Shown: positions 1 to 64,000 of the stretch, in pieces
How the letters are laid out: the number at the start of each line of letters is the position of its first letter
Position numbering within the stretch: the first letter of the stretch is position 1
From: a virus
IMG/VR virus record: IMGVR_UViG_3300031237_000251
Reading direction: 5' to 3' (one strand)
Length of the DNA: 64,000 bases
Translations under genes and position numbers: made by a program
The notes under the pieces: generated by a model
Database searches by the model: none
The model's input: only the letters and a program-made list of their open reading frames with translations
Told to the model about the DNA's origin: nothing

Positions 1-17
1 CCATTTACCCACCCTAC
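1..17. repeat. Right end of a REP doublet, cut by the window edge
   Basis: ...tacccaccctac matches the 3' end of the copies at 1827-1901 and 3607-3681. Confidence 0.7.
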
Positions 18-61
18 GACTAGTGGTTCAACTTATCAGCCGTGGAGGCGAACCGCATGAA

Positions 62-122
62 ACCTAACACTAGATTCCAAGAGACGCCGCAAGCGGCGCG
101 CCCCTGAGCTTCGACGTTATGC
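62..122 (+). other. Integron attC recombination site
   Basis: R'' ACCTAAC (62-68), inner imperfect palindrome GACGCCGC-AAGC-GGCGCG, R' GTTATGC (116-122); 61 bp. Confidence 0.8.
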
Positions 123-162
123 CAAAAACACACTCAACCCAGCGGAACCAAGAAGAAAATAA

Positions 163-428
163 ATGATCGAGAGTTTAATTATCGCCTAGGTATTAACCGT
201 AATAGCTTGCCTTGCGGTACTTCTCAAAAAAATAGTTCGCTAGCATTTTTCTGGGCGGACGTAACAATGATTACCGGTAGCGTTCTCACAGTGATCGGGT
301 TGATAACACTGGTTTCAACAGGGCTAACAGCTGCTCAAGAAACAGCAACCCAGTTAATTCTTATTACCGGCGAAGCAGTAGGAGGTAACTTCATTGCCCA
401 CGCCTTCACCTCTCACAGCAACGCATAA
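163..428 (+). pseudogene. Decayed cassette gene for a small membrane protein
   Basis: ATG at 163 gives MIESLIIA*VLTVIACLAVLLKK with an in-frame TAG at 187. A 1-nt-short A7 run (226-232) shifts into the hydrophobic frame of ORF 207-428, which ends at the attC R''. Confidence 0.65.
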
Positions 429-498
429 CAATTGGTTCAAACCGCTCGCCTCGCTCACTGGGACCGACTAAAGCCGGCCCATTAACCAAACGTTAGGA
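423..498 (+). other. Integron attC site (Pseudomonas chromosomal-integron type)
   Basis: GCATAAC-AATTGGTTCAA...TTAACCAAAC-GTTAGGA, 76 bp. Its R'' GCATAAC is exactly complementary to the GTTATGC that opens this cassette. Confidence 0.9.
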
Positions 499-508
499 AT
501 CTATCCAT

Positions 509-985
509 ATGCATCTGCCAACCTACCTTATTCTGATGGGCTCAGCCATCCTTTATGGTGTCGTGCGGGCTGTCGAGCTATGGCTTACGAATAAATTGCT
601 TTTTGCGGTTTCAGTGTTCACCACCTTGGTCACACTGACCGGTGCATTAATGCAGTCCGTAAATGCTGATGATTTCGAATTCAAATGGATGCTTTGGTAT
701 TTAATACCCGTTGGATTGTTGCTTCTCGGTGGTATTCTAGGCATCAACGAATTACAAGATGCTGCGCTTTCCAAGGTTGGTGTTCAACCGCCTTCGCATG
801 TTCTCCCTGGTGTAAGCAGTGACTACAAGCACGCCGCCTGGGGGCATTTTGCTTCAATGCTTTTTCCAATAGCAGCAGCACTCTTTGCGAAGTTGGTCCA
901 TTTTGGACTGAATAGCAGAAACACTGCCAAGCGCGTGGTGGTAGACAACGGCACAGCCTTGCCTACTAATGCCAACGATAGGTAA
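509..985 (+). CDS. Cassette-encoded multi-pass membrane protein, function unknown
   Basis: Starts 10 nt after the attC R'; about 4 hydrophobic segments; the 3' end reads into a degenerate REP copy. Confidence 0.75.
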   Translation: MHLPTYLILMGSAILYGVVRAVELWLTNKLLFAVSVFTTLVTLTGALMQSVNADDFEFKWMLWYLIPVGLLLLGGILGINELQDAALSKVGVQPPSHVLPGVSSDYKHAAWGHFASMLFPIAAALFAKLVHFGLNSRNTAKRVVVDNGTALPTNANDR

Positions 986-1010
986 TCATTGCACGAGCTA
1001 GCCACCCTAC
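935..1010. repeat. Degenerate GTAG-type REP doublet
   Basis: GGTAGACAACGGCACAGCCTTGCCTAC...GCCAACGATAGGTAATC...CCACCCTAC aligns end to end with 1827-1901. Confidence 0.75.
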
Positions 1011-1051
1011 CAACTCCAATCCACAATATAGATTTTACCTTGACAAGCAAA

Positions 1052-1807
1052 ATGCAAGAAAACCCTACAGAATTCGTGAAACTAAGAAACAGAGAGCTTC
1101 ACTATCACAAGGCTCTGCTCTTGAGAATGGAGCGCGAAAACAGGAGAAGGCGCCTAATTTTTATATCCTTAGCAATGCCGCTTTTCTCCCTGATGGCAGC
1201 ACTGTTCGCCATCCTTTTACAAGGAAAAGAACTGATAGAGAAGCGTGGACTCCAAAGAGACATATCCACAATCATCATTAACGGCGGCGACTTGTCAGCA
1301 GTTAAAAGATCACTTCAGTCCTACCCAACAGCAAAGCCCTGGGCAGTTTTCTTCCCAGGAAAATCCGAACTTTATAGCCGGGACATACCACTTTCATCAG
1401 TCTTATCAGACATCAGGATTGATGCATTTCGCAGTGGAAATACTGAGATCCTAAGCACTTTGGAACCGCTGATTCACGAGAACGAAAAGACAAACCCATT
1501 CGACAAGCTCCAACCAGGCCAAAAGGACTACTTTGAAAACATAATAGCCAAAATTGACGACGAGTATCCTAAGGTATCCAACGACTTAAACAGACTAGCC
1601 GAAGAGCTATACAGACAGAACATCTTAGTTGACGAATATCTTGGCGACTCTGAAAAATCCTTCTGGATATCAATAGTTGCCTTGCTTCTATCTTTGGCCA
1701 TGGGTGGGTACCAAATATTCTCCGCCAGACCAGAGGCCATGAAAAAACTATTCTTGAGCACTCTAGAGAGTGCAGGACCTGTTGCCCCTCAGAATAAAGA
1801 AAATTAG
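1052..1807 (+). CDS. Hypothetical protein with N- and C-terminal transmembrane helices
   Basis: AT-rich ORF. The track gives a TTG start at 989 inside the REP, so ATG 1052 is preferred. TM segments LIFISLAMPLFSLMAALFAILL and FWISIVALLLSLAMGGYQIF. Confidence 0.75.
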   Translation: MQENPTEFVKLRNRELHYHKALLLRMERENRRRRLIFISLAMPLFSLMAALFAILLQGKELIEKRGLQRDISTIIINGGDLSAVKRSLQSYPTAKPWAVFFPGKSELYSRDIPLSSVLSDIRIDAFRSGNTEILSTLEPLIHENEKTNPFDKLQPGQKDYFENIIAKIDDEYPKVSNDLNRLAEELYRQNILVDEYLGDSEKSFWISIVALLLSLAMGGYQIFSARPEAMKKLFLSTLESAGPVAPQNKEN

Positions 1808-1826
1808 CAGACAGGGTAGTAAGCGC

Positions 1827-1901
1827 GTAGGGTAGACAACGGCGCAGCCTTGTCTACCGATGCCAACGGTTGGTAATCGCTCCGCGGGCTACCCACCCTA
1901 C
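1827..1901. repeat. GTAG-type REP doublet (two inverted REP hairpins)
   Basis: GTAG foot plus GGTAGACAA/TTGTCTACC hairpin, linker GCCAACGGTTGG, inverted second hairpin ending CCCTAC. Confidence 0.85.
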
Positions 1902-2256
1902 GGCTAATCACCACGCCCCCAAATGCCCGCTCCTCCCCGCCGGACCTTTCGCTCTCTCCATCCCCCCCTTCAGGCCACCTGGGTGCGGTAGGTGTGCTCG
2001 CTGGAGAGAAAGCGACGGGCGAACCTCTAGCTGGCGGAGAGCTGAGAATCAATCGCTGCCTATGCGTAGTAGCTCATTGATATGGCTAGATCAGCCACCC
2101 CTGATGTATAACTGCCGGCCGTAGTCAGAAAGTCTTCGACACTCGAGACTAGATAGAGGAAGTAAATGTGATAATAAATCTCATACACTGCGCCCACCTA
2201 GGGAGTCAGGCACTAATTAGTACCCAAGGATCATTGTATCTCGAAGGAAATCTCGC

Positions 2257-2613
2257 TTGGACATGCATGATAAAGTAATTGCTGCCTTTATAGCCTGGAT
2301 GATCAGTAGCGCACTTATTATCTGGAGCACAAGAAAGCCATCCAAATATTTCACAACCCTCACCACAAGAATGCTTATCGCAGGAATTTGCCTTTTAACT
2401 GCAACAGTCCTTTTAAATTATTACACCAGCCAAATATATTACGACCACCAGAATTACTTAACAATAGCATCCGATGGCAAAAGAGGTTCTCTTGAAGAGC
2501 GTGCACTCCTATCCATGAAAAGCCTTATAGACCTCACAGCCCTTTTTTCTAACATATTTGGCGCAAGCATTGGCGGAAACTTGATCTACAAGGCCGCATA
2601 CTCAAAGGACTGA
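2257..2613 (+). CDS. Small membrane protein (about 3 TM), function unknown
   Basis: AT-rich hydrophobic ORF; C-terminal FGASIGGNLI motif resembles GEAVGGNFI in the 163-428 pseudogene. Confidence 0.7.
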   Translation: MDMHDKVIAAFIAWMISSALIIWSTRKPSKYFTTLTTRMLIAGICLLTATVLLNYYTSQIYYDHQNYLTIASDGKRGSLEERALLSMKSLIDLTALFSNIFGASIGGNLIYKAAYSKD

Positions 2614-2661
2614 AATAAGACAATACATATAACTGCCGTCACTTCGTTTGCTGAACAGCAA

Positions 2662-2745
2662 GTAGGGTAGACAACGGCGCAGCCTTGTCTACCGTTCCTA
2701 ACGGTTAGCAAGCAAGTAGGTTAAATAAGGACGCAGCCTTGTTTT
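2662..2745. repeat. Single REP hairpin (2662-2693) plus a second very degenerate copy (2716-2745)
   Basis: GTAGGGTAGACAACGGCGCAGCCTTGTCTACC is exact; GTAGGTTAAATAAGGACGCAGCCTTG is degenerate. Confidence 0.75.
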
Positions 2746-2900
2746 TTGGGTGAGCGGAACCGTGCGGGTTGGCGGACCGGTACAGGGACCGACAGGCTGA
2801 GAGACCGCCACAAACGGCCCGCCCATAATGGGTGCAAGCCATCCCGTGGACACAGAAAACCGCTCTAACGGCGGTCTGTGTCCGCCAACGAGCTCCGGGA
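2745..2900 (-). other. Structured phage-type c4/ash-like leader remnant
   Basis: Perfect 10-bp IR GTTGGCGGAC (2768-2777)/GTCCGCCAAC (2880-2889); stem GGACACAG/CTGTGTCC (2848-2883); minus-strand peptide ...IMGGP...GPPTRTVPLT recalls Ash-family ORFs (from memory). Confidence 0.4.
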
Positions 2901-2922
2901 CAGACCATCCTATCGTTCGCCT

Positions 2923-2968
2923 CGCTAACTGGACTATCAAAAGCTACGCTTTGGCTTCCCTGTTAGCT
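2923..2968 (+). other. Short degenerate attC-like site
   Basis: CGCTAAC...CAAAAGC-TAC-GCTTTGG...GTTAGCT; only 46 bp, shorter than canonical attC, but positioned just upstream of ORF 3010. Confidence 0.45.
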
Positions 2969-3009
2969 TAATCGCTAGTCTCTTTGGCCATCTGCCCTGG
3001 GAGATATAC

Positions 3010-3567
3010 ATGGCAACGAACAACGGCCCATATTTTAGGCATTTACACCAAGAATATACCGCCATGGCTGCGAGAGTCGACGCGTACTCCACTGGCACAT
3101 TTGATGATTTCAAACTCTTTGCCGCTTTGGGTGCCCTCCTTGCCTGGAAGCCCATCGCAGATAGTTTTAGTGGTTCAGAAAAGAAACCCATAGTGCTTTT
3201 CTTGGGCTTCTTAGCAATTGCCGCTTTAGTCGTAATCATGGAAGCCCGTTCACTATTGAAGCTTTCCCTGATTCGTTACTACATGGAAAGATTGAACGAT
3301 ATTGAGACTGAAATGATCGAGTTTTCTCCCAATAAATCGACAAAGGCATTTAACATCGCACACTGCTGGGACAATTGGTATGAGAAGATACATCGCCCCA
3401 TCGGGAAGCTTTACCACGCCTTCCTATATGGGACTATCGTATTCTTGCCGATGGTCATTATTGCCTTTTCCTACAGATCTCTGTTTCTGGCCTTTCTTTA
3501 CGTAGTAATTACAGCCACTCTCTGTATCAAACTCCACCACGCTGCATTGGCTCTCACGAGAAAGTAA
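3010..3567 (+). CDS. Cassette-encoded 4-TM membrane protein, function unknown
   Basis: AT-rich ORF with 4 hydrophobic segments, preceded by GTTAGCT and followed by GGCTAAC. Confidence 0.75.
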   Translation: MATNNGPYFRHLHQEYTAMAARVDAYSTGTFDDFKLFAALGALLAWKPIADSFSGSEKKPIVLFLGFLAIAALVVIMEARSLLKLSLIRYYMERLNDIETEMIEFSPNKSTKAFNIAHCWDNWYEKIHRPIGKLYHAFLYGTIVFLPMVIIAFSYRSLFLAFLYVVITATLCIKLHHAALALTRK

Positions 3568-3580
3568 TGCGCTGTTTGAT

Positions 3581-3600
3581 GGCTAACACGGAATTCAAGC
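3581..3600 (+). other. Left half of an attC, truncated at a REP
   Basis: GGCTAAC-ACGGAATTCAAGC resembles the R''/L'' start of 423-498; no L' or R' follows, and the REP begins at 3607. Confidence 0.55.
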
Positions 3601-3606
3601 AAGCAA

Positions 3607-3681
3607 GTAGGGTAGACAACGGCACAGCCTTGTCTACCGATGCCAACGGTGGGTAATCGCTACGCGAGTTATCCACCCTAC
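3607..3681. repeat. GTAG-type REP doublet
   Basis: Near-identical to 1827-1901; similarity continues downstream through a terminator-like hairpin AAAGGCCCG/CGGGCCTTT. Confidence 0.85.
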
Positions 3682-3980
3682 GACTGACCGCCACACAGCC
3701 GCTCAAAGGCCCGCCCCTCCCCGCCGGGCCTTTCGCTTTCCAGACACCACTCCCCCTTCACGCCATCTCCACTTACACCCGCCACACCGCCTATTTCTGA
3801 ACAGGACAGGGCACCTGCTTGGCCTTACCCCAGCGTGCCAAGCGCGAGACTTTTCATGCCTCTCGAAAAATTAATTACCTGCGGAATTGATATATAAATA
3901 ACCGGCGGATATAGTAGGTCATGCAGGCGATCAGCACCTAACAGATCGCGATTCTCTCCACCACAGAGATGAGGCCCACC

Positions 3981-4163
3981 ATGCACACCACCGCCACCCT
4001 GCACGTCCATCCGGCGTGCGCCTCCAACCGCCAACTGATCGAGCGCCTCCAGGCCGCGACCGGCCGTCTCGTCGTCGTTCGCGGCGGCAAGCCCAGGCTC
4101 AGCGAGCGCAAGACGCCCCTGCCCGCCCCCTTCGACCCGAACGACGGAGGGTTCGCCGCATGA
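3981..4163 (+). CDS. Small hypothetical protein typical of Pseudomonas phage or island early regions
   Basis: MHTTATLHVHP... with an RBS-like GAGG; ATGA overlap with the next ORF. Confidence 0.6.
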   Translation: MHTTATLHVHPACASNRQLIERLQAATGRLVVVRGGKPRLSERKTPLPAPFDPNDGGFAA

Positions 4164-4236
4164 GCAGGCTTCAGCTATCGGCCAATGCCGGCGTGCGTCT
4201 CAGGGCTCAACTGAACCTGAGCGGCACCTTCACCCA
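4160..4236 (+). pseudogene. 5' fragment of a hypothetical gene fused out of frame to the integrase
   Basis: ATG 4160 MSRLQLSANAGVRLRAQLNLSGTFTH, after which the sequence switches to the integrase frame. Confidence 0.5.
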
Positions 4237-5214
4237 TACTACTACCTGGGCAAGGACGAGAACGGCAAGCGCAAGGAAATCCCTCTCGGGACCGACCTCA
4301 ACGAGGCACGTATCGAGTGGGCACGCCTGGAGCGCACAACCACTCCGAAGGTCGTCCGCTTCATGAAGGAGCTATTCGACCGGTATGAGCGCGAGATCAT
4401 TCCCACCAAGGCTCCCCGCACCCAGGCCGATAACCGGACCGAACTGAAGAATCTGCGTAGGGCGTTTGACTCTGCTCCTATCGAGGCAATCACGCCGCAC
4501 ATAGTTGCCCAGTACCGAGATGGTCGCTCAGCGAAAACCCGCGGCAACCGCGAGATCGCCTTGATGTCCCACGTCTTCACGATGGCTCGTGAGTGGGGCC
4601 ACACCGACAAGGAAAACCCCTGCGCTCGCGTGCGGCGTAACAAGGAAAAAGCCAGAGGCTACTACGCAGCGGACGACGTCTGGTCGGCTGTCTACGCCCA
4701 GGCCTGCCAGGAACTGCGCGATGCGATGGATCTGGCCTACCTCACGGGCCAGCGGCCTGCCGACACCCTAAAGGCATGCACTGGCGATCTGAGTGGAGAG
4801 TTCCTGCTTGTGGCCCAGGGCAAGACGAACAAAAAGCTCCGTATCCGGCTCTACGATGGGGAGCGGGCGACAGGCCTTGGCCAGTTCATCGACGGATTGC
4901 TGGAAAGGCGCAAGCTTGCAGGCATAACCAGCTCCAGGCTGATCACCAACGCCGGAGGTCTGCGCCTGAGCTACGCCATGATGCGTAACCGATGGGACGA
5001 GGCCAGGTCGAAGGCTGCAGCCACTGCATTGGCGAACGGCGACGAGCCCCTGGCCCAGCGGATCAAACAGTTCCGCTTTAGTGATATCCGGCCGAAGGCG
5101 GCCAGTGAAATCGATAGCTTGACCGAGGCTAGCCGGCTTCTTGGACACACCAAGGAGCAGATCACCAAGACGGTTTACCGGCGTGTCGGCGAAGTTGTGA
5201 ACCCAACCCGCTGA
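4237..5214 (+). pseudogene. int: Phage tyrosine integrase lacking its native start codon
   Basis: Catalytic motifs GQRPAD, QGKT, SDIRPKAAS, LLGHT and VYRR are intact. Integrase-like YYYLGKDENGKRKEIPLG starts at 4237, but the first in-frame ATG is at 4363. Confidence 0.8.
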
Positions 5215-5275
5215 CGTCCGCATAGTGGAAACGATCCCAAAATAATGGAAATCGCATCTGCACAAGCTGGAAATG

Positions 5276-5309
5276 AAAAAGCCCCGTAGACCTGAATCTA
5301 CGGGGCTTT
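5276..5309. terminator. Bidirectional intrinsic terminator between int and the tRNA fragment
   Basis: AAAAAGCCCCGTAGA-CCTGAA-TCTACGGGGCTTT. Confidence 0.85.
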
Positions 5310-5314
5310 CATAG

Positions 5315-5361
5315 TGGAGGCCGAGGTCGGAATCGAACCGGCGTACACGGATTTGCAATCC
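5315..5361 (-). tRNA. 3' part of tRNA-Cys(GCA) acting as an att site; not a complete tRNA
   Basis: Minus strand GGATTGCAAATCC-GTGTAC-GCCGGTTCGATTCCGAC-CTCGGCCTCCA has the anticodon arm, T-arm and CCA; the D-arm and 5' acceptor strand are absent. Confidence 0.9.
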
Positions 5362-5404
5362 GATATAAAAAGCCAGGCATCACGCGGCTTACAGGCGAAG
5401 CGGC

Positions 5405-5476
5405 GTGCTAAAACGAAAAGAAAATAACGCCTCTGCAGGCCCCATTCTACGGGCCTCCCCGTTTGAGTTTTAGCAC
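5405..5476. repeat. 10-bp inverted repeat next to att, possible integrase arm-type sites
   Basis: GTGCTAAAAC (5405-5414) / GTTTTAGCAC (5467-5476). Confidence 0.5.
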
Positions 5477-5579
5477 TCTTTTTTGCCCCTCCTCCGCCCG
5501 TCCGGGCAATCAATTCCCTCCTGTAGAAACGCTCACTTTGCTACCCTAGACAGCTATCAATTTGCCACCGAAAACGCCC

Positions 5580-5762
5580 ATGACCACCAGCAGTAAGAGC
5601 GTCTTATCCGCCCTGGAGCAGGCCCAGGACATTCTCGCCAGATGGTTTGAGCCAGATGGAATATCAGCAGAGCAGGCCATGAATGAACTGTTGCCGATCT
5701 TGGATAACAAGAAGCTGGTGCGGGCGCAGCGCAAGCTTTGGCGTGAAATTGGTGATGACTGA
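5580..5762 (+). CDS. Small hypothetical protein
   Basis: MTTSSKSVLSALEQAQDILARWFEP..., amphipathic-helix pattern. Confidence 0.55.
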   Translation: MTTSSKSVLSALEQAQDILARWFEPDGISAEQAMNELLPILDNKKLVRAQRKLWREIGDD

Positions 5763-6255
5763 TCAGTCGAAGGCCGAAGCGCCGGTCTGCCGAGCGGAAT
5801 GAAGCGGCTCATCCTCTCCAGTCCGGACAACACTATCCCTTGCAGAAACGCTTTACACCAAGCGTAAACATCACCGCGCAGAGAGCAAGGCGGCCAGGAC
5901 AGGAAAGTTCTGGTTCCACGCCGCTCGTGGTCCTAAGCGGCCTGTCATGCCCGGCAGAAATCGGCCACTAGCAGATAATCGCTATACATCTCCCTCGACA
6001 CAAATGTCCTACAAGGATAATTTCTCGTTAGGCTGGCACGGTGCCACTGCCGTGCGCCCTTGGTTTACATCGTACAACTTGATTACTCAGTTGAAGCCTA
6101 TCTAGGTCGGAGGAGTTACATAAAAGCTTGGGAGCGCTTTGGCGTTACCGTTAGTAAGCATGGGGTTGGTTAGGGGCGGAGCACTTTGCTTGTGGCCCCT
6201 CCAAGCTACCGTCCTACTAACTTTGAAAAGGACAATTTGGATACGAGAAGATGCC

Positions 6256-7377
6256 ATGGTGGTGAAAAGAGATTCAGCATTTTACCGACGACTACAGTCA
6301 CGTAGGCAGGCGACCCCAAATATCAGCTCAAAGGAGACTAGCAGTAGTGGGTGGCGTGAGAAAGTTGCGCTACTGGGAGAATTGGCACAAATAATATTGG
6401 TAGTAGTAGCCGTATTTGGATATTTTTATACGGTCCGCCCGATTTATCAGAAAGATAGATTGGAAGAACAAGTGGCGGAATTTGAGGGATTGATAAAAGA
6501 GCAGAAGCCTAAGCTTGAAAGTTTGGTTGTCGAGTCAAATAGGCTTCGGTCAGAAAAAAATCAACTTAACGCAGAAAAAGAACGATTGATATCAGAGATA
6601 TCTAAAGCCCAGAAAGAAATGCTATTGGCAAAGGCTGAGAAAAAGAAAATCGAGGATCAAACTCAGTATATGGCTTATATGTATCACTTGCCAGATGGAA
6701 GGCCTGCAACTACTTCAGCTCAAGTTCTCGAGGTTCAGAAATTAAAGGTCCGCGAGAATTTCGCAAGAGGCACTCTATGGCAGTGCGAATTTAGGACGGA
6801 CGACGTTTTTCCAAGCCAGTATTTTGCGAAGGAGTCCGAAGAGGGTAGCGAATTTTTTCCCTTTACAGAGAAAGAAATAGAGTTATGGCGAAAGGAAGGA
6901 ACTGCTATTCCGGCTAAACGCGCGGCGAAGTGCCTAGAAGAGTTAGCGGTCAAATTTGAAAAAGCGAACGCCTCAAACCCTCAATTTTCAGGAACCGTTA
7001 AAGAAGTGGTTTCAAAGCTGCGAGTTAATTTGGAGGTGATCAGAGCTGAGAAGTGGAGCCCTCCAAGTAAGCCTGAGAATTTGATCAGTAAATTAAAGTC
7101 CACTATCCAGTCTGCGCGAGTGGAAAAAGATGCGGAAATAAAGAAAGTTAAGGCTGAGTACGGCGACTGGGAGAGCGTATGGGGAGATTCAAAAAGAGCA
7201 ATTTATAAAAATAACTATGAGGTCGGCCTGTCTAATGCAAAAATTACGGAATTTAATAAGATTTTTACTGCGAAATGGGAATCGCAGGGGGAGGCTAATA
7301 AGTTTAGAAAAAGCATGGATGAGGAAGTCCAGCGGCTTACAAAAAAAGCTACTGCCGGTCTATCGGTGTTGAAATAG
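6256..7377 (+). CDS. Membrane-anchored coiled-coil hypothetical protein (moron)
   Basis: AT-rich long ORF with one TM (LAQIILVVVAVFGYFYTV) followed by heptad-rich E/K sequence; start uncertain (track gives TTG 6139). Confidence 0.75.
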   Translation: MVVKRDSAFYRRLQSRRQATPNISSKETSSSGWREKVALLGELAQIILVVVAVFGYFYTVRPIYQKDRLEEQVAEFEGLIKEQKPKLESLVVESNRLRSEKNQLNAEKERLISEISKAQKEMLLAKAEKKKIEDQTQYMAYMYHLPDGRPATTSAQVLEVQKLKVRENFARGTLWQCEFRTDDVFPSQYFAKESEEGSEFFPFTEKEIELWRKEGTAIPAKRAAKCLEELAVKFEKANASNPQFSGTVKEVVSKLRVNLEVIRAEKWSPPSKPENLISKLKSTIQSARVEKDAEIKKVKAEYGDWESVWGDSKRAIYKNNYEVGLSNAKITEFNKIFTAKWESQGEANKFRKSMDEEVQRLTKKATAGLSVLK

Positions 7378-8008
7378 CGTTCCAAGTGGCTTCAGCTCGA
7401 GAAAATATATGACATCGCGCCGGATTCGCGATTGACCACCTGAATGACAGGCAAGATCGGGGCTGGAGGCAAATTCAGTGCCCGCTTCACGTCATATGGT
7501 CTTGAAGGACGACTTGGAAGACCTCCATGGCGATGTCCTTTGCGCTTGGGAGCCTGGGCAGAGCAAAGAGCCACCGACGCAAGAATTGATTGCGTGAATC
7601 GACCATAGATTCGTAGACGCCTTCAAACTGCTGTTTCTGGCCAGGAGCGGCTGCTTTTGGCCGCATCCTGCCCGTCGCCACTGTCCGCTTTGGGTCGCCT
7701 ACGGCCTGTCACGACTTTCGAGGATGAACAATCAATTTCACCGCGCAGACGCCTCCTGCGCGATGGGAGAGGAAGAGGCCTGCAGACGCTGCCGATCGAT
7801 GCACTCGAGCACTTGCCCGACGCAGCTCAGCCCCCCCTCCAGCGCATCGACAGCGGCGCGCCAGTCGTCATTGGTTTGCGGCGCTGAGCGCGCCGGCAGC
7901 CAGCATGAGGGCAGAGGGCAGCCGATCCGGACTGTGGTAGGCGGAGGGATCTGTAGTCGTTGCAGTAGGGACTACTGCTGAAGATCGGCGAGCCGAAGTG
8001 CTGAACGC

Positions 8009-8040
8009 AAAAAACCCCTGTCGGTGTGACAGGGGCTTTT
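8009..8040. terminator. Intrinsic terminator downstream of MCP1
   Basis: AAAAAA-CCCCTGTC-GGTGT-GACAGGGG-CTTTT. Confidence 0.8.
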
Positions 8041-8072
8041 GGTTTGGGGCTAGCCGGTGCCTCGCACCCAGG

Positions 8073-9578
8073 CTAGGTCAATGCTGGGATTGCCTTGATA
8101 GGCGCCCTGACGAGCAGCTCTGTTCCCCCCAGTCGGAAGTGGTCGATGGTCTCCAGAAGCTTGCTGGCCGTCTCGAGCAGTTCGCCGGCCAGTTGGCGGT
8201 TCGACTCGATCGCGTCATTGCTGGCGACCTGGGACTGGTTCATGAGCACGGCCGCATCGCCCAGCGCCTCGATATCGGCATGCTGTTGCTGGGACGTCCG
8301 GTCGATTTCCTGCATACGCTCGGCAACCTTGCGAAAGGCGGCCAGGATTTCCTGCATGATCTGCACCGAGTTGCGGGTCTGCTCCAGCCCGCCACTCACG
8401 CTATGCTCGGCGGTAGAGACCAGATCCCGTATCTGTCGGGCGATCTCGGTCGTGCGACCGGCTAGGGAACGCACCTCTCCAGCGACGACGGCAAAGCCCC
8501 TACCCTGCTCACCCGCCCGCGAGGCCTCGATGGCTGCGTTCAATGCCAGCAGGCTGGTCTGGGTGGTGATTTCGTCGATGCTGCCGAGCAGGCCGGCGAT
8601 GGACTGGGTATGCCGAGCAATGTCGCCGATAACGCTTTCCAGCGCATCGATGGTTTCCATCCCATTGCCGGCACGCTGTTCTATGGTGGCAGTGAGCTGG
8701 TTGGTCTGACGCACTTGCTCGCCGGCCAGACGGGTCGCTTCGCGAAGGTGCTGGCTACCCTCGGCGATGCGCTGGATCTGCAGGGCGTTCTGACTAGCCT
8801 GATCGGCAAGCTCGCTCTGGCTTGAACTCAATCGCCGACTGCCATCGCTGACTTGGCGCGCCACCTGCTGCGCTTGTTGCAAAGTGGCGCTCAGGTATTC
8901 CTGCATGCCGGCAAGCGCCGCCAGAGCTGGCCGCTGACGCTGCGCCTGGGGAATCTCAACGGCCAGGTCGCCCTCGCGTGCGCTCAGCGCAAACTCGGTG
9001 ACCGATAGGCCATCCCCGACCACGCCCTTCAGCACACGGCTCAGGTAGGCCAGTACCGCAGCCTGGGCAACCACCGCTCCGGCATGCATCAGCAAGCAAT
9101 GCACCAGTGCCGTCTTCAGGGAGTGGCCCGAGTGGTCGCCGCCTAGAGCGTAGATTTCCACCAGCCCATAGTCCTGCAACACGGTGAACAGTATGTGATG
9201 CACCGCGATGAACAGGGCGCCGATCAGGATCACTCGCCAGTCGGCATAGAGAATCAACGCGGAGAGCAGGATGAAGATGCTGAAATGCGCTTCGATCTGA
9301 CCATCGCTCAGGTCGATGAGCAGCGCCGAAGCGGTCATCATCAGGACGGCCATAGTGGCCGAACTAAGCAAGGTGCCGGGGTACTTGCGCATCAGCAGAT
9401 AGCTCGTCGTCCCGGCCAGCAGGACGATGAGAGAGGCCTCCAGCCAGCGTCCCTGGAAGATGCCAACGGCCATGCAGAGCAGCAGCATGGCCAGTGCCGG
9501 AAGCCATTCAAGGCGGTCAATGCGAGCACGATAAGCTTGGAACGTATCGGATGACGAACTCTTAACTCTAGGATTCAT
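8073..9578 (-). CDS. Methyl-accepting chemotaxis protein with an integral-membrane sensor region (MCP1)
   Basis: Signalling tip QTSLLALNAAIEASRAGEQGRGFAVVAGEVRSLA; 5-6 N-terminal TMs with EAHF...YADWR...AVHH motif. Confidence 0.92.
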   Translation of the reverse strand: MNPRVKSSSSDTFQAYRARIDRLEWLPALAMLLLCMAVGIFQGRWLEASLIVLLAGTTSYLLMRKYPGTLLSSATMAVLMMTASALLIDLSDGQIEAHFSIFILLSALILYADWRVILIGALFIAVHHILFTVLQDYGLVEIYALGGDHSGHSLKTALVHCLLMHAGAVVAQAAVLAYLSRVLKGVVGDGLSVTEFALSAREGDLAVEIPQAQRQRPALAALAGMQEYLSATLQQAQQVARQVSDGSRRLSSSQSELADQASQNALQIQRIAEGSQHLREATRLAGEQVRQTNQLTATIEQRAGNGMETIDALESVIGDIARHTQSIAGLLGSIDEITTQTSLLALNAAIEASRAGEQGRGFAVVAGEVRSLAGRTTEIARQIRDLVSTAEHSVSGGLEQTRNSVQIMQEILAAFRKVAERMQEIDRTSQQQHADIEALGDAAVLMNQSQVASNDAIESNRQLAGELLETASKLLETIDHFRLGGTELLVRAPIKAIPALT

Positions 9579-9962
9579 AAGAACATTCGCGGTCTGATGT
9601 GATAAAGGCAGGTTGTCTGCTCGGTTATCGAAGCCATAGCCGGACGGGCAACTGTCATAATGATGTCACAAAGACACTATCTCAGTGCATATCCCTGCAC
9701 CCCATTGGGGCATAAGCCAAAACAAGCCAATCAGACCGACGGCGAGCGAGACCAGCCTCGGCTTACCGTATGGACTGCACTCAGCTAGCAGCCACGCACT
9801 TTGGCCTCTAGGCTATCGCCCCCTCCGCAAGGGGCTCGTCCATATGGCAACAAACTCCCCCCAACCTCCTTTAGTCATATGCCACGGTAATGGCGATTAG
9901 CCATGTTAGGATGACTCCGACGTGTTTTTCTTGGCCGTCAAATACGTTGCGTGAAAAGGGGG

Positions 9963-9992
9963 TAGGCTCCGGTGCCCCCAACACCGGGGCCT
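9963..9992. other. Strong hairpin downstream of the giant gene
   Basis: TAGGCTCCGGTG-N6-CACCGGGGCCTA. Confidence 0.45.
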
Positions 9993-10091
9993 ATTCATTC
10001 CACTCGCCGCACCTCCAGTACCCAACCAGGCAGCCTGGCCGAAATCACCCTGTAAAGCCCCTCCTCGCTCCTCGCTTCATTCCCTTCGCTT

Positions 10092-12280
10092 TCACAAAGC
10101 CCCCTGCAGATATCCCAGCCGGCTATCCAGTGCCAAGCCGCCCTTCGTCCGCTCATCCCGCTGGGCGCGGGCCTTCATGGACAGCAGGAAGGTTCTGCCG
10201 GTGATGGCCACCGTTGGGAACCGCCGGTTGAAGTCGGCGATCTTGGCCTGGAGCGCCTGGCGCGACTCGGTGTCGCCGGCCTTGGTCGCCATGGCGTACC
10301 GGTTCAGCAGTCGGCGCCTCTCGCTGAGGATCTTCTGCTCTGCGTTCTTGAGCGCATTGTTGCGGTCGTACTGCTCGGTGATATGGGCCGGGGTAAAGCC
10401 CATCGCCTGCGACAGCACGTTCCACATCGTCACCTCGTCCACCAGCGCATCGCCAGCCATGGTCTGCACGCCCTCGCTGGCATAGCGGCCCGAGCGCATC
10501 GCGTCCTTGACCGCCTTCGGCATCATGGTTTCCAGGCCGCGCCAGACATGCCCCTCACCGATCTGCTTCATGCCGGTGAAGGCATTGCCGACCATCGCCG
10601 GAGCGGCGCCCAGGGCCTGCTCCATCCAGTAGTAGTAGGCGTCCTGCCCCTCCAGCTCGCGACTGGGCGAGTAGAACCACAGGTTCCCCATCCCCAGGCG
10701 ATCGGTCAGCGAGATATCCAGCGCCGCCCCGGGCACGCCGCCCAGGATCACCCGGGAGAGATCCGGCCCGAGCGTCTCGGCGAGGGTCCGCTTGATCTTG
10801 TCCTCCGCGGTCCACTCGTCGTCATCGTCCAGGGCATTGAGCAGCAGCAGGATGGTCTGCATCCCCGGAACGCCCATGACGCCCGCGAACAGGGCGAACA
10901 TGGAGAAGATCCCGGCCAGCCGGCGGCGCGCGGCGTTCTTCACCTGGGCGCTCTCGCCCTTCATGGCATCCTTGAGGTCGATCACCAGGCGCGACAGCAT
11001 GTTGATCGAATACTGCCGGAACACGAACAGCACCTTGGCCGTGTCGTTCTGCAGGTACCGGGCTCGGTTGCCGCTCGAGTAATCGAAGTGGGTGGTCCAC
11101 GTCAGGTCGGCCGCCTCCTTGATCGCAGCCTCATGGCTCAGGCCGCTTTCCCGAGCCATCCGGTACGCCGCCATGGCGGTGACTTCCCGGTTGTAGCGCT
11201 CGGCGTTGTGGAAGCCCCAGCTGATGTAGCCCATCACCTTCTGCCGCAGCGGGTTGTACTCCACCCCCGTCTCGCCGACGCCGGCCAGGTCGTGCGCCTG
11301 GGTCTTGTCGATCAGGCCCATGCGCAGGAACTCGGCGAAGGCCTTGGCCTCGTCGCCCTCCAGCTTGTTCTCGATGTGCCCGCGGCCGGTCACGAAGTCC
11401 GCAGAGGCCTTGGTCAGCGCCGCCAGGGCCTTCGCCTCGCTGCCGAAGCGGGTGCCGAGGATCGGGATACCCATCATCCACGTCTGCGTGGTGTTCACCA
11501 GGGCGGCCGCCGGCGTGATGCCAAGCTGGTAGATGAACGCGGCGCTGGTGATGCGCTGGGCGAGCTTGCTGCCCTTCGGCGCCATCACCCACTCGTGCCG
11601 CTGACGCATCTCGTTGGCGATGGTCATGGCATCCACCGGGTCGGCCGCGTCCTTGGCTTGCTCTTCCATCTGGTCGACCAGATCGCCCATTTCAAGCGAG
11701 TGCTTCAAGCGGGCGATCTGGTAGGACGAGTGGAACATGGAGGATGCGAAGGACCGCAGTGCGTCGCGGCTGAAGCCGGCGACCTTCTTCCGGTGGATGA
11801 AGCCTTTGCGCATTGAGTAATCGGGCAGCGTGTCGAGGTACAGCTGCCAGATCTGATCACCCAGCTCCTGGGCATTCGGCTGCTCGGCCACCAGCTCCTG
11901 CAGGTCCGAGACGAATCCCGGGTCGACGGCGCCGACGAGCTGCTGCTTCATCGACTGGCGCCCGACCTTCACCTCCAGGCCCGGGTAGGTCTTGCGCAGC
12001 TCCTCGGCAGCGGCCTCCATGGCGGCGGCGTTCTCGAACATGCTGAACGACACCAGCTTGTTGCCGTCGCGCAGCGCCACGAAGTAGTCGCCGAAGCGCT
12101 TGAGCGGGAAATAGGGCTCATCCACCCGCATGCTCTCAAACCGCTTGCGCAGCAACAGGATCTTGGCGCTGTTGCCGTTCTCGGCCGCCGCCACGCGACG
12201 CGCGTAGCGTTTCTCGGCCGTCTCGATAGCCTCGTCCAGATCCTCGCCGGTCAGCTCGTCGCGGGCCTCCTCGATCGCGG
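10092..12280 (-). CDS. C-terminal part (PLxRFG / LPD-type) of the giant polyvalent virion protein, in a shifted frame
   Basis: YFPLKRFGDY motif; no credible start of its own; continues 12136-21033 across a frameshift. Confidence 0.8.
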
Positions 12281-15200
12281 CGCGCGCGCCGCTTGGCGAA
12301 CTCGGCGCTCTTGCGGATGTTCTCCTCGATGACACGTTCCAGCAGGCCGATCTGCCCCCGGTAGGCGTCCCGCGCCTCGTTGAACATGGCCCGGTGCCCT
12401 TCCGGCAGCGCCTCGTACTGTGCCCGCAGGCGGTCGTACTCCGGCCGCTGGTCGGGGTTGTACCGGCTGCCGAACGGCTTGCTAGGGTCGATGCCGGCCA
12501 GGGTGGCGGCGTGCATCAGGTCCGACAGGGCGTGCTCGGCCTGGCGATCGGTCCACCGCAGCTTGAGCCAGCGCTGGGCGATCGCGTCGTACTCGGTGTG
12601 CAGCTCGTTGCGGTCGGCATCCATGGCGCGCTTCTGTTCCAGATACTGATCCAGGGCGGTCATGCTCTTGGGCGCGAAGTCGCGCAGGTAGGAAAGCGGC
12701 AAGGCTCCCAGCAGCGCAGGTTTCAGGTCGGATAGCTTGCCGCGCAGGCCTCGGGCGATGTTGCGCTTCTCCAGCTGGAACGGCGCTTTGCCGCCGATCC
12801 AGTCCGGGGTGAAGTCGGCCAGGCGGAACCGGGTGTCGGTATTGACATCGACCATTTCTGCGTCATTCTTGTCAGTACCTTCCGTGTCGTGCGGGCTGCC
12901 ACTCCTTGAAGTGTCCCGTTGCGTGCCGGAGGTCGAGAGGTCAGCGCCCATGGTTCCCTGGGCAGGCGTAGGGGAATCATGCGTAGGGGTATGCGCACCG
13001 GAACCGGCCATGCCCGCATCTGGCCTCATCACCCAACCAGTTACCAGCCACGGATTGCTGCCCGCTTTCCGGGTGAGAATCGCCTCGGTTTCCCTGTAGC
13101 GGATCTTTGCCGTCTGGCTGCCATTCATTTCCTCCCGCTTGATCTCCTGGCCCCGGGCAATCGTCTCAATGATCTGGTCTAGCAGATGGCTTACCTCTGG
13201 CTCGGTCATTTTATCTTTGCGCTGGCGGGCCTCGAAAATGTGCGACAACCCCATTGCGCCGGCAGTCTTGCCCGATGGCTTAACCCGGCCCGTACTGCCC
13301 CATACAAAGTCCAGCCAGCCAAGCCCGTTGCGGAACATGGCACGATGCACGCTGGTCTTGTCCATCACGGCATGCGCCAGAGCCTCGCGGCCTCGCCGGA
13401 TGTTGGCCTCCACGCTCTTCATGGCGGACAGGGAATAGCGCACGCGATCGCTGTCGTCGAAGGTGCCGATATTGGCTACCGCCTTCACGTCCTTGCCATC
13501 GAAGGCAACCGCCCAATTCAGCCCCTTGATCCAGAGGCCGTCATAACCATCGGCCTGCAGCTGCTCGCGGTAGGTGCGCACTCGCTCCGGTGACCAGTCG
13601 CCCATGGCCTCGAACTGCATCATGTTCAACGTCTTGGGCTTCACCATCTTGATGAAGAAGCGCTCGACGAACGGGCCGTAGCGCTCCACGTTGCCCACGT
13701 CGCGGGTAGCGAAGAAATGCCCCAACTGGGCCGTAGCGGTCCCGGTCTTGCCACCCAGGCGGGCATTGGAGAAGCGCTCGCGCGGGTCGAAGCTGCGGTG
13801 ATAGAACGGGACTGGGGTGCCATCCTTGGTCCGCATCTTCGAGTCGCCGAACCAATGGCGGAAAAAGGCCGACTCGGTGCCCTGGCTGTCGTAGAGCGCG
13901 CGGGCGAAGTCTTCCAGTTGCTTGCCGTTGATTTCGGCGCCGACCTCGGGAAGAGGCAGGGCCTCGGCGACTATGTCGCGGCGATAGCGCGAGTCAGACC
14001 CATTGCCATCCGGCAGGTTTCGGCCTTGCCGAATTCCCTTGGCGATGACCTCAACCTCACGCAACAGCTCTTCGCGGGTCAGGATGCCGCGCTTCTTGAG
14101 GCCAACAAGGCGCAGAAGGCGCGTCAGCACCAGGCGCAGCTTGTCGACGATCCGCAATGCCGTGCTGCGCTCCAGCTCGGCGATGTGCGCGAACACTTCC
14201 TCGGCCTGCACCAGCCTGCTCTTGTCGGAGTAGATGCGCTCCACATACTCCCAGGTCGATTTCAGGCTGGGCTCATTGCGGCTGTCTAGGATTCTCTGGA
14301 GAAAAGCCTCCTTATCAGCCGCCTTAAACGCATCCAGACCGAAGTGTCCGAGTATCTCGTGGCGTATGGTTTCTCGTGCATCGGTGGTATCCGACAGATG
14401 ATCGGCGGCAAGGGTAAAAACTCCTCGTCCTGGGTGGTAGGCTCCCTTGACGACTCCGATTCGATCGATGGTTCCCTTGGGTCCGTACAGTTCAAACTGA
14501 GTCTTCCTAATCAACGGGGTCAGCGGAATATTGCCATTGTAATCGGCAAGAAACTGCTGCCAGACGGCTTCGGCTTCCGCCACGCTGATCGGATTCTTCG
14601 GCACATTGCCGATAACCACGCTGGACGGCGACAGGCCGGCGCGGGAATAGCGCGCATCCGCCGACTCGTCCTCGGGCGTGGCCGTGACCGGATCTCCCTT
14701 GGGCTTGTCGATAACCACCATGCGCGCATTGACGCCGGTATTGACCGGCAGCGCCGGATCCGTGAAGGAGCCCTCCGGCAACCTCTCGCTGGTAGCACCC
14801 AGGTCATCCAGCCAGGCACGGAAGCTCTCTGCACCCTTGTTGCTCTGGAAGAAAGCCCCCTCCCCCATGATCGCCACCAGCCGGCCGCCCGGCCTCAACA
14901 GCCCATAGGCGTGCATGACGTGCTGAATGTCTCGCCCCTTGGAGAACGGCGGGTTCATGATGATGCGGTCGTAGCCGCTCCAGGAGCCGCGTTGCTCGAC
15001 TCCGGTCAGGTCTTCGCGGTCGTACCAGCCCAGCATGCGGCCCTCACTGCCGTCCTCATTGACGGCATGGAGGCTGGCTCGCCCACTCCAGGCCGGGCCG
15101 CCGTGCATGATGCCCTCGGTACCATCCGAAGCACGGAACACGTCCCCGTAGGTAAAGAACTCGCGCGGCTCTATGGCCATGAAGTCGTCGCCGGCCAGGT

Positions 15201-18200
15201 GATACCCCTTGGCCTCCAGCAGCTCGCGGCGCTCGCCGGACAGCTCCACCACATCCGGCTCCACACCGGTCTTCTCGCGGATCGCGTCGGCGATGTGGCC
15301 CATGCCGGCGGATGGCTCCAGTACCGCCATGCCTGGCTCGATCTCGGCCGCGTCCAGCATGCTGTCCACCACCGCCTCGCTGGTCGGGAAGAAGTCCAGG
15401 CCATCGGCGCGGCGACCGATCATCGCCCGCTCCATTTCCCTGATCTTGTCCGGGGTGGCCATCGCCTCCTGAATGCCGGCGAACTCGCGCAGCGCGGCGC
15501 GGTATTCGCTGGCGGTGAAGATGCCCATACCCTCCAGGCGCTTGCGCTTCTCGTAGGCCGACTCCAGCGCCCACGGCAGTTTGATCTTGCCGTTCGCACG
15601 GCGGCCGATGGCCTCGACCATTTCGCGGCCGAAATCGGCGTTCAGGGTGATGCGCTTGTCGCCATCGCCGGCCCACAGGCCCAGCTTCATGGCCTCGCTG
15701 GGCGACAGGATGACGCGGTTCACGCCGCGCTTGATCGGCAACACGATGGCCTTGTCGGTGATGCCCGAGCGGCGAATGGCGCGCTCGGCATCGTCACGGC
15801 TGCGAAACTCGGCCAGCTCTCCGGCACGGCCGAAGCGGCTGACCTCGAGTAGGTTCTGCTTGGCCCAGTCGGTGTATGCCTCGGTCACGTCATCGGCGAC
15901 GCTCATCAGGCGCGCGCCGAGCTTCTTGGTGCCGTCCACCTCGAGCATCTGACGGGCTATGCCGGCTAGGTCCGAGCGCATGGCGGTGTAGCTCGGGAAG
16001 GTCGCGTGGTCCACGGTTTCCGCGTCCACCGGCTCACCCCGGTGCCGTTCCTGATCGGCATAGCTCTGGTACTTCGCACGGATCTGCGCGTCCTTGGCGT
16101 TGCGCAGCTCGCGCGCCAGAAACTCCACCTGCACCTTCTGCCGGACAGTGTCCAGGTACTTGGCCTTGCCGCCCTCGATGGCATCGGCCAGGTTGCTCAT
16201 GGTGCCAGCCAGCGCCTTGTCGGCGCGCGCAGCTGCTTCGGCGTTGCTGGCCATGCGAGCTCGGCGTGCGGTATTGGCCTTGCGCTCCACTGCCAGAGAG
16301 GCGTCGGCGCGCTCGTTCAGTGCATCCGCCATGGTGCGCAGACGCTGAACTGCGCTCTGGCTGCGGTCATCGTCGAAGGCATCGCGGCGAGCCTGCACCA
16401 CGGCTTGAGCGTCTGCAGCATCGCCGGCCACCAGCTTGCTGAAGGCGTCAGCCGCTTCCCGGGTGCGAAACTGGAAGCCAGGCACTGCGCCGTTTCCGCG
16501 ATAACTGCTGTAGCTGCCCCCCATGCGCTTCGCCGAGGCGTTCAGGGTGTCGTAGTCCTCGCGACTCACCCGCTCGGCCAGTTGCACCACGAACAGGTCA
16601 TGCCCGTGCTTGGTGTGCTTCGTCTCGATCACCTGCCCGGTGGTCAGCTGGCCGGCGGTGGCCACCTGCGCACGCTGCCTGGCCTTGGCCTGCTCGCGCT
16701 GGGTCTTGGTGCTGTCGGCTTCCAGCTCGTCGTAGCGCTGACGCTGCTCGGGGGTTAGGCGCAGATACGCCTGCTGCCGGGTTTCTCCGTTGGCCTCCAT
16801 GTAATGGCTGATCGCCGAACGGAAGTCGGACAGGCTTTGCGGGTCGTTGATGGCCTTCTGCGTGGCCTCTTTGCGGGCGGCCGACTCGGCGCGCGCTTCG
16901 GCAATCTCCTTGGCGTAGGCCTGGATGTCAGCATCGGTGGTGTTGGCCACCAGCTCGCGCAGCGCAGCGTCCTGGGCCTTACGGTGCGCAGCCAGTCCGG
17001 CAGCGCTCATCACGAAGCTGCTCGAACCATAGCTGCGGCCCAGCGCGTACTCATCCAGGATGCGACCGACCAGCGCCTCGATAATCTCGGCCTTCTTATC
17101 GTCGCGGTAGCGGTGATAGAAGCTGTATCCCCCCGAGCGCAGCAGGTCGTCCTTCTTCATGGTGTTCAGCTCAGCGGTGATCGCCTCGCGACTGGATTCG
17201 GCGCGCTCGAAAGACGCTTTGAACTCGTCAGCCTTAGCCTCACCGCTGCGCACGCGTTTCATCAGGGCGACATGCGCATCCAAAGTCGGGGTCTTCGAAT
17301 CACTGGCCTTGGCCGGCGCAGCGGTTTCGGCTGGAGGCGTCGTGGCAGGCTCTTCCGTGGCCTGGGCGGCATTCTCGGCACGCACTGCGTCCACGAGCTC
17401 GCGCACGCGGCGCTTGGATGCAGGCACGCTCATGCCGCGCTCACGGAACAGGGCTGCCAGGTCGAACTTGTCGTCGGTCAGCACGCTGCCATCGGTGGGC
17501 GCCAGCTTGATGCTGGTCGGGTAACCGTCGCGGCCGAGGTTCACGCCGGCCAGGTTCGCGGTCTTGGTGATCGCCACCGGCTCGCCGCCCTTCTTCCACG
17601 ACAGGATCTTACGCATCAGGCGGCGGTCGCTGTCCTCCTTGTGCTGCGCCTTGTCCTGCCGGGCCCTCTCTGTGGCAGTCTGATCGGCGGCCTTTTGCTC
17701 GTCGGTTCGCGCATCCAGAACGGCCTGGCGCACCCGGTCCTGGTTCGCCTTCTGCCAGCTCACGAAGGTATCGATGGCGCGATCCAAGGCGTTGTTGCGG
17801 TTGGCCGCCTGCTTGCTATTCAACCCAGAGCGCCCGGCTACGAAGCCGCTATAGGTGCCGGCACGGATATTCATCAGGCGACGGTACTGTTGCAGGTACT
17901 CCTCGCGCAATGCAGTGACGGCCTGCTCGGCAGCGGCCTTCTGCGCATCGGTGTGGGCGATGGCCATGCCGGCATCGCGCGCCACGTCGATGTAGGTGTT
18001 GAACTCGTCGGCATCCGCCTTGGCGCGGCTGTTTCCATTGTGCGAGATGCCGGAGTAGCTGGCGGCGGCCTCATTCAGCGGAAACTCAGCGATTGATTGC
18101 GCTTCCGGCGTTGCAACACGATCCACCGGGCCAGCCTTCAGGTCTCGAGCATCCGGCGGCGTGGCATGGGTGCGCTCGTGCTCGTTCGGCACGTCCACCC

Positions 18201-21033
18201 AGGCGTCCCCGTTCTTCTCGACTGCGCGGACCGTGACGCTCCAGCGCCCTTCGGGATCTGGCGGGGTGTAGGCGATAACGCGGTCATGCCCACCGTAGCT
18301 CTTCACCACATTGCCGGGGCGGTAGTAGTCGGCGCGCGCCTTGGCTTCGGCCTCCGCTTTCTTCGCCAGCACACCACGGGGTTTCGGCTTGGCCGGCGCC
18401 TTCTCCACGGTACTCAGGGGCGCGGCCTTGGTGGCGGGCGGCTGTTGATCGGTCGACGGCACCTCGCTGGAGGTTGCCGGCTTCGAAAGATCCCCACCAG
18501 CGAGCCAATCCTTGAACTGCTGTACCGATAGGGAGGCGACCGGGCCCACCTTCCAGTCAGGGTCGAAGTTGGAGCGGTAGGCGGCCACGGCCGACGCTTC
18601 ATCCGGATAGCCGAGGATGACCTTGTGCTCATCGAAACTGCCGTCCTGCTGGTGGAGCTGGTCGACGACGAATACTCGATCGCTCTCCGGCTGCGGGCCG
18701 ACATACACGTCGACCTGCTCATTGTCGGAGCCGACGCTGCGCTTGATGTAGCCGTAGTGGTCGCTCATGGTGTGGCGCCATTCGGTGCCATCAGGTCGCA
18801 TGCCGCGGCGCTCGGAGCCGCGGGGATTCTCGATGGAGATATCCAGGCCCTGCATGCGAAAGTGCCCCTTCTTGTAGTTCCCGGCCTCGATTTGGGCGTG
18901 GCTGGGCTCTGGCAGATCGTTGTGCGGCGAGGTGGCCGCCTCATGCGCGGCGTTGTCTATCTCGGCCGAGCGCGAATCGGCTTCTTCTGCAGAGCTTGGC
19001 GCCGGCTGGCCTCCCGGCTGCTCGGGCTCACTGGTGGTCGGCGCCTGCTGCTCGGGCTGCTTAATGGGCTCTTGATCGACTGCCGGAGTTTCGGCTTTCG
19101 CGCCAACAGTGTCGGGTGCCGCGTCGTTGACGGGCATTTGATCGGTGGCCGGCTGCGGCGCCTTGGCCGCCTCGAACGGCTCGAGCGCCTGGCGCAAGCG
19201 GGCGCGCTCCTTGCTCAGGTGCGTATTCCAGCCGCCAGTCGTGCGGGCCTGGTTCTCGACATAAGCGAGCTGGTCGCGCAGCGCTTGCTCCTGCTGGGCC
19301 TGCTGGTCCTCCTGCACGCGGGAAGCAGCCGCATCGAGCCGCTGCTGCTGACCATCGGTGACAGCCTGGCCTTCCAACTGCTGCCGCTGGGCCCGGGCCT
19401 GCAGCTCCAGGCTGCGCTGGCGGCGCCCTTCGGCATTGTCGCCATTGAGGCGGGCAGCCTTCGCCGCCTGACGCGCCTCGGCCTCCTGGCGGCGCAGCGC
19501 TTCGGCGGAGCTCGCGGTGTCGGCCGGTACCGGCTGGTCGAGCAGCTCGGCAGCGGTCTTGCCGGTGACGCGCCAGGCGTTGCCGTCCTGCACCACCTTG
19601 TACTCGTCGGCAGCATCCAGCTTGGCGCGGGCTCTCTCGGCGCCCTGGCGGCTCAGGTAGCGGGCCTTGGTGGTCCGCGCCTCGCTATCGTCCGGCGCCA
19701 GCGTGGCCGGCTGGGAGGGGGCGGCAGCGGCCGGCGCGGGCGTCCCGGCGTCGGTGGCCACTGGTTGCCCTTGCGGCTGGGCGTCCGGCTGACCGAGCTT
19801 GCCGGTGTCCAGTACCGGCGGGGCGCTCTGCCAGCCCACCGGGCTGCCGGCCTTGGCGAACAGCTGCTGGCTGACCTTCTGCGGGTCGACCGCCGGGGCC
19901 TTGGCGCTCCAGTCCGGCTGGGAGGTGTTCAGATCCACCTGCTGCGCGATTCGCGCGGCATCCAGCAGCGGCGGCGCCGTGAGGCCGGCGGCCTGGTCGA
20001 TTCGCTGGGTGTCCAGCACCGGGGCCGGGGTCGGCAGCAGGTTCGCGGCGCGCGACAGCGGGCCGTTGTTCGGATTCGGCCGCGGCACCGGGGCCGGGCT
20101 CGGGTTCTCCACGCTCGGCGCCGGCTGCACGCTGTCCTCGGTCTTCGGCGTGGCGGCCGGCAGCGCGCCGAAGCCGGCGCCCATCGCACCTCCCGTCACC
20201 AGCCCAGTAGCCGCCGCATTGCCGACGCCCTCGCCCAGCGGCTTGCCCAGCGCATAGTTCTGCAGCCCCTGCTCGGCGACCGACTGCGGCATCTCCTGCA
20301 GGGCGCCCTCGACCGCGGCCCCGCCGGCCAGGCGCGCCGGCAGGCCTCGGGCTCCGGCATTCTTCGCGCCCTCAACCAGAGCCGTATCCAGATCGCCCAG
20401 GCCCAGCTTCTGCCCGACCTTCGCCCCGCCCGCGCCGACCGCCCCGCCGATCAGGCCGGTGCCGGCCGCGGCCAGCTGCTGCTCGGGGGTAAGTAGGCCG
20501 TCCGGGGTCTGCTGGCGGATGTTCTCCGCGGCAGAGCCGGCCATGACAGTCCCCTCGCCCGCCGCGCCGGCCGCCCAGGGCGCCAGCTTTGGCGCCACTG
20601 CGCTGATGCCCCGGCCGGCCACGCCGCCGGCCAGCATGGGAGGCAGCGACTCGGCAACGGTGTGCGGGATCACGCTCGGGTTGTCGGCGATCGCCTTGGC
20701 GGTGTCGACGAAGCCATCCGCCTGGGCGACGTTGCGATTGGCGGCCTGCTGCTCGGGGCTCAGGTAGCTGTCGAGGATCTGCTTGGCCTCCTTGGGGCGG
20801 AAGCCGAGGCCTTCGGCGGTCTTGCCGGCGGCGCCGCCGGTAGCGATATCGGCCAGACCGACTGCCGTTTCCGGTACCGCGATCGTCCCTTTCAGCAGGG
20901 AGATGCCGGTGTCGCCCAGCCCGCGGCGGATGAGCCCGGATTTCTTCGGCTCCAGATCGTTGAACAGGCCGCTGCCGCCCTCGGTGCCGGTGGTTTGCTG
21001 GCCTTTCGGCTCCAGATCGTCAAAAAGTCCCAT
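12136..21033 (-). CDS. Giant polyvalent (DarB-like) virion-ejected protein: InPase-like, N6-methyltransferase, zincin, ART-like and PBECR-like domains
   Basis: YGYIKRSVGSDNEQVDVYVG (~18700-18760), VLEPSAGMG and IIMNPPF (~14700-15400), RHEILGH (~14350), FRHWFGDSK...PFYH (~13450-13860), DFVWG...GLSHI (~13000-13420). Confidence 0.85.
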   Translation of the reverse strand: MGLFDDLEPKGQQTTGTEGGSGLFNDLEPKKSGLIRRGLGDTGISLLKGTIAVPETAVGLADIATGGAAGKTAEGLGFRPKEAKQILDSYLSPEQQAANRNVAQADGFVDTAKAIADNPSVIPHTVAESLPPMLAGGVAGRGISAVAPKLAPWAAGAAGEGTVMAGSAAENIRQQTPDGLLTPEQQLAAAGTGLIGGAVGAGGAKVGQKLGLGDLDTALVEGAKNAGARGLPARLAGGAAVEGALQEMPQSVAEQGLQNYALGKPLGEGVGNAAATGLVTGGAMGAGFGALPAATPKTEDSVQPAPSVENPSPAPVPRPNPNNGPLSRAANLLPTPAPVLDTQRIDQAAGLTAPPLLDAARIAQQVDLNTSQPDWSAKAPAVDPQKVSQQLFAKAGSPVGWQSAPPVLDTGKLGQPDAQPQGQPVATDAGTPAPAAAAPSQPATLAPDDSEARTTKARYLSRQGAERARAKLDAADEYKVVQDGNAWRVTGKTAAELLDQPVPADTASSAEALRRQEAEARQAAKAARLNGDNAEGRRQRSLELQARAQRQQLEGQAVTDGQQQRLDAAASRVQEDQQAQQEQALRDQLAYVENQARTTGGWNTHLSKERARLRQALEPFEAAKAPQPATDQMPVNDAAPDTVGAKAETPAVDQEPIKQPEQQAPTTSEPEQPGGQPAPSSAEEADSRSAEIDNAAHEAATSPHNDLPEPSHAQIEAGNYKKGHFRMQGLDISIENPRGSERRGMRPDGTEWRHTMSDHYGYIKRSVGSDNEQVDVYVGPQPESDRVFVVDQLHQQDGSFDEHKVILGYPDEASAVAAYRSNFDPDWKVGPVASLSVQQFKDWLAGGDLSKPATSSEVPSTDQQPPATKAAPLSTVEKAPAKPKPRGVLAKKAEAEAKARADYYRPGNVVKSYGGHDRVIAYTPPDPEGRWSVTVRAVEKNGDAWVDVPNEHERTHATPPDARDLKAGPVDRVATPEAQSIAEFPLNEAAASYSGISHNGNSRAKADADEFNTYIDVARDAGMAIAHTDAQKAAAEQAVTALREEYLQQYRRLMNIRAGTYSGFVAGRSGLNSKQAANRNNALDRAIDTFVSWQKANQDRVRQAVLDARTDEQKAADQTATERARQDKAQHKEDSDRRLMRKILSWKKGGEPVAITKTANLAGVNLGRDGYPTSIKLAPTDGSVLTDDKFDLAALFRERGMSVPASKRRVRELVDAVRAENAAQATEEPATTPPAETAAPAKASDSKTPTLDAHVALMKRVRSGEAKADEFKASFERAESSREAITAELNTMKKDDLLRSGGYSFYHRYRDDKKAEIIEALVGRILDEYALGRSYGSSSFVMSAAGLAAHRKAQDAALRELVANTTDADIQAYAKEIAEARAESAARKEATQKAINDPQSLSDFRSAISHYMEANGETRQQAYLRLTPEQRQRYDELEADSTKTQREQAKARQRAQVATAGQLTTGQVIETKHTKHGHDLFVVQLAERVSREDYDTLNASAKRMGGSYSSYRGNGAVPGFQFRTREAADAFSKLVAGDAADAQAVVQARRDAFDDDRSQSAVQRLRTMADALNERADASLAVERKANTARRARMASNAEAAARADKALAGTMSNLADAIEGGKAKYLDTVRQKVQVEFLARELRNAKDAQIRAKYQSYADQERHRGEPVDAETVDHATFPSYTAMRSDLAGIARQMLEVDGTKKLGARLMSVADDVTEAYTDWAKQNLLEVSRFGRAGELAEFRSRDDAERAIRRSGITDKAIVLPIKRGVNRVILSPSEAMKLGLWAGDGDKRITLNADFGREMVEAIGRRANGKIKLPWALESAYEKRKRLEGMGIFTASEYRAALREFAGIQEAMATPDKIREMERAMIGRRADGLDFFPTSEAVVDSMLDAAEIEPGMAVLEPSAGMGHIADAIREKTGVEPDVVELSGERRELLEAKGYHLAGDDFMAIEPREFFTYGDVFRASDGTEGIMHGGPAWSGRASLHAVNEDGSEGRMLGWYDREDLTGVEQRGSWSGYDRIIMNPPFSKGRDIQHVMHAYGLLRPGGRLVAIMGEGAFFQSNKGAESFRAWLDDLGATSERLPEGSFTDPALPVNTGVNARMVVIDKPKGDPVTATPEDESADARYSRAGLSPSSVVIGNVPKNPISVAEAEAVWQQFLADYNGNIPLTPLIRKTQFELYGPKGTIDRIGVVKGAYHPGRGVFTLAADHLSDTTDARETIRHEILGHFGLDAFKAADKEAFLQRILDSRNEPSLKSTWEYVERIYSDKSRLVQAEEVFAHIAELERSTALRIVDKLRLVLTRLLRLVGLKKRGILTREELLREVEVIAKGIRQGRNLPDGNGSDSRYRRDIVAEALPLPEVGAEINGKQLEDFARALYDSQGTESAFFRHWFGDSKMRTKDGTPVPFYHRSFDPRERFSNARLGGKTGTATAQLGHFFATRDVGNVERYGPFVERFFIKMVKPKTLNMMQFEAMGDWSPERVRTYREQLQADGYDGLWIKGLNWAVAFDGKDVKAVANIGTFDDSDRVRYSLSAMKSVEANIRRGREALAHAVMDKTSVHRAMFRNGLGWLDFVWGSTGRVKPSGKTAGAMGLSHIFEARQRKDKMTEPEVSHLLDQIIETIARGQEIKREEMNGSQTAKIRYRETEAILTRKAGSNPWLVTGWVMRPDAGMAGSGAHTPTHDSPTPAQGTMGADLSTSGTQRDTSRSGSPHDTEGTDKNDAEMVDVNTDTRFRLADFTPDWIGGKAPFQLEKRNIARGLRGKLSDLKPALLGALPLSYLRDFAPKSMTALDQYLEQKRAMDADRNELHTEYDAIAQRWLKLRWTDRQAEHALSDLMHAATLAGIDPSKPFGSRYNPDQRPEYDRLRAQYEALPEGHRAMFNEARDAYRGQIGLLERVIEENIRKSAEFAKRRARRDRGGPRRADRRGSGRGYRDGRETLRASRGGGRERQQRQDPVAAQAV

Positions 21034-21035
21034 GC

Positions 21036-22673
21036 TCAGTTCTCCAGACCACGGCTGTAGGCTTGTTGCAGTCGTTTCTCCACCTCGGCCCGCTTCGATG
21101 GGTCGGCGGCGACGATACGGCGCGCTTGCGCCAGGTCGGCTTGCATCTGCGGGTTGGTCAGTCCGAGGCCCTGGCCGACGACTTGCCCGGTGGTCACGTC
21201 CACCGCGGCCTTGCCGGTGATCGGGGCGCCGGTCGCGTCCTGGCCCAGCACCACGTCCTGCAGGACGTAGCGGTCCTTGGCTGGGGTGGTGAGGGCCGCA
21301 TAGTTGCGTTCGAGCTGGGCGCGCTCGTTGGCGGGCAGGCTCGGGTCGGCCAGCCGGGTGCGGATGGCCTGAACCTGCTGCTGTTGATCCAGCGTCAGCT
21401 GGTTGTTCTGGATTTCCTGCTGCGTCTTCTGGCGATCGAGGGCGCCGGTCTGCTCGGCGTTGACCACCTCGCGCTGCCGAAGCCCAAGCTCCGCCTGCGT
21501 ATTGGCGTTGTTCTGGTTCAGCTCGCGGGCCTTGAGGCGGTTCTCCGCGATCGCCTGGTCGGTACCGTCGCGGCGACGGCGGCGGGCCTCCAGCTCCTGC
21601 CCGAACAGAGAGCCGCGGGTGTTGTCGCCGACCACGGTGAAGTTGCCGGTATCCCCCAGCCCGCCGCGGCTGGCGTCCACCATGCGCTGCCGCTCGGCAT
21701 TGGCGCGGTCGACGCGCTCGATCGCCTGCTGGGCGTCGCCCGCCTGGCCCACGCTTAAGCCGCCGATGCCGTCGCCCATGTTGCCGTCCACCAGCCGCGT
21801 GCCGGCGGCGCCGGCCACGTCGCCCTGCGCGTTGCTGAACTCCATCACGCCCTGGCTATTGCGCCGGCCGACGATGCCGCCGATACCGGTCTGCTGGAAG
21901 CCGTTGCCCTGGGCGGCGGCCGGGGCGCTGGCCTGCTCGGTCGGGGCGCCATTGGCCCCGCCGGTATCCATCGAAGGCGTGCCAGTGACGGAGGCCGGGC
22001 GCGACGGCGCCTGCGGCTGGGCCTTGGCCTGTGGCTGGCTACCGCCTTGTGCCCCCTGCTCAGCCCCGGCGCCCACCGGCTGGGCGCCCAGGGCGGACAG
22101 CAGACCGCGGCCGATCTGCTGCCCACCGGCCGCGATCGGCTGCCAGCCCTCACGCAGGGTCTGCATGGCCGAGTTGTGGAAGCCGCTGGTACCGCCCGGG
22201 AGGGTGTTGGGGTTGCCGCCGGCCAGGCGGGTGATACCGTTGCGGGCAGTGTCCAGCACTGGGGCGGCCACGGCGCCCAGCCCGCCTACCGCGAGCTTGC
22301 CCAGCCCGCTGGCGACATTCAGGCCGGAGTCGATGACCTGCTGGGCGGTACCGGGCTGGCCACCCGACTGCACCGGCAGGGGCGTGCCGCTGATTTCCTG
22401 CCGCACGCGATCCGGGGGCATCTGGTCATAGTTGCCGGCATCTGCCGCGCCCGGCGGGTTGCTGTAGTCGGGCAGGTGCGAGACGCGCAAGCCTCCAACG
22501 GAGACGGTCCCCGGTCCGCCATTGGCGACCGAGGCCAGCGTGGGAGCTGGTGCATTGGATGTGGCGGGTACGCTCGGCGCGGCTGCAGAGCGTGGGGTGA
22601 GGCCAAGGCCGGTGGGCTGTGCCGCGCGCTGGGCGCGGCGTTTCTCTTCGAGGGGGTTCGGATCGGTAGCCAT
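21036..22673 (-). CDS. Putative virion ejection / internal protein
   Basis: Gly/Ala/Gln-rich 545 aa directly upstream of the giant gene, behind a late-motif copy. Confidence 0.7.
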   Translation of the reverse strand: MATDPNPLEEKRRAQRAAQPTGLGLTPRSAAAPSVPATSNAPAPTLASVANGGPGTVSVGGLRVSHLPDYSNPPGAADAGNYDQMPPDRVRQEISGTPLPVQSGGQPGTAQQVIDSGLNVASGLGKLAVGGLGAVAAPVLDTARNGITRLAGGNPNTLPGGTSGFHNSAMQTLREGWQPIAAGGQQIGRGLLSALGAQPVGAGAEQGAQGGSQPQAKAQPQAPSRPASVTGTPSMDTGGANGAPTEQASAPAAAQGNGFQQTGIGGIVGRRNSQGVMEFSNAQGDVAGAAGTRLVDGNMGDGIGGLSVGQAGDAQQAIERVDRANAERQRMVDASRGGLGDTGNFTVVGDNTRGSLFGQELEARRRRRDGTDQAIAENRLKARELNQNNANTQAELGLRQREVVNAEQTGALDRQKTQQEIQNNQLTLDQQQQVQAIRTRLADPSLPANERAQLERNYAALTTPAKDRYVLQDVVLGQDATGAPITGKAAVDVTTGQVVGQGLGLTNPQMQADLAQARRIVAADPSKRAEVEKRLQQAYSRGLEN

Positions 22674-22699
22674 GGGGCGCTCCTGTCACGGAAGCGCCC

Positions 22700-22728
22700 G
22701 AACCTATGTGACTGCCGACGATCGGCAA
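22700..22728 (-). promoter_or_regulatory. Phage late-promoter motif, copy 1
   Basis: TTGC-CGATCGTCGG-CAGTCACATAGGTTC, about 27 nt upstream of ATG 22673. Confidence 0.7.
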
Positions 22729-22757
22729 GGGCAACCGCCTGCTTCGCCTTGCCCAAA

Positions 22758-22773
22758 GTACCTTTTTTGGTAC
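22758..22773. promoter_or_regulatory. Putative TA operator palindrome
   Basis: GTACC-TTTTTT-GGTAC just upstream of the toxin ATG 22783. Confidence 0.55.
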
Positions 22774-22782
22774 ACCATCCCC

Positions 22783-23124
22783 ATGACAGACACCCCTGCC
22801 GTCCTCAGCGTCAAATTCTTCCGCACCGAAGCGGGGAACGAGCCTGTCCGCGAATGGCTAGCCGACCTCCCCAGGGAGCAGCGCCGGCAGGTCGGCACCG
22901 ACATCAAAACCGTCCAGCTCGGCTGGCCCATCGGAATGCCGGTAGTCCGTAAGCTCGACAGCGGACTATGGGAGGTCAGGACGAACCTCGGCGACACCAT
23001 CGCCCGCGTCATCTTTACCGTCGTAGGCGCCGACATGGTGTTGCTCCATGGCTTCATCAAGAAGAGCCAGAAAACCCCAGCAGTCGACCTACAAACGGCC
23101 AGGCAGCGCAAATCCAAACTGTGA
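22783..23124 (+). CDS. RelE/HigB-like (Gp49-type) type II toxin
   Basis: VKFFRTEAGNEPVREWL...GWPIGMPVVRKLDSGLWEVR...ARVIF...VLLHGFIKKSQKTP. Confidence 0.85.
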   Translation: MTDTPAVLSVKFFRTEAGNEPVREWLADLPREQRRQVGTDIKTVQLGWPIGMPVVRKLDSGLWEVRTNLGDTIARVIFTVVGADMVLLHGFIKKSQKTPAVDLQTARQRKSKL

Positions 23125-23132
23125 GGTACAGC

Positions 23133-23435
23133 ATGAACCCGCACATCGGCTCCGACTTCGATGACTTCCTCGCCGAACAAGGCCTGTCGGAAGAGGTTTC
23201 CGCCGCCGCACTCAAACGCGTCATCGCCTGGCAGATCGCCGAGGCCATGAAAGCGCAGCACATCAGCAAGAAGGCCCTGGCCGAGCGCATGCACACTAGC
23301 CGCACCGCCGTGGATCGCGCGCTCGACGAGGACGATTCCGGCATGACCCTCGCCACCCTTGCCAGCGCCGCGCGTGCGCTGAAGCGGCGCGTCGAGATTC
23401 GCCTGCTTCCCGAGGATGGCGCGACGCACGCTTGA
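23133..23435 (+). CDS. XRE-HTH antitoxin (HigA-like)
   Basis: MNPHIGSDFDDFL...HTH ISKKALAERMHTSRTAVDRAL; follows the toxin. Confidence 0.85.
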   Translation: MNPHIGSDFDDFLAEQGLSEEVSAAALKRVIAWQIAEAMKAQHISKKALAERMHTSRTAVDRALDEDDSGMTLATLASAARALKRRVEIRLLPEDGATHA

Positions 23436-23476
23436 GCAGGTGCGAGGCCTGACGCCGAGGCTTGCCGCACACCGGG

Positions 23477-23938
23477 TCAGACTATTTCGGCGGTGTTCGT
23501 GAAGTTCGTCCAGAACGCCGGCAGCGGCGGCGCCACCTGAAACACGGCCTCCAGCAGCGACGGCTCCTCGCCCAGAGCCTCGGTCAGTAGCGCAGTCACG
23601 TCCACCTTGTCCCCCTCGGCCGGGCTGGCGATCGACAGGGAGTGGCGATCGCCGCCCCATATCGCCAGGGTGTACCAGTTCAGGTCGACCGAGTAGCTTG
23701 CCGTGGCATCCCGAAAGACCAGGCCGTAGGCGTCGCCGGCATCCAGCGTGTAGGGCGAGCCGACGCCGCACCAGTTGCGCCCGTTGATGACGGCCGCCGC
23801 CAGCCCGGCGTCGGCTGCCAGGGTGTCGATGGAGGCCACCGGCAGCTGGCCCCAATAGTTCGTGTAGTCCCCCGGTACCGGATCGACCTCGCCGACCTTG
23901 CGCCAGAGCCCATCAATTTCGCGGTTCAGCTGTGCCAT
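23477..23938 (-). CDS. Phage structural-region hypothetical protein
   Basis: Tightly packed co-directional gene with phage-like codon usage. Confidence 0.7.
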   Translation of the reverse strand: MAQLNREIDGLWRKVGEVDPVPGDYTNYWGQLPVASIDTLAADAGLAAAVINGRNWCGVGSPYTLDAGDAYGLVFRDATASYSVDLNWYTLAIWGGDRHSLSIASPAEGDKVDVTALLTEALGEEPSLLEAVFQVAPPLPAFWTNFTNTAEIV

Positions 23939-23950
23939 GTTGCGGCCTCC

Positions 23951-24541
23951 TTACAGTGCACGGGTATCGATGTATTCCATGGCGACCAGGCGCTCGCCCT
24001 CGCCGGTCGTCACCAGCGCACTGGTATCGCCGAACGCGGCATTGCCCCCGGCTGCTGGCGTGGAGACGCGCGTCGAGCCGTCCGCGCTCAGGGTGATGAC
24101 CGCCGGGTCGGGGTAGGTGATCCCAGTGGACGCATCGACCCGCCGCAGGGCGACCAAGGCACCGTCCGGGGTGGCCACGATGGCGCTCTTGGCGATTCGG
24201 TAGGTGACCGAGCCGACCATGCCCGCCAGCTCGACGACATCCGTAGCCGACACCTCCAGCAGGCGCGTGCGGTAGTAGGTGCTCCCGTTGAGGGCCACGC
24301 CCGACAGCGTCACGATCCGCGCCACGTTGCCATTCGCGCCGACCAGCTGCGAAACCCGAAGCGTCGTCTCGGCGCCGGCATGCTGCGCCAGCAGGCCGTC
24401 CACGTCGGCCCCGAGCGAGGCGTCGAGCTGTGCCCCGGCGATCGCCGACTTCGCCAGGACTTCCCGGGTCGCAGGGTCCATCCGCACCAGCACCTTGCCC
24501 GTGCTGATGGTTGCCAGCAAAAAGAGATACGGCTTATCCAT
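23951..24541 (-). CDS. Phage structural-region hypothetical protein
   Basis: Tight operon packing; beta-rich sequence. Confidence 0.7.
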   Translation of the reverse strand: MDKPYLFLLATISTGKVLVRMDPATREVLAKSAIAGAQLDASLGADVDGLLAQHAGAETTLRVSQLVGANGNVARIVTLSGVALNGSTYYRTRLLEVSATDVVELAGMVGSVTYRIAKSAIVATPDGALVALRRVDASTGITYPDPAVITLSADGSTRVSTPAAGGNAAFGDTSALVTTGEGERLVAMEYIDTRAL

Positions 24542-24550
24542 GAACGATCC

Positions 24551-26395
24551 TCATAGGCCGCTACAGATGCTGATATCCCGCAGCGGGTTGCCAAGGTAGA
24601 AGGCCGGCCCCGTCGCGCCGGCCATCACGGTTTGCCAGGTCCGCCCGCCGTCTCGGCTGAGCTTGTACTGGCTGGTGGGCTCCCCGTAGTAGGAGAAAAC
24701 CCAGGCCATCAGCACCGCGGGGCTGCTCTCGGCTTCCGGCTGGACCACGGTGAAACACACGTTGGTGTTGTCGTGCTCGAGCAAGGTGCCGATCAGCCCA
24801 CGGCTTTCCACGAATGACAGGTCACTGGCGCGCAGGACGACCAACTGCCAGTCGATCTCGGCGAAACGGGTACCGGCCTGGCTGCGCGGCGCCGCGACGA
24901 CGCCGATCAGGCCGTAGCCCAGGTACTGCGCGACGCAGTGCTGGGGGGCGCTGGAGTAGCCCAGGTTGTCCTTGTGCCCCCAGGGGCTGTAGGCCCACGA
25001 CAGGCGCGGCCAGAACGGCGCGTAGCCGGCCGCCCCCAGCCCGGTCGTCAACTGGTCGCCGGTCGTGGTGAAGAACACCAGCTGAATCGTGTCCGGCTGG
25101 ATGATGGTGCCCGCCTCCCCGGCGGCGCCGCTGGCGGTGAACTGCACGCAGGCCAGGGTGGTGACCGTCTCCTCGCCGTCCTGGGCGGGGCGTCGGTACT
25201 CCAGGCGGTTGAGCGACAGGATGAAGGGAAGCGCGGCGGCGCCAGTCAGCACGTAGCCCGTCAGGGTCTGCTGGTAGGCGGCGCTGGCCTTGGCGATGGT
25301 GGTGACGCTGTACTGCCCGGTCTGCCGGTTGATACGGACCAGCTGCGTGCCCATGGTGTCGGTGTAGGTGTACGCGCCGGCATCGGCCCGCCGCACCGAG
25401 CTGACCACGGCGACCAGGCGATCGTCCGCGTCGGCCATGCCCACATCGGCGATCCGATGATCCAGCCAGAGCGAACCATCCAGCGGATCGGGGACCGGCC
25501 GCAGATCCGGGTTCGGGTTCTGCGAGGCGGGCACGAAGATGCCCCAGCGCGGCAGCAGCCAGCGGTTCAGTACATCCCCCTCGCCCTCGGGAACGGCATG
25601 CCGGGCCCGGAACAGCCCCACCATCCAGCCGTGCTCCAGCACGTCCCAGCCCTTCTCGGCACTCTTCTGCTTGTCGTAGCGGGAGTAGGACGCGGCGATC
25701 ACCACCTCCTCGTACTCCAGCCCATCGCTGTCGTCGGTGACGATCCGCGGCGCGCTGGTCGCCTGGGAGTTGCTGGTATACGGGCGGAAGGTGAACAAGG
25801 CGTCCCCGGCCCACTGCTGGAAAAAGGCGTCGGTGAACAGGTAGTTCATCTGCGCATCGAGGCGCGGCGTGGTCTGCTTGTTGATCGGCGTGCGGCCGTT
25901 GACCGCCCGGGCGAACACCATGTAGCTGGTGTTCTCGTCGGCCGTCTGCCGGTCCATCGAGCGCTCGGTGGCCATGACATAGCCGCTGTTCCAATTCGTC
26001 TGCCCGGCGCCGGCCCCGTAGGGCGTTGGGATATCCCCGGTCGAGGCAAAACCGCTGGCAGTGGCGATCAGCACGTTCTCGCCGGTGATGGTCAGCACCT
26101 CGGGCGGCGCGGGCGGCTCCAGGGTCGGCAGCAGGTCGCCGCGGGTCAGGTGGCGGGCCAGGTGGGGAAAGGCGCTGCTCGCGCCCCAGCGATCGCAGAA
26201 CAGCCAGTCGGCCGGCGGCTCGATCGCCGTCACCCGGACCACATCGCCCTTGGCCACGGCGCGCAGGATGAAGCCGTCGTGAAGCTCGTTCATCACGCCG
26301 CCGCCGCGGCGCACCAGCTTCTCGCCCAGCCGGCGGGCCTGTTGGCGCAGCTTCGCCGCGGCGCCACTGGTCGGCCGGTAGATGATCTTGGCCAC
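24551..26395 (-). CDS. Putative tail / baseplate protein
   Basis: GTG start at 26395 (MAKIIYRPT...) right after the upstream stop; beta-strand-rich, 614 aa. Confidence 0.7.
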   Translation of the reverse strand: MAKIIYRPTSGAAAKLRQQARRLGEKLVRRGGGVMNELHDGFILRAVAKGDVVRVTAIEPPADWLFCDRWGASSAFPHLARHLTRGDLLPTLEPPAPPEVLTITGENVLIATASGFASTGDIPTPYGAGAGQTNWNSGYVMATERSMDRQTADENTSYMVFARAVNGRTPINKQTTPRLDAQMNYLFTDAFFQQWAGDALFTFRPYTSNSQATSAPRIVTDDSDGLEYEEVVIAASYSRYDKQKSAEKGWDVLEHGWMVGLFRARHAVPEGEGDVLNRWLLPRWGIFVPASQNPNPDLRPVPDPLDGSLWLDHRIADVGMADADDRLVAVVSSVRRADAGAYTYTDTMGTQLVRINRQTGQYSVTTIAKASAAYQQTLTGYVLTGAAALPFILSLNRLEYRRPAQDGEETVTTLACVQFTASGAAGEAGTIIQPDTIQLVFFTTTGDQLTTGLGAAGYAPFWPRLSWAYSPWGHKDNLGYSSAPQHCVAQYLGYGLIGVVAAPRSQAGTRFAEIDWQLVVLRASDLSFVESRGLIGTLLEHDNTNVCFTVVQPEAESSPAVLMAWVFSYYGEPTSQYKLSRDGGRTWQTVMAGATGPAFYLGNPLRDISICSGL

Positions 26396-26396
26396 G

Positions 26397-27368
26397 CTAC
26401 AGGGTCTCGATTTCCGCGGTGAGGGTGCCGGCCGAAGCCGCCGCCTGGGACGCGACATCGCCGAAGGCGCGGGCGGCGTTGGCCAGCGCCGCCGCCTTGC
26501 CCGAGGCATCGCTGTTCTTGCGGTTGGTGATCCGGTTGCGATCGACCTCCAGATCCGTCTGCACGTCCGCCTGCTTGGCCTTGAGCCCCAGCTCCTCGAA
26601 CGCCACCTCGACGTTGTAGTAGGAGGACAGCGCCGAATACAGCGACGACAGGGCCTGCGCCTTGAGCCGGGCGCGCTCCAGATCCTGATCCGGCAGGGCG
26701 ATCCACTGGCGGTAGAAGTCGGCCAGCGCCTGCAGGATGCCCAGCTTGTAGGTCAGGGCCTGCTGTTCGGCGAATTTCAGGATCTCCAGCTTGATCTCGG
26801 CGTCCTTGATCGCCTGCTCACGGTTCACGTCGAGGATGGCCGTGTCGGCCCGCTCGGCGGCCTCGCCCAGGGCCGCGACCATGGCCCCCGGCGGCAGGGT
26901 GAAGCCGCGGCCGGTGAAGGCCGCCTCCAGCTGCCGCTGCTCGGTGGCCATCGTGCGATAGGCGCGATCGCGCGCCCGGTGCCAGACCAGCTCGAACACG
27001 GTGGCATCCTGGCCGAACGGCTTGACGCCGGAAATCACGCCGCACAGCCAGTCCTCGGGCAGCTCGCGCAGGCACTTGTCCATGGAGGGAAAGAACTTGT
27101 CCATCCAGGCCGCGGCATCGGCGTTGAGCTTCTCCAGGCGCGTATCGGTGGTATCGCCCAGGTCCAGCACATCCGACAGCTTCGGCGGCGTGCCGAGGCT
27201 CGGCTTGCTGAGCGAGTAGGTGAAGTCCGGCTCGCGCAGGTAGGCGAAGTCGTTGGTCGGCTCGATCAGGTTCCAGATCATCGACCGGGTGTTGTCGACC
27301 TGCAGCATGGCCGAGTTGGCCAGCTTCTGCAGGAAGTCGGTCGAGGCGTTGTAGTTGCTCGTCGTCAT
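26397..27368 (-). CDS. Phage structural protein, helical / coiled-coil
   Basis: 323 aa, operon overlap with neighbours. Confidence 0.75.
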   Translation of the reverse strand: MTTSNYNASTDFLQKLANSAMLQVDNTRSMIWNLIEPTNDFAYLREPDFTYSLSKPSLGTPPKLSDVLDLGDTTDTRLEKLNADAAAWMDKFFPSMDKCLRELPEDWLCGVISGVKPFGQDATVFELVWHRARDRAYRTMATEQRQLEAAFTGRGFTLPPGAMVAALGEAAERADTAILDVNREQAIKDAEIKLEILKFAEQQALTYKLGILQALADFYRQWIALPDQDLERARLKAQALSSLYSALSSYYNVEVAFEELGLKAKQADVQTDLEVDRNRITNRKNSDASGKAAALANAARAFGDVASQAAASAGTLTAEIETL

Positions 27369-29242
27369 TACCGCATTCCCCTTCTCGCCGCCACGGCGAC
27401 GATGTGCTCAATGGTGTCCAGCTCGAACTCGGTGGCGTCGGTGACTTCCAGGGTGAGGTTCCAGCGCCGGGCAGCGACGCCCCGGGCCGGCGCGGCGCGC
27501 ATCATCGGCCCGCGCGCCACCGCCCGGTAACTGCGATCGACACCATCGGCGCGCAGCGTGACGATCACCTCGCCATCGGTGGTCAGGCCCAGGAAAACCT
27601 CCTGCACCGTCTTGGCCTGCACGGCGCCGTAGTCGGTCGCCCCGAAGTCCAGGGTCACGGCGATCGGGCTGCCGTCGTCGTCCCCCGGGCGCATGCGGTA
27701 CAGGCCATCCGGCCGGCAGGCGTACAGCGTGTTGTCGGCCAGCGCGAAGGCGTCGAAGTCGAAGCCGCTGTAGGTGGTCAGGGCGCCGGTCAGGACGTTG
27801 ACGGCGTACTGCACGGACGCGGCGGTACCGGCATCGGCCGTCCCGCCCAGCAGCAGGCCGGATTGGATCACGGCCGACAGCGCCCGGTAGGCGCTGACCT
27901 CGCTACTGATCGCCAGCGCCTCGAACAGGGCGCCGTCGATCACCACGCCCAGGGTGAAACCGCTGCTCAGGCCCAGTTGCTCGGCCAGCACGGCGCTCTG
28001 CCGGCGGCTGGCCACCCACAGGTCGGCGACCACGAGGAAGTTGTCGCGCGCGTTGCCGTAGTCGGTGGGGGCGAAGGTGAGCCCTGCGCCGGTCAGCGCC
28101 GGCAGGGTGCCGCGGGCCTCCGCGTAGGCATGATCGGCGCCCAGGCCTTGCAGCGGCGGCAGCGCCGCCTCGATGCGCCCCACCGAACCCGTCAGCCCGC
28201 GGAGCAGCCCCGACAGGGGCGGCAGGATGCCGACCACGGTAGCGCGGGAAACCTGCGGGAATCCGCCGTTCAGGGTGCCCGCCAGCGCCGGCAGCGTGCC
28301 CCGCACTTCGCTGTAGGCATGGTCTGCCGCGTGGCCGCCGAGCGCCGGCAGGCTCCCCTCGATCCGCCCTATCCCGCCGCCGATCCCCGACGCCAGCCCG
28401 CCGAGCGACGGCAGCCGGCCCCCACCGAAGGCATAGGACGCGCGATCGGTCAGCAGGCCGACCAGCGGCGGCAAGGTGGCGCGGATTTCCCCGCTCTGCA
28501 CCAGGGCGGCGACCAGCTGCGGGTTATCGACGTAATCGCCCGAGGCGTAGATGGTCGCATCGAGGTACGGCGCGCCCTGGGAGACAACGGCGCTGGTGTA
28601 GGCCCAGCCATCGTAGAGATAGGTCACTTGGCCGAGGGAACGGCTGATAGCCAGACGCTTGCCGGCACTGTGCGGGGTCGGGGCGGTGGCCACCACCACC
28701 CCGGATTCCATGACGGCGACCACGCCCTGGTGGACGTAGAAGGCGTGGCTCGGCTCGGCCGGCGAGGTGGACTCGTCGGCGCCCACCAGGCCGACCACGA
28801 CGCCGATCGCCGCCGGGCCCACCTCGAACGTGAAGGCCCCGTCGCCGACCAGGGGCCTGATGCTGCGCGCGCCGCCGTTCCAGCCATCGATGGCCGTGTA
28901 GGTGAGCTTCGCCGGCTCGGCCGGTATCGCCGCGACCGCCGGGTAGCAGACGCGCCGGGTGATCGGCACCTGCTCGTCGTTGCCGCTCTCGGTGTTCAGC
29001 ATCACCCCGGCAAAGCCGCCGCTCGCCAGGTCGCTGAGCGCATCGCGTACCTGGCCGGGGCTGACACTGCCGAAGCCCGTAGTCACGCCGTTCCCGTCCA
29101 CCAGGCCCACGTCGTACCCCGACAGGCCCGACGTGGACTGATAGCCGATGACCGTGGTGACGCAGTACGCCGGGCTGCCCGGCTGATAGGGCGAACTCGG
29201 CGTGTACTGAGCCTGGGCCAGCTTCTTCAAGCGGTTCGCCAT
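27368..29242 (-). CDS. Putative tail protein with internal G-x-L-P-x-L-x-G repeats
   Basis: 624 aa with seven LPxL repeats in the middle. Confidence 0.75.
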   Translation of the reverse strand: MANRLKKLAQAQYTPSSPYQPGSPAYCVTTVIGYQSTSGLSGYDVGLVDGNGVTTGFGSVSPGQVRDALSDLASGGFAGVMLNTESGNDEQVPITRRVCYPAVAAIPAEPAKLTYTAIDGWNGGARSIRPLVGDGAFTFEVGPAAIGVVVGLVGADESTSPAEPSHAFYVHQGVVAVMESGVVVATAPTPHSAGKRLAISRSLGQVTYLYDGWAYTSAVVSQGAPYLDATIYASGDYVDNPQLVAALVQSGEIRATLPPLVGLLTDRASYAFGGGRLPSLGGLASGIGGGIGRIEGSLPALGGHAADHAYSEVRGTLPALAGTLNGGFPQVSRATVVGILPPLSGLLRGLTGSVGRIEAALPPLQGLGADHAYAEARGTLPALTGAGLTFAPTDYGNARDNFLVVADLWVASRRQSAVLAEQLGLSSGFTLGVVIDGALFEALAISSEVSAYRALSAVIQSGLLLGGTADAGTAASVQYAVNVLTGALTTYSGFDFDAFALADNTLYACRPDGLYRMRPGDDDGSPIAVTLDFGATDYGAVQAKTVQEVFLGLTTDGEVIVTLRADGVDRSYRAVARGPMMRAAPARGVAARRWNLTLEVTDATEFELDTIEHIVAVAARRGMR

Positions 29243-29252
29243 GGGCGGCTCC

Positions 29253-29699
29253 TTACTGCAGCGGCTGGGTCAGCGCCACGTACTCGACCTTCTGGATGGC
29301 ATCCTTGGCCAGCGCCACGCTGTTCAGGTTCAGGAACTTGCCGGCGACTCCCACATCACCCTGCAGGCGCACGTCGGTGGTGCTGGCGGCGCCCGTGCCG
29401 GTCGGCTTGGCGAAGCGGCAGAACGTCGCCGTGCCCGCTGCTGCCACGGTGCCCTGCCAGACTTGGGTCGCGTCCTTCTCCAGGGTGCCGCCCACGGCAT
29501 TGGCGGCGAACGCCAGGCCGGAGCCATCGCCGTTGCCGCTGATGTCGCAGAGCAGCACGGCATCGCCCGGCAGCGCGGCATCGGCGCTGGCCGGCTCGGT
29601 ACCGGCGTAGATGAAGAGGTGCAGGCCGGTCAGCGCAGTCTTGAGGCTTCCGGAAGAAAGCAGGGCATTAGCCAGCCCGGTGCTGATTTTGAGGGACAT
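29253..29699 (-). CDS. Phage tail-associated protein
   Basis: MSLKISTGLANALL...GTATFCRF...RLQGDVG, in the structural operon. Confidence 0.75.
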   Translation of the reverse strand: MSLKISTGLANALLSSGSLKTALTGLHLFIYAGTEPASADAALPGDAVLLCDISGNGDGSGLAFAANAVGGTLEKDATQVWQGTVAAAGTATFCRFAKPTGTGAASTTDVRLQGDVGVAGKFLNLNSVALAKDAIQKVEYVALTQPLQ

Positions 29700-29708
29700 G
29701 GTGGCTCC

Positions 29709-30209
29709 TTACAGGCTGGTGGGGATCAGGGTCAGGCCGGCGGCCAGGGTGAAGGGCTCGCCGGCATCGATGTCTTTCGGGCTGGCGAAGCGGGCGATCG
29801 ACAGCAGCCGGCCGCCAGAGCCGCCCTTGGTGGACGTGCTGACGATGAAGGCGCCGTAGATCCGCTTGGCCTGGTTGAAGGTGAACGTCGCCTTGTTGCC
29901 GAGGCTGTCGATTACCGCCTTGCCGTCGTAGGAATGGGTCCAGGCCGGCCGGGTCGCCTCGTCGTAGGCGGTGCACTCGGTCAGGAGGCTGGGCAGGTCG
30001 GCGGCCTTGAAGGCGGCATCGGGCACGGTGTTGCTCTCGAACAGGCCGACATACCAGTTGCCGATCGCCGCCTCGCTGCCGCGCAGCAGGCCGGCTACGA
30101 AGTCGATGGCCTCCTGGGGCAGCAGGTTGTGATCCTCGGCGCGCTCAATGCGGCCGTCGTGCCGCTGAATCTCGGTGGTGTAGGTAAAGCCAGTGCCAAG
30201 CAGGGTCAT
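29709..30209 (-). CDS. Phage tail-associated protein
   Basis: 166 aa, ATGA overlap with 30206-31423. Confidence 0.75.
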   Translation of the reverse strand: MTLLGTGFTYTTEIQRHDGRIERAEDHNLLPQEAIDFVAGLLRGSEAAIGNWYVGLFESNTVPDAAFKAADLPSLLTECTAYDEATRPAWTHSYDGKAVIDSLGNKATFTFNQAKRIYGAFIVSTSTKGGSGGRLLSIARFASPKDIDAGEPFTLAAGLTLIPTSL

Positions 30210-31423
30210 GGGCGAACTACCTCCCCAATGAAAAAGTCCGTCGCGGCCAGCTGGTTGGCGCCCTGCGGCCCGCGGGTGGTGGTGACGATCAACTGATTGC
30301 CGTTGTGCTCGATGACCCCGGCGGCGCCCTGCGCGGTCAGTTCGGGGGCGTAGTGCTGGCGGTTGACCAGCTGCAGGCCGCCGCTGCCGTCGCCGACGCT
30401 CACGGCCTGGCCGTAGCGGGTCATCCAGGCGCAGCGCTCGTCGGGCAGGATCACGGCCGAGCCCCGCAGCGCCGGGAAGTTGAGGATTTCGCGCTGGCTG
30501 GGGGTGTCCCCGGCCACATCGCTCAGGCTGTAGCTCACGTCGCTGCTGACATAGAGCGTCGTCTGATCGCTCATCAGCTCCCCGACCTCGGCCGGGAACT
30601 GGAGGAAACCGCGCAGGGGGTCGAGCAGATGCGGGCGCATGGGCGCGGTCAGCCAGACGACGCGGCCCTGGGCGATCGCCAGTTGGGAGCCGTGGGCGCA
30701 GATCACGCTGCCGATCACCGGGGCCCGCAGGCGCGCAGTGGTCAGGGTGCGGGTGTCGTCGCGCAGGCTGGTGACGCGCAGCGGCGTCGCGGCGCTGCCC
30801 TGCCCCTGCAAGTAGAGGGTCTGGCTGTTCGGGTAGCCCAGGTAGAGATTCACCCGGCCGCCCTCCGGCGGCGCCGGCAGCTCCACGTCCAGGGCGCCGC
30901 CCTCGGGGACCGTCACCAGCAGCGGCGTATCGGTCCCGCCCTCGCGGCCGTCCGCGTCGGTGAAGGTCACGGCCAGGCGGTAGATACCCGCCCGCAGCGC
31001 GCCGCCGGTCGTGACGGCCGGCAACGGCTGGGCCAGCACGTCCGGCACGCCCCAGGCCCGCACGCGGCGGCCGTCATACTCGAGGCTTTCGTTGGCGGTC
31101 TGGAAATACAGGGTGTTGTTCAACACGGCGCCGATGAACTGGCCGGCGCCGGCAATGGTGCGCAGCACGCGCGCGCCTTGGGTCTGCGGGTCGAACTCGA
31201 TCAGCTCGGGGCCATCGGCGATCAACAGCTTGTCGCCCAGGGCCAGGACGCCGCGCACGGCGTTACCGGCATAGACCTGCTCGTAGCCGGAGCGCAGATG
31301 CAGCTCGCCGCCGGGGGTGGCATCGACGTTCACGGCCCGGCGGACGAAGCCCTTGGGTACGCGATCGGCCGGAGTCAGGTTATCGACTCCGCCGGTCCAC
31401 TGGTTTTGGATGAGGGGACGCAT
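30206..31423 (-). CDS. Putative tail / head-stabilisation protein
   Basis: 405 aa beta-rich; first gene behind late-motif copy 2. Confidence 0.7.
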   Translation of the reverse strand: MRPLIQNQWTGGVDNLTPADRVPKGFVRRAVNVDATPGGELHLRSGYEQVYAGNAVRGVLALGDKLLIADGPELIEFDPQTQGARVLRTIAGAGQFIGAVLNNTLYFQTANESLEYDGRRVRAWGVPDVLAQPLPAVTTGGALRAGIYRLAVTFTDADGREGGTDTPLLVTVPEGGALDVELPAPPEGGRVNLYLGYPNSQTLYLQGQGSAATPLRVTSLRDDTRTLTTARLRAPVIGSVICAHGSQLAIAQGRVVWLTAPMRPHLLDPLRGFLQFPAEVGELMSDQTTLYVSSDVSYSLSDVAGDTPSQREILNFPALRGSAVILPDERCAWMTRYGQAVSVGDGSGGLQLVNRQHYAPELTAQGAAGVIEHNGNQLIVTTTRGPQGANQLAATDFFIGEVVRP

Positions 31424-31455
31424 GGATCACCCGTTGGGAAGTGGTAACGGGTGCC

Positions 31456-31484
31456 GAACCTATGTGACTGCCGGCGCGACGCAA
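31456..31484 (-). promoter_or_regulatory. Phage late-promoter motif, copy 2
   Basis: TTGC-GTCGCGCCGG-CAGTCACATAGGTTC. Confidence 0.7.
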
Positions 31485-31520
31485 GCAGCTATGCCCACGC
31501 CGGCAGCTATACCCACGCCG
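31485..31520. repeat. 18-bp tandem duplication covering the stop codon of the adaptor gene
   Basis: GCAGCTATGCCCACGCCG / GCAGCTATACCCACGCCG. Confidence 0.7.
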
Positions 31521-32175
31521 TGTTGTGGTGCTCCACGTCCTCGCGGGTGATGCGGCGCAGGTCGCTGTCGGGGCGCGGGCCGAAGTAGCGCTCGAAGGCC
31601 TGGGCGGCCACCTGCGCACGGGTCAGGTCCAGGGTTTCCGCGGTGGGCATGCTGAACGCCCGGAACAGCGCCCAATCAATCAGATGCCGGTGGTGGGCAT
31701 CGTTAATCTCCGGTCTGGCCGAGCCGCTGGCCGCCAGCGAGCCGAGCGGCAGGCGGTAGCCCTCCAGCAGCAGGGTGCCCGCGGCCGTTGGGGTGGGAAC
31801 CAGGCGCAGCGAGGTGTCATCCTGCACGACGTACTCGACGCGCCCGCTGCGATCGCGCCAATCCGGCAGGTGCGCGTCCAGATACTCGGTGGACACCAGG
31901 CGCACCGGCCGGCGCCGGGCCTCGCCCGCCTCCTTGATGCCCAGGTGGTCCAGCTCGTACAGCATCGGATGCAGCGGATAGACCCGCTGCCCGGGCGCGA
32001 TGGCGATTTCGCAGAGGGCCGGGTCGTCCGCCACATGCAGCAGCCGGCCCCGGATGCAGGCCTCCGCCTCGGCCTCCTCCAGCCAGTTGGCCACCCAGGG
32101 CGTGCGCCACAGGTAGGGGTCGATCAGATCCTGCGTCTGCACCCGGAACTCTTGGATCAGCTCGTCACGGGTCAT
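31507..32175 (-). CDS. Head-tail adaptor protein
   Basis: MTRDELIQEFR...DPYLW...EAEAEAC...PEINDAHHRHLIDWALFRAF, typical podoviral adaptor position. Confidence 0.75.
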   Translation of the reverse strand: MTRDELIQEFRVQTQDLIDPYLWRTPWVANWLEEAEAEACIRGRLLHVADDPALCEIAIAPGQRVYPLHPMLYELDHLGIKEAGEARRRPVRLVSTEYLDAHLPDWRDRSGRVEYVVQDDTSLRLVPTPTAAGTLLLEGYRLPLGSLAASGSARPEINDAHHRHLIDWALFRAFSMPTAETLDLTRAQVAAQAFERYFGPRPDSDLRRITREDVEHHNTAWV

Positions 32176-32177
32176 CG

Positions 32178-32606
32178 TCAGACCAGTCCGAAGCGATCAA
32201 TCAGGGAAATCACCTGGCCGCGCAGGTTCTCGACGTTGTAGCGCATGTCCAGATCCTGCTGGTAGTTGATCTTGGCGAACTGGCCCAGGGCCTCCTTATC
32301 CATCTGGCTGACGCGATCGAACATATCCTGCAGGCTGTTCTGATCCTCGGTGCGCTGGGCCTCATCCTTGGCGGCCTGCTCCAGCAGCTCGGCGGTATCG
32401 TCGGTGCTGGTTTTCTTCTTGCTCCGCTCGGTTGCCTCGGTGGCGGCCTCGAACACATCGGCATGGCGCAGGAACTTGCGCGCCAGCTCAGCCGGCACCA
32501 GGCGGCACTGGCCGGGCTCGAACGTCAGGCCCGAGCGGTAGAGGCGGTCCTTGAACGGCTTGCGGCCGGTGTACTTCACTGCTTGCTGTGGTTTCTGCAT
32601 GGTCAC
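32178..32606 (-). CDS. Phage hypothetical protein
   Basis: 142 aa between the decoration and adaptor genes. Confidence 0.7.
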   Translation of the reverse strand: MTMQKPQQAVKYTGRKPFKDRLYRSGLTFEPGQCRLVPAELARKFLRHADVFEAATEATERSKKKTSTDDTAELLEQAAKDEAQRTEDQNSLQDMFDRVSQMDKEALGQFAKINYQQDLDMRYNVENLRGQVISLIDRFGLV

Positions 32607-32617
32607 TCCCGGTAGGC

Positions 32618-32643
32618 AAAGGGAAGGGCCGAAGCCCTCCCCC
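32618..32643 (-). terminator. Terminator after the capsid and decoration genes
   Basis: Minus strand GGGGAGGGC-TTCG-GCCCTTCCC-TTT. Confidence 0.7.
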
Positions 32644-32649
32644 TATTCA

Positions 32650-33129
32650 TCAGCGCGGGCCGATCAGCTCGCCCTGGATCAGCACGTCGATCTGCGATGC
32701 CTTGGCGTTGTTGGCGCCGGCAAGGGTCAGAATCAGACGGGCCGGCTTGGGCAGCAGGACCGGCGGCTTGGCGGTGGCCACGCGCAGACGGCCGGCCGTG
32801 TTCAGCACCAGGCCGGCACCGAAGTAGCCGGCATCCTGCGGCACCTCAGCGCTGTCCGCGCCATCCTCGTAGACGAAGCCGAGCGAGCCGGTCACCGCGG
32901 CGGTCATCGCCGTGGAGACGATCACCTGGCAGTCATCCAGGCTGAACCCCGCGGGCAGCGGCCCCAGGTCCACCACATCGCCCTCGGCCAGGGCGGCGGA
33001 CGAGTCGGCGCCGATCGCCCCGCCGGCCGCGCCGGTCTTGAGCAGGTAGCGCAAGGTGGTGGTGTTGCCGTAGGGAACCGTGGTGCCGAACTGGCGGGCA
33101 CGGAATTGGTTAAGCGTCACTTGGGCCAT
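32650..33129 (-). CDS. Putative capsid decoration / cement protein
   Basis: 159 aa immediately after the major capsid gene. Confidence 0.65.
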   Translation of the reverse strand: MAQVTLNQFRARQFGTTVPYGNTTTLRYLLKTGAAGGAIGADSSAALAEGDVVDLGPLPAGFSLDDCQVIVSTAMTAAVTGSLGFVYEDGADSAEVPQDAGYFGAGLVLNTAGRLRVATAKPPVLLPKPARLILTLAGANNAKASQIDVLIQGELIGPR

Positions 33130-33184
33130 GATGGGCTCCTATGTGGGTTCAACAGAGGCGGGCCGGATCACCCGGCCCGGCCCA

Positions 33185-34477
33185 TCAGTTGCGCGCACCG
33201 ATGATCGGCACGGCGGTGTCGATCACCGTGGCGCCGTAGTCGGTGATCTGCGTGCTGCCGCCGTGGTCGATTTCGAAGCGGATCTTCGAAACGCCGCGGA
33301 TCAGCCCCAGCAGCAACTCCACCTTGTCGCCGTGGTCGAGTTCCTTCTCGCTCCAGAAGAACGGGATCTGCGTCTTATCGCTGGCAGCCCAGGCCTCGGC
33401 GATCGCCTGGCCGCCCAGGAGGATGGCGCGGTCGATGGCGAAGGAGGTGCCGAAGGAATCCGGCACCTTGCAGCTCGATTCGGCCTCGGAGCTGTAGGAG
33501 TCGCAGTATTGGATGGTGTCGCCGGCATAGAAGCGGATCGGCTTCGGCATCTTGACGATGAGGATGCCGTTCCACAGACCGGCTTCGCCCAGGAACAACG
33601 GGTGCCCGCCGGCCTGCTGGGCGCGCGCCAGGGAGCTGGCCTGCAGCTGACGGAAACTCGGATCGGTGGCGAAACCACTGTACTGAGCCGGCGATACCAG
33701 CAGCACGCGCAGCGGGCTGTCGGTGGCGGCCTTGTCGCCCTCGAAGATGACCGGCGGCGGCGGCAGAGCAATCTGCTCCATGTAGGTGCGGATGCCATCC
33801 ACCGTGTCCATGCGCAGCAGGTCGGTGGTATCCAGCGACACCGCGCCGGCATTGACGGAGAACGGAACGATGCCGTGGGTGCCGTCCGCCATGAAATGGC
33901 GGTTCTTCGACGGGGCCCGCACCGGGTTGACCATGATTTCCGCGAATTCCGGGTCGTCGCTGGTGGGCACGACCCATTCGATGTTGTCTTGGAAACCACG
34001 GGCGCCGGCCATGTGGACCAGCAGGGATTGGTCGACGTACTTGTCGGCCAGGCCCTGCGCGACCGGACGGCCCAGGCGGCGGAAGTCGGCCGGGCTGCGG
34101 ATCGAGGTCATCACGTTGCCCAGGTCGAGCGGGAAACGCGCCTGGTTGACGCGCAGCTTGTCCTCGGACAGCTTCATGCCGACGCCGCGGCCTTCCGCCC
34201 GGTTGCTGCCCATGATCGGCTTGCCGCCGACCGGGTTCAGCAGGTGGAACGTCACCTCATCGCCCCGGCCTTTGGATAGGTCCTGGCATTTGACGATCGG
34301 CATGTGCTGGGTGGACTGCTTGCGCAGGGTAGCCTCGGCGCCCGCCGTGCCCTTGGGCATCGGGCCACTGAGGCGGCTCAGGGTGGTGTTGCGCTGGTTG
34401 TGCGTGGCGAACAGGCCCACGGCCTGCTGCACCATGGCGACCTTATCGCCATACGCCATGTTGGTAGATCCGCTCAT
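33185..34477 (-). CDS. Major capsid protein, N4-gp56 (DUF4043)-like
   Basis: DLSKGRGDEVTF, VNQARF, RAILLGGQA, DHGDKVE motifs; located after the scaffold gene. Confidence 0.85.
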   Translation of the reverse strand: MSGSTNMAYGDKVAMVQQAVGLFATHNQRNTTLSRLSGPMPKGTAGAEATLRKQSTQHMPIVKCQDLSKGRGDEVTFHLLNPVGGKPIMGSNRAEGRGVGMKLSEDKLRVNQARFPLDLGNVMTSIRSPADFRRLGRPVAQGLADKYVDQSLLVHMAGARGFQDNIEWVVPTSDDPEFAEIMVNPVRAPSKNRHFMADGTHGIVPFSVNAGAVSLDTTDLLRMDTVDGIRTYMEQIALPPPPVIFEGDKAATDSPLRVLLVSPAQYSGFATDPSFRQLQASSLARAQQAGGHPLFLGEAGLWNGILIVKMPKPIRFYAGDTIQYCDSYSSEAESSCKVPDSFGTSFAIDRAILLGGQAIAEAWAASDKTQIPFFWSEKELDHGDKVELLLGLIRGVSKIRFEIDHGGSTQITDYGATVIDTAVPIIGARN

Positions 34478-34511
34478 CTACAGCTCCTAATCAGTTCAGT
34501 CGGGAATGGGC

Positions 34512-35564
34512 TCACAAGCTCCGGTTGAGGAATTCCTCGATCTGAGCCGGGGTCATGTTCGCCATTGCGTCCGCCATGTCCGGGGCGCTCAATTTGGCGA
34601 GCGCTTCATCACGCGAGGCCGGCCCGGCCGTGCCGCCCGGGATATCCGAGAGGCTGCCCGGTACCGGCGCACGCGCCTTGGCCATGGCTTGCTTGGCGGC
34701 TTCCTTCGCTGCTGCGTCGTCGGCCGCCGGTTGAGTCTTTCCAGCCGTTCCCTTGAACTGATCGAGCAGCTCGATCACCTCGGCCGCGCTGCCTTTCTGC
34801 AGAACGGTCTCGATCCCGGCCCGGGCAAAGCTCGGTTGAGCCTTGATCCAGTTCGCCAGCTCCTGGCTTTCGGCAATGGAGTCGGCGTCCGGGTGCTTCT
34901 CGTAGATCGCCCGGAAGTGCGCCTCGGTGGCGGCGGCCTGCTGCCGTTGCAGATCGGCCTCCTGCTGCTGTTGCAGTGGGGCCAGGGCCGCTTTCACCTT
35001 CTCGTCCACCAGGGCTTGCACCCGTTGATCCACCAGGGACTGCACCCCCTTGGCGATCGCCTCTTCGGAGAAGTCCCCGAACAGGTCAGGGTCTGCACCC
35101 TGGTCGATCGCCTGCTCGGCGATGGCAAGGTTCTGGTCAGCCTGGGTCGGGGCCTGGCCGGCATCGGCGCGTTGCTGGGCCTGGGCCTTGATGGCGTCCA
35201 GTTCCTGCAGTGCCGCTTGGGCCTTGTCCCGCCATTGCTTCTCCCCTTCCCGCGCCTCGATGAGCTTTTCGTAGGGAATCGTGTGCTTGCCGTCCTTCGC
35301 CAGGATCACGGCGCTGGCCGGGTCCGTGGCTGCAGGCGGCTGCCCCGCTGGATCAGTGGAGGGGTTCTCGGTGGTCGGCGCAGCACCTGGGGTCTGAGCT
35401 TCGGGAGCAGGGGTAGCGCTGGGCGCGCTGCCAGTGTCCGGGGTACCGCCTGCGGCGGCTCCGGTATCGCCCAATTCGGTCAGCTCCAAGAGCTGGGCCG
35501 CCTGTTCGGGAGTCAGGTTTCCATCCGGTGCGTGCTGCTGGAAAAACTCTGCTGTGGTTGTCAT
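34512..35564 (-). CDS. Capsid scaffolding protein
   Basis: Ala/Gln-rich coiled protein between portal and capsid; IPYEKL motif; start ATG 35564 preferred. Confidence 0.75.
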   Translation of the reverse strand: MTTTAEFFQQHAPDGNLTPEQAAQLLELTELGDTGAAAGGTPDTGSAPSATPAPEAQTPGAAPTTENPSTDPAGQPPAATDPASAVILAKDGKHTIPYEKLIEAREGEKQWRDKAQAALQELDAIKAQAQQRADAGQAPTQADQNLAIAEQAIDQGADPDLFGDFSEEAIAKGVQSLVDQRVQALVDEKVKAALAPLQQQQEADLQRQQAAATEAHFRAIYEKHPDADSIAESQELANWIKAQPSFARAGIETVLQKGSAAEVIELLDQFKGTAGKTQPAADDAAAKEAAKQAMAKARAPVPGSLSDIPGGTAGPASRDEALAKLSAPDMADAMANMTPAQIEEFLNRSL

Positions 35565-35668
35565 ACCTATCCCGCCACATATCGCCGTGGCCGCATGGGG
35601 GTTCATGGACGCCCAGCAGGGGCCAGCTGCCAGGCATTCGGTGGGCGCCTTGCCTGCCGATGCGTGGC

Positions 35669-35697
35669 GAACTTATGTGACTGGCGGGGGTACGCAA
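35669..35697 (-). promoter_or_regulatory. Phage late-promoter motif, copy 3
   Basis: TTGC-GTACCCCCGC-CAGTCACATAAGTTC, immediately downstream of the portal terminator. Confidence 0.7.
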
Positions 35698-35711
35698 GCG
35701 CGCCGGGTATG

Positions 35712-35737
35712 AAAAGCCCGCACTCGGCGGGCCTTTT
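35712..35737 (-). terminator. Terminator after the portal gene
   Basis: AAAAGCCCG-CACTCGG-CGGGCCTTTT. Confidence 0.7.
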
Positions 35738-35738
35738 C

Positions 35739-38039
35739 TCACTGCAGGTTGTCGGCGGGGGTCGGTGTCTCGATGCCGTGCATGGGCGAGGCGCCATGCT
35801 GGGGAACCGGCGGGAATGCCGGGCTGGTGTTGCGGTGCACGCCCGGCGCTTCCACCGGCTGGGCTCCGGCTGACGCTTCCACCGGCACGCTTCCCGCGGG
35901 CTGGAGACCGGCCGGCGTCGGGAAGTTGGGATCGTCTCCTCCCGGGTTCGGCGCCCGGTAGCCGGCCCCCTCCATGACGGCATCAGCGATCGGCGCAATC
36001 TGCGGCATCTGCGCCACCTGAACGCCGGCCTGCATGGCGCTGTAGGAGGCCTGCACGCCGGTCTGCACGGTGTTGGCGTCCAGATTGCGGATCTCCGATT
36101 CGGCCTTGCGCTCTTTCAGGGCCAGCTCGCGGGCCTTGAGGTCGTTGCCGGCCTTGGCCAGGGCATCCTGCACAGCCTGGTTGATGCGCTGCTGGATCTG
36201 CTCCGGGCTCTCCTGCTGGGCTGCGGCGCGCACCGCTTCCACCACGTCTTTCTTGAACGGCACGTCCATCAGCGAGACGAGGAACGGCAGGACCGCCGCC
36301 TGGTACTGCGGCGGCAGCGACTTGACCGCCTCGCTCATGGCATTGAGCTGCTGGCCGCGGTAGCTGGCCGTGCTCGGTACGTCCTCCAGCGCGACCTTCA
36401 GGCGGGTACGCTGCAGGTCGTTGGACAGGTAGGGAATCCCGGTGTGCGGGTCCACCTCGGGCCGGTTCAGCACCACGGTGCGATCAGCGCGCACGGCGTC
36501 GCCCTCGATGACGATGACGTGCTGCTGCTCGCCCAGCTCGTCGACGATCATCGCCAGCAGCATCTCGCCGACCAGGGAGCGGGCGAAGCGGAAGTTGTCC
36601 ATGATTCGGGCCAGACTCTGGTTGCTCTGCTCCACCTGGGTCTGCTCCTGCAGACCACTGCGGGCCGTGCCCTCCTTGCCCATGAAGCCGGACGTCACCG
36701 CCGACACCCGCTGGATGGACTGCCGGCCGTCCTGAATCAACTGGAAGTGCTGGGAGTTGAGCTGGAAGTCGCGCTTGACCTCGAACCGGGCGCCCGGCTG
36801 CGCCATGTGCGCGGCGTCCAGCACGATATCGGCATCCACCCGGGCGACCTGCCGGCGGAATTGCGCGTCCGACATGGCCACCGCGCCCTTGGTGCGCTCG
36901 GTCCTGACCGCCGCCATGCCCCAGCGCAGCTTGCTGATCCCGCTGTTCACGCTGTCCTGCGGGTAGACCATCCCGCGCACATAGCCATAGGGCACGCTGG
37001 TGGTGTCCTCGCGGAAGCCCCAGAACGGCACATAGGGGAAATGCTGGTGGGTGTAGGGGCTGGGACCATCATGCAGGCAGATCGGGCCGAGCCAGTAGCT
37101 GCGCCGCACCCGGGCGACCAGGGCGCGGAAGGTTTCGACCTTGCCGCTGAGGACCGCGGCATTGTGGGTCGGGTTGTTCTCGTCGTACTCCACCACGCGT
37201 CCGTCCGGGCTGCGCAGGACCGGCACGTTCACCCAGCGCCGGTACCAGACCTCGGCCAGGCAGATGTCCTTGTTGGTCGGGTTGTACCAGCGGTCCTCCT
37301 GCACGGTCCAGTTGCGGGCGTCGGCCCAGGCATTGTTCAGGCCGGTGGAGGTGCCGCCGTCCAGCAGTTCTATGCCGCGCTCGGCCCACCAGCTCGGCCC
37401 GTGGGTGCCGATCGCCTCGATCACCTCCTTGTGCTCGGGGAACACCAGGGCAATGCGCTCCTTGGGCAGCCAGCGCTGCCGCCGCAGCCAGCGGGCATCG
37501 GACAGGTCAGGCTCCTGGGCCTTGAAGTCCCAATGGATCTCGTTGCGATGGATCATCCCGCAGCGATAGGGATACTTGAAGGGATCGGTTTCCTTACGCA
37601 CCTCCACCCAGCCGATACCGACGGCGATCTGCGAGCGGAACGCATCGGAGCATGCGCGATCGGCCCGGCTCTCGCGCTCGGCCTCGTTGAGCTTGTAGTT
37701 CAGGGCATCTGCCACGTCCTGCCCGCCGATGCCGCCGCTCGGGGTCACGCGCCAGTCGGTGCGGATGGTGGCTTCATAGCCCTGGATCGACAGCAGGGCC
37801 GGGCCGATCAGATCCTCCACGGCCGGCGGAATGCCGAGCGCCTGCTGCCGCTTCAACAGCTCGGAATCCAGCTGGTTGCCGTCCGCGTACTCCATCTCCT
37901 TGTCGGCGGTGTGCCGCCACTTGGGCTGTTCCTCGATCTCCCGCATGAATTCGGCGTATTCATCGACGGTCAAGGCCAGTTCGTCAGCCTGGCCGATACT
38001 GGGTTGCGTGCTAGTCATGGCGTCCATGATGGTCCTCAA
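35739..38039 (-). CDS. Portal protein (P22-like podoviral)
   Basis: 766 aa after terL; YADGNQ, HFPYVPFWG, GYVRGMVYPQD motifs. Confidence 0.88.
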   Translation of the reverse strand: MRTIMDAMTSTQPSIGQADELALTVDEYAEFMREIEEQPKWRHTADKEMEYADGNQLDSELLKRQQALGIPPAVEDLIGPALLSIQGYEATIRTDWRVTPSGGIGGQDVADALNYKLNEAERESRADRACSDAFRSQIAVGIGWVEVRKETDPFKYPYRCGMIHRNEIHWDFKAQEPDLSDARWLRRQRWLPKERIALVFPEHKEVIEAIGTHGPSWWAERGIELLDGGTSTGLNNAWADARNWTVQEDRWYNPTNKDICLAEVWYRRWVNVPVLRSPDGRVVEYDENNPTHNAAVLSGKVETFRALVARVRRSYWLGPICLHDGPSPYTHQHFPYVPFWGFREDTTSVPYGYVRGMVYPQDSVNSGISKLRWGMAAVRTERTKGAVAMSDAQFRRQVARVDADIVLDAAHMAQPGARFEVKRDFQLNSQHFQLIQDGRQSIQRVSAVTSGFMGKEGTARSGLQEQTQVEQSNQSLARIMDNFRFARSLVGEMLLAMIVDELGEQQHVIVIEGDAVRADRTVVLNRPEVDPHTGIPYLSNDLQRTRLKVALEDVPSTASYRGQQLNAMSEAVKSLPPQYQAAVLPFLVSLMDVPFKKDVVEAVRAAAQQESPEQIQQRINQAVQDALAKAGNDLKARELALKERKAESEIRNLDANTVQTGVQASYSAMQAGVQVAQMPQIAPIADAVMEGAGYRAPNPGGDDPNFPTPAGLQPAGSVPVEASAGAQPVEAPGVHRNTSPAFPPVPQHGASPMHGIETPTPADNLQ

Positions 38040-39310
38040 ACTCGCCAGTCGGGTGGCGGGGCTTCGTCGTAGTCGGTATCGAAGGTGTTTTTCATGAGCG
38101 GCACGGCCTGGCCGATGTAGCGGAACATATCGGCGCCATGGCTGAACTCATCGTGCAGTGGAGCCATCGGCTCGCCGGTCTTGGTGTGGATGTCTCGCCG
38201 ATACCGTTTCAGGCACTCCAGCAGCCGGGCCGTCTTGTTCTTGTCGAAGTAGCAGCGTGGGAACAGCATGCGGGCCGCCTTGATGCCTTCCTCCACGCTG
38301 GTTGCAGCCTGCACCACGACTTCTCGGCGCCCCATGGCACGCAGTTGCTCCTCGGTGCTCTTGCCGGTCTGGAAGTTACGGGTGCGGCCATCGTGTGGCA
38401 GGTAGTCGGTGCCCCAGCGATAGGGCCGCTTCTCCAGCTGGGCGACATACCAGTCCAGCGTGCGGTGGCTGTCCTCGATGTAGTCGATAAGCCGCACGTC
38501 CTGAGGGCCGCGCTGGACCATGCCGATGGTCATGGCGTCGTTCCAGCCGAGATCCCAGATGGTGTGCACCGGCAGGGTCGGGTCGTATGGCACGGGACAG
38601 ACGCGGCCATCGGCATATAGCGCCTCGATCTCGTAGCGGTAGATGGCGCCCTCGGCCACGGTCCGAGGTTTGCCTTCCCAGATGTGCTCGTAGTCCTCCT
38701 TCGAGCTACCACGCTTGGCCTTCAGGCGCTCCTGGTTCAGGACTTCGGGAAACCAGGGGTTGTCCCGCCAGTTGATTTCGCAAACCCAGGTATCGTCGCT
38801 GGGGGTGGCGATGAAGCGGACATAGGTTTCATCGGTGTCCATGTCCGGGTTGAGGGTGAGCCAGATCTCGCTACCTTCCTTGCGGATGGTGGGAATCAGT
38901 ACGTCCCAGCTCTTCTTGCTGACGCCGTGCGCCTCCTCCACCCACACGATGTCGACACCCTCGAACGACTTGATGGAGTCGACGGTATGGCTCTGCAGGC
39001 CGGTGAACAGGAACAGCGATCCATTGGCACCGCGGATCTCGGTATCGAGCACCTCGTAGAACGACTCCATTCCCAACTTGACCACCTGGTCCTTGAGCAG
39101 CCGGTGCACGGAGTCGCGCATGGACTTCTGCACCTCCCGGGCGCAGAGAATGCGCAGCGGTCTGTCCGCGGCGATGGTCAGCAGCACGCCGGCCACGCTC
39201 CACGACTTGCCGCCTCCGCGACCTCCATGCATGACCTTGTAGCGGCGAGGATCGAACAACGGAGACAGCTTCTCCGGTAGCCGTAGTCTGGAAATCGGAG
39301 GCTCGATCAT
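38036..39310 (-). CDS. terL: Terminase large subunit (PBSX family)
   Basis: Walker A HGGRGGGKS, Walker B VWVEEA, nuclease WDLGWND and HGADMFRY. Confidence 0.93.
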   Translation of the reverse strand: MIEPPISRLRLPEKLSPLFDPRRYKVMHGGRGGGKSWSVAGVLLTIAADRPLRILCAREVQKSMRDSVHRLLKDQVVKLGMESFYEVLDTEIRGANGSLFLFTGLQSHTVDSIKSFEGVDIVWVEEAHGVSKKSWDVLIPTIRKEGSEIWLTLNPDMDTDETYVRFIATPSDDTWVCEINWRDNPWFPEVLNQERLKAKRGSSKEDYEHIWEGKPRTVAEGAIYRYEIEALYADGRVCPVPYDPTLPVHTIWDLGWNDAMTIGMVQRGPQDVRLIDYIEDSHRTLDWYVAQLEKRPYRWGTDYLPHDGRTRNFQTGKSTEEQLRAMGRREVVVQAATSVEEGIKAARMLFPRCYFDKNKTARLLECLKRYRRDIHTKTGEPMAPLHDEFSHGADMFRYIGQAVPLMKNTFDTDYDEAPPPDWRV

Positions 39311-39960
39311 TCGTCGTCATCCTCCGGGTGTGGCCGTGGCTTCACAAACTCCAGTGCGATCCTGGCGCCAGCGCTGCCGCCCTCCGGAATCGCGCTCTTG
39401 GCGTCCAGGCCGAATGCCTGGCGCTGCATGTCCACGCACACCCGCAGGGAGTCCGCCAGCGCCTTCATGGTCTTGGCTCGCTCCGGCAAGGAGATGATCC
39501 GCTGGTACAGGTCGTTGAGCTTGTCGCGGCCGTGCTCGTCCTCATCCCTGAGCAGGTCGCCCAAGGCCTCGAGCAGCTCGACGTTCTCCCGGCCGGCTTG
39601 CAGCTCAAGCTCGTCCAGCAGGCGCATGGCGATAGTCTTGGCCCGCTGGATATCTCGCCGCTGCCCGAGCAGAACCTCAGCTATGCCCTGTGCATTGGCT
39701 TCGATAACCTGCCGCTCGGCGACCTTGGTTTCCATGGATACCGGCGTGGATACCGCCGCTTTGGATACCAGTGCATCCGCCTTGGCATGGATCTTCGCGG
39801 ACAGGTCGCGCTCCCATCCGTCACGCTTTGCACGCTTGTTGATGGCTCCGTGGGATATGCCGTGCTCGGCTGCTATCTGGCGCAAGGTCTTGATGCCTGC
39901 CCGATAGTCCAGCTCGATGCGCTCCCAATCCGGCGCTGTGTTTTCGGGCTTCTCGCTCAC
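39307..39960 (-). CDS. terS: Terminase small subunit
   Basis: GTG 39960; PDWERIELDYRAG...IAAEHGISHGAINKRAKRDGW HTH; overlaps terL. Confidence 0.85.
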   Translation of the reverse strand: MSEKPENTAPDWERIELDYRAGIKTLRQIAAEHGISHGAINKRAKRDGWERDLSAKIHAKADALVSKAAVSTPVSMETKVAERQVIEANAQGIAEVLLGQRRDIQRAKTIAMRLLDELELQAGRENVELLEALGDLLRDEDEHGRDKLNDLYQRIISLPERAKTMKALADSLRVCVDMQRQAFGLDAKSAIPEGGSAGARIALEFVKPRPHPEDDDE

Positions 39961-39988
39961 CCTGCCCTCCTGTATCAGATAGGAAGGC

Positions 39989-40017
39989 GACGCTATGTGA
40001 CTGGCACGGCCTGGCAA
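39989..40017 (-). promoter_or_regulatory. Phage late-promoter motif, copy 4
   Basis: TTGC-CAGGCCGTGC-CAGTCACATAGCGTC, after terminator 40025-40047. Confidence 0.7.
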
Positions 40018-40024
40018 CGGGCAT

Positions 40025-40047
40025 AAGAAACCCGGCGCGTGGCCGGG
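40025..40047 (-). terminator. Terminator after the fibre gene
   Basis: Minus strand CCCGG-CCACGCG-CCGGG-TTTCTT. Confidence 0.65.
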
Positions 40048-40076
40048 CTGGTCGAAGCAGATGAATCAGCCGCGCC

Positions 40077-41993
40077 CTACGATGACGGAAACGGGGTCAC
40101 GGTCACTGCCACGTCCTGGCTGAACGTGGCGCACTGGCCGCCGCTGATCGCCGCAATGGTGGCGTCTGCGCGCTTGCTCCAGTCGGAGACGTTGTAGCTC
40201 AACACGCTCGGCGTCATGTCAGGGGCGGAGAGCGTCAGGACTTTGCCATCCTGGCTGAACGACAGCCTGGAGTATGGATAGGTCGGGAGTGCAACCGGGC
40301 CAGCGAGCTTGTCGCCGGTGAGGTTATTGTAGATCAGCAGGTACGGCGCCGAGGCCACCGACACCGCCATCAGCTCACCGTTCGGGCTGTACGCGACCGC
40401 CACCGCGTTGGACGCGGGCAGTGCAGCGAACGGCATGGACTTGTACACGCTCGAGTTGGGGTCCAGCGCGTAGGTCGACAGGTACGGGGCCCCGCCGTGT
40501 GCTACAGAGAACATTTCATCGTGAGGATCGAAGGCAACCGCGTTGGCGTACCCTGGCAGTGCCGTGTCCACCGCCGGCTTGGCCGCCCAGGTAGCCGTGT
40601 CATAGATCGCGAGGTACGGGGTTTCAGCGGTCCCAAGGACGACGGTATTTCCAGCCGGGTTCACGGCAATAGCAGTTGGCGCCGCCGATAGCGCAGGTCC
40701 TCCCGTTGCCGCCCAGGACGCGGTATCAAACACCGTCAGGTACGGGCTGGCCGAATGGATGACGTACAGCCGCCCACTGTTCGGGCTGAACGCCACGTCC
40801 GTGATCGTTTCGCTCCCGTTGCCTGCCCACTCAGCCAGCAGTTTCCACCCCTTCACCCGGAATACGGACAGGACGTGGGTCAGAGGGCCGGATGCGCTCT
40901 CGCGGGCCAGCGCAATCATCGTCCGGTCAGGGCTCACCGCGATCTTGAGTACCTTCGTGCTCACCAGCGCCGGTAGCGCGATCTCGCTCCAGTCGCTCGG
41001 GCTGAACGCCCGTAGATACGGGGAGGCGCCGACGCCGACGTACAGGGCGCTCGGCAGGCTGTAATCGGCCAGCCGGCCGGAGAGCGTCCAGATGTTCTCG
41101 GCGATGCGCTTGAGCTTGGCCACCCCGTAGCGTTCCGCGATCCGTGGGTCGCAGTCCCCCGGCAGGCGCAGCGTCACGCCACTGCCCGCGGCGAACTTGA
41201 CCGCGCCCGCGCCGGCCTGCTCGATCTCCAGCTCGGCATTGGCAGCCCAGCCGCCCGTCGCCTGGTCAGCGATGGTCAGCACCGCCGGGTCTGCCGTCTC
41301 GGATACCAGATAGCTGCTGTCATGGCTGCTGGTCAGGCTCACGGCGGTCGTGGTCGAGGTGGCCACCGCACTGTTGCCCCCGCCGCCGCCACTGCTGCCG
41401 CCCTCGGCAATGCCCGCCAGCTTGGTCTTCTCGGCATCGGTGAAGGCGTTGGTATCCGCGTTCGCCTCGTACAGTGCCTTGACCTGGGCGGCAGTGAGGC
41501 TGGTCGCGCTGGCTTGCGGCTTCCAGGCCGCATCGCTGGCATCCCATAGGTAGCGCATCACATCGGCGCCGGTTCCGGCATCCACGTCCGCATAGTCGCC
41601 TGCGATCGGCGAGGCCACGACGGCCTGCAGGGCGGCGAGGTCGACATAGGTGCCCTTGAAGTGGCTGCTCTCCAGGCCGGCGAGCTTGGTTTTCTCGGCG
41701 GTGGTGAAGTCATTGGTCGACAGGCCTTTACCGTCTACGGCGTCGACTTTCGCAGCCAGGGCCTGGGTCATGGCCTGGGTGGTGACGAATTCCGCGTGGT
41801 TGTAGGCCTGCTCGTGTGCCTTGACGGCCGCCGCTCCAGCTCCGCCCTTCTCCACCAGCACCCAATCGGCGGCGGAGGCAGTCCCCTTCGCCATGTACTG
41901 GTCGCCGCTCTCGGTGTCGGTGTAATGGGCAGTGAGGCTGGGGGGCACAGACGTGGGCGCGCCCGCTCCCTGTACGATGTGCTGGACGGTCAT
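40077..41993 (-). CDS. Fibre / receptor-binding-like protein with a C-terminal beta-propeller
   Basis: DGKGLSTNDFTTAEKTKLAG fibre motif (twice), Gly linker, repeated [ST/A]PYL blades. Confidence 0.7.
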   Translation of the reverse strand: MTVQHIVQGAGAPTSVPPSLTAHYTDTESGDQYMAKGTASAADWVLVEKGGAGAAAVKAHEQAYNHAEFVTTQAMTQALAAKVDAVDGKGLSTNDFTTAEKTKLAGLESSHFKGTYVDLAALQAVVASPIAGDYADVDAGTGADVMRYLWDASDAAWKPQASATSLTAAQVKALYEANADTNAFTDAEKTKLAGIAEGGSSGGGGGNSAVATSTTTAVSLTSSHDSSYLVSETADPAVLTIADQATGGWAANAELEIEQAGAGAVKFAAGSGVTLRLPGDCDPRIAERYGVAKLKRIAENIWTLSGRLADYSLPSALYVGVGASPYLRAFSPSDWSEIALPALVSTKVLKIAVSPDRTMIALARESASGPLTHVLSVFRVKGWKLLAEWAGNGSETITDVAFSPNSGRLYVIHSASPYLTVFDTASWAATGGPALSAAPTAIAVNPAGNTVVLGTAETPYLAIYDTATWAAKPAVDTALPGYANAVAFDPHDEMFSVAHGGAPYLSTYALDPNSSVYKSMPFAALPASNAVAVAYSPNGELMAVSVASAPYLLIYNNLTGDKLAGPVALPTYPYSRLSFSQDGKVLTLSAPDMTPSVLSYNVSDWSKRADATIAAISGGQCATFSQDVAVTVTPFPSS

Positions 41994-42439
41994 GCTGCTG
42001 CTCCAGTGGTTAGAACTTGATTGGCGCCATCGGTGAGAAGGTTGCCGCTGGCATCGGTCAGGGCATTGGCGGGAACAGACGGGGTAGTCCCCTGCTCCAG
42101 GGCGGCGACGCGAGACGACAGCGAGGCGATCGAATCGGCCTGGTTGGCGAGCTTGGTGCTTTGCGAGGCGTCGGATTGCTGCAGGGCGGCGAGCTGCTGG
42201 GCCTGTGCGGTGAGCGCCTGCTGCAGGGCGGCGATGGATTGGCCCTGGCTGGTGACAGTCTCGGCCAGCGCCTCAACGAGGCCGGCGGCGGTGCCCGCGG
42301 GATCAGCGCCCACGTCAGCGACCTTGAGCACGACGGCGCCCGTCTGGCCGTTCACCGACTCGACACCGCCCGACCGGCCGCGGAGGCCGCCGCTACCGAC
42401 GATGACGCCGCCGCTGCGCTGGATGACGATCAGGCCCAT
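41990..42439 (-). CDS. Short fibre-like coiled-coil protein
   Basis: VESVNGQTGAVVL motif and heptad repeats. Confidence 0.65.
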   Translation of the reverse strand: MGLIVIQRSGGVIVGSGGLRGRSGGVESVNGQTGAVVLKVADVGADPAGTAAGLVEALAETVTSQGQSIAALQQALTAQAQQLAALQQSDASQSTKLANQADSIASLSSRVAALEQGTTPSVPANALTDASGNLLTDGANQVLTTGAAA

Positions 42440-43041
42440 ACCGTCACCTCCGGGGCGATCACCACCCGGCTCGGGCCGATCACGGCGACCACGGCGCCAT
42501 CGGGCCGAATGGCCTCCAGATCGTAGGTGCCACTGCTCCAGGCGATCGCCGCCGTCTGGTCCGCATCCAGGCCGATGACGAAGGCGCTGTTGGCCACGTC
42601 CACCTCGACCGTGCCATCCGCCTGGTCGGCCGGGTCGGAGCTGAATGACAGCAGGACAGCGCCGCCGATGCGGTCGCGGATCTGCATGCGGGCCTTCCAG
42701 CCCTCCAGATCGGCCGGCCTGGGATAGACCAACACGCTCGGCGGCGCGAAAGCCCTGGCGCCCACCATGTCCAGCTGGTCGAACTCCAGGGTATCGGCGT
42801 CAACGACGAGGGGCGTCCAGTATTCGCCCTCGGGCGTGTTGAGCTCGGCCGGCGCGCGGGTGCGCTCGATGCGCACGGCCCAATTGTCCGGCACGCCGTG
42901 GCCGGTAACAGTCAGGCGCACCGGGGCCTTGCTCGGCATGGCAGTGATGTTGCGGTAGACCAGCTGCTCGTCGTGGTAGCCGAACGACTGCGCCAGGGTC
43001 TTACCCTTGGTAATGGTCAGGTCGAAGGTGGGGGCGGTCAT
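42430..43041 (-). CDS. Phage hypothetical structural protein (Ig / BppU-like)
   Basis: GWKARMQIR...YDLEA motif; first gene behind late-motif copy 5. Confidence 0.65.
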   Translation of the reverse strand: MTAPTFDLTITKGKTLAQSFGYHDEQLVYRNITAMPSKAPVRLTVTGHGVPDNWAVRIERTRAPAELNTPEGEYWTPLVVDADTLEFDQLDMVGARAFAPPSVLVYPRPADLEGWKARMQIRDRIGGAVLLSFSSDPADQADGTVEVDVANSAFVIGLDADQTAAIAWSSGTYDLEAIRPDGAVVAVIGPSRVVIAPEVTVWA

Positions 43042-43067
43042 GCTGGCACTCCGGTAGGAATGCCGCG

Positions 43068-43096
43068 GACGCTATGTGACTGCGCAGAGAGCGCAA
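43068..43096 (-). promoter_or_regulatory. Phage late-promoter motif, copy 5
   Basis: TTGC-GCTCTCTGCG-CAGTCACATAGCGTC. Confidence 0.7.
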
Positions 43097-43162
43097 GGAG
43101 AGAGGCTCGGGCGGGTTGGCGCTCTCGACCTTAGTAAAAACTGGGTGCGATTCCGGCGCCTG

Positions 43163-43471
43163 TCAGGCGCATACCCAGCAATCAAGCATGTAAAAGGCGA
43201 AAAGGGCGCACCATGAGCCGATGATGACCATGGCGGGATGCATGACAACCCATTCATTCAGACGACGCCCGAGGCAGCTATCCGTTGTCGTCGGGCTGAA
43301 TGGCTTATTCCTCCAGCGATACCGATCAATCGCACCGCAGATGAGCCACACAGCCACCGGCAACATCAATCCCATCCATAAGGGCAAAAGTACTGCTTCC
43401 GTGATCAAGATACTGCTCCAGCTACCGCTACTTTGCGGCCTGTCTGATTCCCATATTGTGAACGAGCTCAC
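43163..43471 (-). CDS. Small 2-TM membrane protein (moron)
   Basis: AT-richer than its flanks; two hydrophobic segments. Confidence 0.5.
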   Translation of the reverse strand: MSSFTIWESDRPQSSGSWSSILITEAVLLPLWMGLMLPVAVWLICGAIDRYRWRNKPFSPTTTDSCLGRRLNEWVVMHPAMVIIGSWCALFAFYMLDCWVCA

Positions 43472-43610
43472 TGATGTCTCAATAACATCATGCTAGGGCA
43501 ATGGCGATTCTGACTTGGCGCAACGTTAAGCGCTATAGCTCTGGAGAAGAATTGATACTGCGGAAGTGGCCTGCATCAGGCGGGGTGAAACTTTTTCCGG
43601 CACAAACAAA

Positions 43611-43637
43611 AACGGCGAGGGTATTAGCCTCGCCGTT
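43611..43637. terminator. Terminator downstream of the lysis cassette
   Basis: AACGGCGAGG-GTATTAG-CCTCGCCGTT flanked by A/T runs. Confidence 0.65.
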
Positions 43638-43846
43638 CATTTTTCCCTGTTTTCCTTTTGCTCATCATCCTGACGAGCAGCCGCTTATCCTGCGACTTTC
43701 CACGGCCGCCATCCTTGGTCAGCCCGCATCGTTCCTTCGACGCTTTATGGGATTCACTATATCCAAGAGCCGGCCTCGAACATATTGGGAAAGCTCTCGA
43801 TCTCCTGTAGGCAATGGCTTACAGCGGACGCGCTGGAGAGAGCCCG

Positions 43847-44101
43847 CTACTTGCCGTCCCCTTGCCTCAGCGCCTTGACCAGCCCGTTATGCAGCGTCCT
43901 GCACTCCTCGTACTGGCCGGCCAGGGCGATGTCGGCTTTCACCACGTCCCCCATAGGGGCGGTACCGTCCTCAGCGGTCGGTATCGCCTCCATCGGCGGG
44001 CACTCCTGCAGCAGCCCCTCGTCCATCTGCTCCGCTCCGCGCTGCGTTGAGCAGCTGCACACCATCAGCAGGCACACGGCAATTGATATAAACCGGATCA
44101 C
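43847..44101 (-). CDS. o-spanin (Rz1-like lipoprotein)
   Basis: GTG 44101; signal IRFISIAVCLLMVCS-C; overlaps the i-spanin in another frame; CPP motif. Confidence 0.7.
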   Translation of the reverse strand: MIRFISIAVCLLMVCSCSTQRGAEQMDEGLLQECPPMEAIPTAEDGTAPMGDVVKADIALAGQYEECRTLHNGLVKALRQGDGK

Positions 44102-44342
44102 GGACAATCTCCTTTTCGGCCTTCTGGTAGATGGTCCGCTGCTCAATACGGATATTCCCGATCGCGCTCAGCGTCTGCCGGGTTACGTCGGCGACCAGGG
44201 CGCGCTGGTGTTCCTGCTGCTGGATCGTGACGAGCTCCGCGCTGTCGGCCTGCCAGTCGCGGATCTGCCAGCCACAGGCGAATCCGGCGCCGGCCAAGCC
44301 CGCATAGGCCAGCAGGCGCAGTCCATCCACGGGGAAGATCAT
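43971..44342 (-). CDS. i-spanin (Rz-like)
   Basis: N-terminal TM, coiled region, CRVPADGVQLLNAAR; ATGA overlap with the endolysin. Confidence 0.8.
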   Translation of the reverse strand: MIFPVDGLRLLAYAGLAGAGFACGWQIRDWQADSAELVTIQQQEHQRALVADVTRQTLSAIGNIRIEQRTIYQKAEKEIVRDPVYINCRVPADGVQLLNAARSGADGRGAAAGVPADGGDTDR

Positions 44343-44833
44343 TGCTGCGCACTCATGCACTGCTGGTAGACGCGCTGACGGTCAGCCCACAGTCCGGGGC
44401 AGATCCGGTTGCCCGGCCTGGAGCAGTCGTAGCCATTCGAGAACTTGAACAGCAGGATCGCCTCACAAGCGCCGCGATAGTCCTGGGCGCTCAGGCGCTT
44501 GACGATGGTCGAGCCGCAGAAGCGCCCCGGGCCGATGTTGTGCGCCAGGGCCAGGTAGGCGTCGTACTCGGCCTGGTAGAGCGGGACGTGAACGCACTGT
44601 TTGACTGCCCCCTCGAACTCCGTCACCTCGCGCAGGCTGCGGTTGATCGCAGCGACCGGCGTGATGGTGTCACCCATCCGCACGCCGGAGGTCGAGCCAA
44701 AGCCGAGGGTCGGCAGGGATTCGCCGCGGGTGGGGTCCGGGTAGGCCTCGGGGCTGAAGCCCTCGCGGGTCAGGATACCGGCGAAGGCCGCCGCACTGAG
44801 GGTTAGCGCGGTAATGGCGATTCGACCCTTCAT
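44339..44833 (-). CDS. Endolysin, GH24 lysozyme, possibly SAR-type
   Basis: Hydrophobic N-terminus then REG...YPD...TLGFG catalytic motif, AHNIG. Confidence 0.9.
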   Translation of the reverse strand: MKGRIAITALTLSAAAFAGILTREGFSPEAYPDPTRGESLPTLGFGSTSGVRMGDTITPVAAINRSLREVTEFEGAVKQCVHVPLYQAEYDAYLALAHNIGPGRFCGSTIVKRLSAQDYRGACEAILLFKFSNGYDCSRPGNRICPGLWADRQRVYQQCMSAQQ

Positions 44834-45057
44834 TTCGTGCTGACCTCCTGCTGGCGTGCCTTGCGCGCCCGAAGTTCGCGGCGCAGCAGGAATGCCATCT
44901 GCATCAGCACATAAAGCGCGGTCAGGACGCTGACGATGATGCTGGCCTGGTCCGCCAGGCTCGGTCCGCTGGTAAGAACAACGCCGCTGGCGGCAACGGC
45001 CGGTGCGGATTTGCCCGCCTCGATCAGGACATTCGTGGTGCTGGTGTTATCGCTCAT
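44830..45057 (-). CDS. Holin
   Basis: 75 aa with hydrophobic helices and a basic C-terminus, upstream of the endolysin. Confidence 0.75.
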   Translation of the reverse strand: MSDNTSTTNVLIEAGKSAPAVAASGVVLTSGPSLADQASIIVSVLTALYVLMQMAFLLRRELRARKARQQEVSTK

Positions 45058-45121
45058 GGGGTACAGCCTATGCTGGGGTCGATGATCGGCTCCGCATAGG
45101 AGCCCATGCAGTGCCACGGCG

Positions 45122-45150
45122 GACGCTATGTGACTGCATGGGCCAGACAA
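45122..45150 (-). promoter_or_regulatory. Phage late-promoter motif, copy 6
   Basis: TTGT-CTGGCCCATG-CAGTCACATAGCGTC, upstream of the holin. Confidence 0.7.
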
Positions 45151-45217
45151 CCCTCTTCAACACATTGGGAGAGCCAGCGGGACGACAGCCCCTGATCGCC
45201 GCACCGCTCCCCCGACC

Positions 45218-45439
45218 TCACAGACTGCAGGCCCGGCGGTATCCCTCCCGGCACCAGTTGTCCATCCACCGAACCCTGCGAAGCCCCGGGCGCAACGCCT
45301 CTTCCCAACTCGAACCCCGGTAACGGCGCATGCGGACCGTCTGCCACTTCAGACCTCGCTTCTCAGCCCAATCGATTGCTGTCTTGGTCACCCCACCCAA
45401 GGTCACCAACGTGTTGGTTGCGCAAATCGTGTTACTCAT
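45218..45439 (-). CDS. Small basic HTH-like protein, candidate late regulator
   Basis: GGVTKTAIDWAEKRGLKWQTVRMRRYRGSSWEEAL; last early gene before lysis. Confidence 0.6.
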   Translation of the reverse strand: MSNTICATNTLVTLGGVTKTAIDWAEKRGLKWQTVRMRRYRGSSWEEALRPGLRRVRWMDNWCREGYRRACSL

Positions 45440-45459
45440 CCCCTTCCCCCTCCACAACA

Positions 45460-45909
45460 TCATCGACTCCCAACTTCCAGCACCTGGAGCGGCACGATCC
45501 GGACACGCACACAGGGCGTCTCGGCGTACCGCTTGGAGATATGCGCATCGACTACCTGCACGTCGTCCTTCCAGACCACCCCGTTGAGGCCGTCGAAAAT
45601 GGCCTTGGTCACGTTGTCCGCATCGGGCTTCTTCGCCGGAAGCAGCTCGCCGGCCAGCGCCATGGACTTCCGTTTTTTCGACATGGATTGAGGGATGCTA
45701 AGCAGTATCCGCAGTTCGACCAGGACAGGCCCTTCGAGCAATGCGCGCTCGCCCATGGCCTCCTTGCCTGCCAGGGCAATCAGGCCCTCGTAGTTGGCGG
45801 TTTTCCCCGGCGTGTACATGCGCGCAAAGCCATTCCGAGCACTGACCCTGGGCCGTCCCTTCCCGATGGGCTCGCCAGGAACCACGAAACTGATCGGTGT
45901 CATGCTCAT
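45460..45909 (-). CDS. rusA: RusA-family Holliday junction resolvase
   Basis: VPGEPIGKGRPR...YTP, KKPDADNVTKAIFDGLNGVVWKDD. Confidence 0.9.
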   Translation of the reverse strand: MSMTPISFVVPGEPIGKGRPRVSARNGFARMYTPGKTANYEGLIALAGKEAMGERALLEGPVLVELRILLSIPQSMSKKRKSMALAGELLPAKKPDADNVTKAIFDGLNGVVWKDDVQVVDAHISKRYAETPCVRVRIVPLQVLEVGSR

Positions 45910-46640
45910 ACAGCCCGCACCTCCCGATGGATCCGCAGGCTGGCCAGCAGCTGGTTGCGGGCCTGGACTGCGGTGGCATCGACGAGCCCCTGCCGCTCCA
46001 GGCGCTCACGCATCTTGCGTTCGGCAAACTCGTCAGCCAGCTCGCGAATACTCCTGCCAAGGTCATGCTCGAGGGCACACACAACCGGGGCGTCCAGCGG
46101 CTCGCCATTGGCATAACGGCGAGCCATGGTCAGGTACTGGAATGCAAAGCGCTTGCGCAGACTCTCGTCGGTCAGCTCTCCACGGTGCAGGTCATACAGC
46201 CCAGTCGCAGCTGCTGCGGCCTTCACGACCAAGTGCCTATAGCGCCGTGCCAAGGCCTGATGAAATGCGCTTTCGATATCGGGCAAGCCAATGGCCTCGG
46301 GCTGGACGTTCAAGCACAGCCCTCGGAATTCAGGCGCAGACGGCGGCCATTTGTACGTCAGCGCGACGAGCATGTTCAGTCCGTGCGCAATCTGCCGACC
46401 GTTGATCCCCCTCAGAGCCGAAGCCCAGGCGCTAGCGGGGTCAGCTGATGCGCCAAAACTCGACGTCCAGCGGTGGCCGTAGAGCTCCGTCATCTTCAGC
46501 CATAGGCGCTCCAGCAGCTTGTCGGGCAGCTTCTCGGCGGGCGATGTCGGCTTTGACTCGGTCAACGGCGGAAAGAGAGCCTCGCTGATTAGGTCCCCGA
46601 TGGGCCTGGCTATGCTCGGGTTGTTCGGTTCTTGGTCCAT
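45906..46640 (-). CDS. Phage replication protein P-like (helicase loader)
   Basis: LWLKMTELYGHRWTSSFG...WPPSAPEFRGLC; overlaps the 3' end of the O-like gene. Confidence 0.75.
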   Translation of the reverse strand: MDQEPNNPSIARPIGDLISEALFPPLTESKPTSPAEKLPDKLLERLWLKMTELYGHRWTSSFGASADPASAWASALRGINGRQIAHGLNMLVALTYKWPPSAPEFRGLCLNVQPEAIGLPDIESAFHQALARRYRHLVVKAAAAATGLYDLHRGELTDESLRKRFAFQYLTMARRYANGEPLDAPVVCALEHDLGRSIRELADEFAERKMRERLERQGLVDATAVQARNQLLASLRIHREVRAV

Positions 46641-47406
46641 GGCTTGTGCTCCGACCGGCTTGTTCGTAACGCGTGGCACGCTTGATCGTCTGTGCCAGCT
46701 CGTGCTCCCACTGGCCTTGGGATTGGTGTTTGTCAGGACGGTTGACCCAGTACGACCGAAACTCCATCAGGCGCTCATCGGTCAGGTCGCCTGGGCTGAT
46801 GCCGTTGCGAGTGATCGTTGCCTTCCAGCCTCGCGGACTTGGTGTCCAGTCGTCGTGCATCGGGAAGCGCAGATCGGTTTCAGCTCTCACGCGCGAAGAA
46901 GAAGTAGGAGGATTAGGAGGAAGACCGGAGGTGGGCCCCACCTCTGGCCCCACCTCCGGAAAACCTGCGGCCCCAGCTTCTTCGTCAACTCCGCTGAAAG
47001 CCTGTAAATCCGGGGCTTCTGGCATTTCCTCTAAGGCCCCACCTATGGCCCCTCCTGGTGCCAACCTCTGGCCCCACCTCCCCGAGACGGATTTGTCCGA
47101 CGATGCGAGGGGGAGTCTGAAAACGAAGGGGCTTATCTCCGGGCAAGCGATCAGCATCCCAATCCGAATCAGGTAGTCGATCGCGTAACGGCATTCCTTC
47201 CTGCTTGCCTTATGGGCAGGCCTTCCAGGGGACGCGGGTGTACTCAGGAGCTCTCGAAGCATCTGCTCACTCAGGCGCCTCTCCAGACCAGCGATACCCG
47301 TCTTGAAGTCCATGCAGCGGCGAATGCCGCAATAGACTTTCAGCAGGTGATGCGACTCATCGAAGAGTGCATTCCACTCGGCGTCATTGATCAGGAAGCC
47401 CGGCAC
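46441..47406 (-). CDS. Phage replication initiator O-like, with a DnaT-like domain
   Basis: FPMHDDWTPS...LMEFRSYW...QWEHELAQ; follows cII. Confidence 0.8.
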   Translation of the reverse strand: MPGFLINDAEWNALFDESHHLLKVYCGIRRCMDFKTGIAGLERRLSEQMLRELLSTPASPGRPAHKASRKECRYAIDYLIRIGMLIACPEISPFVFRLPLASSDKSVSGRWGQRLAPGGAIGGALEEMPEAPDLQAFSGVDEEAGAAGFPEVGPEVGPTSGLPPNPPTSSSRVRAETDLRFPMHDDWTPSPRGWKATITRNGISPGDLTDERLMEFRSYWVNRPDKHQSQGQWEHELAQTIKRATRYEQAGRSTSHGPRTEQPEHSQAHRGPNQRGSLSAVDRVKADIARREAARQAAGAPMAEDDGALRPPLDVEFWRIS

Positions 47407-47409
47407 GAA

Positions 47410-47715
47410 TCAGTCCCACCCCAACGGTCCCGGGCGCTTCTTCTCTGCCTGCAGGCCCAGCTCGGCCAGCGTCTTCAGCGCCTGGATGTACTGCGGCGGA
47501 TGGCACTGAACATCGCTCGGAACGATGCGCAGGCCGAGCAGCGCAAGCACCCTGCACCAACGCTCGATCTCACCCTCCTTCCAGCGGCTCACCGTCGACT
47601 CACTCACGCCGATTGCATCGGCCACGGTCTTTTGCCCTACCGATAAAAGTCGCTTTAACGTCAGGGCTTCGGAATCCCGTGCCCTTGCATCCTGCTCGGG
47701 GCTTAATCCGCTCAT
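47410..47715 (-). CDS. cII: CII-family transcriptional activator
   Basis: GQKTVADAIGVSESTVSRWKEG HTH; located after cro. Confidence 0.8.
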   Translation of the reverse strand: MSGLSPEQDARARDSEALTLKRLLSVGQKTVADAIGVSESTVSRWKEGEIERWCRVLALLGLRIVPSDVQCHPPQYIQALKTLAELGLQAEKKRPGPLGWD

Positions 47716-47759
47716 GGTTTGTCTCCTGTGGAGGTGGCGCCAGATGGCGCGGCAAGGGG

Positions 47760-47963
47760 TCAGGCAACTGATTGAGTTGGCTCAGCCTGAGCATCAGGGC
47801 TGATTCCTGGCTTCAGCTTTCCATTCGTGATTTTTTCCAGTTGGTACTGTCGGAGCTCAGGTACCTCCTCCCCCCACTGCCGCACAGCTTCATAAGTGAT
47901 GCCAAGAGCGCGGGCCAGCGCTGGGATGGAGCCGAAGTAATCAATTGCCGTCTGGCGTTTCAT
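47760..47963 (-). CDS. cro: Cro-like repressor
   Basis: MKRQTAIDYFGSIPALARALGITYEAVRQWGEEVPELRQYQLE. Confidence 0.88.
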   Translation of the reverse strand: MKRQTAIDYFGSIPALARALGITYEAVRQWGEEVPELRQYQLEKITNGKLKPGISPDAQAEPTQSVA

Positions 47964-47982
47964 AAAGGATCTCCAATACTCA

Positions 47983-48041
47983 CAAGCCAAATTCAAGCAT
48001 GCTTGTATTTATTAAGCAAGCATGCTTTGCAAGCCTCCTTG
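47983..48041. promoter_or_regulatory. Rightward operator cluster (OR-like)
   Basis: CAAGCATGCTTG (47994-48005), CAAGCATGCTTT (48017-48028), CAAGCCTCCTTG (48030-48041) between divergent cro and cI. Confidence 0.8.
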
Positions 48042-48053
48042 TACATTGAGCCA

Positions 48054-48734
48054 ATGAACATCACTGAACGAATTGAAAAGCTCGTACTCGCTAGAAGGCC
48101 CCAAATCGGGGTCCGCGGCGTAAAGCGGGATATCTCTAAGACCTGCGGTATCAGCTACGAAGCGGTGCGCCAGTGGTTTGCAGGGGATACTGGAAATATC
48201 AAGAACGAGAACCTGCTCGCCATCGCTGCAGGCTATGACACGACTGTTGATTGGCTCCTATCGGGAGAGGGCGAGCCTCCTTTCAGGAGTGCTGAAGAGC
48301 CCAGCAACGTCCTGCCTGTGACTCAACCAGAGCGCCTCTATCGCTACCCAGTTGTCAGCGAAGTGCAGGCCGGCGCGTGGACTGATGCCGTTCAGCCCTA
48401 TGAGCCGGGTGCAGAAGATCAATTTGAACTGACCGATTACCAGGCCCGAGGTCCTGCCTTCTGGCTGAGGGTCAACGGCGACTCGATGACCTCTCTCACG
48501 CCGCCCAGCATTCCAGAGGGCTGCTTCGTGCTGGTCGATACCGGCTTAACCGCACAACCAGGCGATCTGGTGGTCGCCAAGCTTGATACCGAAGAGAAAG
48601 CCACCTTCAAGAAGTTGGTTTCCGATGCTGGCCAGCTCTATCTCAAGCCGCTGAACCCTGCTTATCGAGTGATCCCCATCGACGGAAATTGCCGACTGAT
48701 CGGGGTTGTGAAGGAAGCGAAAATGAAACTATGA
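48054..48734 (+). CDS. cI: CI-like repressor (HTH plus S24 autopeptidase)
   Basis: HTH ISYEAVRQW; cleavage-site-like VQAGAW; VNGDSM and ATFKKL catalytic motifs. Confidence 0.92.
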   Translation: MNITERIEKLVLARRPQIGVRGVKRDISKTCGISYEAVRQWFAGDTGNIKNENLLAIAAGYDTTVDWLLSGEGEPPFRSAEEPSNVLPVTQPERLYRYPVVSEVQAGAWTDAVQPYEPGAEDQFELTDYQARGPAFWLRVNGDSMTSLTPPSIPEGCFVLVDTGLTAQPGDLVVAKLDTEEKATFKKLVSDAGQLYLKPLNPAYRVIPIDGNCRLIGVVKEAKMKL

Positions 48735-48779
48735 GGTGAAAGAGCCCTCTGATGCACGGCTCAGATAGGAGGCACGCAG

Positions 48780-49013
48780 ATGATTAACCACAAAAAGATG
48801 CGCGAAGAGTTCGAAGCTTGGATGGAGCAGCGCTTTGGCGTAAATATCGAAAAAGTGCAGAGCGAATGTGGATCGCTACTTTTCGATGCCTGGCAAGCCT
48901 CCCGTGCAATGCTCGTTATTGAACTGCCAGCCGATGACCTGAGCCTTGAGCGAAGCAACGGAATCGACGAGTGCCGCGATGCCATTGCGGCCGCCGGCAT
49001 TCGTACCACCTGA
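48780..49013 (+). CDS. Small phage hypothetical protein, paralog of 56559-56822
   Basis: KMREEFE.W ... W.ASR....ELP ... AAGIRT shared with 56559. Confidence 0.7.
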   Translation: MINHKKMREEFEAWMEQRFGVNIEKVQSECGSLLFDAWQASRAMLVIELPADDLSLERSNGIDECRDAIAAAGIRTT

Positions 49014-49095
49014 GGCACCTACTTGAACGCCTCCCTTGGATACATCGAGGCAGGCCAGCCCGTATTCGCAGCGCAGCTAGCCTGCCTCGACTGTT

Positions 49096-50754
49096 TTAGA
49101 ACGTCTCCCAGTCCGACTCTGCGGCAACCGGTGCAGCCACCAGTTTGGTCTTCGCAGTAGTCGGCCTCGTTGGAGCAGCAATCCTCATAGATGGGCGATA
49201 CGATTCGCTGCTGCCAACCTTGAAGACTGCAACTGCAGCACGCAACTCTTCCGCCTGCTCAACCAGTGACTGTGATGCAGTCGAAGCCTCCTCGACCAGA
49301 ACAGCATTCTGATGCGTCACCTGATCCAGCTGGACCACGGCCGTATTGATTTGACCAATGCCGGAGCTCTGCTCTTCCGATGCTGCCGCAATCTCTTGCA
49401 TGAGGTCGGTCACGCGCTTCACCGCCTCAACAGCCTCGCCGATCGTGCTACCCGCCTCCTCGACGAGCTTTGAGCCGACACCAACTCGCGATACCGACTC
49501 GTGAATCAGGTCATGAATCTCCTTGGCCGCCGCTGCGCTACGCTGGGCAAGGGTGCGGATCTCTCCAGCCACTACGGCAAAACCGCGTCCATGCTCACCC
49601 GCACGCGCCGCCTCAACGGCTGCATTGAGCGCCAGGATGTTGGTCTGGAACGCAATACCCTCAATCACGCTGATGATTTCGGTCACTTTGGTCGAGCTGT
49701 TCGAGATCCCTTGCATGGTCTCAACGACCCGACCAACCACCTCGCCACCACGCTGCGCGATATCCGAAGCGGAAATGGCTAGCGCGGTCGCCTGCTTCGC
49801 ATTATCGGTATTGTGGTGAACCGTGCTCGTCAGTTCCTCCATACTCGAAGCTGTTTCCTGCAGCGAGGCAGCTTGCTCCTCTGTCCGTTGGGACAGATCG
49901 GTATTGCCATTCGCAATCTGCTCACTTGCAGACGCCACTGCCTCCGCATTCTGGCGAACACTAGACACAACCTTGACCAGGCTCGCCTGCATGTCCTTCA
50001 GGGCTCGCAGCAGTTCGGCAGTCTCATTCTCACCACTGGCATCGAACTGCAGACTCAAATCCCCATTGGCCACCGAGCGCGAGATCTCCACGGCCTTGCT
50101 TAGCGGACGAGTAACGGAGCGGATAATCCACATAGCCATGAATACAGCGATCACCACTGCCGCAATACCACACAGCCAGATGATGGCTTTCATGCTGGCA
50201 ATTTCGCCGAACGCCTGATTCGCAGACTCCTCCATCGCATTGTTCTGAAAAGCGATCAGGTCATCCAGCGTCGCAAGGTAAGCCAGTTGGGCTGGGCGCA
50301 CCTCGCCCAACAACACTCCCTTAGCCTCATTGATCTTTCCATCGACAATCAGGCCAACGAATTTAGCTTCCAATGCCACGAACTTGCGGCTTTTGTCCAC
50401 GGAGTTGGCAAGCAATGCCTTCCCTTTTTCAGTTCGAACTCGCGGCTCAAGCACTCCCCACTGCTCGGTGATGCCCTTGTGGGCCAACTCGACCTGCTTG
50501 AGTTGCTCCCTGATATCCGCAGGGTCATCCATGAGCAGCGTGTTACGCAGGTAACGAGCAATCTGATTTAAACCGTCCTTGGCATTGTTGAGCGCAGCGA
50601 TTTTCACATAACGGTCGTGCACCACCGTGTCGAAGGTGGCGTCTACATGATTGGCCTTGAATAGTGAGACACCGCCCATCAGGATGATCAGTAGTGTCAG
50701 GATGCCAAACCCGAGCTCGAGTCTGGTTGAGATTTTCATGTCGTTGAGATTCAT
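49096..50754 (-). CDS. Tar/Tsr-like methyl-accepting chemotaxis protein with C-terminal pentapeptide DWETF (MCP2)
   Basis: 2 TM, periplasmic helical sensor, HAMP, RTEEQAASLQETASSMEELT methylation helix, QTNILALNAAVEAARAGEHGRGFAVVA tip; ATG 50754 preferred. Confidence 0.93.
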   Translation of the reverse strand: MNLNDMKISTRLELGFGILTLLIILMGGVSLFKANHVDATFDTVVHDRYVKIAALNNAKDGLNQIARYLRNTLLMDDPADIREQLKQVELAHKGITEQWGVLEPRVRTEKGKALLANSVDKSRKFVALEAKFVGLIVDGKINEAKGVLLGEVRPAQLAYLATLDDLIAFQNNAMEESANQAFGEIASMKAIIWLCGIAAVVIAVFMAMWIIRSVTRPLSKAVEISRSVANGDLSLQFDASGENETAELLRALKDMQASLVKVVSSVRQNAEAVASASEQIANGNTDLSQRTEEQAASLQETASSMEELTSTVHHNTDNAKQATALAISASDIAQRGGEVVGRVVETMQGISNSSTKVTEIISVIEGIAFQTNILALNAAVEAARAGEHGRGFAVVAGEIRTLAQRSAAAAKEIHDLIHESVSRVGVGSKLVEEAGSTIGEAVEAVKRVTDLMQEIAAASEEQSSGIGQINTAVVQLDQVTHQNAVLVEEASTASQSLVEQAEELRAAVAVFKVGSSESYRPSMRIAAPTRPTTAKTKLVAAPVAAESDWETF

Positions 50755-50903
50755 ATCAGTCTCATTGGGGAATAACAGTCGATAGCGATCGCCAGCGTCA
50801 CTGGCTCGCCTGAGCTTCTTAAGAAGGGAAAGGTTGTGGGGGTTGATTCCTGCGTCTTGGATCGATGGACACCAAGACCTGAATATCTTTGTTATGCCCG
50901 ACT

Positions 50904-50929
50904 GATCGGCATACATGAGGAATTCTTAA
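50904..50929 (-). promoter_or_regulatory. Sigma28 (FliA)-type promoter for MCP2
   Basis: TTAAG-N14-GCCGATC versus consensus TCAAG-N14-GCCGATA. Confidence 0.65.
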
Positions 50930-51070
50930 GGGCAAAATAGAATTTTTTGCACTAAAAGCGAGCACTACAGCTGCCCCGCTCCAGGGCAGGGCTTCTCGTT
51001 TTCATAACGCCAACATGACGAAACATTCACGCACCTACCCTTAACCTACAAGGGTTGTGCTTTTCCATTT

Positions 51071-51098
51071 AGCCCCGCTCCCCCAGCGGGGCTTTTTA
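51071..51098 (+). terminator. Intrinsic terminator-like hairpin
   Basis: AGCCCCGCT-CCCCC-AGCGGGGCT-TTTT. Confidence 0.6.
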
Positions 51099-51161
51099 TT
51101 TCTACTTTCCCGACCACTCCTTCTGAGATAGCATTTTGCCTCTATCTGCAAGGAGCTCCGC

Positions 51162-51650
51162 ATGGCACGACGCCGCAATCCCGATTCCCTCTCCCACATT
51201 TGCCTACGCCTAACCCTAGCGGCCGGCTTCGGTCTCTTCATGTGGCTCGTAGCCGCGCAGGTCATTACCCGCACGTTCACGACCATGCAGGAAGACATGC
51301 TGGCCAGCAACAGAGCGGCCCAAACGCAGGCCCAGGCGAAGATGAGGGAGGCTCAAGCTCAGCAGGCCGCTCGGCAACATTCGCCCCAGCAGCGCCAGAC
51401 AATGTCCGTGTCTGAGGTGCAGCAGCCCACTGCTCCCAACAAGCCAGGCAGATCCGATGCCCTAAGACAGCAGGTCGAGCAGCAGAGGCTGAAAGATGCG
51501 GCCTGGGAGCAGTTCTACCAAGCGCCGAGGGGGTGTGATGTCTGGAGGAGTGACCAGCACATGGTCCAATGCCAGAACGATATGATGAAGGCTAAGCGTG
51601 AGTTCGAGCATCGCTGGGCTACTGGGGAGTTTGCTCAGCCAAGTTCCTAA
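51162..51650 (+). CDS. Membrane-anchored hypothetical protein
   Basis: N-terminal TM, Gln-rich linker, C-terminal WEQFY...GC...QCQN. Confidence 0.7.
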   Translation: MARRRNPDSLSHICLRLTLAAGFGLFMWLVAAQVITRTFTTMQEDMLASNRAAQTQAQAKMREAQAQQAARQHSPQQRQTMSVSEVQQPTAPNKPGRSDALRQQVEQQRLKDAAWEQFYQAPRGCDVWRSDQHMVQCQNDMMKAKREFEHRWATGEFAQPSS

Positions 51651-51924
51651 TTTCGATGTGAGCTCTCGCCTCCTGCAACTGCGCCCTCAGCCATACCCGC
51701 TCCTGCTCTGCAACCTGCGCCTGTACCTCTCGCAGAAACAACGCGAGGCGTAAGCGCCGCTCCGATAGAGATAGAGAATCCCATCCCCAGAATAGCCACT
51801 CCCCGTCCTGTGCATCCTGATCCTCTGACCCCGAAAGCACAGCAGGGCGCATCACCCTCTCCCAGCAGAGCCCTGTCATAAATAAACCGCAACAACCGAG
51901 AAACAATGAAAAGAGGTCGGTCAT
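51619..51924 (-). CDS. Hypothetical protein
   Basis: N-terminal hydrophobic segment and coiled C-terminus; convergent overlap. Confidence 0.5.
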   Translation of the reverse strand: MTDLFSLFLGCCGLFMTGLCWERVMRPAVLSGSEDQDAQDGEWLFWGWDSLSLSERRLRLALFLREVQAQVAEQERVWLRAQLQEARAHIEIRNLAEQTPQ

Positions 51925-52389
51925 CGCTAGATCGTCCCTGGTAGTGTCATGACTGCAATTTAACCGTGTCTTGTCATATTTCCGACAAATACAGCCTGAA
52001 ATTGTGACAAATCACACATAGATCCAATGGGTAATCACCAGGCAGCCGCCCCTCCAGGCCTCTACTCCATCGGGAAGAGATAGCAAAAAGACCATTACTG
52101 ATTCGTACCTAAAAAGCGGCTGCAGCCCCGTGCCGGGCGTTGATAAATCCGCTGTAGGTCAACTACGGCCTGTCGTGCACGGTATCTGCCGGCCTGTAGA
52201 GCTATGCCTCCATGCGCGTGCCCGGATAGTGCCGAGCCTGCCCACTAACCATTAGGCGAATTGCTACAACACCTGCAAGCGCCCTCAATAGGCCATCCTC
52301 GCGAGCCACGCTAGGGGCTATGAAGCGCCATCCGGGCTCGCGATGTTCATCCGTGCGCCGAACGGCGCTGTTTCACCCCTGGAGATAGC

Positions 52390-53676
52390 ATGACTGAGAA
52401 GAAAGCGCAGTTGATCATCGAAGGCCGGCAGCCGGTCGAGCTTCCAGTCCTGTCTGGCACACTCGGACCAGATGTCATCGATGTGCGGGCTTTATCGAGT
52501 ACGGGATGCTTCACCTACGACCCGGGCTTCATGTCCACCGCCTCCTGCTCGTCGAAGATCACCTACATCGACGGCGACAAGGGCATCCTGCTGCACCGTG
52601 GCTATCCCATCAAGCAGTTGGCCGAGCGTTCTGACTACTTGGAAACATGCTACCTGCTGCTGAACGGCGAACTGCCGGACGCCGCGCAGAAGACAGAATT
52701 CGTCGCAAAAGTGAAAGACCACACGCTGGTCCACGAGCAGATGCGCAGCTTCTTCAACGGGTTCCGCCGCGACGCCCACCCCATGGCTGTACTATGCGGT
52801 GCAGTTGGGGCACTCTCGGCCTTCTACCATGACTCCCTGGACATCACTAATCCGCAGCACCGGGATATTTCCGCGATTCGCCTGATAGCCAAGATGCCAA
52901 CCCTGGTGGCCATGGCCTACAAGTATTCGCATGGCCAACCGATGATGTACCCGGTCAACAGCCTGAGCTATGCAGAAAACTTCCTGCATATGATGTTCAA
53001 TACGCCAGCCCAGTCGAAACCAGTGAGCCCTGTGCTGGCCAGGGCCATGGACCGCATCTTCATCCTGCACGCCGACCACGAGCAAAACGCATCGACTTCC
53101 ACTGTGCGTTTGGCCGGCTCCTCGGGAGCCAATCCGTTCGCCTGTATCGCTGCGGGCATCGCCGCGCTGTGGGGCCCGTCGCATGGTGGCGCTAACGAAG
53201 CCGTGCTGCGGATGCTCAATGAGATCGGCGACGTGAAACACATCGAGCAGTACGTGGCCAAGGCCAAGGACAAGAACGACCCGTTCAAGCTGATGGGATT
53301 CGGTCACCGCGTCTACAAAAACTTCGACCCGCGCGCCAATGTCATGAAGCAGACCTGCGACGAGGTACTTAGCGAGCTAGGCATCAACGACCCGCTGCTG
53401 GAGTTGGCGATGAAGCTGGAGGAGATCGCCCGCCACGACGAATACTTCATCGAGCGCAACCTCTACCCGAACGTCGATTTCTACTCGGGAATCATCCTCA
53501 AGGCAGTCGGGATCCCGACCAACATGTTCACCGCCATATTTGCCCTAGCTCGGACCGCCGGCTGGATCTCGCACTGGAAGGAAATGGTCTCCGGACCGTA
53601 CAAGATTGGCCGCCCGCGCCAGCTGTACACTGGGCACACACAGCGCGATATCCTCCCGCTCGCTCAGCGTCGCTGA
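52390..53676 (+). CDS. gltA: Type II citrate synthase
   Basis: [47 protein letters not shown] and YPNVDFYSG with the catalytic His, His and Asp intact; RBS GGAG. Confidence 0.96.
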
Positions 53677-53758
53677 CTGCTATGGTCGGCAGGGAAAACC
53701 GGTGTTAGGTACGACGCCGGCTTTCGATGAACAGCCCCATTGGGTATGAAGCCCCCAA

Positions 53759-53790
53759 AGAAAAGGCCCCGACTAATGCCGGGGCCTTTC
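53759..53790. terminator. Bidirectional terminator between gltA and the flxA-like gene
   Basis: GAAAAGGCCCCG-ACTAATGC-CGGGGCCTTTC. Confidence 0.75.
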
Positions 53791-53804
53791 TCATTCAAGT
53801 GTCT

Positions 53805-54266
53805 TTAAGCAGTGGCAGATACCATATTGCCCGAGCTGCCAGAGCCTCCGCTCTTCAGTGCTTCGGAGAGCTGGCCGTAGGCCTGCTGTATAGATGCGTT
53901 GAGAGTGACGATCTGCGCCTGCAGCGATGTCTCGGTAATGGTCTTGGTTTGCTCGTCCTGGTTAGACGCCTCGACCTGCTGCAAGCGCTGCTGCAACTCC
54001 TGCAACTGCTTCTGCAGTTTAGCGATCTGCTCCTTGAGTGCTTTGACAGTGGGATCCTGGCTGTCGCTGCTATCGCTGGATTCCGAACTACCCCCGATGC
54101 CGCCTGCTTTGCCACTACCGGCCAGCGTCTGGACGTTAATGGTTGCGCTCGAGTTTGCGCCGCCACTCGGCCCCCGGGAGTTACTGCCCTGGACATTGCT
54201 CACATCGCCGGGGGTCTGGCTGTACGAAGAAACAACTTGGGGCGTTACTGCGGCGATACTCACCAT
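53805..54266 (-). CDS. FlxA-like family protein
   Basis: Ser/Gly-rich N-terminus, coiled coil VKALKEQIAKLQKQLQELQQRL...LQAQIVTLNASI. Confidence 0.65.
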   Translation of the reverse strand: MVSIAAVTPQVVSSYSQTPGDVSNVQGSNSRGPSGGANSSATINVQTLAGSGKAGGIGGSSESSDSSDSQDPTVKALKEQIAKLQKQLQELQQRLQQVEASNQDEQTKTITETSLQAQIVTLNASIQQAYGQLSEALKSGGSGSSGNMVSATA

Positions 54267-54346
54267 GATAGCTACCTACCTGAAAAGAACGGCGGTCTAA
54301 AGCGACCGCTCTACGACGGGCATTGTAAGCCCACTACTACGAATAG

Positions 54347-54372
54347 TATCGGCAGTCATTGGTGCGTCTTGA
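54347..54372 (-). promoter_or_regulatory. Sigma28 (FliA) promoter for the flxA-like gene
   Basis: Exact TCAAG-N14-GCCGATA, 80 nt upstream of the ATG. Confidence 0.8.
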
Positions 54373-54553
54373 GCCACGGAGGGGAAACTAAGCAGCACCC
54401 GCCATCCGGCTCTCGTAGGGAATGCGCAAACCATTATGCAACTGGTGGCTGTTTTTTAGCTGTTCCAGCGCCAGGTCTGATTTAAGTCTATAGGTAAGAT
54501 ACCGCCTGGATTTATCTTACTCGAAGCAACTACTCGGCCATACGAAGCACTAT

Positions 54554-54910
54554 ATGATGAAAAAACCTTCACCGCTGGCGGGCATGATGCTTCTAACAAT
54601 ATCCGCAACTCTTATGGGCGGCCATGCATCTGCATCATCTCTTTGTAGCCATGGCGTCGTGTCGGTAGGCGACTCTTACGAAGCTGTTGAGAAAAAATGC
54701 GGAAAACCTGATCACGAAACGATTCTACAAGTTGCTCAAAACGCCCCATCAAACAGCCAATACCCTCATGCAGCAATCACTCTATGGTTTTACGGTCCTA
54801 AAAATGGTGCCGTAACCCAAATAAGGTTCTCGGATAACCAGGTGATAAACACGATAACCTATCGACCGAACCGAGAAGAAGAGCAAGACCTCTACAAGAT
54901 AGATCCCTGA
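54554..54910 (+). CDS. DUF2845-like secreted protein
   Basis: Signal peptide, C...VSVGDS..AV.KKCGKP...W.YGP.NG. Confidence 0.75.
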   Translation: MMKKPSPLAGMMLLTISATLMGGHASASSLCSHGVVSVGDSYEAVEKKCGKPDHETILQVAQNAPSNSQYPHAAITLWFYGPKNGAVTQIRFSDNQVINTITYRPNREEEQDLYKIDP

Positions 54911-54931
54911 TAACCAACAAGACGATGTCTC

Positions 54932-55237
54932 TTACTCTCGCTCAGTACGTATCTCAACAAGCTCCCCCTCAACAAATCGAAAATACTTATAGGCACCGCC
55001 ATCCGGGCCATAAACCAGCGTCGCCTCACTAACAGCCCCCTTTTTGGGAACGCCATTATTTCTCAATGCAGGCCCCCACTCCTCTCGCCTAGTGGGTTTT
55101 CCACATTTCGCTAAAACCTGATCAATCGAATCTCCTGTACTGACAATCTCTGTTCCGCAGCGAACGGTTGAAGCATAGACCTCGCCCAAAGAGAGCATCA
55201 AAACACTTCCCAAGAGAAAAGAAATCCAGTCTTTCAT
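54932..55237 (-). CDS. DUF2845-like secreted protein (convergent paralog)
   Basis: Signal peptide, RCG..IVSTGDS..QVLAKCGKP...YGPDGG. Confidence 0.78.
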   Translation of the reverse strand: MKDWISFLLGSVLMLSLGEVYASTVRCGTEIVSTGDSIDQVLAKCGKPTRREEWGPALRNNGVPKKGAVSEATLVYGPDGGAYKYFRFVEGELVEIRTERE

Positions 55238-55479
55238 AAATCATTTCACCGACAGTAATTTAAGGATCAGACGGGGGCATTGGATGGCATGATGTTCATC
55301 ATATTGCCCACCGCAGCACCCCGTCATATTGGGGCATGTGTACCCACAAGTCATACTTTGGCCGATTATCTTTGGCAGTCGATCACGAGCACTACACGAT
55401 ACTTCTATCTGACTGAAAAATTTACATGCGACCAAAGGCCACCAGCCTGAGTGCTTGATCTCCCCGCATGCGACAAATA

Positions 55480-55495
55480 CTGTATAGATAAACAG
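55480..55495. promoter_or_regulatory. LexA (SOS) box
   Basis: CTGTATAGATAAACAG = CTGT-N8-ACAG, 18 nt upstream of ATG 55514. Confidence 0.8.
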
Positions 55496-55513
55496 CAGTA
55501 GTAAGGAAGCATC

Positions 55514-55747
55514 ATGGAGACCACTCAGTCCACCTACACCGCCCTCACCCGCCGCGTGCAAACGATCATCGCCACGCCCCGCGCCCAAATTGAGCACCAG
55601 GCGGTGATCTATCGACAGAGTGGTGAGTCGCCCCAGGACTGGGAGCGGCTCCTCGAGGAAATCCGGGACGCCGAAGGCGTGACCATGAGCGCACGCGAGG
55701 ATGGAGGCGTCCATCTGGCTTGGTATGTAGAACCGGCCGATTTCTGA
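55514..55747 (+). CDS. DUF1654-like protein, SOS-regulated
   Basis: YTALTRRVQTIIATPRAQ...DWERLLEEI...GGVHLAW; SOS box upstream and terminator GCCCGC/GCGGGT-T7 downstream. Confidence 0.78.
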   Translation: METTQSTYTALTRRVQTIIATPRAQIEHQAVIYRQSGESPQDWERLLEEIRDAEGVTMSAREDGGVHLAWYVEPADF

Positions 55748-55812
55748 TCCATCCCCTTTCTCCGATCCGAGCCCGCCAAGTGCGGGTTTTTTTCTGTCTC
55801 AAATATTTTTTG

Positions 55813-55867
55813 CAAGCTTGCTTGCACATTAAAAGCAAGCATGCTTTTATAAATACAAGTCTGCTTG
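55813..55867. promoter_or_regulatory. Leftward operator cluster (OL-like) and early promoter
   Basis: CAAGCTTGCTTG (55813-55824), CAAGCATGCTTT (55836-55847), CAAGTCTGCTTG (55856-55867); same consensus as OR. Confidence 0.8.
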
Positions 55868-56142
55868 CACAGCGGCAGGGCCTACCAGGCCCATCGATAA
55901 GGGCAACGAGCCGGCGCCAGAAAGTCCGGTACAGGGGAGGCCTCACCCCGGGTTCGCAGGATAGAGAACCGCATAAAAGAGAGTCGGCAGGCGAGCAGCC
56001 GTGGCCGACTGTCGGGCCCACAGGGCCCCCGAGAAAGCAATCGCCCAGCCGCAGGTGGCGTGTAACAGCGGACAGAGGAAGTTTTCACTGAAGCGCCTTC
56101 ACCGAGGGCGCTTTGGGGAAACAACCACCATCAGGAGTACCA

Positions 56143-56322
56143 ATGAGCGAGTTCAAGAAAGGCCAACCGGTGAAGTTCACCAACCCGAGGGGCCAGGTAC
56201 GGACCGGCAAATATGTCGGCGAGGTTGACCTGGGTCCGGGCCGCGGCAAGGGCGTCTATGCTGAAATCGACATCGAGGGAAAAACACTTCGCACGCGGCC
56301 GAACAAACTGCAGGCCGCCTGA
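56143..56322 (+). CDS. Small SH3-like early phage protein
   Basis: RBS AGGAG; FKKGQPVKF...GKYVGEV. Confidence 0.65.
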   Translation: MSEFKKGQPVKFTNPRGQVRTGKYVGEVDLGPGRGKGVYAEIDIEGKTLRTRPNKLQAA

Positions 56323-56558
56323 TGTAGCAACCCGCCACGGGTTCGGTATGCACGAGCGTTAGCGCTGCAGCCCCATCTCAGCAGAGCAGGTCTCACGGCC
56401 CGGCTCAAAGCGCGCTCGTGTTCGAGTAAACCCGAAGCCAAGGTGACAAGCCTCCTAACGGCCGCTGCGACCGTGGCGACACAGCAGACGACTGGCCGGC
56501 GTAACCGGCCCATTTCTCGAACGCCCAGCCAAGCGCTATTGAGGACGGAGGTATCGAG

Positions 56559-56822
56559 ATGAGCAATAAGATGCGCGAGGAGTTTGAAACCTGGCAGGTC
56601 GAGTCCGGCAGGACCGATCCGTACTGGTTCCAACCTGGCTACTCGTGGAATGAAGCCACCCAGAGCTACTCGATGCACGCCATCCAGGAAGACTGGGCGT
56701 GCTGGAGGGCATCGCGTTCGGCAATTGCGGTGGAACTGCCGCAACCAGCTGAAGACACGACACTCATGGATGCCAACGAGGTTCGCGCCGCCATTCACGC
56801 CGCGGGCATCCGCACTAACTAA
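56559..56822 (+). CDS. Small phage hypothetical protein, paralog of 48780-49013
   Basis: RBS GGAGG; shared motifs with 48780. Confidence 0.7.
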   Translation: MSNKMREEFETWQVESGRTDPYWFQPGYSWNEATQSYSMHAIQEDWACWRASRSAIAVELPQPAEDTTLMDANEVRAAIHAAGIRTN

Positions 56823-56991
56823 CAAATCACGCCCTCTCATGGCTGGAGATCAGCGCCAGCCACCTGCACCCCCTCCCTCTACCGCACCCATCCAGACAGC
56901 CGCTTCCTTCCTACTCACCGCATGGTCCCGCAATACCTGCAATGAGCGGAGGCGGCTGCCTGATGTGTGCCTAAGCCTCGAGGAAATCGAC

Positions 56992-57360
56992 ATGCCCACA
57001 CTAGCCCAGCGCAACGACGCTGCGATGCGCTCTACCCAGCGCACAGCAGATGGCGCCAACCCACCCGATGACAGCGGACGCTCCGGCTACATCGACAACC
57101 AAGTCGAGCTGCTGCTCTCCGGCCACGACGCCGACCATGTCTGGTTCGCCGGCATTCGCGGTGCTGACAACTTCGCAGAAGCCGCTACGGAGGCGCTCTG
57201 GCATGCAGATGCCGACACCGATAACACCATCCTGCGGATACTGATCGCAGTCCGTCGAGGTGACCTGGAAAGAGCACAGAGCCTGGCCGAGCAGTTCGAC
57301 ACCCCGCTGGATGCAGTTGCCCGGAAGATGGTCGTGAACACTACCCGGAGGGCGGCATGA
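56992..57360 (+). CDS. Early phage hypothetical protein
   Basis: RBS GAGG; ATGA chain with the following ORFs. Confidence 0.65.
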   Translation: MPTLAQRNDAAMRSTQRTADGANPPDDSGRSGYIDNQVELLLSGHDADHVWFAGIRGADNFAEAATEALWHADADTDNTILRILIAVRRGDLERAQSLAEQFDTPLDAVARKMVVNTTRRAA

Positions 57361-57614
57361 ACGCATCAGAAATGGAGTGGGCAAAAGCGAAGGCCGACAG
57401 CTTGATCCGGCAGATGATCGATAGGGTTGGCGAATCCATCTGGCCAACTCCCCACTTCTGCGAAGGATTGATCCAGATGGCCTACGCCACGGGCCTGATC
57501 GGAGACGCACGCCTTGGCTACTGGCAGCGCCGGCTGGAGTTGGCGGTAGCCGCCGGCACCGACAGAGCAAGATCAACACCGCAACCATCGAGGAGCGAGC
57601 CGTCGCATGATTGA
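57357..57614 (+). CDS. Early phage hypothetical protein
   Basis: FCEGLIQMAYATGLI motif; overlap chain. Confidence 0.65.
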   Translation: MNASEMEWAKAKADSLIRQMIDRVGESIWPTPHFCEGLIQMAYATGLIGDARLGYWQRRLELAVAAGTDRARSTPQPSRSEPSHD

Positions 57615-57807
57615 TTACCACCAAATCCCGCGTGCAGAGCTGCAGGCGCATCTGCGCTGCCACCGAGGCAACATGCGCTTACTCCGCAAGCATGCCCCGA
57701 AGCATGACACCGCCGCCGCCCGGCGCGCCATCTCCACCCAGTTCAACATCATGATCCAGATCTTCGAGATCGAGGTCCTGCTCGACACCCGGGAGAGCTC
57801 CTCATGA
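57607..57807 (+). CDS. Early phage hypothetical protein
   Basis: Overlap chain, RBS GAGGAG. Confidence 0.55.
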   Translation: MIDYHQIPRAELQAHLRCHRGNMRLLRKHAPKHDTAAARRAISTQFNIMIQIFEIEVLLDTRESSS

Positions 57808-57932
57808 AAACGATCGCTCCAACCTACAAGGATCTCGCCAAAGCCCTGCAATGCCAGGGCTTTTTTCTGGTCGCCGATCTGACCAAGTACCAGCGGGTGG
57901 TGAAGCGCAAGAAGAAGGACAAGGCGGCATGA
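57804..57932 (+). CDS. 42-aa basic hypothetical protein (not in the ORF track)
   Basis: MKTIAPTYKDLAKAL...KRKKKDKAA; ATGA overlaps at both ends. Confidence 0.5.
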   Translation: MKTIAPTYKDLAKALQCQGFFLVADLTKYQRVVKRKKKDKAA

Positions 57933-58048
57933 GCAGTCGTTACCAGCGCGCAAGGCGCTACGCCTACTGGCGCGGCTTCGCCATCGCCCTCTTCGTGTTC
58001 TCCCTTCTCTCCATCCTCGGCGGTCTCGCCGGCCAAATCACCTCCTGA
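57929..58048 (+). CDS. 39-aa single-TM protein
   Basis: MSSRYQRARRYAYWRGFAIALFVFSLLSILGG. Confidence 0.55.
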   Translation: MSSRYQRARRYAYWRGFAIALFVFSLLSILGGLAGQITS

Positions 58049-58061
58049 GGTTATCACCATC

Positions 58062-58856
58062 ATGGAAATCGTAACCGTGCGAGCCAGCTCGCTTGCGGAG
58101 CTATTCGACTGCCCGGCGCGCTGGGAAGCCAAGCATTTGCTCGGCATGCGTAACCCGTCTTCCGGGGCAGCCCTACTCGGCACTGCGGTCCACGCCTCTA
58201 CCGCCCTGTTCGACCAAGCGCAGCTTGATGGCAATCCCATCAACGCCTGCGAGGCCGCTGGGGCTCTGGTCGATGCGCTCTATCACCCGGATCAGGAAGT
58301 GGATTGGGAAGACTCCAGCCCCAAAGCAGTCGAGCCAATTGGTTTGGCATTGCATGCCCGCTACTGCAGCGAGATTGCACCGAAGCAGGACTACATCGGG
58401 ATCGAGGTCGCTTGCGAGCGTCTCGAAATCACCGACATCGGCCTTGCCCTGACGGGAACCACCGACCGGATTCGCCGGGTGGACGGCCAGCTCGGGATTG
58501 CCGATCTCAAGACTGGCGGGCGGGCGGTAGGCAGCGACGGGCATGCCGTCACCCAAGGCCACGGCCCGCAATTGGGGGTGTACGAGTTGCTCGCCGAGTT
58601 CGCCCTTGGCCAGCCGCTCACGGCTCCGGCCCAGATCATCGGCATGCAGACCGGCAAGACGGCCAACAGCCAGAAGGTAGGAATTGGCACCGTCGAGAAT
58701 GCCCGCGCTGCCCTGGTCGGCGATGAAGACTCCCCCGGCCTGCTCCAGCACGCCGCCCGAATCATCCATGGCGGGTCGTTCTACGGAAACCCGAAGTCGG
58801 TGCTGTGCTCAGCCCGCTACTGCCCCCGCTACCAATCCTGCCGCTTCAAGGGCTGA
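58062..58856 (+). CDS. PD-(D/E)XK exonuclease (Cas4/AddB-like, Cys cluster)
   Basis: RASSL...CPARW, GTTDR...IADLKTG, QLGVY, CSARYCPRYQSC. Confidence 0.85.
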   Translation: MEIVTVRASSLAELFDCPARWEAKHLLGMRNPSSGAALLGTAVHASTALFDQAQLDGNPINACEAAGALVDALYHPDQEVDWEDSSPKAVEPIGLALHARYCSEIAPKQDYIGIEVACERLEITDIGLALTGTTDRIRRVDGQLGIADLKTGGRAVGSDGHAVTQGHGPQLGVYELLAEFALGQPLTAPAQIIGMQTGKTANSQKVGIGTVENARAALVGDEDSPGLLQHAARIIHGGSFYGNPKSVLCSARYCPRYQSCRFKG

Positions 58857-58871
58857 CCACAAGGAGCCGAC

Positions 58872-59852
58872 ATGTCCAGTACCGCCACTCTAAATCAGCT
58901 CAAGAATCCTGCTCCACGCGAGGCATCTATGCCCATGGTGACCATGGGCTTCGGCAGCCTGCAAAGCTTTGAGCTGATGCAGCGCGCTGCCAAAGTTCTC
59001 GCTGGCTCGACCCTCGTCCCGACCGCCTACCGCGCTTTCAAAGAGGTGAAAGAGTTCGGACAGGTTGTCGGTTATGAGCCGAACGCAGCAGGCCTTCCAA
59101 ACTGCATCGTTGCGCTAAACATGGCGCAGCGTATGGGCGCGGATCCCCTGATGGTGATGCAGAACCTTCACATCATTGAAGGACGACCGAGTTGGTCGAG
59201 CACCTTCATCATCGCCGCAATCAATAACTGCGGTCGCTACAGCCCTCTGCGCTTCGAGCTGAGCGAGCCAAGCAGGCCGTTTGAGCTCGAGTACACCGCG
59301 GTTGAGTGGGTTTCCCAGCCCGGTAGCAACAAGAAGAAGAAACGTGACATCCAAAAGAAGGCCACCGTGCGCCATCAGACCTGCAAAGCCTGGGTGATCG
59401 AGAAGGAAACCGGTGAGCGCCTTGAGTCTCCCATCGTGTCTATTCAAATGGCGATTGACGAAGGCTGGCTGACGAAGAATGGCAGCAAGTGGCAAACGAT
59501 TCCCGAATTGATGCTGCGCTACCGCTGCGCGAGCTTCTTCGGTCGTCTCTATGCCCCCGAGTTGCTGATGGGCTTGCAGACGGTCGAAGAAACGCAGGAC
59601 TTCATCGAGGCCGAACCAGATGGTCGAGGAGGCTACTCCGTCAACCTCGACCATCTGCAGAGTCGGGCCGGGGATGAGCCCGCGCCGCCACCAGTGCCAG
59701 ATGCCGATGATGGGCATACCACCCTCCCCCATGAGCCAGCCGAGCAGGTGAACCTGCAGACCGGCGAGATCACCAGGCAACCGGAACCGGTAGCAGAGAC
59801 CGTCGGCCTGGCCGAGGAGCCTGGTACCACCGTCAGCCTGCAGCTGGAGTAG
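58872..59852 (+). CDS. RecT-like ssDNA annealing protein
   Basis: NCIVALNMAQRMGADPLMVMQNLHIIEGRP, WQTIPELMLRYRCASFF; follows the exonuclease. Confidence 0.75.
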   Translation: MSSTATLNQLKNPAPREASMPMVTMGFGSLQSFELMQRAAKVLAGSTLVPTAYRAFKEVKEFGQVVGYEPNAAGLPNCIVALNMAQRMGADPLMVMQNLHIIEGRPSWSSTFIIAAINNCGRYSPLRFELSEPSRPFELEYTAVEWVSQPGSNKKKKRDIQKKATVRHQTCKAWVIEKETGERLESPIVSIQMAIDEGWLTKNGSKWQTIPELMLRYRCASFFGRLYAPELLMGLQTVEETQDFIEAEPDGRGGYSVNLDHLQSRAGDEPAPPPVPDADDGHTTLPHEPAEQVNLQTGEITRQPEPVAETVGLAEEPGTTVSLQLE

Positions 59853-59855
59853 CCC

Positions 59856-60056
59856 ATGCTCAGCCGGACTGTCGACGAAATCTTCGATCGCGTCGAGGAG
59901 TTCACCTGCCTCCTCGGCGCAGCCGAGCTGAATGCCAGCACCGACTGGGAAGAACAGTTCGTCACCGACCTGCAGGCCAACTTCAAACGCTACGGCCCGC
60001 ACACCTACCTCAGTGACGCCCAGCACGAAACCCTCGAACGCATTGCCAACGCATAA
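59856..60056 (+). CDS. Small hypothetical protein
   Basis: WEEQFVTDL...YGPHTYLSDAQ..LERI. Confidence 0.7.
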   Translation: MLSRTVDEIFDRVEEFTCLLGAAELNASTDWEEQFVTDLQANFKRYGPHTYLSDAQHETLERIANA

Positions 60057-60066
60057 GGCCCCGCCC

Positions 60067-60855
60067 ATGAACCATATCAGCCATTCGATTGACCGCGCCC
60101 TTGATGACATGCTGGAAAGCGCCCAGCTGACCGACATCGACCTGAGCGAAGAGCTCGAGCCCATCCAGATGGCCAGCGAGACCCTCGGTCGCGACCTGCT
60201 GCAGGGCTGCCTGCAGGAAGTGCGCAACCTGCCCGAGGTCTGGCCCAAACTGAGCGAGCACTGCCAGGCCGACGTCATCGAACGCCTGACGGCCCGAATC
60301 GCCTCTTCGGTGAAGATGGCCGTTCGAATCCTGGCGGCAGACAACCGCCCCACCATCGACGGCATTCTGGAGTCGGTTGCCGTGAAAGACGGCATCAAGG
60401 CGACTTTCAAGGTCAGCCAGACGAACCCCGGGCGCCATGATCTGATCGACTCCGTGAACAAGGTCTGCCTGCTGGTGGTGGCCAGCGCAGCCGATCACCT
60501 GGGCGGGATGGAGGAGGTAAAGCCGGATCCCGACCAGTCGCCTCTGGATCTCAATGGCGGCGACGGAGACTTCGAAGAGGAAGTGGCGCGCGCCGAGCGG
60601 GAGTTCGCAGCCCCTGCTCCAGAAGAAACCTTCGGCGGCCGCACGATCGATGAGCTGGCCACCGACATCGCCAACCGCAAGAAAACCATCGATGCCAACT
60701 ACCTGCAGAGCCGCTATGCGCTGAGCAGCGACCAAGCGCTCCAGGTGATCGCCCAGCTTCTTGAGCGGAACGTGGTTGCGCTGGACGGCACCCATCACGA
60801 TGACGAGATGCAAACCGTCTACTGCGTCCTCAGCGACAACCTCAGCGTGGAGTAG
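60067..60855 (+). CDS. Phage protein with a C-terminal FtsK-gamma-like winged helix
   Basis: C-terminal IDANYLQSRYALSSDQALQVIAQLLERNVV resembles FtsK gamma. Confidence 0.65.
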   Translation: MNHISHSIDRALDDMLESAQLTDIDLSEELEPIQMASETLGRDLLQGCLQEVRNLPEVWPKLSEHCQADVIERLTARIASSVKMAVRILAADNRPTIDGILESVAVKDGIKATFKVSQTNPGRHDLIDSVNKVCLLVVASAADHLGGMEEVKPDPDQSPLDLNGGDGDFEEEVARAEREFAAPAPEETFGGRTIDELATDIANRKKTIDANYLQSRYALSSDQALQVIAQLLERNVVALDGTHHDDEMQTVYCVLSDNLSVE

Positions 60856-60861
60856 CGACAG

Positions 60862-62700
60862 ATGAAACTCGACCGCATCCTGGTCCAGAACATCCTGGGC
60901 CTGCGCCATGCCGATCTGGCGCTAACCGCTCCGATCACCCTCGTCGCCGGCCCCAATGGGGCTGGTAAATCCAGCCTGGGAGACGCCATTTCCATGGCGC
61001 TGCTGGGTAAACCCAAGCGCGTCAGCCTGAAGAAGGACATCGGGCAGTTGGTTACCGATGGCGCCAAGAAAGGCCTGGCAGCTGTATGGGCCGATGGCGA
61101 GCCGCTCGGCGAGCTCGTGCTGCCCAGTGATACCCATGCAGTGAACCCGCAAGATGGCTGGCAGTACCTGCCTTTCGTGCTGGATGCAGCCGCATTCACC
61201 ACGGCCCCGGCCGATGAGCGCCGCAAACTGCTGTTTCAGCTGACCGGCTGCCGCGCGACGCCAGATGCCATCGAGGCGCGGCTGATCGAGCTGGGGGCCG
61301 ATCCAGCCAAGGTCGCCGCCATCAAGCCGCTGCTGCTCTCCGGCTTCCCGGGCGCCAGCAAGGAAGCCAAATCCCGCGCCACCGAAGCCAAGGGCGCCTG
61401 GCGGGGAGTGACCGGCGAGACCTACGGCGATAAGAAGGCCGAAGGCTGGGAGCCGGCGCTCCCCACCACGCAGGTCGACGAGCAAGAGCTCGCAGAGAGC
61501 CGGAAGGCGCTGCAGGCGATCGAGACTGATTTGGAGGAAGCCCAGCAAACCCTGGGCGCCCACAAGGCCACTCGAAGCAATCATGCCGGCCTGGAAACGC
61601 GCATCGCCGAGCTCGAAGAACTGGCCGGGCTCGTCCAGCGCCGGCAGAACAAGCTGGACCACGACCAAGCTGACCTCCAGCACTGGAAAAGCCAGCTGGC
61701 TGCAGCCGAGGGGGCCGGCGCAGGGGGGAAACAAGGGCTGGTGCATGACATGGCCCGCAACCTGGCCGAGTGGCAGGCGCTGGCCAAGCGAACGGATGGC
61801 GTGAAGGAGAAGAACGGACCGACTACGCCCTGGCTCGTGCTCGGCGAGATGGACCGTCTCCACCTGCTGATGGACCGCTACCTCGAAGAGCATGGCCCGC
61901 TCGGCAGCGAGAGCAGCGAGAGCAGCGATCCGGATCAGACCAAGCGGGTACCGGAGTTCCGGCAGTACGTGGACAATCTCACCCGTACCGTCGCCAACAG
62001 CCAGCGCGATCTGACCGCGGCAGAAAGCGCCGCAGCCCAGGCCGCGGAGCTGAAGGCCCAACTGGATGCGGCCCCCAGCGAAGATGCTATCGCCAATGCC
62101 GAGCAGCTCATTAACGGGCTGCGCCAGCAGCGCGACACGCTGCGCGCCAAGGTGGAGGCTCTGCAGGCGGCATCCCAGGCCATTGCCCAGCACGACAGTT
62201 GTATCCAGCAGGCTGCGAAACACCATGCCGACGTGCAAGCCTGGACCCTCATCGGTGATGCACTGGCGCCCGATGGCATTCCGTCCGAGATGCTGGCCAA
62301 GGCCCTGAGCCCGATCAATGCCACCCTGCATGCCCTATCCAGTCGCGCCGGCTGGCCAGGGGTATCGGTGAGCAGCGACATGGAAGTGACTGCCAACGGC
62401 CGGACCTACGTCTTGCTCTCCGAGTCAGAGCAGTGGCGCTGCAATACCCTGATCGGCCTGGCTATCGCCCAGGCATCGGGCTTACGCCTGGCCGTGCTGG
62501 ATCGTTTCGACGTGCTGGACTTGCCCAGCCGGGCCCAACTGCTCGGCCTGCTGATCCAGATGGCCAAGGCTGGCGAAATCGACAGCGTCATCGTGTCAGG
62601 CACCCTGAAAGCGAAACCTGCTGCACTACCGACCGAGATCAATGCCGTTTGGATTGAGAGGGGTACTGTCGAAAGTACCCCCGTCAGTGCGGCTGCATGA
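60862..62700 (+). CDS. SMC / Rad50-like ABC ATPase with coiled coil
   Basis: Walker A GPNGAGKS, signature LSESEQ, Walker B AVLDRFD. Confidence 0.88.
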   Translation: MKLDRILVQNILGLRHADLALTAPITLVAGPNGAGKSSLGDAISMALLGKPKRVSLKKDIGQLVTDGAKKGLAAVWADGEPLGELVLPSDTHAVNPQDGWQYLPFVLDAAAFTTAPADERRKLLFQLTGCRATPDAIEARLIELGADPAKVAAIKPLLLSGFPGASKEAKSRATEAKGAWRGVTGETYGDKKAEGWEPALPTTQVDEQELAESRKALQAIETDLEEAQQTLGAHKATRSNHAGLETRIAELEELAGLVQRRQNKLDHDQADLQHWKSQLAAAEGAGAGGKQGLVHDMARNLAEWQALAKRTDGVKEKNGPTTPWLVLGEMDRLHLLMDRYLEEHGPLGSESSESSDPDQTKRVPEFRQYVDNLTRTVANSQRDLTAAESAAAQAAELKAQLDAAPSEDAIANAEQLINGLRQQRDTLRAKVEALQAASQAIAQHDSCIQQAAKHHADVQAWTLIGDALAPDGIPSEMLAKALSPINATLHALSSRAGWPGVSVSSDMEVTANGRTYVLLSESEQWRCNTLIGLAIAQASGLRLAVLDRFDVLDLPSRAQLLGLLIQMAKAGEIDSVIVSGTLKAKPAALPTEINAVWIERGTVESTPVSAAA

Positions 62701-62710
62701 GGAGAACGCC

Positions 62711-62929
62711 ATGAGCAATTCCCGAACCGCCGACAAGTTCGTGGTACGTCTACCAGACGGACTGCGCGGGCGCCTTGCCGATGCTGCCGCGGCACGGCAT
62801 GAGAGCATGAACACCCTCGCCATCCAGGCGCTGGAGAGCTATCTGGATCAGCACGCAGAGCTACAGATCATTCTCGGCGCACTGCGCGAACAACTGGAGC
62901 GTCAGGGGAAGCTTCCCTCTCCCGCCTGA
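62711..62929 (+). CDS. Arc-family ribbon-helix-helix regulator
   Basis: SRTADKFVVRLPDGLRGRL...SMN; RBS GAGGAG. Confidence 0.85.
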   Translation: MSNSRTADKFVVRLPDGLRGRLADAAAARHESMNTLAIQALESYLDQHAELQIILGALREQLERQGKLPSPA

Positions 62930-62993
62930 CGCCAAGCCCTCGCGACATCATGAGCCACCGCTGAAAGGTGCGGCGACTTTGTCTTGGAAAGGT

Positions 62994-63209
62994 TCAGGCC
63001 CTGAGCTGAACATTTCCCGGCATATCGTCACGGATGGCCCGCAGCTTCTCGGCATCACGGTTCAGCCGATGGACGACATTCAGCAGCCGCTGCCGAAGCA
63101 CCTGATCACCTACCTGATCAACCGCGCGCATCATCTCGATGGCGGCCGACTCATTGTCGGCTGCCACTGAATCCAGGGTCTTGCGAAAGCTTCTTACTGA
63201 TTGACTCAC
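62994..63209 (-). CDS. Small hypothetical protein
   Basis: Helical 71 aa with RBS GAGG. Confidence 0.6.
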   Translation of the reverse strand: MSQSVRSFRKTLDSVAADNESAAIEMMRAVDQVGDQVLRQRLLNVVHRLNRDAEKLRAIRDDMPGNVQLRA

Positions 63210-63663
63210 GGGGTTCCATCCTCTTGAAAGTCAGTTAAGGGGCTCTACAGACCCCCCCCCCAGCCGAAGTTCTACTGCAGATCGGGAGGCAGTGCGCCAG
63301 CACCGGCTTGTAGATGGAGCTCAGCTGACCAGCGCATATCTCCATCAATCACAATCCGGCTGCGATCAGCATGCACCAAGCGAATCTCCAGACCGACGTT
63401 TGGCTGGGAGATCCTGTCGAGGCCGTCGCCAACTGCAGTGTCGGCAGGTTCCATGCCTCACCAGACTGCCCCTACCACACCGACTATCGACCGGCCTGTG
63501 TAACGGCCGAAATCTACAGCACCACACTCAGACCCCAGCAATGAAAGCGAATCTGAATCCAGTCAAACGCGACAAGAGAGGGGAGCTTTTCGACTCCCGT
63601 GAAGTAACCAAAGTGGTGGTGAACTCCATCAATCAAGGCATCTACTTTTCCCAGAGGACAATC

Positions 63664-63978
63664 ATGAGCGAAGACATGAAAGAAGTTCAGGCAGCTGAGG
63701 CCAAAATTGACGCAATGATCAATGCCATTGGTCAGCGTATTGACCGGCTAAATATGGTCGAAGGCGACCTCAGCAAAAAGACCAAGGCGATTGGCGGAAG
63801 CGTCAGGGATTCCGCAGAGAAGCTCGCGCAAGGGCTTGCAAAGGTCGAGAAGGCCGCGAACTTCGACCGTCTTGAGCGGATGGTTAATCTACTGGAACGT
63901 GCGGCAACCGCGATGTCCACGCTGGCCGAGCTGGAAAAGGGCGGGAAGCTGGAGAGAATCGCAACCGCCATCAAGTAA
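63664..63978 (+). CDS. Coiled-coil hypothetical protein
   Basis: RBS GAGGA before ATG 63664 (alternative start 63541). Confidence 0.6.
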   Translation: MSEDMKEVQAAEAKIDAMINAIGQRIDRLNMVEGDLSKKTKAIGGSVRDSAEKLAQGLAKVEKAANFDRLERMVNLLERAATAMSTLAELEKGGKLERIATAIK

Positions 63979-64000
63979 CGAGGCGCACCTCAATGAAACT

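Follow-up and report, generated by a model that had tools for sequence, protein, structure and literature searches.

How do cassettes become fixed in sedentary integrons, and how do their arrays decay? Both processes are poorly understood. At the locus described here, a repeat that belongs to a domesticated transposase recurrently stands in the place of an attC site. A preliminary description of the locus, made from the letters, suggested that REP/RAYT activity may capture, punctuate or shuffle gene-REP units, either in place of IntI or along with it. Here 'the window' refers to the whole stretch of DNA analysed, 64,000 nt of a virus record.

Array tail and its repeats

The array stretch covers positions 1-3790 (Table 1), and the rest of the 64 kb carries no REP doublet. 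With canonical, co-oriented attC sites (at least two) lying between promoterless ORFs, it qualifies as a cassette array or CALIN. As part of the explanation graded below, it is probably where an integron-type cassette array on the chromosome of an Azotobacter species comes to its distal end and decays. Sites 83-93% identical to the attC at 423-498 occur in arrays of three Azotobacter genomes. The cut REP2 arm at the window start is 41 nt ahead of an attC, and therefore lies within an attC-bounded cassette. A phage-type integrase region begins at about 3969, past the array end. When a prophage att repeat was looked for, the region past the last doublet was found nowhere else in the window, and no tRNA was found.

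Table 1 Features of the array stretch in window coordinates
Feature	Position	Strand	Remark
REP2 arm 3′ end (..TTACCCACCCTAC)	1-20	+	doublet cut by window start
Canonical attC	62-122	+	covariance model R1, 41.8 bits, E 1e-9
Cassette ORF, 73 aa	207-428	+	no Pfam family
Canonical attC (R'' GCATAAC .. R' GTTAGGA)	423-498	+	72.1 bits
ORF, 158 aa	509-985	+	enters degenerate REP doublet, stop codon inside doublet
Degenerate REP doublet, left tag AGCGC	930-1010	+	fold no better than shuffles
Cassette-family ORF, 251 aa	1052-1807	+	attC directly 3′ of homologues elsewhere
REP doublet unit, AGCGC tag; REP1 joined to inverted REP2 by a 12-nt linker	1822-1901	+	
Extension of ~75 nt (common with 3607 copy), then ~30-nt island-gene relic	1902-2003	+	
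ORF, 118 aa, membrane-like	2257-2613	+	
REP1 unit (2657-2693), then head-to-tail degenerate REP1 (2716-2750)	2657-2750	+	
C4-antisense-RNA-like element	2746-2886	-	Rfam RF01695, 33.6 bits, under gathering score of 45
Degenerate attC, outer boxes decayed	2883-2980	+	8 bits, E 0.75
Cassette-family ORF, 185 aa	3010-3567	+	
attC 5′ half (R'' GGCTAAC, spacer ACGGA, L'' ATTCAAGC) joined to REP unit	3581-3601	+	
REP doublet unit, AGCAA tag	3602-3681	+	last repeat of the array
Extension with strong hairpin (~3705-3733)	3682-3790	+	array end

The repeat unit is 80 nt long and non-coding, encoding neither a transposase nor a reverse transcriptase. A 75-nt doublet of two inverted GTAG-footed hairpins is preceded by a sharp left tag of 5 nt, which reads either AGCAA or AGCGC. 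The first hairpin, REP1 (GTAGGGTAGACAACGGCRCAGCCTTGTCTACC), is found exactly or nearly so at 1827, 2662 and 3607 and nowhere else in the 64 kb, where the chance expectation is 0; its inverted partner REP2 occupies 1872-1901 and 3652-3681. The degenerate doublet at 935-1010 retains 64-73% identity, with a fold z of -0.1 versus shuffles.

Four ORF ends had been said to be followed by REPs within 20-50 nt. This holds for ORFs 1052, 2257 and 3010, with gaps of 19, 48 and 39 nt from stop codon to REP1, but ORF 509 continues across REP1 to a stop codon at 985. The 1827 and 3607 copies do share about 90-100 nt downstream, as described, and the upstream TAGCAGA..AAGCGCGT context is indeed common to the 935 and 1827 copies. 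The terminator-like hairpin noted in the shared extension is strong in the 3607 copy (-16.6 kcal/mol) but decayed in the 1827 copy (-3.4 kcal/mol). The linker reading GCCAAC-G-GTTGG, likened to an integron AAC/GTT core, belongs to the 1827 copy only. The consensus linker is GATGCNAACGGT; next comes GGTGGG, with which the REP2 stem begins. Integrase-adjacent arrays have ACCGTATCCGGT in its place. Because these linkers differ from that at 1827, there is no conserved AAC/GTT core.

Other elements of the stretch have counterparts in relatives. The arrangement at 2657-2750 recurs in a contig of a related strain (L080), and the degenerate attC at 2883-2980 matches, at 81% identity, the 3′ part of an A. 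bryophylli attC that scores 66.8 bits. The relic of about 30 nt within 1902-2003 is the 3′ end of a 218-aa gene in a primase-bearing island of A. bryophylli and A. beijerinckii. The minus-strand ORF at 1804-2052 was considered as a piece of that 218-aa protein and rejected, as it has no protein similarity and only about 30 nt of DNA in common. The C4-like element of A. bryophylli sits within a Bro-N gene leader. In four of six genomes most REP clusters have a C4-like copy at a distance of 1-6 kb, on the upstream side in those cases whose order was examined. In the six Azotobacter genomes no DNA homologue of any of the four ORFs was found, and the repeats alone match. The nearest genome compared is that of A. 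bryophylli.

A REP family with an array sublineage

The doublet belongs to a genuine REP/REPIN family, that of the genus Azotobacter. Here the REP census and the RAYT and IntI results come from genomes of relatives. Each of six Azotobacter genomes contains 8-23 REP1 copies (at most 3 mismatches), with doublets at dispersed sites. Across the 25 pairs of the structure, 95% of cells are paired, and 13 cells hold compensatory swaps between A·U and G·C or between U·A and C·G, compared with at most 6 in slid controls; like other REPs, the repeat has a 5′ GTAG and then an imperfect palindrome that compensatory changes preserve. The unit is sharply bounded among 51 unrelated upstream flanks, on the left at -5 (AGC in 41-43 of 47 copies) and on the right at CCCTAC.

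The preliminary description suggested locating a RAYT gene with this REP on its flanks, and the nearest genome has one. The single-copy group-2 RAYT of A. bryophylli matches PDB 4ER8 (E. coli TnpA-REP) with E 4.5e-52 and scores 196 bits in NCBIfam. REP2 and an exact window-type REP1 lie upstream of it, and two REP2-like hairpins lie downstream. At least three other genomes likewise have a single-copy RAYT with cognate REP flanks, and NF047646 exceeds its cut-off once each in five of the six genomes. As judged from these sequences, the family is probably kept in the genus by this TnpA-REP homologue. RAYTs were found with a RAYT protein query and NF047646. PF01797 had no match in A. bryophylli, and its strong matches in other Azotobacter were IS200/IS605 transposases; that is, PF01797 misses the RAYT group seen here, which NF047646 detects.

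Array copies are distinguished by the fourth position of the stem, where they have an A·T pair, together with a 12-nt linker. Within 6 kb of an attC or a C4-like marker are found 26 of 38 A·T-type copies versus 2 of 62 copies of the dispersed G·C type (Fisher test, 1e-12, on copies that are not independent). Enrichment inside arrays, proposed earlier as a check, is thereby borne out in the relatives. This sublineage is common to several genera, as an exact 32-mer, and is also present in metagenomes. We consider the sublineage probably confined almost entirely to cassette arrays and the accretion hot spots adjoining them.

In all arrays examined, the doublets point the same way as the cassettes, and wherever the array end is visible a doublet is terminal. 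Doublets co-oriented with attC sites and last before GC-rich DNA are seen in the window, in three relatives (G004, G002:C116 and G005) and in metagenome contigs (L092, L095, L107, L109 and L104/L091). Two clusters in G005, 25 kb apart, have opposite orientations; therefore orientation tracks the local array, not the replication strand. Canonical attC sites coexist with REP doublets in the same arrays, and some doublets lie just past an attC in the 5′ region of a cassette, not replacing attC (L023:12965, L099). The relatives G002-G006 have intI, in intact or broken form, and in G002 and G004 it lies beside an attC/REP array; a search of A. bryophylli found no intI. The doublet marks array ends in Azotobacter, in some genomes of the Pseudomonas group and in metagenomes. 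Integron annotation based on attC will cut such REP-ended arrays short.

Doublets at attC positions and at exchange points

That REP doublets stand in the place of attC is confirmed. With the covariance model, no attC-like site scores in the window between 498 and 2883 or past 2980. The families of ORFs 1052 and 3010 are cassette genes elsewhere, with attC downstream, where the window has a REP doublet. Homologues of ORF 1052 are followed by attC matches of 66.5 bits (L082) or 13.7-23 bits (L083, L085-L087); in L088 an IS110-family gene lies between an ORF 3010 homologue and a weak attC-model match (14.7 bits). Because the model was built from 11 sites and the whole-genome scans scored 150 candidates per genome, attC counts are lower bounds. 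Two hand-made folding-based attC scans, which missed known sites and gave false matches, and an nhmmer attC profile, which was too insensitive, were replaced by this model.

At some sites the 5′ half of an attC is fused to the doublet. Of 51 independent sites, 4 have TAAC at offset -19 (P = 3e-5, 0.002 corrected), and one site keeps L'-R' about 95 nt past the REP. This fixed-offset test alone is significant; strict RYYYAAC is not commoner upstream than downstream of REPs (3 versus 4 of 53), and GTTRRRY is not enriched downstream. Since the attC half is seen in only 4 of 51 sites and RYYYAAC is not commoner upstream, insertion into attC is at most one route. When metagenomes were scanned with the 5′ half of the attC that belongs to the ORF 3010 cassette, no pair of empty and filled sites emerged.

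Doublet edges coincide with recombination breakpoints. When 53 sites were compared, 5 pairs shared the upstream flank only, 8 shared the downstream flank only and 0 shared both. Between species, flank homology stops at the doublet edges, so that rearrangements ending at REPs, which the preliminary description proposed to seek by strain comparison, are found across species. Neither a background density of the repeat in the arrays of relatives nor a lack of REP-ended rearrangements, which it named as counter-evidence, was observed. In the window, 1827-2003 is the relic of a junction between an array end and an island, and is now internal to the array. Doublet L073:5361 appears chimeric by eye.

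Origin of the doublets

We conceive that REPINs invaded old cassettes and replaced their attC sites, afterwards serving as portable homology; we give this explanation, with the identities of the array, the sublineage and the RAYT stated above, a probability of about 0.55. REPINs would reach arrays through RAYT-type single-strand insertion with precise ends, in some cases into attC itself, directly past L''. With its attC removed or split, a cassette would no longer be excised by IntI and would build up at the distal end, a step seen in part at the present sites. The 75-165-nt repeats would then probably act as portable homology, and comparison of loci shows flanking modules exchanged, deleted and duplicated at REP edges. 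Cassettes that retain attC and also contain a REPIN may carry the sublineage between genomes. In a naturally transformable bacterium, short repeats can serve as portable homology by which homologous recombination exchanges the genes between them, as is the case for neisserial intergenic mosaic elements or dRS3 repeats and for 'minimal mobile elements'.

Alternatively, accumulation could be passive. Arrays are dispensable, rich in intergenic DNA and recombining, and might tolerate any REPIN, with a missing attC reflecting age only and with neither attC targeting nor a role of the doublet. IS elements and island relics are also found in arrays, 47 of the 51 REP sites have no attC half, and the position relative to attC varies. 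Nevertheless, we regard this as unlikely, as array copies form a distinct sublineage across genera and metagenomes rather than a sample of the dispersed type of each genome, are strictly co-oriented with cassettes, and have an attC half in a fixed register at four independent sites.

A bolder possibility, somewhat less likely than passive accumulation, is a RAYT-dependent REPIN lineage specialised on arrays. It would enter folded single-stranded attC past L'' by AGC, kill the site, fix the cassette and spread via mobile cassettes, and module exchange at REP edges would be a second, integrase-independent shuffling. If so, it would be an integron parasite that also reshapes the integron. Targeting of folded attC DNA by REPINs would link two systems that read single-stranded hairpins, RAYT and IntI, and would offer an uncommon natural case for REPIN target choice and horizontal spread.

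The model of the preliminary description, taken as an IntI-free cassette system, would have RAYT act on REP ends to capture, punctuate or shuffle gene-REP units like a composite IS200/IS605-type element. Such a system would suit the precise ends of the unit, which has a conserved trinucleotide on its left flank but not on its right, as in IS200/IS605 targets, the strict one-way orientation within arrays, the reassortment of flanks exactly at unit edges, and the REP-rich stretches without an attC match (G002:C138, G003:C1, G001:C30). However, nothing shows RAYT capturing or moving genes, and no gene was found with both of its REP flanks at two loci. RAYT is 70-120 kb away from the arrays, the REP1 flanking it is of the G·C type in three of the four genomes with such flanks, and A. 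beijerinckii has array-type doublets with no RAYT above the family cut-off; orientation in G005 also follows the local array. Overall, REPIN invasion and attC replacement followed by homologous exchange fit the evidence better than does a cassette system run by REP/RAYT, which we find doubtful.

A selected function at the 3′ end is improbable. The doublets and the extension hairpin would terminate or stabilise cassette transcripts and insulate the array from the convergent flanking gene, in line with the short distances from stop codons (19-48 nt), the terminal doublet always facing a convergent gene, stems kept by compensatory change, and an extension hairpin that is strong on both strands. 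But the doublet has no T-run and is not flagged by a terminator scan, recognition by RAYT would lead one to expect conserved stems just as well, and the missing attC and flank reassortment are left unexplained. Least probable is a non-canonical attC class recombined by IntI, for although attC position, attC orientation and exchange at the edges would agree with it, the doublets end in GTAGGGT..ACCCTAC without R''/R' boxes (RYYYAAC / GTTRRRY), form two hairpins instead of one bulged hairpin, lack a conserved linker AAC/GTT, reach no more than 6.5 bits with the attC model compared with 42-72 bits for true attC sites of the same window, and belong to a family dispersed genome-wide and flanking RAYT.

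The locus can be set beside several known systems. The array resembles sedentary chromosomal integrons and CALINs in its canonical attC sites and low-GC promoterless cassettes, with IntI and attI beside the arrays of relatives. Unlike in those, distal cassettes end in REP doublets, and a doublet is the last element before core DNA where the end is visible. With elements that target attC, such as IS1111-attC and group IIC-attC introns, the doublet may share insertion at a fixed position within attC, a register seen at several independent sites. Unlike them, the doublet encodes nothing and would need RAYT in trans, the attC half accompanies only about 8% of copies, and the junction is past L'' rather than at the R' core. 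Portable homology for gene exchange is shared with the neisserial repeats, which differ in repeat family and enzyme and have no integron link.

Among REP systems, the doublet fits the description of the GTAG-24 family of A. vinelandii, P. stutzeri and P. aeruginosa (Di Nocera et al. 2013, PMC3733652), whose REPs, found in A. vinelandii, have 12-13-bp stems with a 1-nt bulge at position 10. A full-text literature search gave no published description of a REP sublineage in cassette arrays. Like the REP/BIME/REPIN and RAYT systems (REPtron; TnpA-REP of E. coli), the family has the GTAG foot, a 12-bp stem with a 1-nt bulge, head-to-head inverted heterodimers, dispersed copies and a single-copy RAYT flanked by REPs. 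Unlike them, it includes a distinct sublineage that is concentrated in cassette arrays, oriented with the cassettes and placed where attC would be, with some array doublets joined to an attC half.

The repeat unit and its transposase

Alignment of 30 copies defines a 75-nt unit, in which REP1 is followed by a 12-nt linker and an inverted REP2. REP1 consists of the GTAG foot and a 9+3-bp stem that contains a 1-nt bulge and ends in a 3-nt loop; the REP2 stem is 9+4 bp and likewise contains a 1-nt bulge. Pair cells in the alignment are 95% paired, and compensatory double changes occupy 13 cells versus 6 or fewer with slid partners. When folded as single-stranded DNA, the copies form two hairpins or a three-way form (z of -2.5 to -4.5). 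At the left edge, 41-43 of 47 copies have AGC at -5 to -3, followed by AA or GC; there is no conservation beyond -6 on the left or past CCCTAC on the right. The linker palindrome GCCAAC-G-GTTGG, likened to integron cores in the preliminary description, is confined to one copy.

Among the genomes compared, the nearest to the window is that of Azotobacter bryophylli, and the genus is Azotobacter. Six genomes were compared (A. bryophylli, A. vinelandii, A. chroococcum, Azorhizophilus paspali, A. beijerinckii, and the complete genome G005), and every genome-wide statement here comes from such relatives of the window's genome. The REP is present in all six, at 8-23 copies each with ≤3 mismatches. 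With NCBIfam NF047646, five of the six each yield exactly one REP-associated transposase (RAYT) gene that exceeds the model's cut-off. The A. bryophylli RAYT of 183 aa (L057:1390-1941) scores 196 bits, where the cut-off is 80, and matches E. coli TnpA-REP (PDB 4ER8) with E 4.5e-52. Its upstream flank holds a REP2-type hairpin plus an exact window-type REP1, its downstream flank two REP2-type hairpins; RAYT is also closely flanked by REPs in G002, G004, and G005. Because of the NF047646 matches, the similarity to TnpA-REP, and the REP flanks, the REP/RAYT family assignment is solid for the genus, and we infer it for the window's own genome. Pfam PF01797 (Y1_Tnp) gave no RAYT match in the A. bryophylli genome scan or on the RAYT protein itself, and RAYT surveys relying on it will overlook the group-2 RAYT of Azotobacter.

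Layout of the array

The array portion of the window, 1-3790, has 48-49% GC versus 60-70% in the remainder. Three REP1 matches were found in the window versus none expected, and the other 60 kb has none. When the window was scanned with filters off, using an attC covariance model built for this analysis, nothing scored as attC at 498-2883 or beyond 2980. From the REP1 matches and the attC scan, the REP copies, ORF distances, and shared contexts described earlier are therefore real. The REPs generally lie 3' of ORFs as had been claimed, except at ORF 509, whose end falls inside a doublet.

Features of the array and its border in the window
Feature	Position	Strand	Remark
REP2 arm, 3' end	1-20	+	
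attC	62-122	+	41.8 bits, attC covariance model
ORF, 73 aa	between attC 62-122 and attC 423-498	+	
attC	423-498	+	72.1 bits, attC covariance model
ORF 509	509-985	+	runs into degenerate REP doublet
Degenerate REP doublet	930-1010	+	
ORF 1052	1052-1807	+	upstream of REP doublet 1822-1901
REP doublet with shared extension	1822-1901	+	
ORF 2257	2257-2613	+	upstream of REP1 pair
REP1, then degenerate direct REP1	2657-2750	+	
C4-RNA-like element	2746-2886	-	
Decayed attC	2883-2980	+	8 bits over 2903-2980
ORF 3010	3010-3567	+	upstream of attC 5' half
attC 5' half fused to REP doublet	3581-3601	+	
REP doublet, same extension as 1822-1901 copy	3602-3681	+	
Phage-type integrase region	from ~3969		beyond array end

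The phage-type integrase is split over two overlapping ORFs (4016-4366 and 4363-5214) and so may be frameshifted; 4237-5362 matches A. bryophylli C30:44733-45858 at 98% identity. A weak tRNA-like match at 5318-5389 (-) scores 25.5 bits (gathering score 29), ARAGORN found no tRNA in the window, and the match could be a tRNA fragment remaining at a phage attachment site. Within the array, a non-coding stretch of ~200 nt between an island-gene relic and ORF 2257 (1998-2195) is 72% identical to L032:8530-8728, which adjoins the C4-like element of A. beijerinckii C83.

The C4-antisense-RNA-like element of the window matches RF01695 with 33.6 bits, short of the gathering score (45). Five of the Azotobacter genomes have it at 77-84% identity; in the sixth, G004, none was seen. 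The A. bryophylli copy lies directly upstream of a co-directional Bro-N domain gene (L060:9625-10740), an arrangement resembling phage P1's c4-ant module. In G001, G003, G005, and G006, most REP/attC clusters have a copy at a distance of 1-6 kb, and wherever the order was checked the copy points away from the array. At G005:C1:872781-887490 (L022, L023), two inverted elements enclose a 14.5-kb GC-rich segment, with a REP/attC cluster outside each.

REP doublets at attC positions and array ends

That REP doublets occupy positions where attC sites are expected is borne out by homologues of ORF 1052. There are 18, at 48-64% identity, and attC directly follows the homologue in five independent contexts. 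In L082, where the homologue is the first cassette past an attI-like region, an attC of 66.5 bits lies 19 nt past its stop; L083, L085, L086, and L087 have attC-like sites of 13.7-23 bits. In a Rhodocyclaceae MAG, the ORF 3010 homologue precedes an IS110-family gene, past which comes a weak attC-model match (14.7 bits, E 0.1). Both ORFs end in a REP doublet in the window. In metagenome arrays, ORF 1052 homologues also adjoin CBASS-type genes (CD-NTase, Cap15) and a 1256-aa nSTAND NTPase (L085:1956-3999; L083:1828-4764), and with attC-like sites between them these defence genes appear as cassettes.

L080, from another sample (Logan SRR32473249, 987 nt), has 88% protein identity and is syntenic with window 2665-3655, keeping the order of REP, C4-like element, decayed attC, ORF, attC half, and REP. 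It starts and stops inside REP sequences, from which it follows that short-read assemblies break at doublets, and such breaks will conceal these arrays in draft genomes.

Wherever a canonical attC and a REP share a contig, the doublet is on the attC strand: in the window, G001:C29, G002:C116, G004:C123, G005, G006:C83, and P. linyingensis, and in metagenome contigs L092, L095, L107, L109, L104/L091, and L099. The arrays of G002:C116 and G004:C123 both adjoin intI. The array end is visible in nine cases (window, G004, G002:C116, G005, L092, L095, L107, L109, and L104/L091), and in every one of them a REP doublet rather than attC is the final element ahead of GC-rich DNA. The gene beyond the end is convergent in 8/8 relatives. 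Because these genes differ, being NorR-type in G004 (read by eye) and HipA and DUF3775 in metagenome contigs, the terminal doublet is not tied to one chromosomal site. REPINs also occur inside cassettes retaining attC, at window 1-122, at G001:C29 302.9-303.4 kb, and in G004.

REP1 has two stem variants that differ in a compensatory A·T<->G·C substitution, the window copies being of the A·T type. We sorted 100 REP1 copies by variant and asked which lie within 6 kb of a REP-independent marker, either a C4-like element or a match to the home-made attC model. With attC counted among the matches listed, at least 26 of 38 A·T-type copies are near a marker versus at least 2 of 62 G·C-type copies (Fisher test, 1e-12, though same-cluster copies are not independent), and the A·T type exceeds the G·C type in each genome. 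Thus, in the relatives, REPs are denser in arrays than in the background. In G005, 7 of ~17 BLAST-detectable copies fall at 868.8-869.9 kb and 893.0-896.1 kb, stretches adjoining attC sites at 889.3 and 891.1 kb. Exact copies of the A·T-type 32-mer also occur in Pseudomonas flexibilis, P. linyingensis, Geopseudomonas sagittaria, several MAGs, and 23 metagenome stretches.

Probable insertion, rearrangement, and the proposed capture

Precise-ended insertion is the accepted yet unproven picture for REPINs. Here the precise ends and 51 unrelated upstream flanks of the unit point to many separate insertions of this kind, as far as sequence comparison can tell. The attC R'' motif TAAC stands exactly 19 nt before GTAG in 4 of the 51 independent sites, in the layout R''-N5-L''(..CAAGC)-AA-GTAG (Poisson P 3e-5, or 0.002 when corrected for 57 offsets, taking sites as independent once similar flanks were collapsed). 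The window site at 3581 has this layout with a 4-nt slip, and one A. bryophylli site still has the L'-R' half (GTTAGGA) ~95 nt past a single REP1. A looser test found no overall excess of attC halves beside REPs. Therefore, insertion into attC after L'' is probably one recurrent route, not the rule.

Rearrangements ending at REPs, which the preliminary description proposed to look for, were found. Among 53 unique REP sites, five pairs have only the upstream flank in common and eight only the downstream flank, while no pair has both; in the alignments, homology of ≥150 nt ends at the doublet edge or inside REP2. Window 1827-2003, comprising a doublet, the extension, and ~30 nt from the 3' end of an island gene encoding 218 aa, reproduces the array-end junction of A. 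bryophylli, part of which A. beijerinckii has as well. The window now has this junction inside its array, the end of which is formed by a second doublet-plus-extension.

REP density equal to the background and an absence of rearrangements ending at REPs would have refuted the preliminary description, and neither is what the comparisons show; the further step, that RAYT captures cassettes, found no direct support. No gene turned up at two places with both REP flanks retained. Array doublets are present in A. beijerinckii, although no RAYT there exceeds the NF047646 cut-off, and of the four genomes with REP1 beside RAYT, three have REP1 copies of the G·C type there. Moreover, the two REP clusters of G005, 25 kb apart, run in opposite directions, so that orientation follows the array, not the replication strand.

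We therefore favour invasion of old cassettes by REPINs, as read from sequence comparisons. An invading REPIN would cause attC to be lost or split, and the terminal cassette would then be beyond excision by IntI, which would explain the distal pile-up of REPs. Homologous exchange at the repeats would come after attC loss, and REPINs may ride within cassettes that still have attC.

In the A. paspali integron (L028:9690-10000), a C-terminal transposase fragment on the opposite strand, IS110-like from reading its translation, abuts the left edge of a REP doublet within the integrase-adjacent array. REPs and attC sites are both known targets of IS110/IS1111 elements (PMC11187229). The full-text literature search returned analogies between REP/RAYT and attC/IntI only, the association of REP doublets with attC not being described. 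The repeat itself agrees with the GTAG-24 repeats, being likened by description rather than by consensus: as described in PMC3733652, these have 12-13-bp stems with a 1-bp bulge at the tenth position, and their hosts are A. vinelandii, P. stutzeri, and P. aeruginosa.

Follow-up and report, generated by a model that had tools for sequence, protein, structure and literature searches.

The window analysed here is a stretch of 64,000 nucleotides from the IMG/VR virus record IMGVR_UViG_3300031237_000251, in which the first 3.8 kb form a low-GC segment (~48% GC, compared with ~65% further on). This segment contains small ORFs located on the same strand, which belong to no Pfam family, with repeats in between (Table 1). 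The intact canonical attC site close to its left end has the order GCATAAC, 5 nt, GTTCAAAC, central region, L' and GTTAGGA, and is near-identical to an intact attC of genome G002 (L050:824-899). The four intact attCs of G002 share the form xxCTAAC-N5-GYTCAARY ... TTAxCx-N4/5-GTTRGSY, referred to below as the genus form. This canonical attC and its match to the G002 sites place the start of the window inside an integron array; the window thus begins within the distal part of a chromosomal array, whose cassettes read from left to right. tblastn searches with the IntI of G005 (E values up to 1) revealed no intI in the window, and the integrase, if there is one, would lie to its left. The nearest genome, that of Azotobacter bryophylli KCTC 62195 (G001), has no intI above the cut-off of the TIGR02249 family, though cassette clusters are present in it. 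The attC sites were located using a hand-written scanner, which is crude and misses many real sites.

Table 1. Features of the array segment of the window (plain coordinates) and of the REP-attC junctions found in the same register at other loci (locus identifiers)
Feature	Location	Strand	Description
REP right arm	6-22		Right arm alone
Intact canonical attC	423-498	+	GCATAAC ... GTTAGGA; internal reference for the array
Diverged REP doublet	927-1023		Linker holds the stop codon of ORF 509-985
Second doublet with tail	1818-1980	+	Mid-array, after ORF 1052-1807; 87% identity to 3598-3694
Degenerate REP	2704-2745		Begins directly after an R'-like end, as in L065
Decayed attC	2910-2980	+	Opens the ORF 3010 cassette; central motif, L' and R' left, left half gone
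ORF 3010-3567	3010-3567	+	Last cassette of the array; 185 aa, predicted membrane protein, no Pfam family
attC R'' box	3581-3587	+	GGCTAAC; 14 nt past the ORF stop; kept in L001
Spacer	3588-3592	+	ACGGA, 5 nt
L'' box	3593-3600	+	ATTCAAGC, 8 nt; fits the genus L'' form GYTCAARY, but its last 4 nt double as the REP's 5' flank
REP 5' extension	3601-3606	+	AAGCAA; AAGC is a tandem copy, absent from L001
REP arm 1	3607-3638	+	32 nt; GTAG foot, 9-bp stem (3611-3619 with 3630-3638), 10-nt loop
Linker	3639-3649	+	11 nt
Inverted REP arm 2	3650-3681	+	Ends in CTAC; with arm 1 forms a REPIN-type doublet
Tail travelling with the doublet	3682-3768	+	Conserved; 9-bp GC-rich hairpin at 3705-3733
Junction 1	L001		Form of the window cassette at offset 15
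Junctions 2 and 3	L011:3568, L012:4959		Two cassettes of G001
Junctions 4 and 5	L078:11636, L078:12197		Two cassettes on one metagenome contig
Junction 6	L042:2734		A. chroococcum; less certain, array membership doubtful

The cassette of ORF 3010-3567 (stop codon TAA at 3565-3567) opens with a decayed attC, whose R' reads GCTAGTC at 2974-2980 with GTT mutated to GCT. The same mutated form is found in L001, a contig of 987 nt, and intact homologues of this attC are present in G001 (L012:3856-3943) and G002 (L050:3206-3281). Its left half seems to have been lost by deletion relative to G001. The sequence GTTAGCT at 2962 was rejected as the R' opening this cassette, because it corresponds to the L' box by homology with the intact sites. 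Decay elsewhere in the array consists of point mutation and unrelated deletion.

Several other elements lie in or near the array. A phage-type integrase with Int_N and Phage_integrase domains is encoded at 4363-5214 (+), just past the array end, and adjoins a tRNA-like fragment at 5318-5389 (-) with a score of 25.5 bits, which is below the threshold. In G001, a tRNA and an integrase likewise adjoin a cassette cluster (L011:680-1830). A second class of repeats, ~110 nt long and with inverted GGTGTATAAC ... GTTATACACC as its boundaries, is located upstream of cassette ORFs in G001 (L012:3316-3430; L011:2640-2750 and 4080-4190) and may represent either a further kind of attC or a different structured element. 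The window carries a decayed copy of it, plus a left part cut by REP at 2657 (sites 2104-2195 and 2624-2650). The structured element at 2746-2830 (-) resembles the Rfam C4 antisense RNA (RF01695; E = 0.0014), with 33.6 bits against a gathering score of 45. It is 98% conserved in L001 and has a homologue at L012:3040-3130, at the edge of a G001 cassette cluster and adjoining a high-GC gene.

According to the original prediction, half an attC runs directly into a REP sequence behind ORF 3010, with no L' or R' afterwards, and this description is borne out by the sequence. The GGCTAAC box at 3581-3587 matches the R'' consensus RYYYAAC at six of seven positions and fits the genus form xxCTAAC, and the geometry of R'', spacer and L'' at 3581-3600 is identical to that of the canonical attC at 423-442. 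The pattern TAAC-N5-RTTCAARC has two matches in 64 kb, one in the canonical attC (426-442) and one in the stump, compared with 0.04 expected, a test of rarity that is not fully independent, because the pattern was generalised from both matched sites. No R' or L' for the stump was found within 400 nt downstream, where the best candidate was matched or beaten by 38% of shuffled sequences. The stretch between 3687 and 3900 contains no GTT, and the conserved central attC motif of this clade is present in the window at 445 and 2916 only, with none after 3600. Geometry, agreement with the genus consensus, array context, the attC remnant opening the cassette and a cassette-borne homologue of ORF 3010 (see below) together support the assignment of 3581-3600 as a real attC remnant within a real cassette array.

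The sole close homologue of the ORF 3010 cassette is found in L001, which has 2666-3656 in common with the window at 94% identity overall. The homologous ORF of L001 is 88% identical (92% at the DNA level) and ends in the same 3' junction, the window differing by one additional AAGC unit. The attC-REP join is old, since it is common to L001, whose ORF is just 92% identical in DNA. Along the alignment, identity between the window and L001 declines from 100% (2666-2745) through 98% and 95.5% to 92% in the ORF and 89% in the 3' flank, and the N-terminal 16 residues of the two proteins are completely different. Together, these two features suggest a recombination boundary within the ORF 3010 cassette. 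L001 is already joined to REP, and neither an empty site nor an intermediate was found for this cassette. Cassette DNA had no match in six genomes of the genus, and a protein-based scan of metagenome contigs gave no relatives of ORF 3010.

More distant homologues of ORF 3010 differ in their surroundings. In a Rhodocyclaceae MAG (L002), a 52%-identical homologue resides in a cassette array, with an R''-like box overlapping its stop codon and a canonical attC (L002:4237-4307) after the next cassette. An IS110/IS1111-family element with 12-bp inverted repeats (L002:2290-3702) is positioned ~20 nt past the stop codon of this homologue, directly after an R''-like GGGTAAC. No attC was found following the ~35%-identical homologues in L047, L048 and L049. 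These neighbourhoods indicate only that the protein family of ORF 3010 is not exclusively cassette-borne.

The sequence joined to the attC stump is a REP doublet, for which folding predicts the two hairpins whichever strand is taken (z = -2.6 on the + strand). Both here and among the closest relatives of the window, the doublet often carries a tail of about 85 nt, with which it makes up a composite repeat of ~170 nt. The tail was also identified at 1907-1980 of the window, on contig C29 of G001 at 276 kb (276200-276900; two tandem copies) and in L078, L062 and L056, and its hairpin was not called as a terminator by a simple terminator scan. The REP core has three matches in the window at up to 3 mismatches, with none expected, and the five REP copies of the window all fall within 3.7 kb, leaving the remaining 60 kb free of them. 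ORF 509-985 reads through into the diverged doublet at 927-1023 and has its stop codon in the linker of the doublet, so that the doublet seems to have taken the place of this cassette gene's original 3' end and attC.

Beyond the window, G001 carries 15 copies of the 32-mer on seven contigs (up to 3 mismatches), six of which are located in two cassette clusters of less than 2 kb each. Exact 28-mers were found in Azotobacter beijerinckii, A. vinelandii, A. chroococcum, Azorhizophilus paspali, Geopseudomonas sagittaria and several Pseudomonas species, as well as in 30 metagenome contigs, and exact or near-exact copies are known from at least 8 named species. With 95 copies over 21 genome loci and 30 metagenome loci, the repeat is a true dispersed REP, usually in the form of an inverted REPIN-type doublet. 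The family lies mostly outside arrays, and low-GC, cassette-like DNA borders roughly half of the copies sampled.

This distribution bears on the role of the doublets within the array. We rejected the idea that they are the integron's own attC sites, because REP copies are also scattered outside arrays and canonical attCs are present within this one. The doublet might instead act as a surrogate, replacing attC as a site for IntI or RAYT so that the cassettes are still mobile, and behind four ORFs of the window a doublet does occupy the expected place of an attC; the minus strand of the doublet also has AAC ... GTT boxes ~60 nt apart in a rough attC geometry. However, the doublet is much more stable as a pair of separate REP hairpins than in any attC-like fold, it shows neither L''/L' complementarity nor cassette-specific R''/R' pairing, the window and L001 share a frozen arrangement, and most of the family lies outside arrays. 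We consider such a surrogate function exceedingly improbable.

The proposal that a REP insertion would terminate the array did not hold. A doublet with its tail also occurs mid-array, at 1818-1980, and new cassettes enter an integron at attI, the other end of the array.

To determine how REP copies are positioned relative to attC sequences, we collected all REP copies from genome and metagenome loci fetched regardless of context, a total of 95 copies, which have 79 different left flanks. The register was measured as the position where TAAC ends relative to GTAGGG of the REP. TAAC ended at an offset of 15 nt in 6/79 flanks, compared with 0 or 1 flank at each of 39 other offsets, an observation resting on six junctions from short contigs with partly assigned taxonomy. 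The window itself has an offset of 19 owing to its AAGC unit and was counted in the form of L001. All six in-register flanks adjoin low-GC DNA, and the pattern is present in none of 38 high-GC flanks. Their layout is the same throughout: the 7-nt R'' and a spacer of 5 nt come first, then a box of 8 nt with AGC at its end, and GTAGGG follows after another 2 nt. Since the R'' and spacer sequences all differ, the six junctions represent independent attCs. The AGC is not specific to these junctions: it is found at -5 to -3, 2 nt before GTAGGG, in 59/79 REP copies in any context, and the junction thus falls in bases shared by attC and REP. Further, the array in L078 closes with another cassette than that of the window, behind which come half an attC in register, a doublet, the same tail and then high-GC toxin-antitoxin genes. 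The join is present in L001, and the same attC position recurs in six cassettes including those of other genomes. The recurrence links the loss of the right half to the REP boundary, rather than to a deletion unrelated to it.

The same data allow the attC assignment itself to be weighed. GGCTAAC ... ATTCAAGC might be no attC remnant, with the doublet merely filling the 3' intergenic space and the attC either never there or lost for unrelated reasons. This would agree with the fact that half of the L'' box, namely its last 3-4 nt (AGC/AAGC), doubles as the REP's own 5' flank, with the weaker box in L001, which reads ATTCCAGC and overlaps the REP flank, and with the ~35%-identical homologues that lack an attC after them. 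Against a coincidence stand the occurrence of the left-half pattern at two sites where 0.04 are expected, the register peak of six against a maximum of one at other offsets, the attC remnant opening the cassette and the cassette-borne 52%-identical homologue. These observations make a chance resemblance very unlikely.

The right halves were searched for at each junction as an R' complementary to its own R'' and preceded by an L' complementary to L'', within 400 nt. Right halves were absent from six of the seven junctions tested and marginal in the seventh (L012:4959), and none of the candidates beats shuffled sequence convincingly. At L012:4959, a plausible L'-5 nt-GTTAGGA is located ~150 nt past a single REP, and 9% of shuffled sequences score as well. 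The junction in L062 falls inside the loop of the variable stem, also after AGC, with nothing of the attC to its right. L065 has an array that ends in a complete attC-like site, which folds poorly, and the doublet of L065 follows the R' (GTTAGC) of that site without a gap.

The lack of right halves is central to the question of whether the doublet was inserted into the attC. The original prediction proposed that REP doublets target single-stranded, folded attC. In one version of this scenario, a doublet mobilised by RAYT would have entered single-stranded or folded attC 3' of AGC, at the boundary between L'' and the stem-loop, and the right half would have been lost later. The register fixed in six cassettes is consistent with targeting, as is the strong concentration of REPs in arrays (6/15 in G001), and L012:4936-5116 may keep a right half. 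The AGC preceding most copies resembles the conserved target 5' of IS200/IS605 elements (PMC8266576), and known attC-targeting elements sit near the attC 5' end, often in the last cassette (PMC3001079). However, insertion predicts that right halves are kept; their absence argues against a plain insertion, and a second loss step is needed. In addition, PF01797 searches revealed no RAYT in G001 or in the window, the related Y1 transposases of G002-G005 are IS200-like and lack flanking copies of the window's REP family, and the RAYT cleavage sites in the literature are CT or CA, not AGC (PMC8266576). Thus, the fixed register between REP and attC speaks for the proposed targeting, whereas insertion into a folded attC is not supported by the junctions, and we regard a targeted insertion with later loss of the right half as rather unlikely but as a serious rival to the reading favoured below.

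Homologous recombination between REPs after an insertion at L'' was also considered and is insufficient alone, because recombinants between two REPs inserted at L'' would retain a right half, which was seen in none. In G002, an otherwise healthy array has an IS200/IS605-type Y1 transposase element with terminal hairpins (L050:1350-1960), inserted just behind the R' of an intact attC.

A broader form of the targeting idea, in which the REP family, via RAYT, recognises folded attC at the boundary between L'' and the stem-loop and converts attCs to doublets, is in our view doubtful. If true, it would define a third class of attC parasite, which is non-coding, progressively fossilises chromosomal arrays and fixes cassettes.

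The reading that we favour, with moderate confidence, is that a REP-linked deletion removed the attC from the end of L'' onwards. In this reading, 3581-3600 are what survives (R'', spacer and L'') of the attC that belonged to the most distal cassette of a decaying chromosomal array in an Azotobacter-group host, and the REP doublet would have lain just beyond this attC beforehand. The stump, the identity of the REP, the recurrent register and the consistent lack of right halves are shown by the sequences, and we infer from them the order of events, the deletion mechanism and the enzyme. The deletion would have taken the variable stem-loop, L' and R', with its right end at the 5' edge of the doublet. 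At the break, the AGC at the base of the attC hairpin would meet the AGC at the base of the REP hairpin, and these shared bases would permit a short-homology deletion by slippage or template switching, stimulated by the hairpins. A short-homology deletion at the shared AGC would also account for the recurrence of one register among unrelated cassettes. Alternatively, RAYT may have helped, or the deletion may have arisen by aberrant RAYT cutting and rejoining.

Two further observations can be placed in the framework of a REP-linked deletion. The difference in AAGC copy number between the window and L001 may represent a signature of slippage at the junction. The doublet of L065, which comes right after R', is a candidate for the precursor state, from which a deletion between the AGC of L'' and the AGC at the REP edge would yield precisely the join observed; the degenerate REP at 2704-2745 of the window begins in the same way. 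The deletion reading requires a REP to be present beside each affected attC in advance. By analogy with IS200/IS605, the AGC could instead be an insertion target, not shared homology.

The outcome of the deletion would be a cassette without a crossover site, which is not excisable by IntI and is inherited as fixed chromosomal DNA. The ORF 3010 cassette is predicted to be beyond excision, since its own attC has no crossover site and the upstream attC has lost its left half and carries a mutated R'. Its arrangement has been fixed for some time, as 2666-3656 is common to L001. The upstream attC (GCTAGTC, left half missing) is dead independently of the REP join.

Several known systems share features with this locus. 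IS1111-attC elements (ISPa21, ISPst6 and ISKpn4) have a size of 1.2-1.5 kb, encode a DEDD transposase, use RNA-guided targeting and leave both attC halves in place. In contrast, the element described here is a non-coding REP doublet (~85 nt), and the attC has lost its right half. IS1111-attC elements sit specifically in attC near its 5' end and block cassette mobility (PMC3001079, PMC11187229). The two cases are alike in that mobile DNA resides in attC, and the 52%-identical cassette homologue in L002 carries an element of the IS110/IS1111 family. Group IIC-attC introns are retroelements, which enter the bottom strand and divide the attC while preserving all of it. The ORF 3010 cassette shares with them the association with attC and the last position in the array, but it contains no intron RNA or reverse transcriptase, and Rfam gave just the weak C4-like match nearby. 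These introns target attC through its folded or palindromic nature and are found mostly in the last cassette of the array (PMC3001079).

The doublet has the GTAG foot, hairpin, inverted arrangement and dispersed extragenic copies of the REP/BIME/REPIN sequences associated with RAYT (TnpA-REP) (PMC8266576). Unlike these systems, it has no cognate RAYT in the nearest genome or the window, its copy number is low, and a subset of its copies is fused to L'' in register. The distal array position, the degenerate attCs and the lack of an integrase in view are shared with CALINs and decaying chromosomal arrays, such as those of Xanthomonas. However, part of the decay here is systematic and tied to one repeat family, and is not random mutation alone. 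To our knowledge, only IS1111-attC elements and IIC-attC introns are recognised as attacking attC, and what is known of REPs is that IS110/IS1111 elements target them, not that they occupy attC. Full-text searches of the literature gave no report of REP-attC fusions.

In practical terms, tools based on attC models will cut arrays short at such joins and miss the further cassettes. The halting of array shuffling, through which cassettes turn into ordinary fixed genes, is a poorly understood process, and a REP family repeatedly fused at one attC position, where the crossover site is lost, would bring a small, non-coding participant into it. Such REP-attC fusion would also link two systems built on hairpins in single-stranded DNA, integrons and REP/RAYT.

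Follow-up and report, generated by a model that had tools for sequence, protein, structure and literature searches.

Six putative activator-dependent late promoters and a very small candidate regulator in a lambdoid prophage

In the window analyzed here, a 64,000-nt stretch of viral DNA (IMG/VR record IMGVR_UViG_3300031237_000251), we identified six minus-strand sites that are probably activator-dependent late promoters of a lambdoid prophage, with their common AGTCACA element read by a 74-aa protein. Lambdoid phages are taught as a case of Q antitermination from a single late promoter. The clade of lambdoid prophages to which this one belongs, represented in Pseudomonas, Azotobacter, Stutzerimonas, Halopseudomonas, and relatives, seems to have exchanged that scheme for late genes divided into five or six units, each with its own promoter, and a single regulator that is very small and unannotated. 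The sites and a tiny, uncharacterized, putative DNA-binding protein encoded in the Q slot point to a possible new late-gene switch, a compact pair consisting of a 9-bp element and the 74-aa protein.

The six sites and the late units of the window

In total, six exact copies of CAGTCACATA were found on the minus strand, at 22705, 31461, 35674, 39994, 43073, and 45127, in agreement with the original prediction of a six-copy motif. When up to one mismatch was allowed, the window contained eight matches compared with 1.46 ± 1.24 expected, and none of 100 shuffles reached eight. The full pattern TTGC-N10-CAGTCACATAG was present with 0-1 mismatch at all six sites, all of which lie in the late region, and the early and cargo DNA of the prophage had no copy of the full site. 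This bears out the impression, first gained by eye, that early and accessory DNA is free of the motif. The two one-mismatch matches to CAGTCACATA, at 6295 (plus strand) and 55406 (minus strand), lack the remaining pattern and fit chance. In an alignment of the six sites, TTG, CAGTCACATA, and TC were the only invariant parts, and the flanks diverged; the consensus is TTG(C/T)-N11-AGTCACA-TA(G/A)nnT.

Each site is a predicted sigma70-type promoter with a weak -35 hexamer of the form TTG(C/A/T), a 16-bp spacer and a weak, TAnnnT-like -10 hexamer, and the invariant AGTCACA occupies -19 to -13, the final 7 bp of the spacer, abutting the -10. The same hexamer pattern was observed in 111 sites from 58 related loci. 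As these sites were collected with a pattern fixing TTG and AGTCACA, which also set the spacing and orientation of AGTCACA relative to the -10, the other positions alone are evidence; a T-N4-T hexamer stood at the fixed register in 104/104 same-strand sites. Among the unselected positions in 36 non-redundant sites of related prophages, T-12 was conserved in 33/36, A-11 in 31/36, and T-7 in 36/36, and the fourth -35 base was C in 27/36. The proposed parse, with a weak -35 separated by 16 bp from a TA(G/A)nnT -10 and the conserved block adjoining the latter, thus holds in the relatives. No conserved column was seen 3' of the -10 at a fixed place within the first 35 transcribed bases of the 36 sites. 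A generic sigma70 scan of positions 30000-47000 listed none of the five sites in that range, which shows that they are weak by consensus. The weak hexamers and the gene order suggest that the predicted promoters depend on an activator. Readings as sigma54, ECF sigma or cII-type (TTGC-N6-TTGC) promoters were rejected, since the spacings and conserved positions do not fit. A promoter for a single-subunit or virion RNA polymerase was likewise rejected: the core is loosely T7-type-like, yet the 2965-aa virion protein has no polymerase domain.

All six promoters and the units behind them are on the minus strand. Late promoter 1 (45123..45150) consists of the -35 hexamer TTGTCT (45150-45145), AGTCACA (45135-45129), and the -10 hexamer TAGCGT (45128-45123), with a predicted start at ~45116. 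It precedes the three-gene lysis cassette of unit 1 (43971..45057), with a holin (44830-45057, holin PHROG), an endolysin (44339-44833, Phage_lysozyme), and an Rz-like spanin (43971-44360, spanin PHROG). The terminator scan placed a bidirectional terminator after this unit (43610-43638). Late promoter 2 (43069..43096; TTGCGC, AGTCACA 43081-43075, TAGCGT 43074-43069) is followed by unit 2 (40077..43041), which encodes a 203-aa protein (phrog_1084), a 149-aa tail-like protein, and a 638-aa tail-fibre-like protein. An intrinsic terminator at the end of unit 2 (40025..40047, minus strand; CCCGGC-loop-GCCGGG and TTTCTT, read from the sequence) adjoins late promoter 3 (39990..40017; TTGCCA, AGTCACA 40002-39996, TAGCGT 39995-39990). 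Unit 3 (35739..39960) begins with the small terminase gene (GTG at 39960, preceded by AGGAGG) and includes the large terminase (38036-39310) and the portal (35739-38039). It ends in a second intrinsic terminator (35712..35732, minus strand; GCCCGC-loop-GCGGGC and TTTT) adjoining late promoter 4 (35670..35697; TTGCGT, AGTCACA 35682-35676, TAAGTT 35675-35670). Unit 4 (31507..35606) encodes a scaffold-like protein (34512-35606), the major head protein (33185-34477), and three virion proteins. Late promoter 5 (31457..31484; TTGCGT, AGTCACA 31469-31463, TAGGTT 31462-31457) precedes unit 5 (23057..31423), in which a head-closure-like gene (30206-31423) is followed by virion and tail proteins to 23057. 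Late promoter 6 (22701..22728; TTGCCG, AGTCACA 22713-22707, TAGGTT 22706-22701) precedes unit 6 (10092..22673), encoding a 545-aa protein, a 2965-aa polyvalent protein with InPase, ART-like, PBECR1, and LPD39 domains, and a 747-aa protein; the products of this unit are presumably ejected proteins.

Between the -10 hexamer and the likely start codon lie 65, 27, 29, 63, 33, and 27 nt for promoters 1-6. The sites are thus located upstream of late modules as first described, with predicted leaders of 27-65 nt when measured from the -10 (27-105 nt in the earlier estimate). The hairpins with T-runs, at 35716-35732 and ~40031-40047, confirm that two sites, 35674 and 39994, lie directly behind intrinsic terminators, and terminators directly precede several sites both here and in relatives. 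No terminator-like site was found between a site and its first gene for the five sites within 30000-47000.

The candidate regulator and its co-occurrence with the motif

The candidate late regulator, which was absent from the original prediction, is a 74-aa protein encoded at 45218..45442 on the minus strand (ATG at 45442 behind GGAGG; ORF open from 45463). Its gene is the last of the early-right operon, located after RusA and before the holin promoter; the first site follows 67 nt downstream. This position is the lambda Q slot. Based on Pfam and PHROG matches, the operon upstream of it (45460..47715, minus strand) encodes cII (47410-47715), an O-like protein with a DnaT domain (46441-47406), a P-like loader (45906-46679), and RusA (45460-45909). 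The prophage also has a cI-like gene, and the scanned prophage ORFs contained no homologue of Q, sigma, Mor/C or Ogr, so that the postulated lambdoid setting without a recognizable Q was recovered.

A Pfam search with the 74-aa protein gave no family at E <= 0.01, Q and Mor included, and the sole PHROG match was a weak one (7e-6), to the C-terminal portion of an HNH endonuclease family. A profile search of PDB sequences gave no match, and none of the Pfam, PHROG, and PDB searches placed the protein in the Mor/C, Ogr/Delta or Lpa families. Sub-threshold similarity to many helix-turn-helix families was observed. The AlphaFold2 (AF2) model (pLDDT 76) has a beta-hairpin at residues 12-21 and three helices at 22-49, and the protein is thus predicted to combine a beta-hairpin with a helix-turn-helix. 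Searching this model against the PDB with Foldseek gave nothing at E <= 0.001, the best hits being lac-repressor headpieces (E ~3), and the best Z score in a VIA-align comparison with 48,161 chains was 2.7. The homologues are 66-80 residues long, with one small domain and a basic C-terminal tail. None was found at E <= 0.001 in 50,697 phage genomes.

In order to examine the relatives, 58 homologue-encoding loci were fetched by the protein alone, and these contained 103 full sites downstream of the gene on the same strand, one upstream, and seven on the opposite strand; as the loci are kin, such counts overstate independence. Measured from the start of the regulator gene, the first site is found at 205-920 bp, and the sites are confined to late regions in these loci as well. 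In 38/58 loci the regulator gene stands at the end of the early lytic operon, after cII, replication genes, and RusA. The same architecture was found before holin, small terminase, scaffold, and other late genes where the regulator is only 50-75% identical, and the sites are conserved where their flanks have diverged. The genes flanking the regulator differ from locus to locus, and regulator and motif remain together, with hardly an exception to the co-occurrence of the homologues and the motif. In 12 further loci, including one copy in the nearest genome, the regulator gene has the element 46-123 bp in front of it, a hint of autoregulation, and solitary copies of the gene located away from late regions are likewise preceded by the motif. 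Among more distant homologues (~40-50% identical), no AGTCACA-like element was seen on three contigs, all of them short.

The homologue scan of genomes was carried out with an alignment of closer homologues. Among 301 Pseudomonadaceae genomes, clusters of 5-6 sites were found in only four, and in 4/4 the gene lies directly upstream of the first site. Genomes without the regulator gene never had more than two motif matches, and in the 285 such genomes the motif did not exceed background, which makes a host regulon unlikely. A motif equally common in host DNA had been proposed as a refuting result; the matches outside prophage clusters were no commoner in the 301 genomes than those of a reversed-pattern control. 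The nearest genome (4.6 Mb) contains the 10-mer eight times, with six copies in a syntenic prophage, one before a regulator paralogue, and one stray.

Proposed mechanism and alternative readings

We propose that, upon induction, transcription from the early promoter would lead to synthesis of the 74-aa protein, with its predicted beta-hairpin and helix-turn-helix and its basic tail, and this protein would recognize AGTCACA. It would bind just upstream of the -10 hexamer at all six promoters, and the asymmetry of the site makes a monomer probable; the bound protein would enable initiation by the host RNA polymerase, presumably through contact with the enzyme. This would switch on together the units for lysis, fibre, packaging, head, tail, and ejection proteins, some of which are separated by terminators. 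Several late operons share one phage-specific element that is missing from early DNA and from the host, as would be expected of an activator regulon. The position of AGTCACA at -19 to -13 counts against this reading, as it is unusual for an activator and usual for a repressor site or a Q/AlpA-type loading element. We suggest tentatively that a ~45-residue helix-turn-helix with a basic tail, sitting as a monomer on 7 bp before the -10, either provides a contact missing from the weak -10 or is a stripped-down Q-like factor. The site touches the -10 hexamer and raises the question of how polymerase is helped from there. If this reading is true, binding at the extended -10 place would be a mode of activation undescribed for phage late regulators, and no lambdoid phage would have a smaller sequence-specific late switch than this one, which would stand in for Q throughout a clade of Pseudomonadaceae prophages.

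Roles as a Q/AlpA-like antiterminator or as a repressor acting at an operator are less likely than activation. For the former, the 74-aa protein would be a minimal processive antiterminator loaded at AGTCACA, with promoters that fire by themselves and read-through of terminators. Points in its favour are the location of the gene in the Q slot, immediately ahead of late promoter 1 and the holin gene, the basic C-terminal tail of the protein, and the element of AlpA, likewise located between -35 and -10 (PMC9371919), but this reading appears unlikely. AlpA has eight helices with DNA contacts extending to residue 142 (PMC9371919), compared with one small domain of 66-80 residues and a predicted hairpin and three short helices in the 74-aa protein, where a multi-helix protein with an N-terminal ring would be expected. 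None of the five scanned sites has an intrinsic terminator before its regulated genes, and the first 35 transcribed bases show no conserved -10-like pause element at a fixed place. Moreover, there are six promoters and not one, several of them directly behind terminators, where read-through would be pointless. Finally, both hexamers are weak, and promoters active unaided would switch the lysis genes on in the lysogen.

It is improbable that the promoters are read through some other factor, either from the host or an unrecognized phage protein, with the 74-aa gene as a linked passenger at the early/late boundary. Several small ORFs of the prophage have no assigned function and could supply such a factor, and the 74-aa protein is a putative DNA-binding protein. 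However, the background level of the motif in genomes without the gene, its presence before isolated gene copies outside late regions, and the joint retention of motif and regulator among varying flanking genes argue against a passenger.

Operators overlapping the spacer and -10 are typical of repressors, and the placement of AGTCACA resembles such sites; negative autoregulation would agree with the element found before the regulator gene itself in 12 loci. Repression by the small protein of otherwise active late promoters, and of its own gene where a site precedes it, is nevertheless improbable. A gene at the end of the early operon would be off in the lysogen, the state that calls for repression, and would be expressed when the late genes turn on. 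The fixed register with T-N4-T is more in keeping with a factor that acts together with polymerase than with an operator. In addition, both hexamers are weak, and the scanned ORFs contained no other late activator.

Comparison with known late-control systems

In P1, which is not lambdoid, each late operon has a -10 hexamer and a conserved phage-specific element in the spacer region, served by one small early-made protein, Lpa, and the host sigma70 polymerase. The several late operons of the present prophage, each with a -10 and a phage-specific spacer element, and the single small candidate regulator are similar to this arrangement. However, the Lpa element is an inverted repeat centred near -22, in place of the -35, whereas the element here is asymmetric, occupies -19 to -13 next to the -10, and retains a TTGC remnant of the -35; in addition, the 74-aa protein has no match to a characterized regulator family in Pfam or PHROGs. 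Mu C is a dimer, and its dyad site lies upstream of the -35 region and extends into it. Mu has four late promoters with -10 hexamers and poor -35 hexamers that need the small phage activator C and host polymerase (PMC2582627). The multi-promoter late regulon with -10s and poor -35s is shared with the present prophage, whose site differs in being a single asymmetric 7-9-mer next to the -10, and whose candidate regulator is half the size of the 16.5-kDa C and has no Mor-family Pfam match.

Lambda Q binds an element between -35 and -10. In Pseudomonas aeruginosa, AlpA, with its eight helices and an N-terminal ring in the RNA exit channel, also uses an element located between -35 and -10 (PMC9371919), in this case GGGACG (PMC9371919, PMC7969949), and both Q and AlpA, proteins of at least eight helices with a ring in the RNA exit channel, act at one promoter with a sigma-dependent pause and a downstream terminator (PMC9371919, PMC7969949). 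The present system resembles them in having the regulator gene directly before the late/lysis promoter, the element between the two hexamers, and a helix-turn-helix (predicted here), and it shares its host family with AlpA. It differs in having six promoters, no downstream terminator at the five scanned sites, terminators before promoters, and a single-domain 74-aa protein; GGGACG is unrelated to AGTCACA. A search of the literature gave no paper linking the motif to a bacteriophage or describing such a late activator in temperate phages of Pseudomonas.

The suggested link to F116-like phages was only partly supported. The head genes of this lambdoid prophage are similar to their counterparts in F116-like phages: DNA identity to Hollowayvirus (F116-like; LKA5, H66) is ~75% across the portal, capsid, and large terminase genes, which also stand in the same order. 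The 30-kb stretch of LKA5 that was scanned contained neither the motif at fewer than two mismatches nor a homologue of the regulator. A late-control module common to F116-like phages was therefore rejected, given the absence of the motif from the LKA5 stretch and of the protein from the 50,697 phage genomes; motif and 74-aa homologue distinguish the present prophage from its named Hollowayvirus relatives.

The motif provides an annotation rule for the late operons of these prophages, and the pair could be of use as an orthogonal, tightly off promoter and activator in Pseudomonas engineering. Relatives of the late genes were also found in four public RNA runs from wastewater and rice-paddy libraries, in the form of assembled Logan contigs, which carry no starts, ends or strand.

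Six sites at the heads of the late gene units

The 10-mer CAGTCACATA, which contains the invariant core AGTCACA, was found in six exact copies in the window, all on the minus strand (45127, 43073, 39994, 35674, 31461, and 22705; sites 1–6 in transcription order), and the six minus-strand copies of the original prediction thus hold in every particular. A search allowing one mismatch gave two extra matches, at 6295 (+) and 55406 (−), while shuffled sequences gave 1.46 ± 1.24 matches at ≤1 mismatch and reached eight in 0 of 100 shuffles. The pattern TTGC-N10-CAGTCACATAG was satisfied at all six sites with 0–1 mismatch. In a 170-nt alignment around the sites, invariance is limited to TTG, CAGTCACATA, and a TC four bases beyond; the flanks are unrelated, so the copies are not what is left of a single duplicated segment. 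The putative −10 hexamers end 65, 27, 29, 63, 33, and 27 nt before the likeliest start codons. A hairpin and T run directly precede the sites at 35674 and 39994, in line with the original prediction that two of the sites lie behind intrinsic terminators.

The genes of the early-right operon and of the six late units are all located on the minus strand, and a cI-like repressor with HTH_3 and Peptidase_S24 domains (47772–48734) is encoded on the strand opposite the late genes. The early-right operon consists of a cII-like regulator (47410–47715), an O-like replication protein with a DnaT domain (46441–47406), a P-like helicase loader (45906–46679), RusA (45460–45909), and, as the last gene, a small ORF (45218–45442), the candidate regulator. 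Site 1 precedes holin, endolysin, and an Rz-like spanin; site 2, three tail and fibre-like proteins; site 3, small terminase, large terminase, and portal; site 4, a scaffold-like protein, the major head protein, and three virion proteins; and site 5, a head-closure-like protein followed by a run of virion and tail proteins. The site 6 unit encodes a 545-aa protein, a 2965-aa polyvalent protein with InPase, ART-like, PBECR1, and LPD39 domains, and a 747-aa protein. In the leftward early operon (~56000–64000), we identified a PD-(D/E)XK nuclease, an SMC-like ATPase, and an Arc-like protein, and no sigma factor or antiterminator was found there. None of the Q, Mor/C, and Ogr/Delta families was detected in the ORFs scanned, which agrees with the predicted lack of a recognisable Q gene.

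Site architecture was analyzed in 36 non-redundant sites from relatives, collected with a pattern that fixes TTG and AGTCACA only; the informative positions are those left free by it. Immediately after TTG, 27 sites have C, 5 have A, and 4 have T; immediately before AGTCACA, 29 have C and 6 have G. The two bases following AGTCACA are T (33/36) and A (31/36), and the base five further on is always T (36/36). T, A, and T thus occupy hexamer positions 1, 2, and 6, 16 bp after TTGnnn, which is the signature of a sigma70 promoter. The parse proposed originally, with a weak −35, a 16-bp spacer, and a TA(G/A)nnT −10 abutting the conserved block, is therefore the same in the relatives. By this alignment, AGTCACA occupies predicted positions −19 to −13, touching the putative −10 hexamer. 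The hexamers themselves are poor (TAGCGT, TAGCCT, TAGGTT, and TAAGTT), and a generic sigma70 scan of 30000–47000 listed none of the five sites in that range.

The candidate regulator and its association with the sites

With its start at 45442, preceded by GGAGG, the small ORF codes for a 74-residue protein. Its close relatives are few, forming seven clusters in a word-indexed search. An exhaustive search gave 465 matches at E ≤ 0.001, most of them larger proteins carrying the same ~45-residue module in three to eight tandem copies, and about thirty of them single-module proteins of 60–105 aa. Pfam gave no match at threshold for the regulator family or the tandem repeat; the sub-threshold matches of the family are all to HTH families, including sigma70 region 4. 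A PDB sequence search gave no match, and the ESM Atlas places the protein next to hypothetical viral proteins, among which HTH labels are scattered. AlphaFold2, run on a 34-sequence alignment, predicted a beta-hairpin and three short helices (pLDDT about 90 for residues 11–50), followed by a basic tail of low order, and fold searches with this model returned nothing significant. Three tryptophans are invariant, as is the RR-R in the region of the third helix (W-Q-T-V-K/R-M-R-R-Y-R-G).

In the genome nearest to the window (G001, 4.6 Mb), eight copies of the 10-mer were found. Six are on one strand within 22 kb of a prophage syntenic with the window's, one of these preceding a different downstream gene and having different flanks as well. 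Another is followed 37 nt downstream by a 74-aa ORF clearly homologous to the small ORF of the window, and the last looks random. In a sample of 301 genomes spanning the same family, 19 contain TTG-N12-AGTCACATA, of which four have 5–6 copies clustered on one strand within 20–35 kb. The possibility that the motif is equally common in host DNA was checked here: the other 15 genomes have one or two copies each, no more than a reversed-pattern control, and the motif is thus not a host-genome word. The regulator is encoded by 16 of the 301 genomes, including all four with clusters, where between 27 and about 300 bp separate the end of its gene from the first site; genomes without the gene never have more than two motif matches.

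In four metagenomic or genomic contigs with homologues 67–75% identical, the gene follows replication and nin-type genes directly before holin, and TTGC-N11-AGTCACATA(G/A)(C/G)(G/T)T lies between regulator gene and holin in all four. The single long contig has extra copies before the small terminase and scaffold genes, the latter behind a terminator. A one-genome-per-species scan identified 26 regulator loci (Azotobacter, Stutzerimonas, Pseudomonas, Halopseudomonas, Thiopseudomonas, and Geopseudomonas), and an IMG/VR scan 32 viral contigs. These 58 loci, taken with about 0.5 Mb on each side of the gene, were searched for TTG-N12-AGTCACA followed by a T-N4-T hexamer. We found 103 sites downstream of the gene on the same strand, one upstream on the same strand, and seven on the opposite strand, the last including back-to-back partners of the first downstream site; the loci are mutually related, so that their counts do not represent independent trials. 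From the gene start to the first downstream site, the distance is 205–920 bp (median 517 bp). The window's layout is seen in 38 loci. In 12, an exact AGTCACA precedes the regulator gene itself by 46–123 bp, in some cases doubled as direct repeats 16–18 bp apart, and the other eight show no more than a copy with one mismatch or a copy further off, or none at all. Flanks and neighbour genes differ widely among loci, and the pairing persists to about 50% protein identity.

Proposed activation of the putative late promoters and alternative readings

We regard the finding as real and the activator reading as supported. The regulator–site pairing and the sigma70 signature at unselected positions argue for the activator-dependent multi-promoter late control originally predicted, and the putative late promoters probably depend on the 74-aa protein as their activator. 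Building on the demonstrated association of sites and regulator and on the site architecture, we propose a cascade in which the early-right operon, once freed from cI, would yield the 74-aa protein as its last product; this would recognise AGTCACA(TA) at each weak late promoter, where host polymerase would then initiate. The asymmetry of the site and the small size of the protein suggest binding as a monomer. A working contact between protein and polymerase is suggested by the strict register and orientation that the site keeps to the −10. In other elements, site copies preceding the regulator gene suggest positive feedback on that gene.

In lambda, the Q gene is located upstream of the late promoter and its element lies between −35 and −10, and both features are matched here, the candidate regulator standing in the place of Q within a lambdoid genome. 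They are likewise matched by AlpA, whose element is also between −35 and −10 (PMC9371919). A Q/AlpA-type antiterminator is nevertheless unlikely: AlpA is an eight-helix protein with a ring in the exit channel, and its action requires both a pause and a terminator further downstream (PMC9371919), whereas the 74-aa protein is predicted to be one small domain and a scan of 30000–47000 found no terminator between any of the five sites there and its first gene. Moreover, there are six putative promoters, some directly behind terminators, and unaided firing would express lysis genes in the lysogen. That another factor reads the sites, the 74-aa gene being a passenger, is very improbable, as the motif also accompanies lone copies of the gene and does not rise above background in the family genomes sampled that lack it. 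Least probable is that AGTCACA is an operator for a repressor, which its location would fit, but in most loci the gene lies in a lytic early operon and would be silent when repression is needed.

Activation by the 74-aa protein would resemble the systems of P1 (Lpa), Mu (C), and P2 (Ogr), in which a single promoter element specific to the phage is shared by several late operons and served by host polymerase together with one small factor of the phage. The regulator falls outside these three protein families in Pfam, PHROG, and PDB sequence searches. The P1 and Mu sites are dyads further upstream, whereas the window's site is asymmetric, abuts the −10, and keeps a −35 remnant. Mu late promoters have −10 hexamers and no typical −35 hexamers (PMC2582627). 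Capsid, portal, and terminase genes with about 75% identity to the window's occur in the Hollowayvirus phages of P. aeruginosa, which belong to the F116-like phages singled out for a motif scan in the original prediction. As judged from the stretch of LKA5 scanned, where the regulator–site pair is absent, and from 50,697 phage records, in which no homologue of the regulator was found, LKA5 and the other Hollowayvirus relatives lack the pair. No description of motif or protein was found in literature outside subscription journals. New here are a likely regulator of the late sites, a survey of where the regulator–site pair occurs among prophages of Pseudomonadaceae and viral contigs, and the sigma70 signature at positions that the collection pattern left free. 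The regulator merits attention as an unannotated, very small protein with putative binding at an unusual place, and the proposal is quickly testable.

Variant arrangements and neighbouring features

The tandem-module proteins include P0010, P0016, P0020, and P0022; P0020 (749 aa) also carries an N-terminal ResIII/DEAD helicase. Azotobacter bryophylli KCTC 62195 (contigs C1, C29, and C33 of G001; loci L014, L018, and L022) has three regulator-family copies, one in a full prophage with six sites and two isolated, each with a site 46 bp upstream, and cross-talk between resident elements is possible.

A second arrangement is seen in Pseudomonas sp. M47T1 contig029 (L027:3476–10264) and similarly in L023, L030, L033, L035, and L062. 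Here the regulator gene is preceded at 100–123 bp by AGTCACA without a TTG −35, in some cases as a pair of direct repeats 16–18 bp apart. More sites lie 5–6.5 kb upstream, downstream of DUF1376 and DnaB-like replication genes, and precede a small ORF as well as two very large ones (808 and 1181 aa) for which Pfam gave no match. A conserved CATCTGGA follows the sites of this arrangement.

Many relatives have, on the opposite strand and 33–43 bp from the putative first late promoter, a partner placed back to back with it (L013:1681–1722, L025:10467–10508, and L029:10493–10534; also L019, L024, L031, and L037). The partner, which the window lacks, has the hexamer TCAACT, TCCACT, or TGGACT, the second position never being A, and faces a small gene between regulator and holin.

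Each of the minus-strand leaders at 22660–22700, 31425–31456, 35610–35668, 43045–43068, and 45060–45122 can form a short GC-rich hairpin with no T run, including the ribosome-binding site in two cases; these may be chance products of such GC-rich DNA. A bidirectional terminator (43610–43638) ends the lysis cassette, and between it and site 2 lies a 102-aa ORF with no family match (43163–43471 (−)). The segment 43163–43638 also holds two of the region's few generic sigma70-like matches, and the ORF may be a separately expressed gene. In the last late unit, the polyvalent protein gene (12136–21033 (−)) overlaps at its 3′ end the start of the next ORF (10092–12335 (−); 747 aa in the longest reading, no family) by 200 nt, which may reflect two genes, a later start, or a frameshift. 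Cargo-like genes in the prophage arms and immunity region (8073–9578 (−), 54554–55237, and 55514–55747) encode a methyl-accepting chemotaxis protein, two DUF2845 proteins, and a DUF1654 protein.
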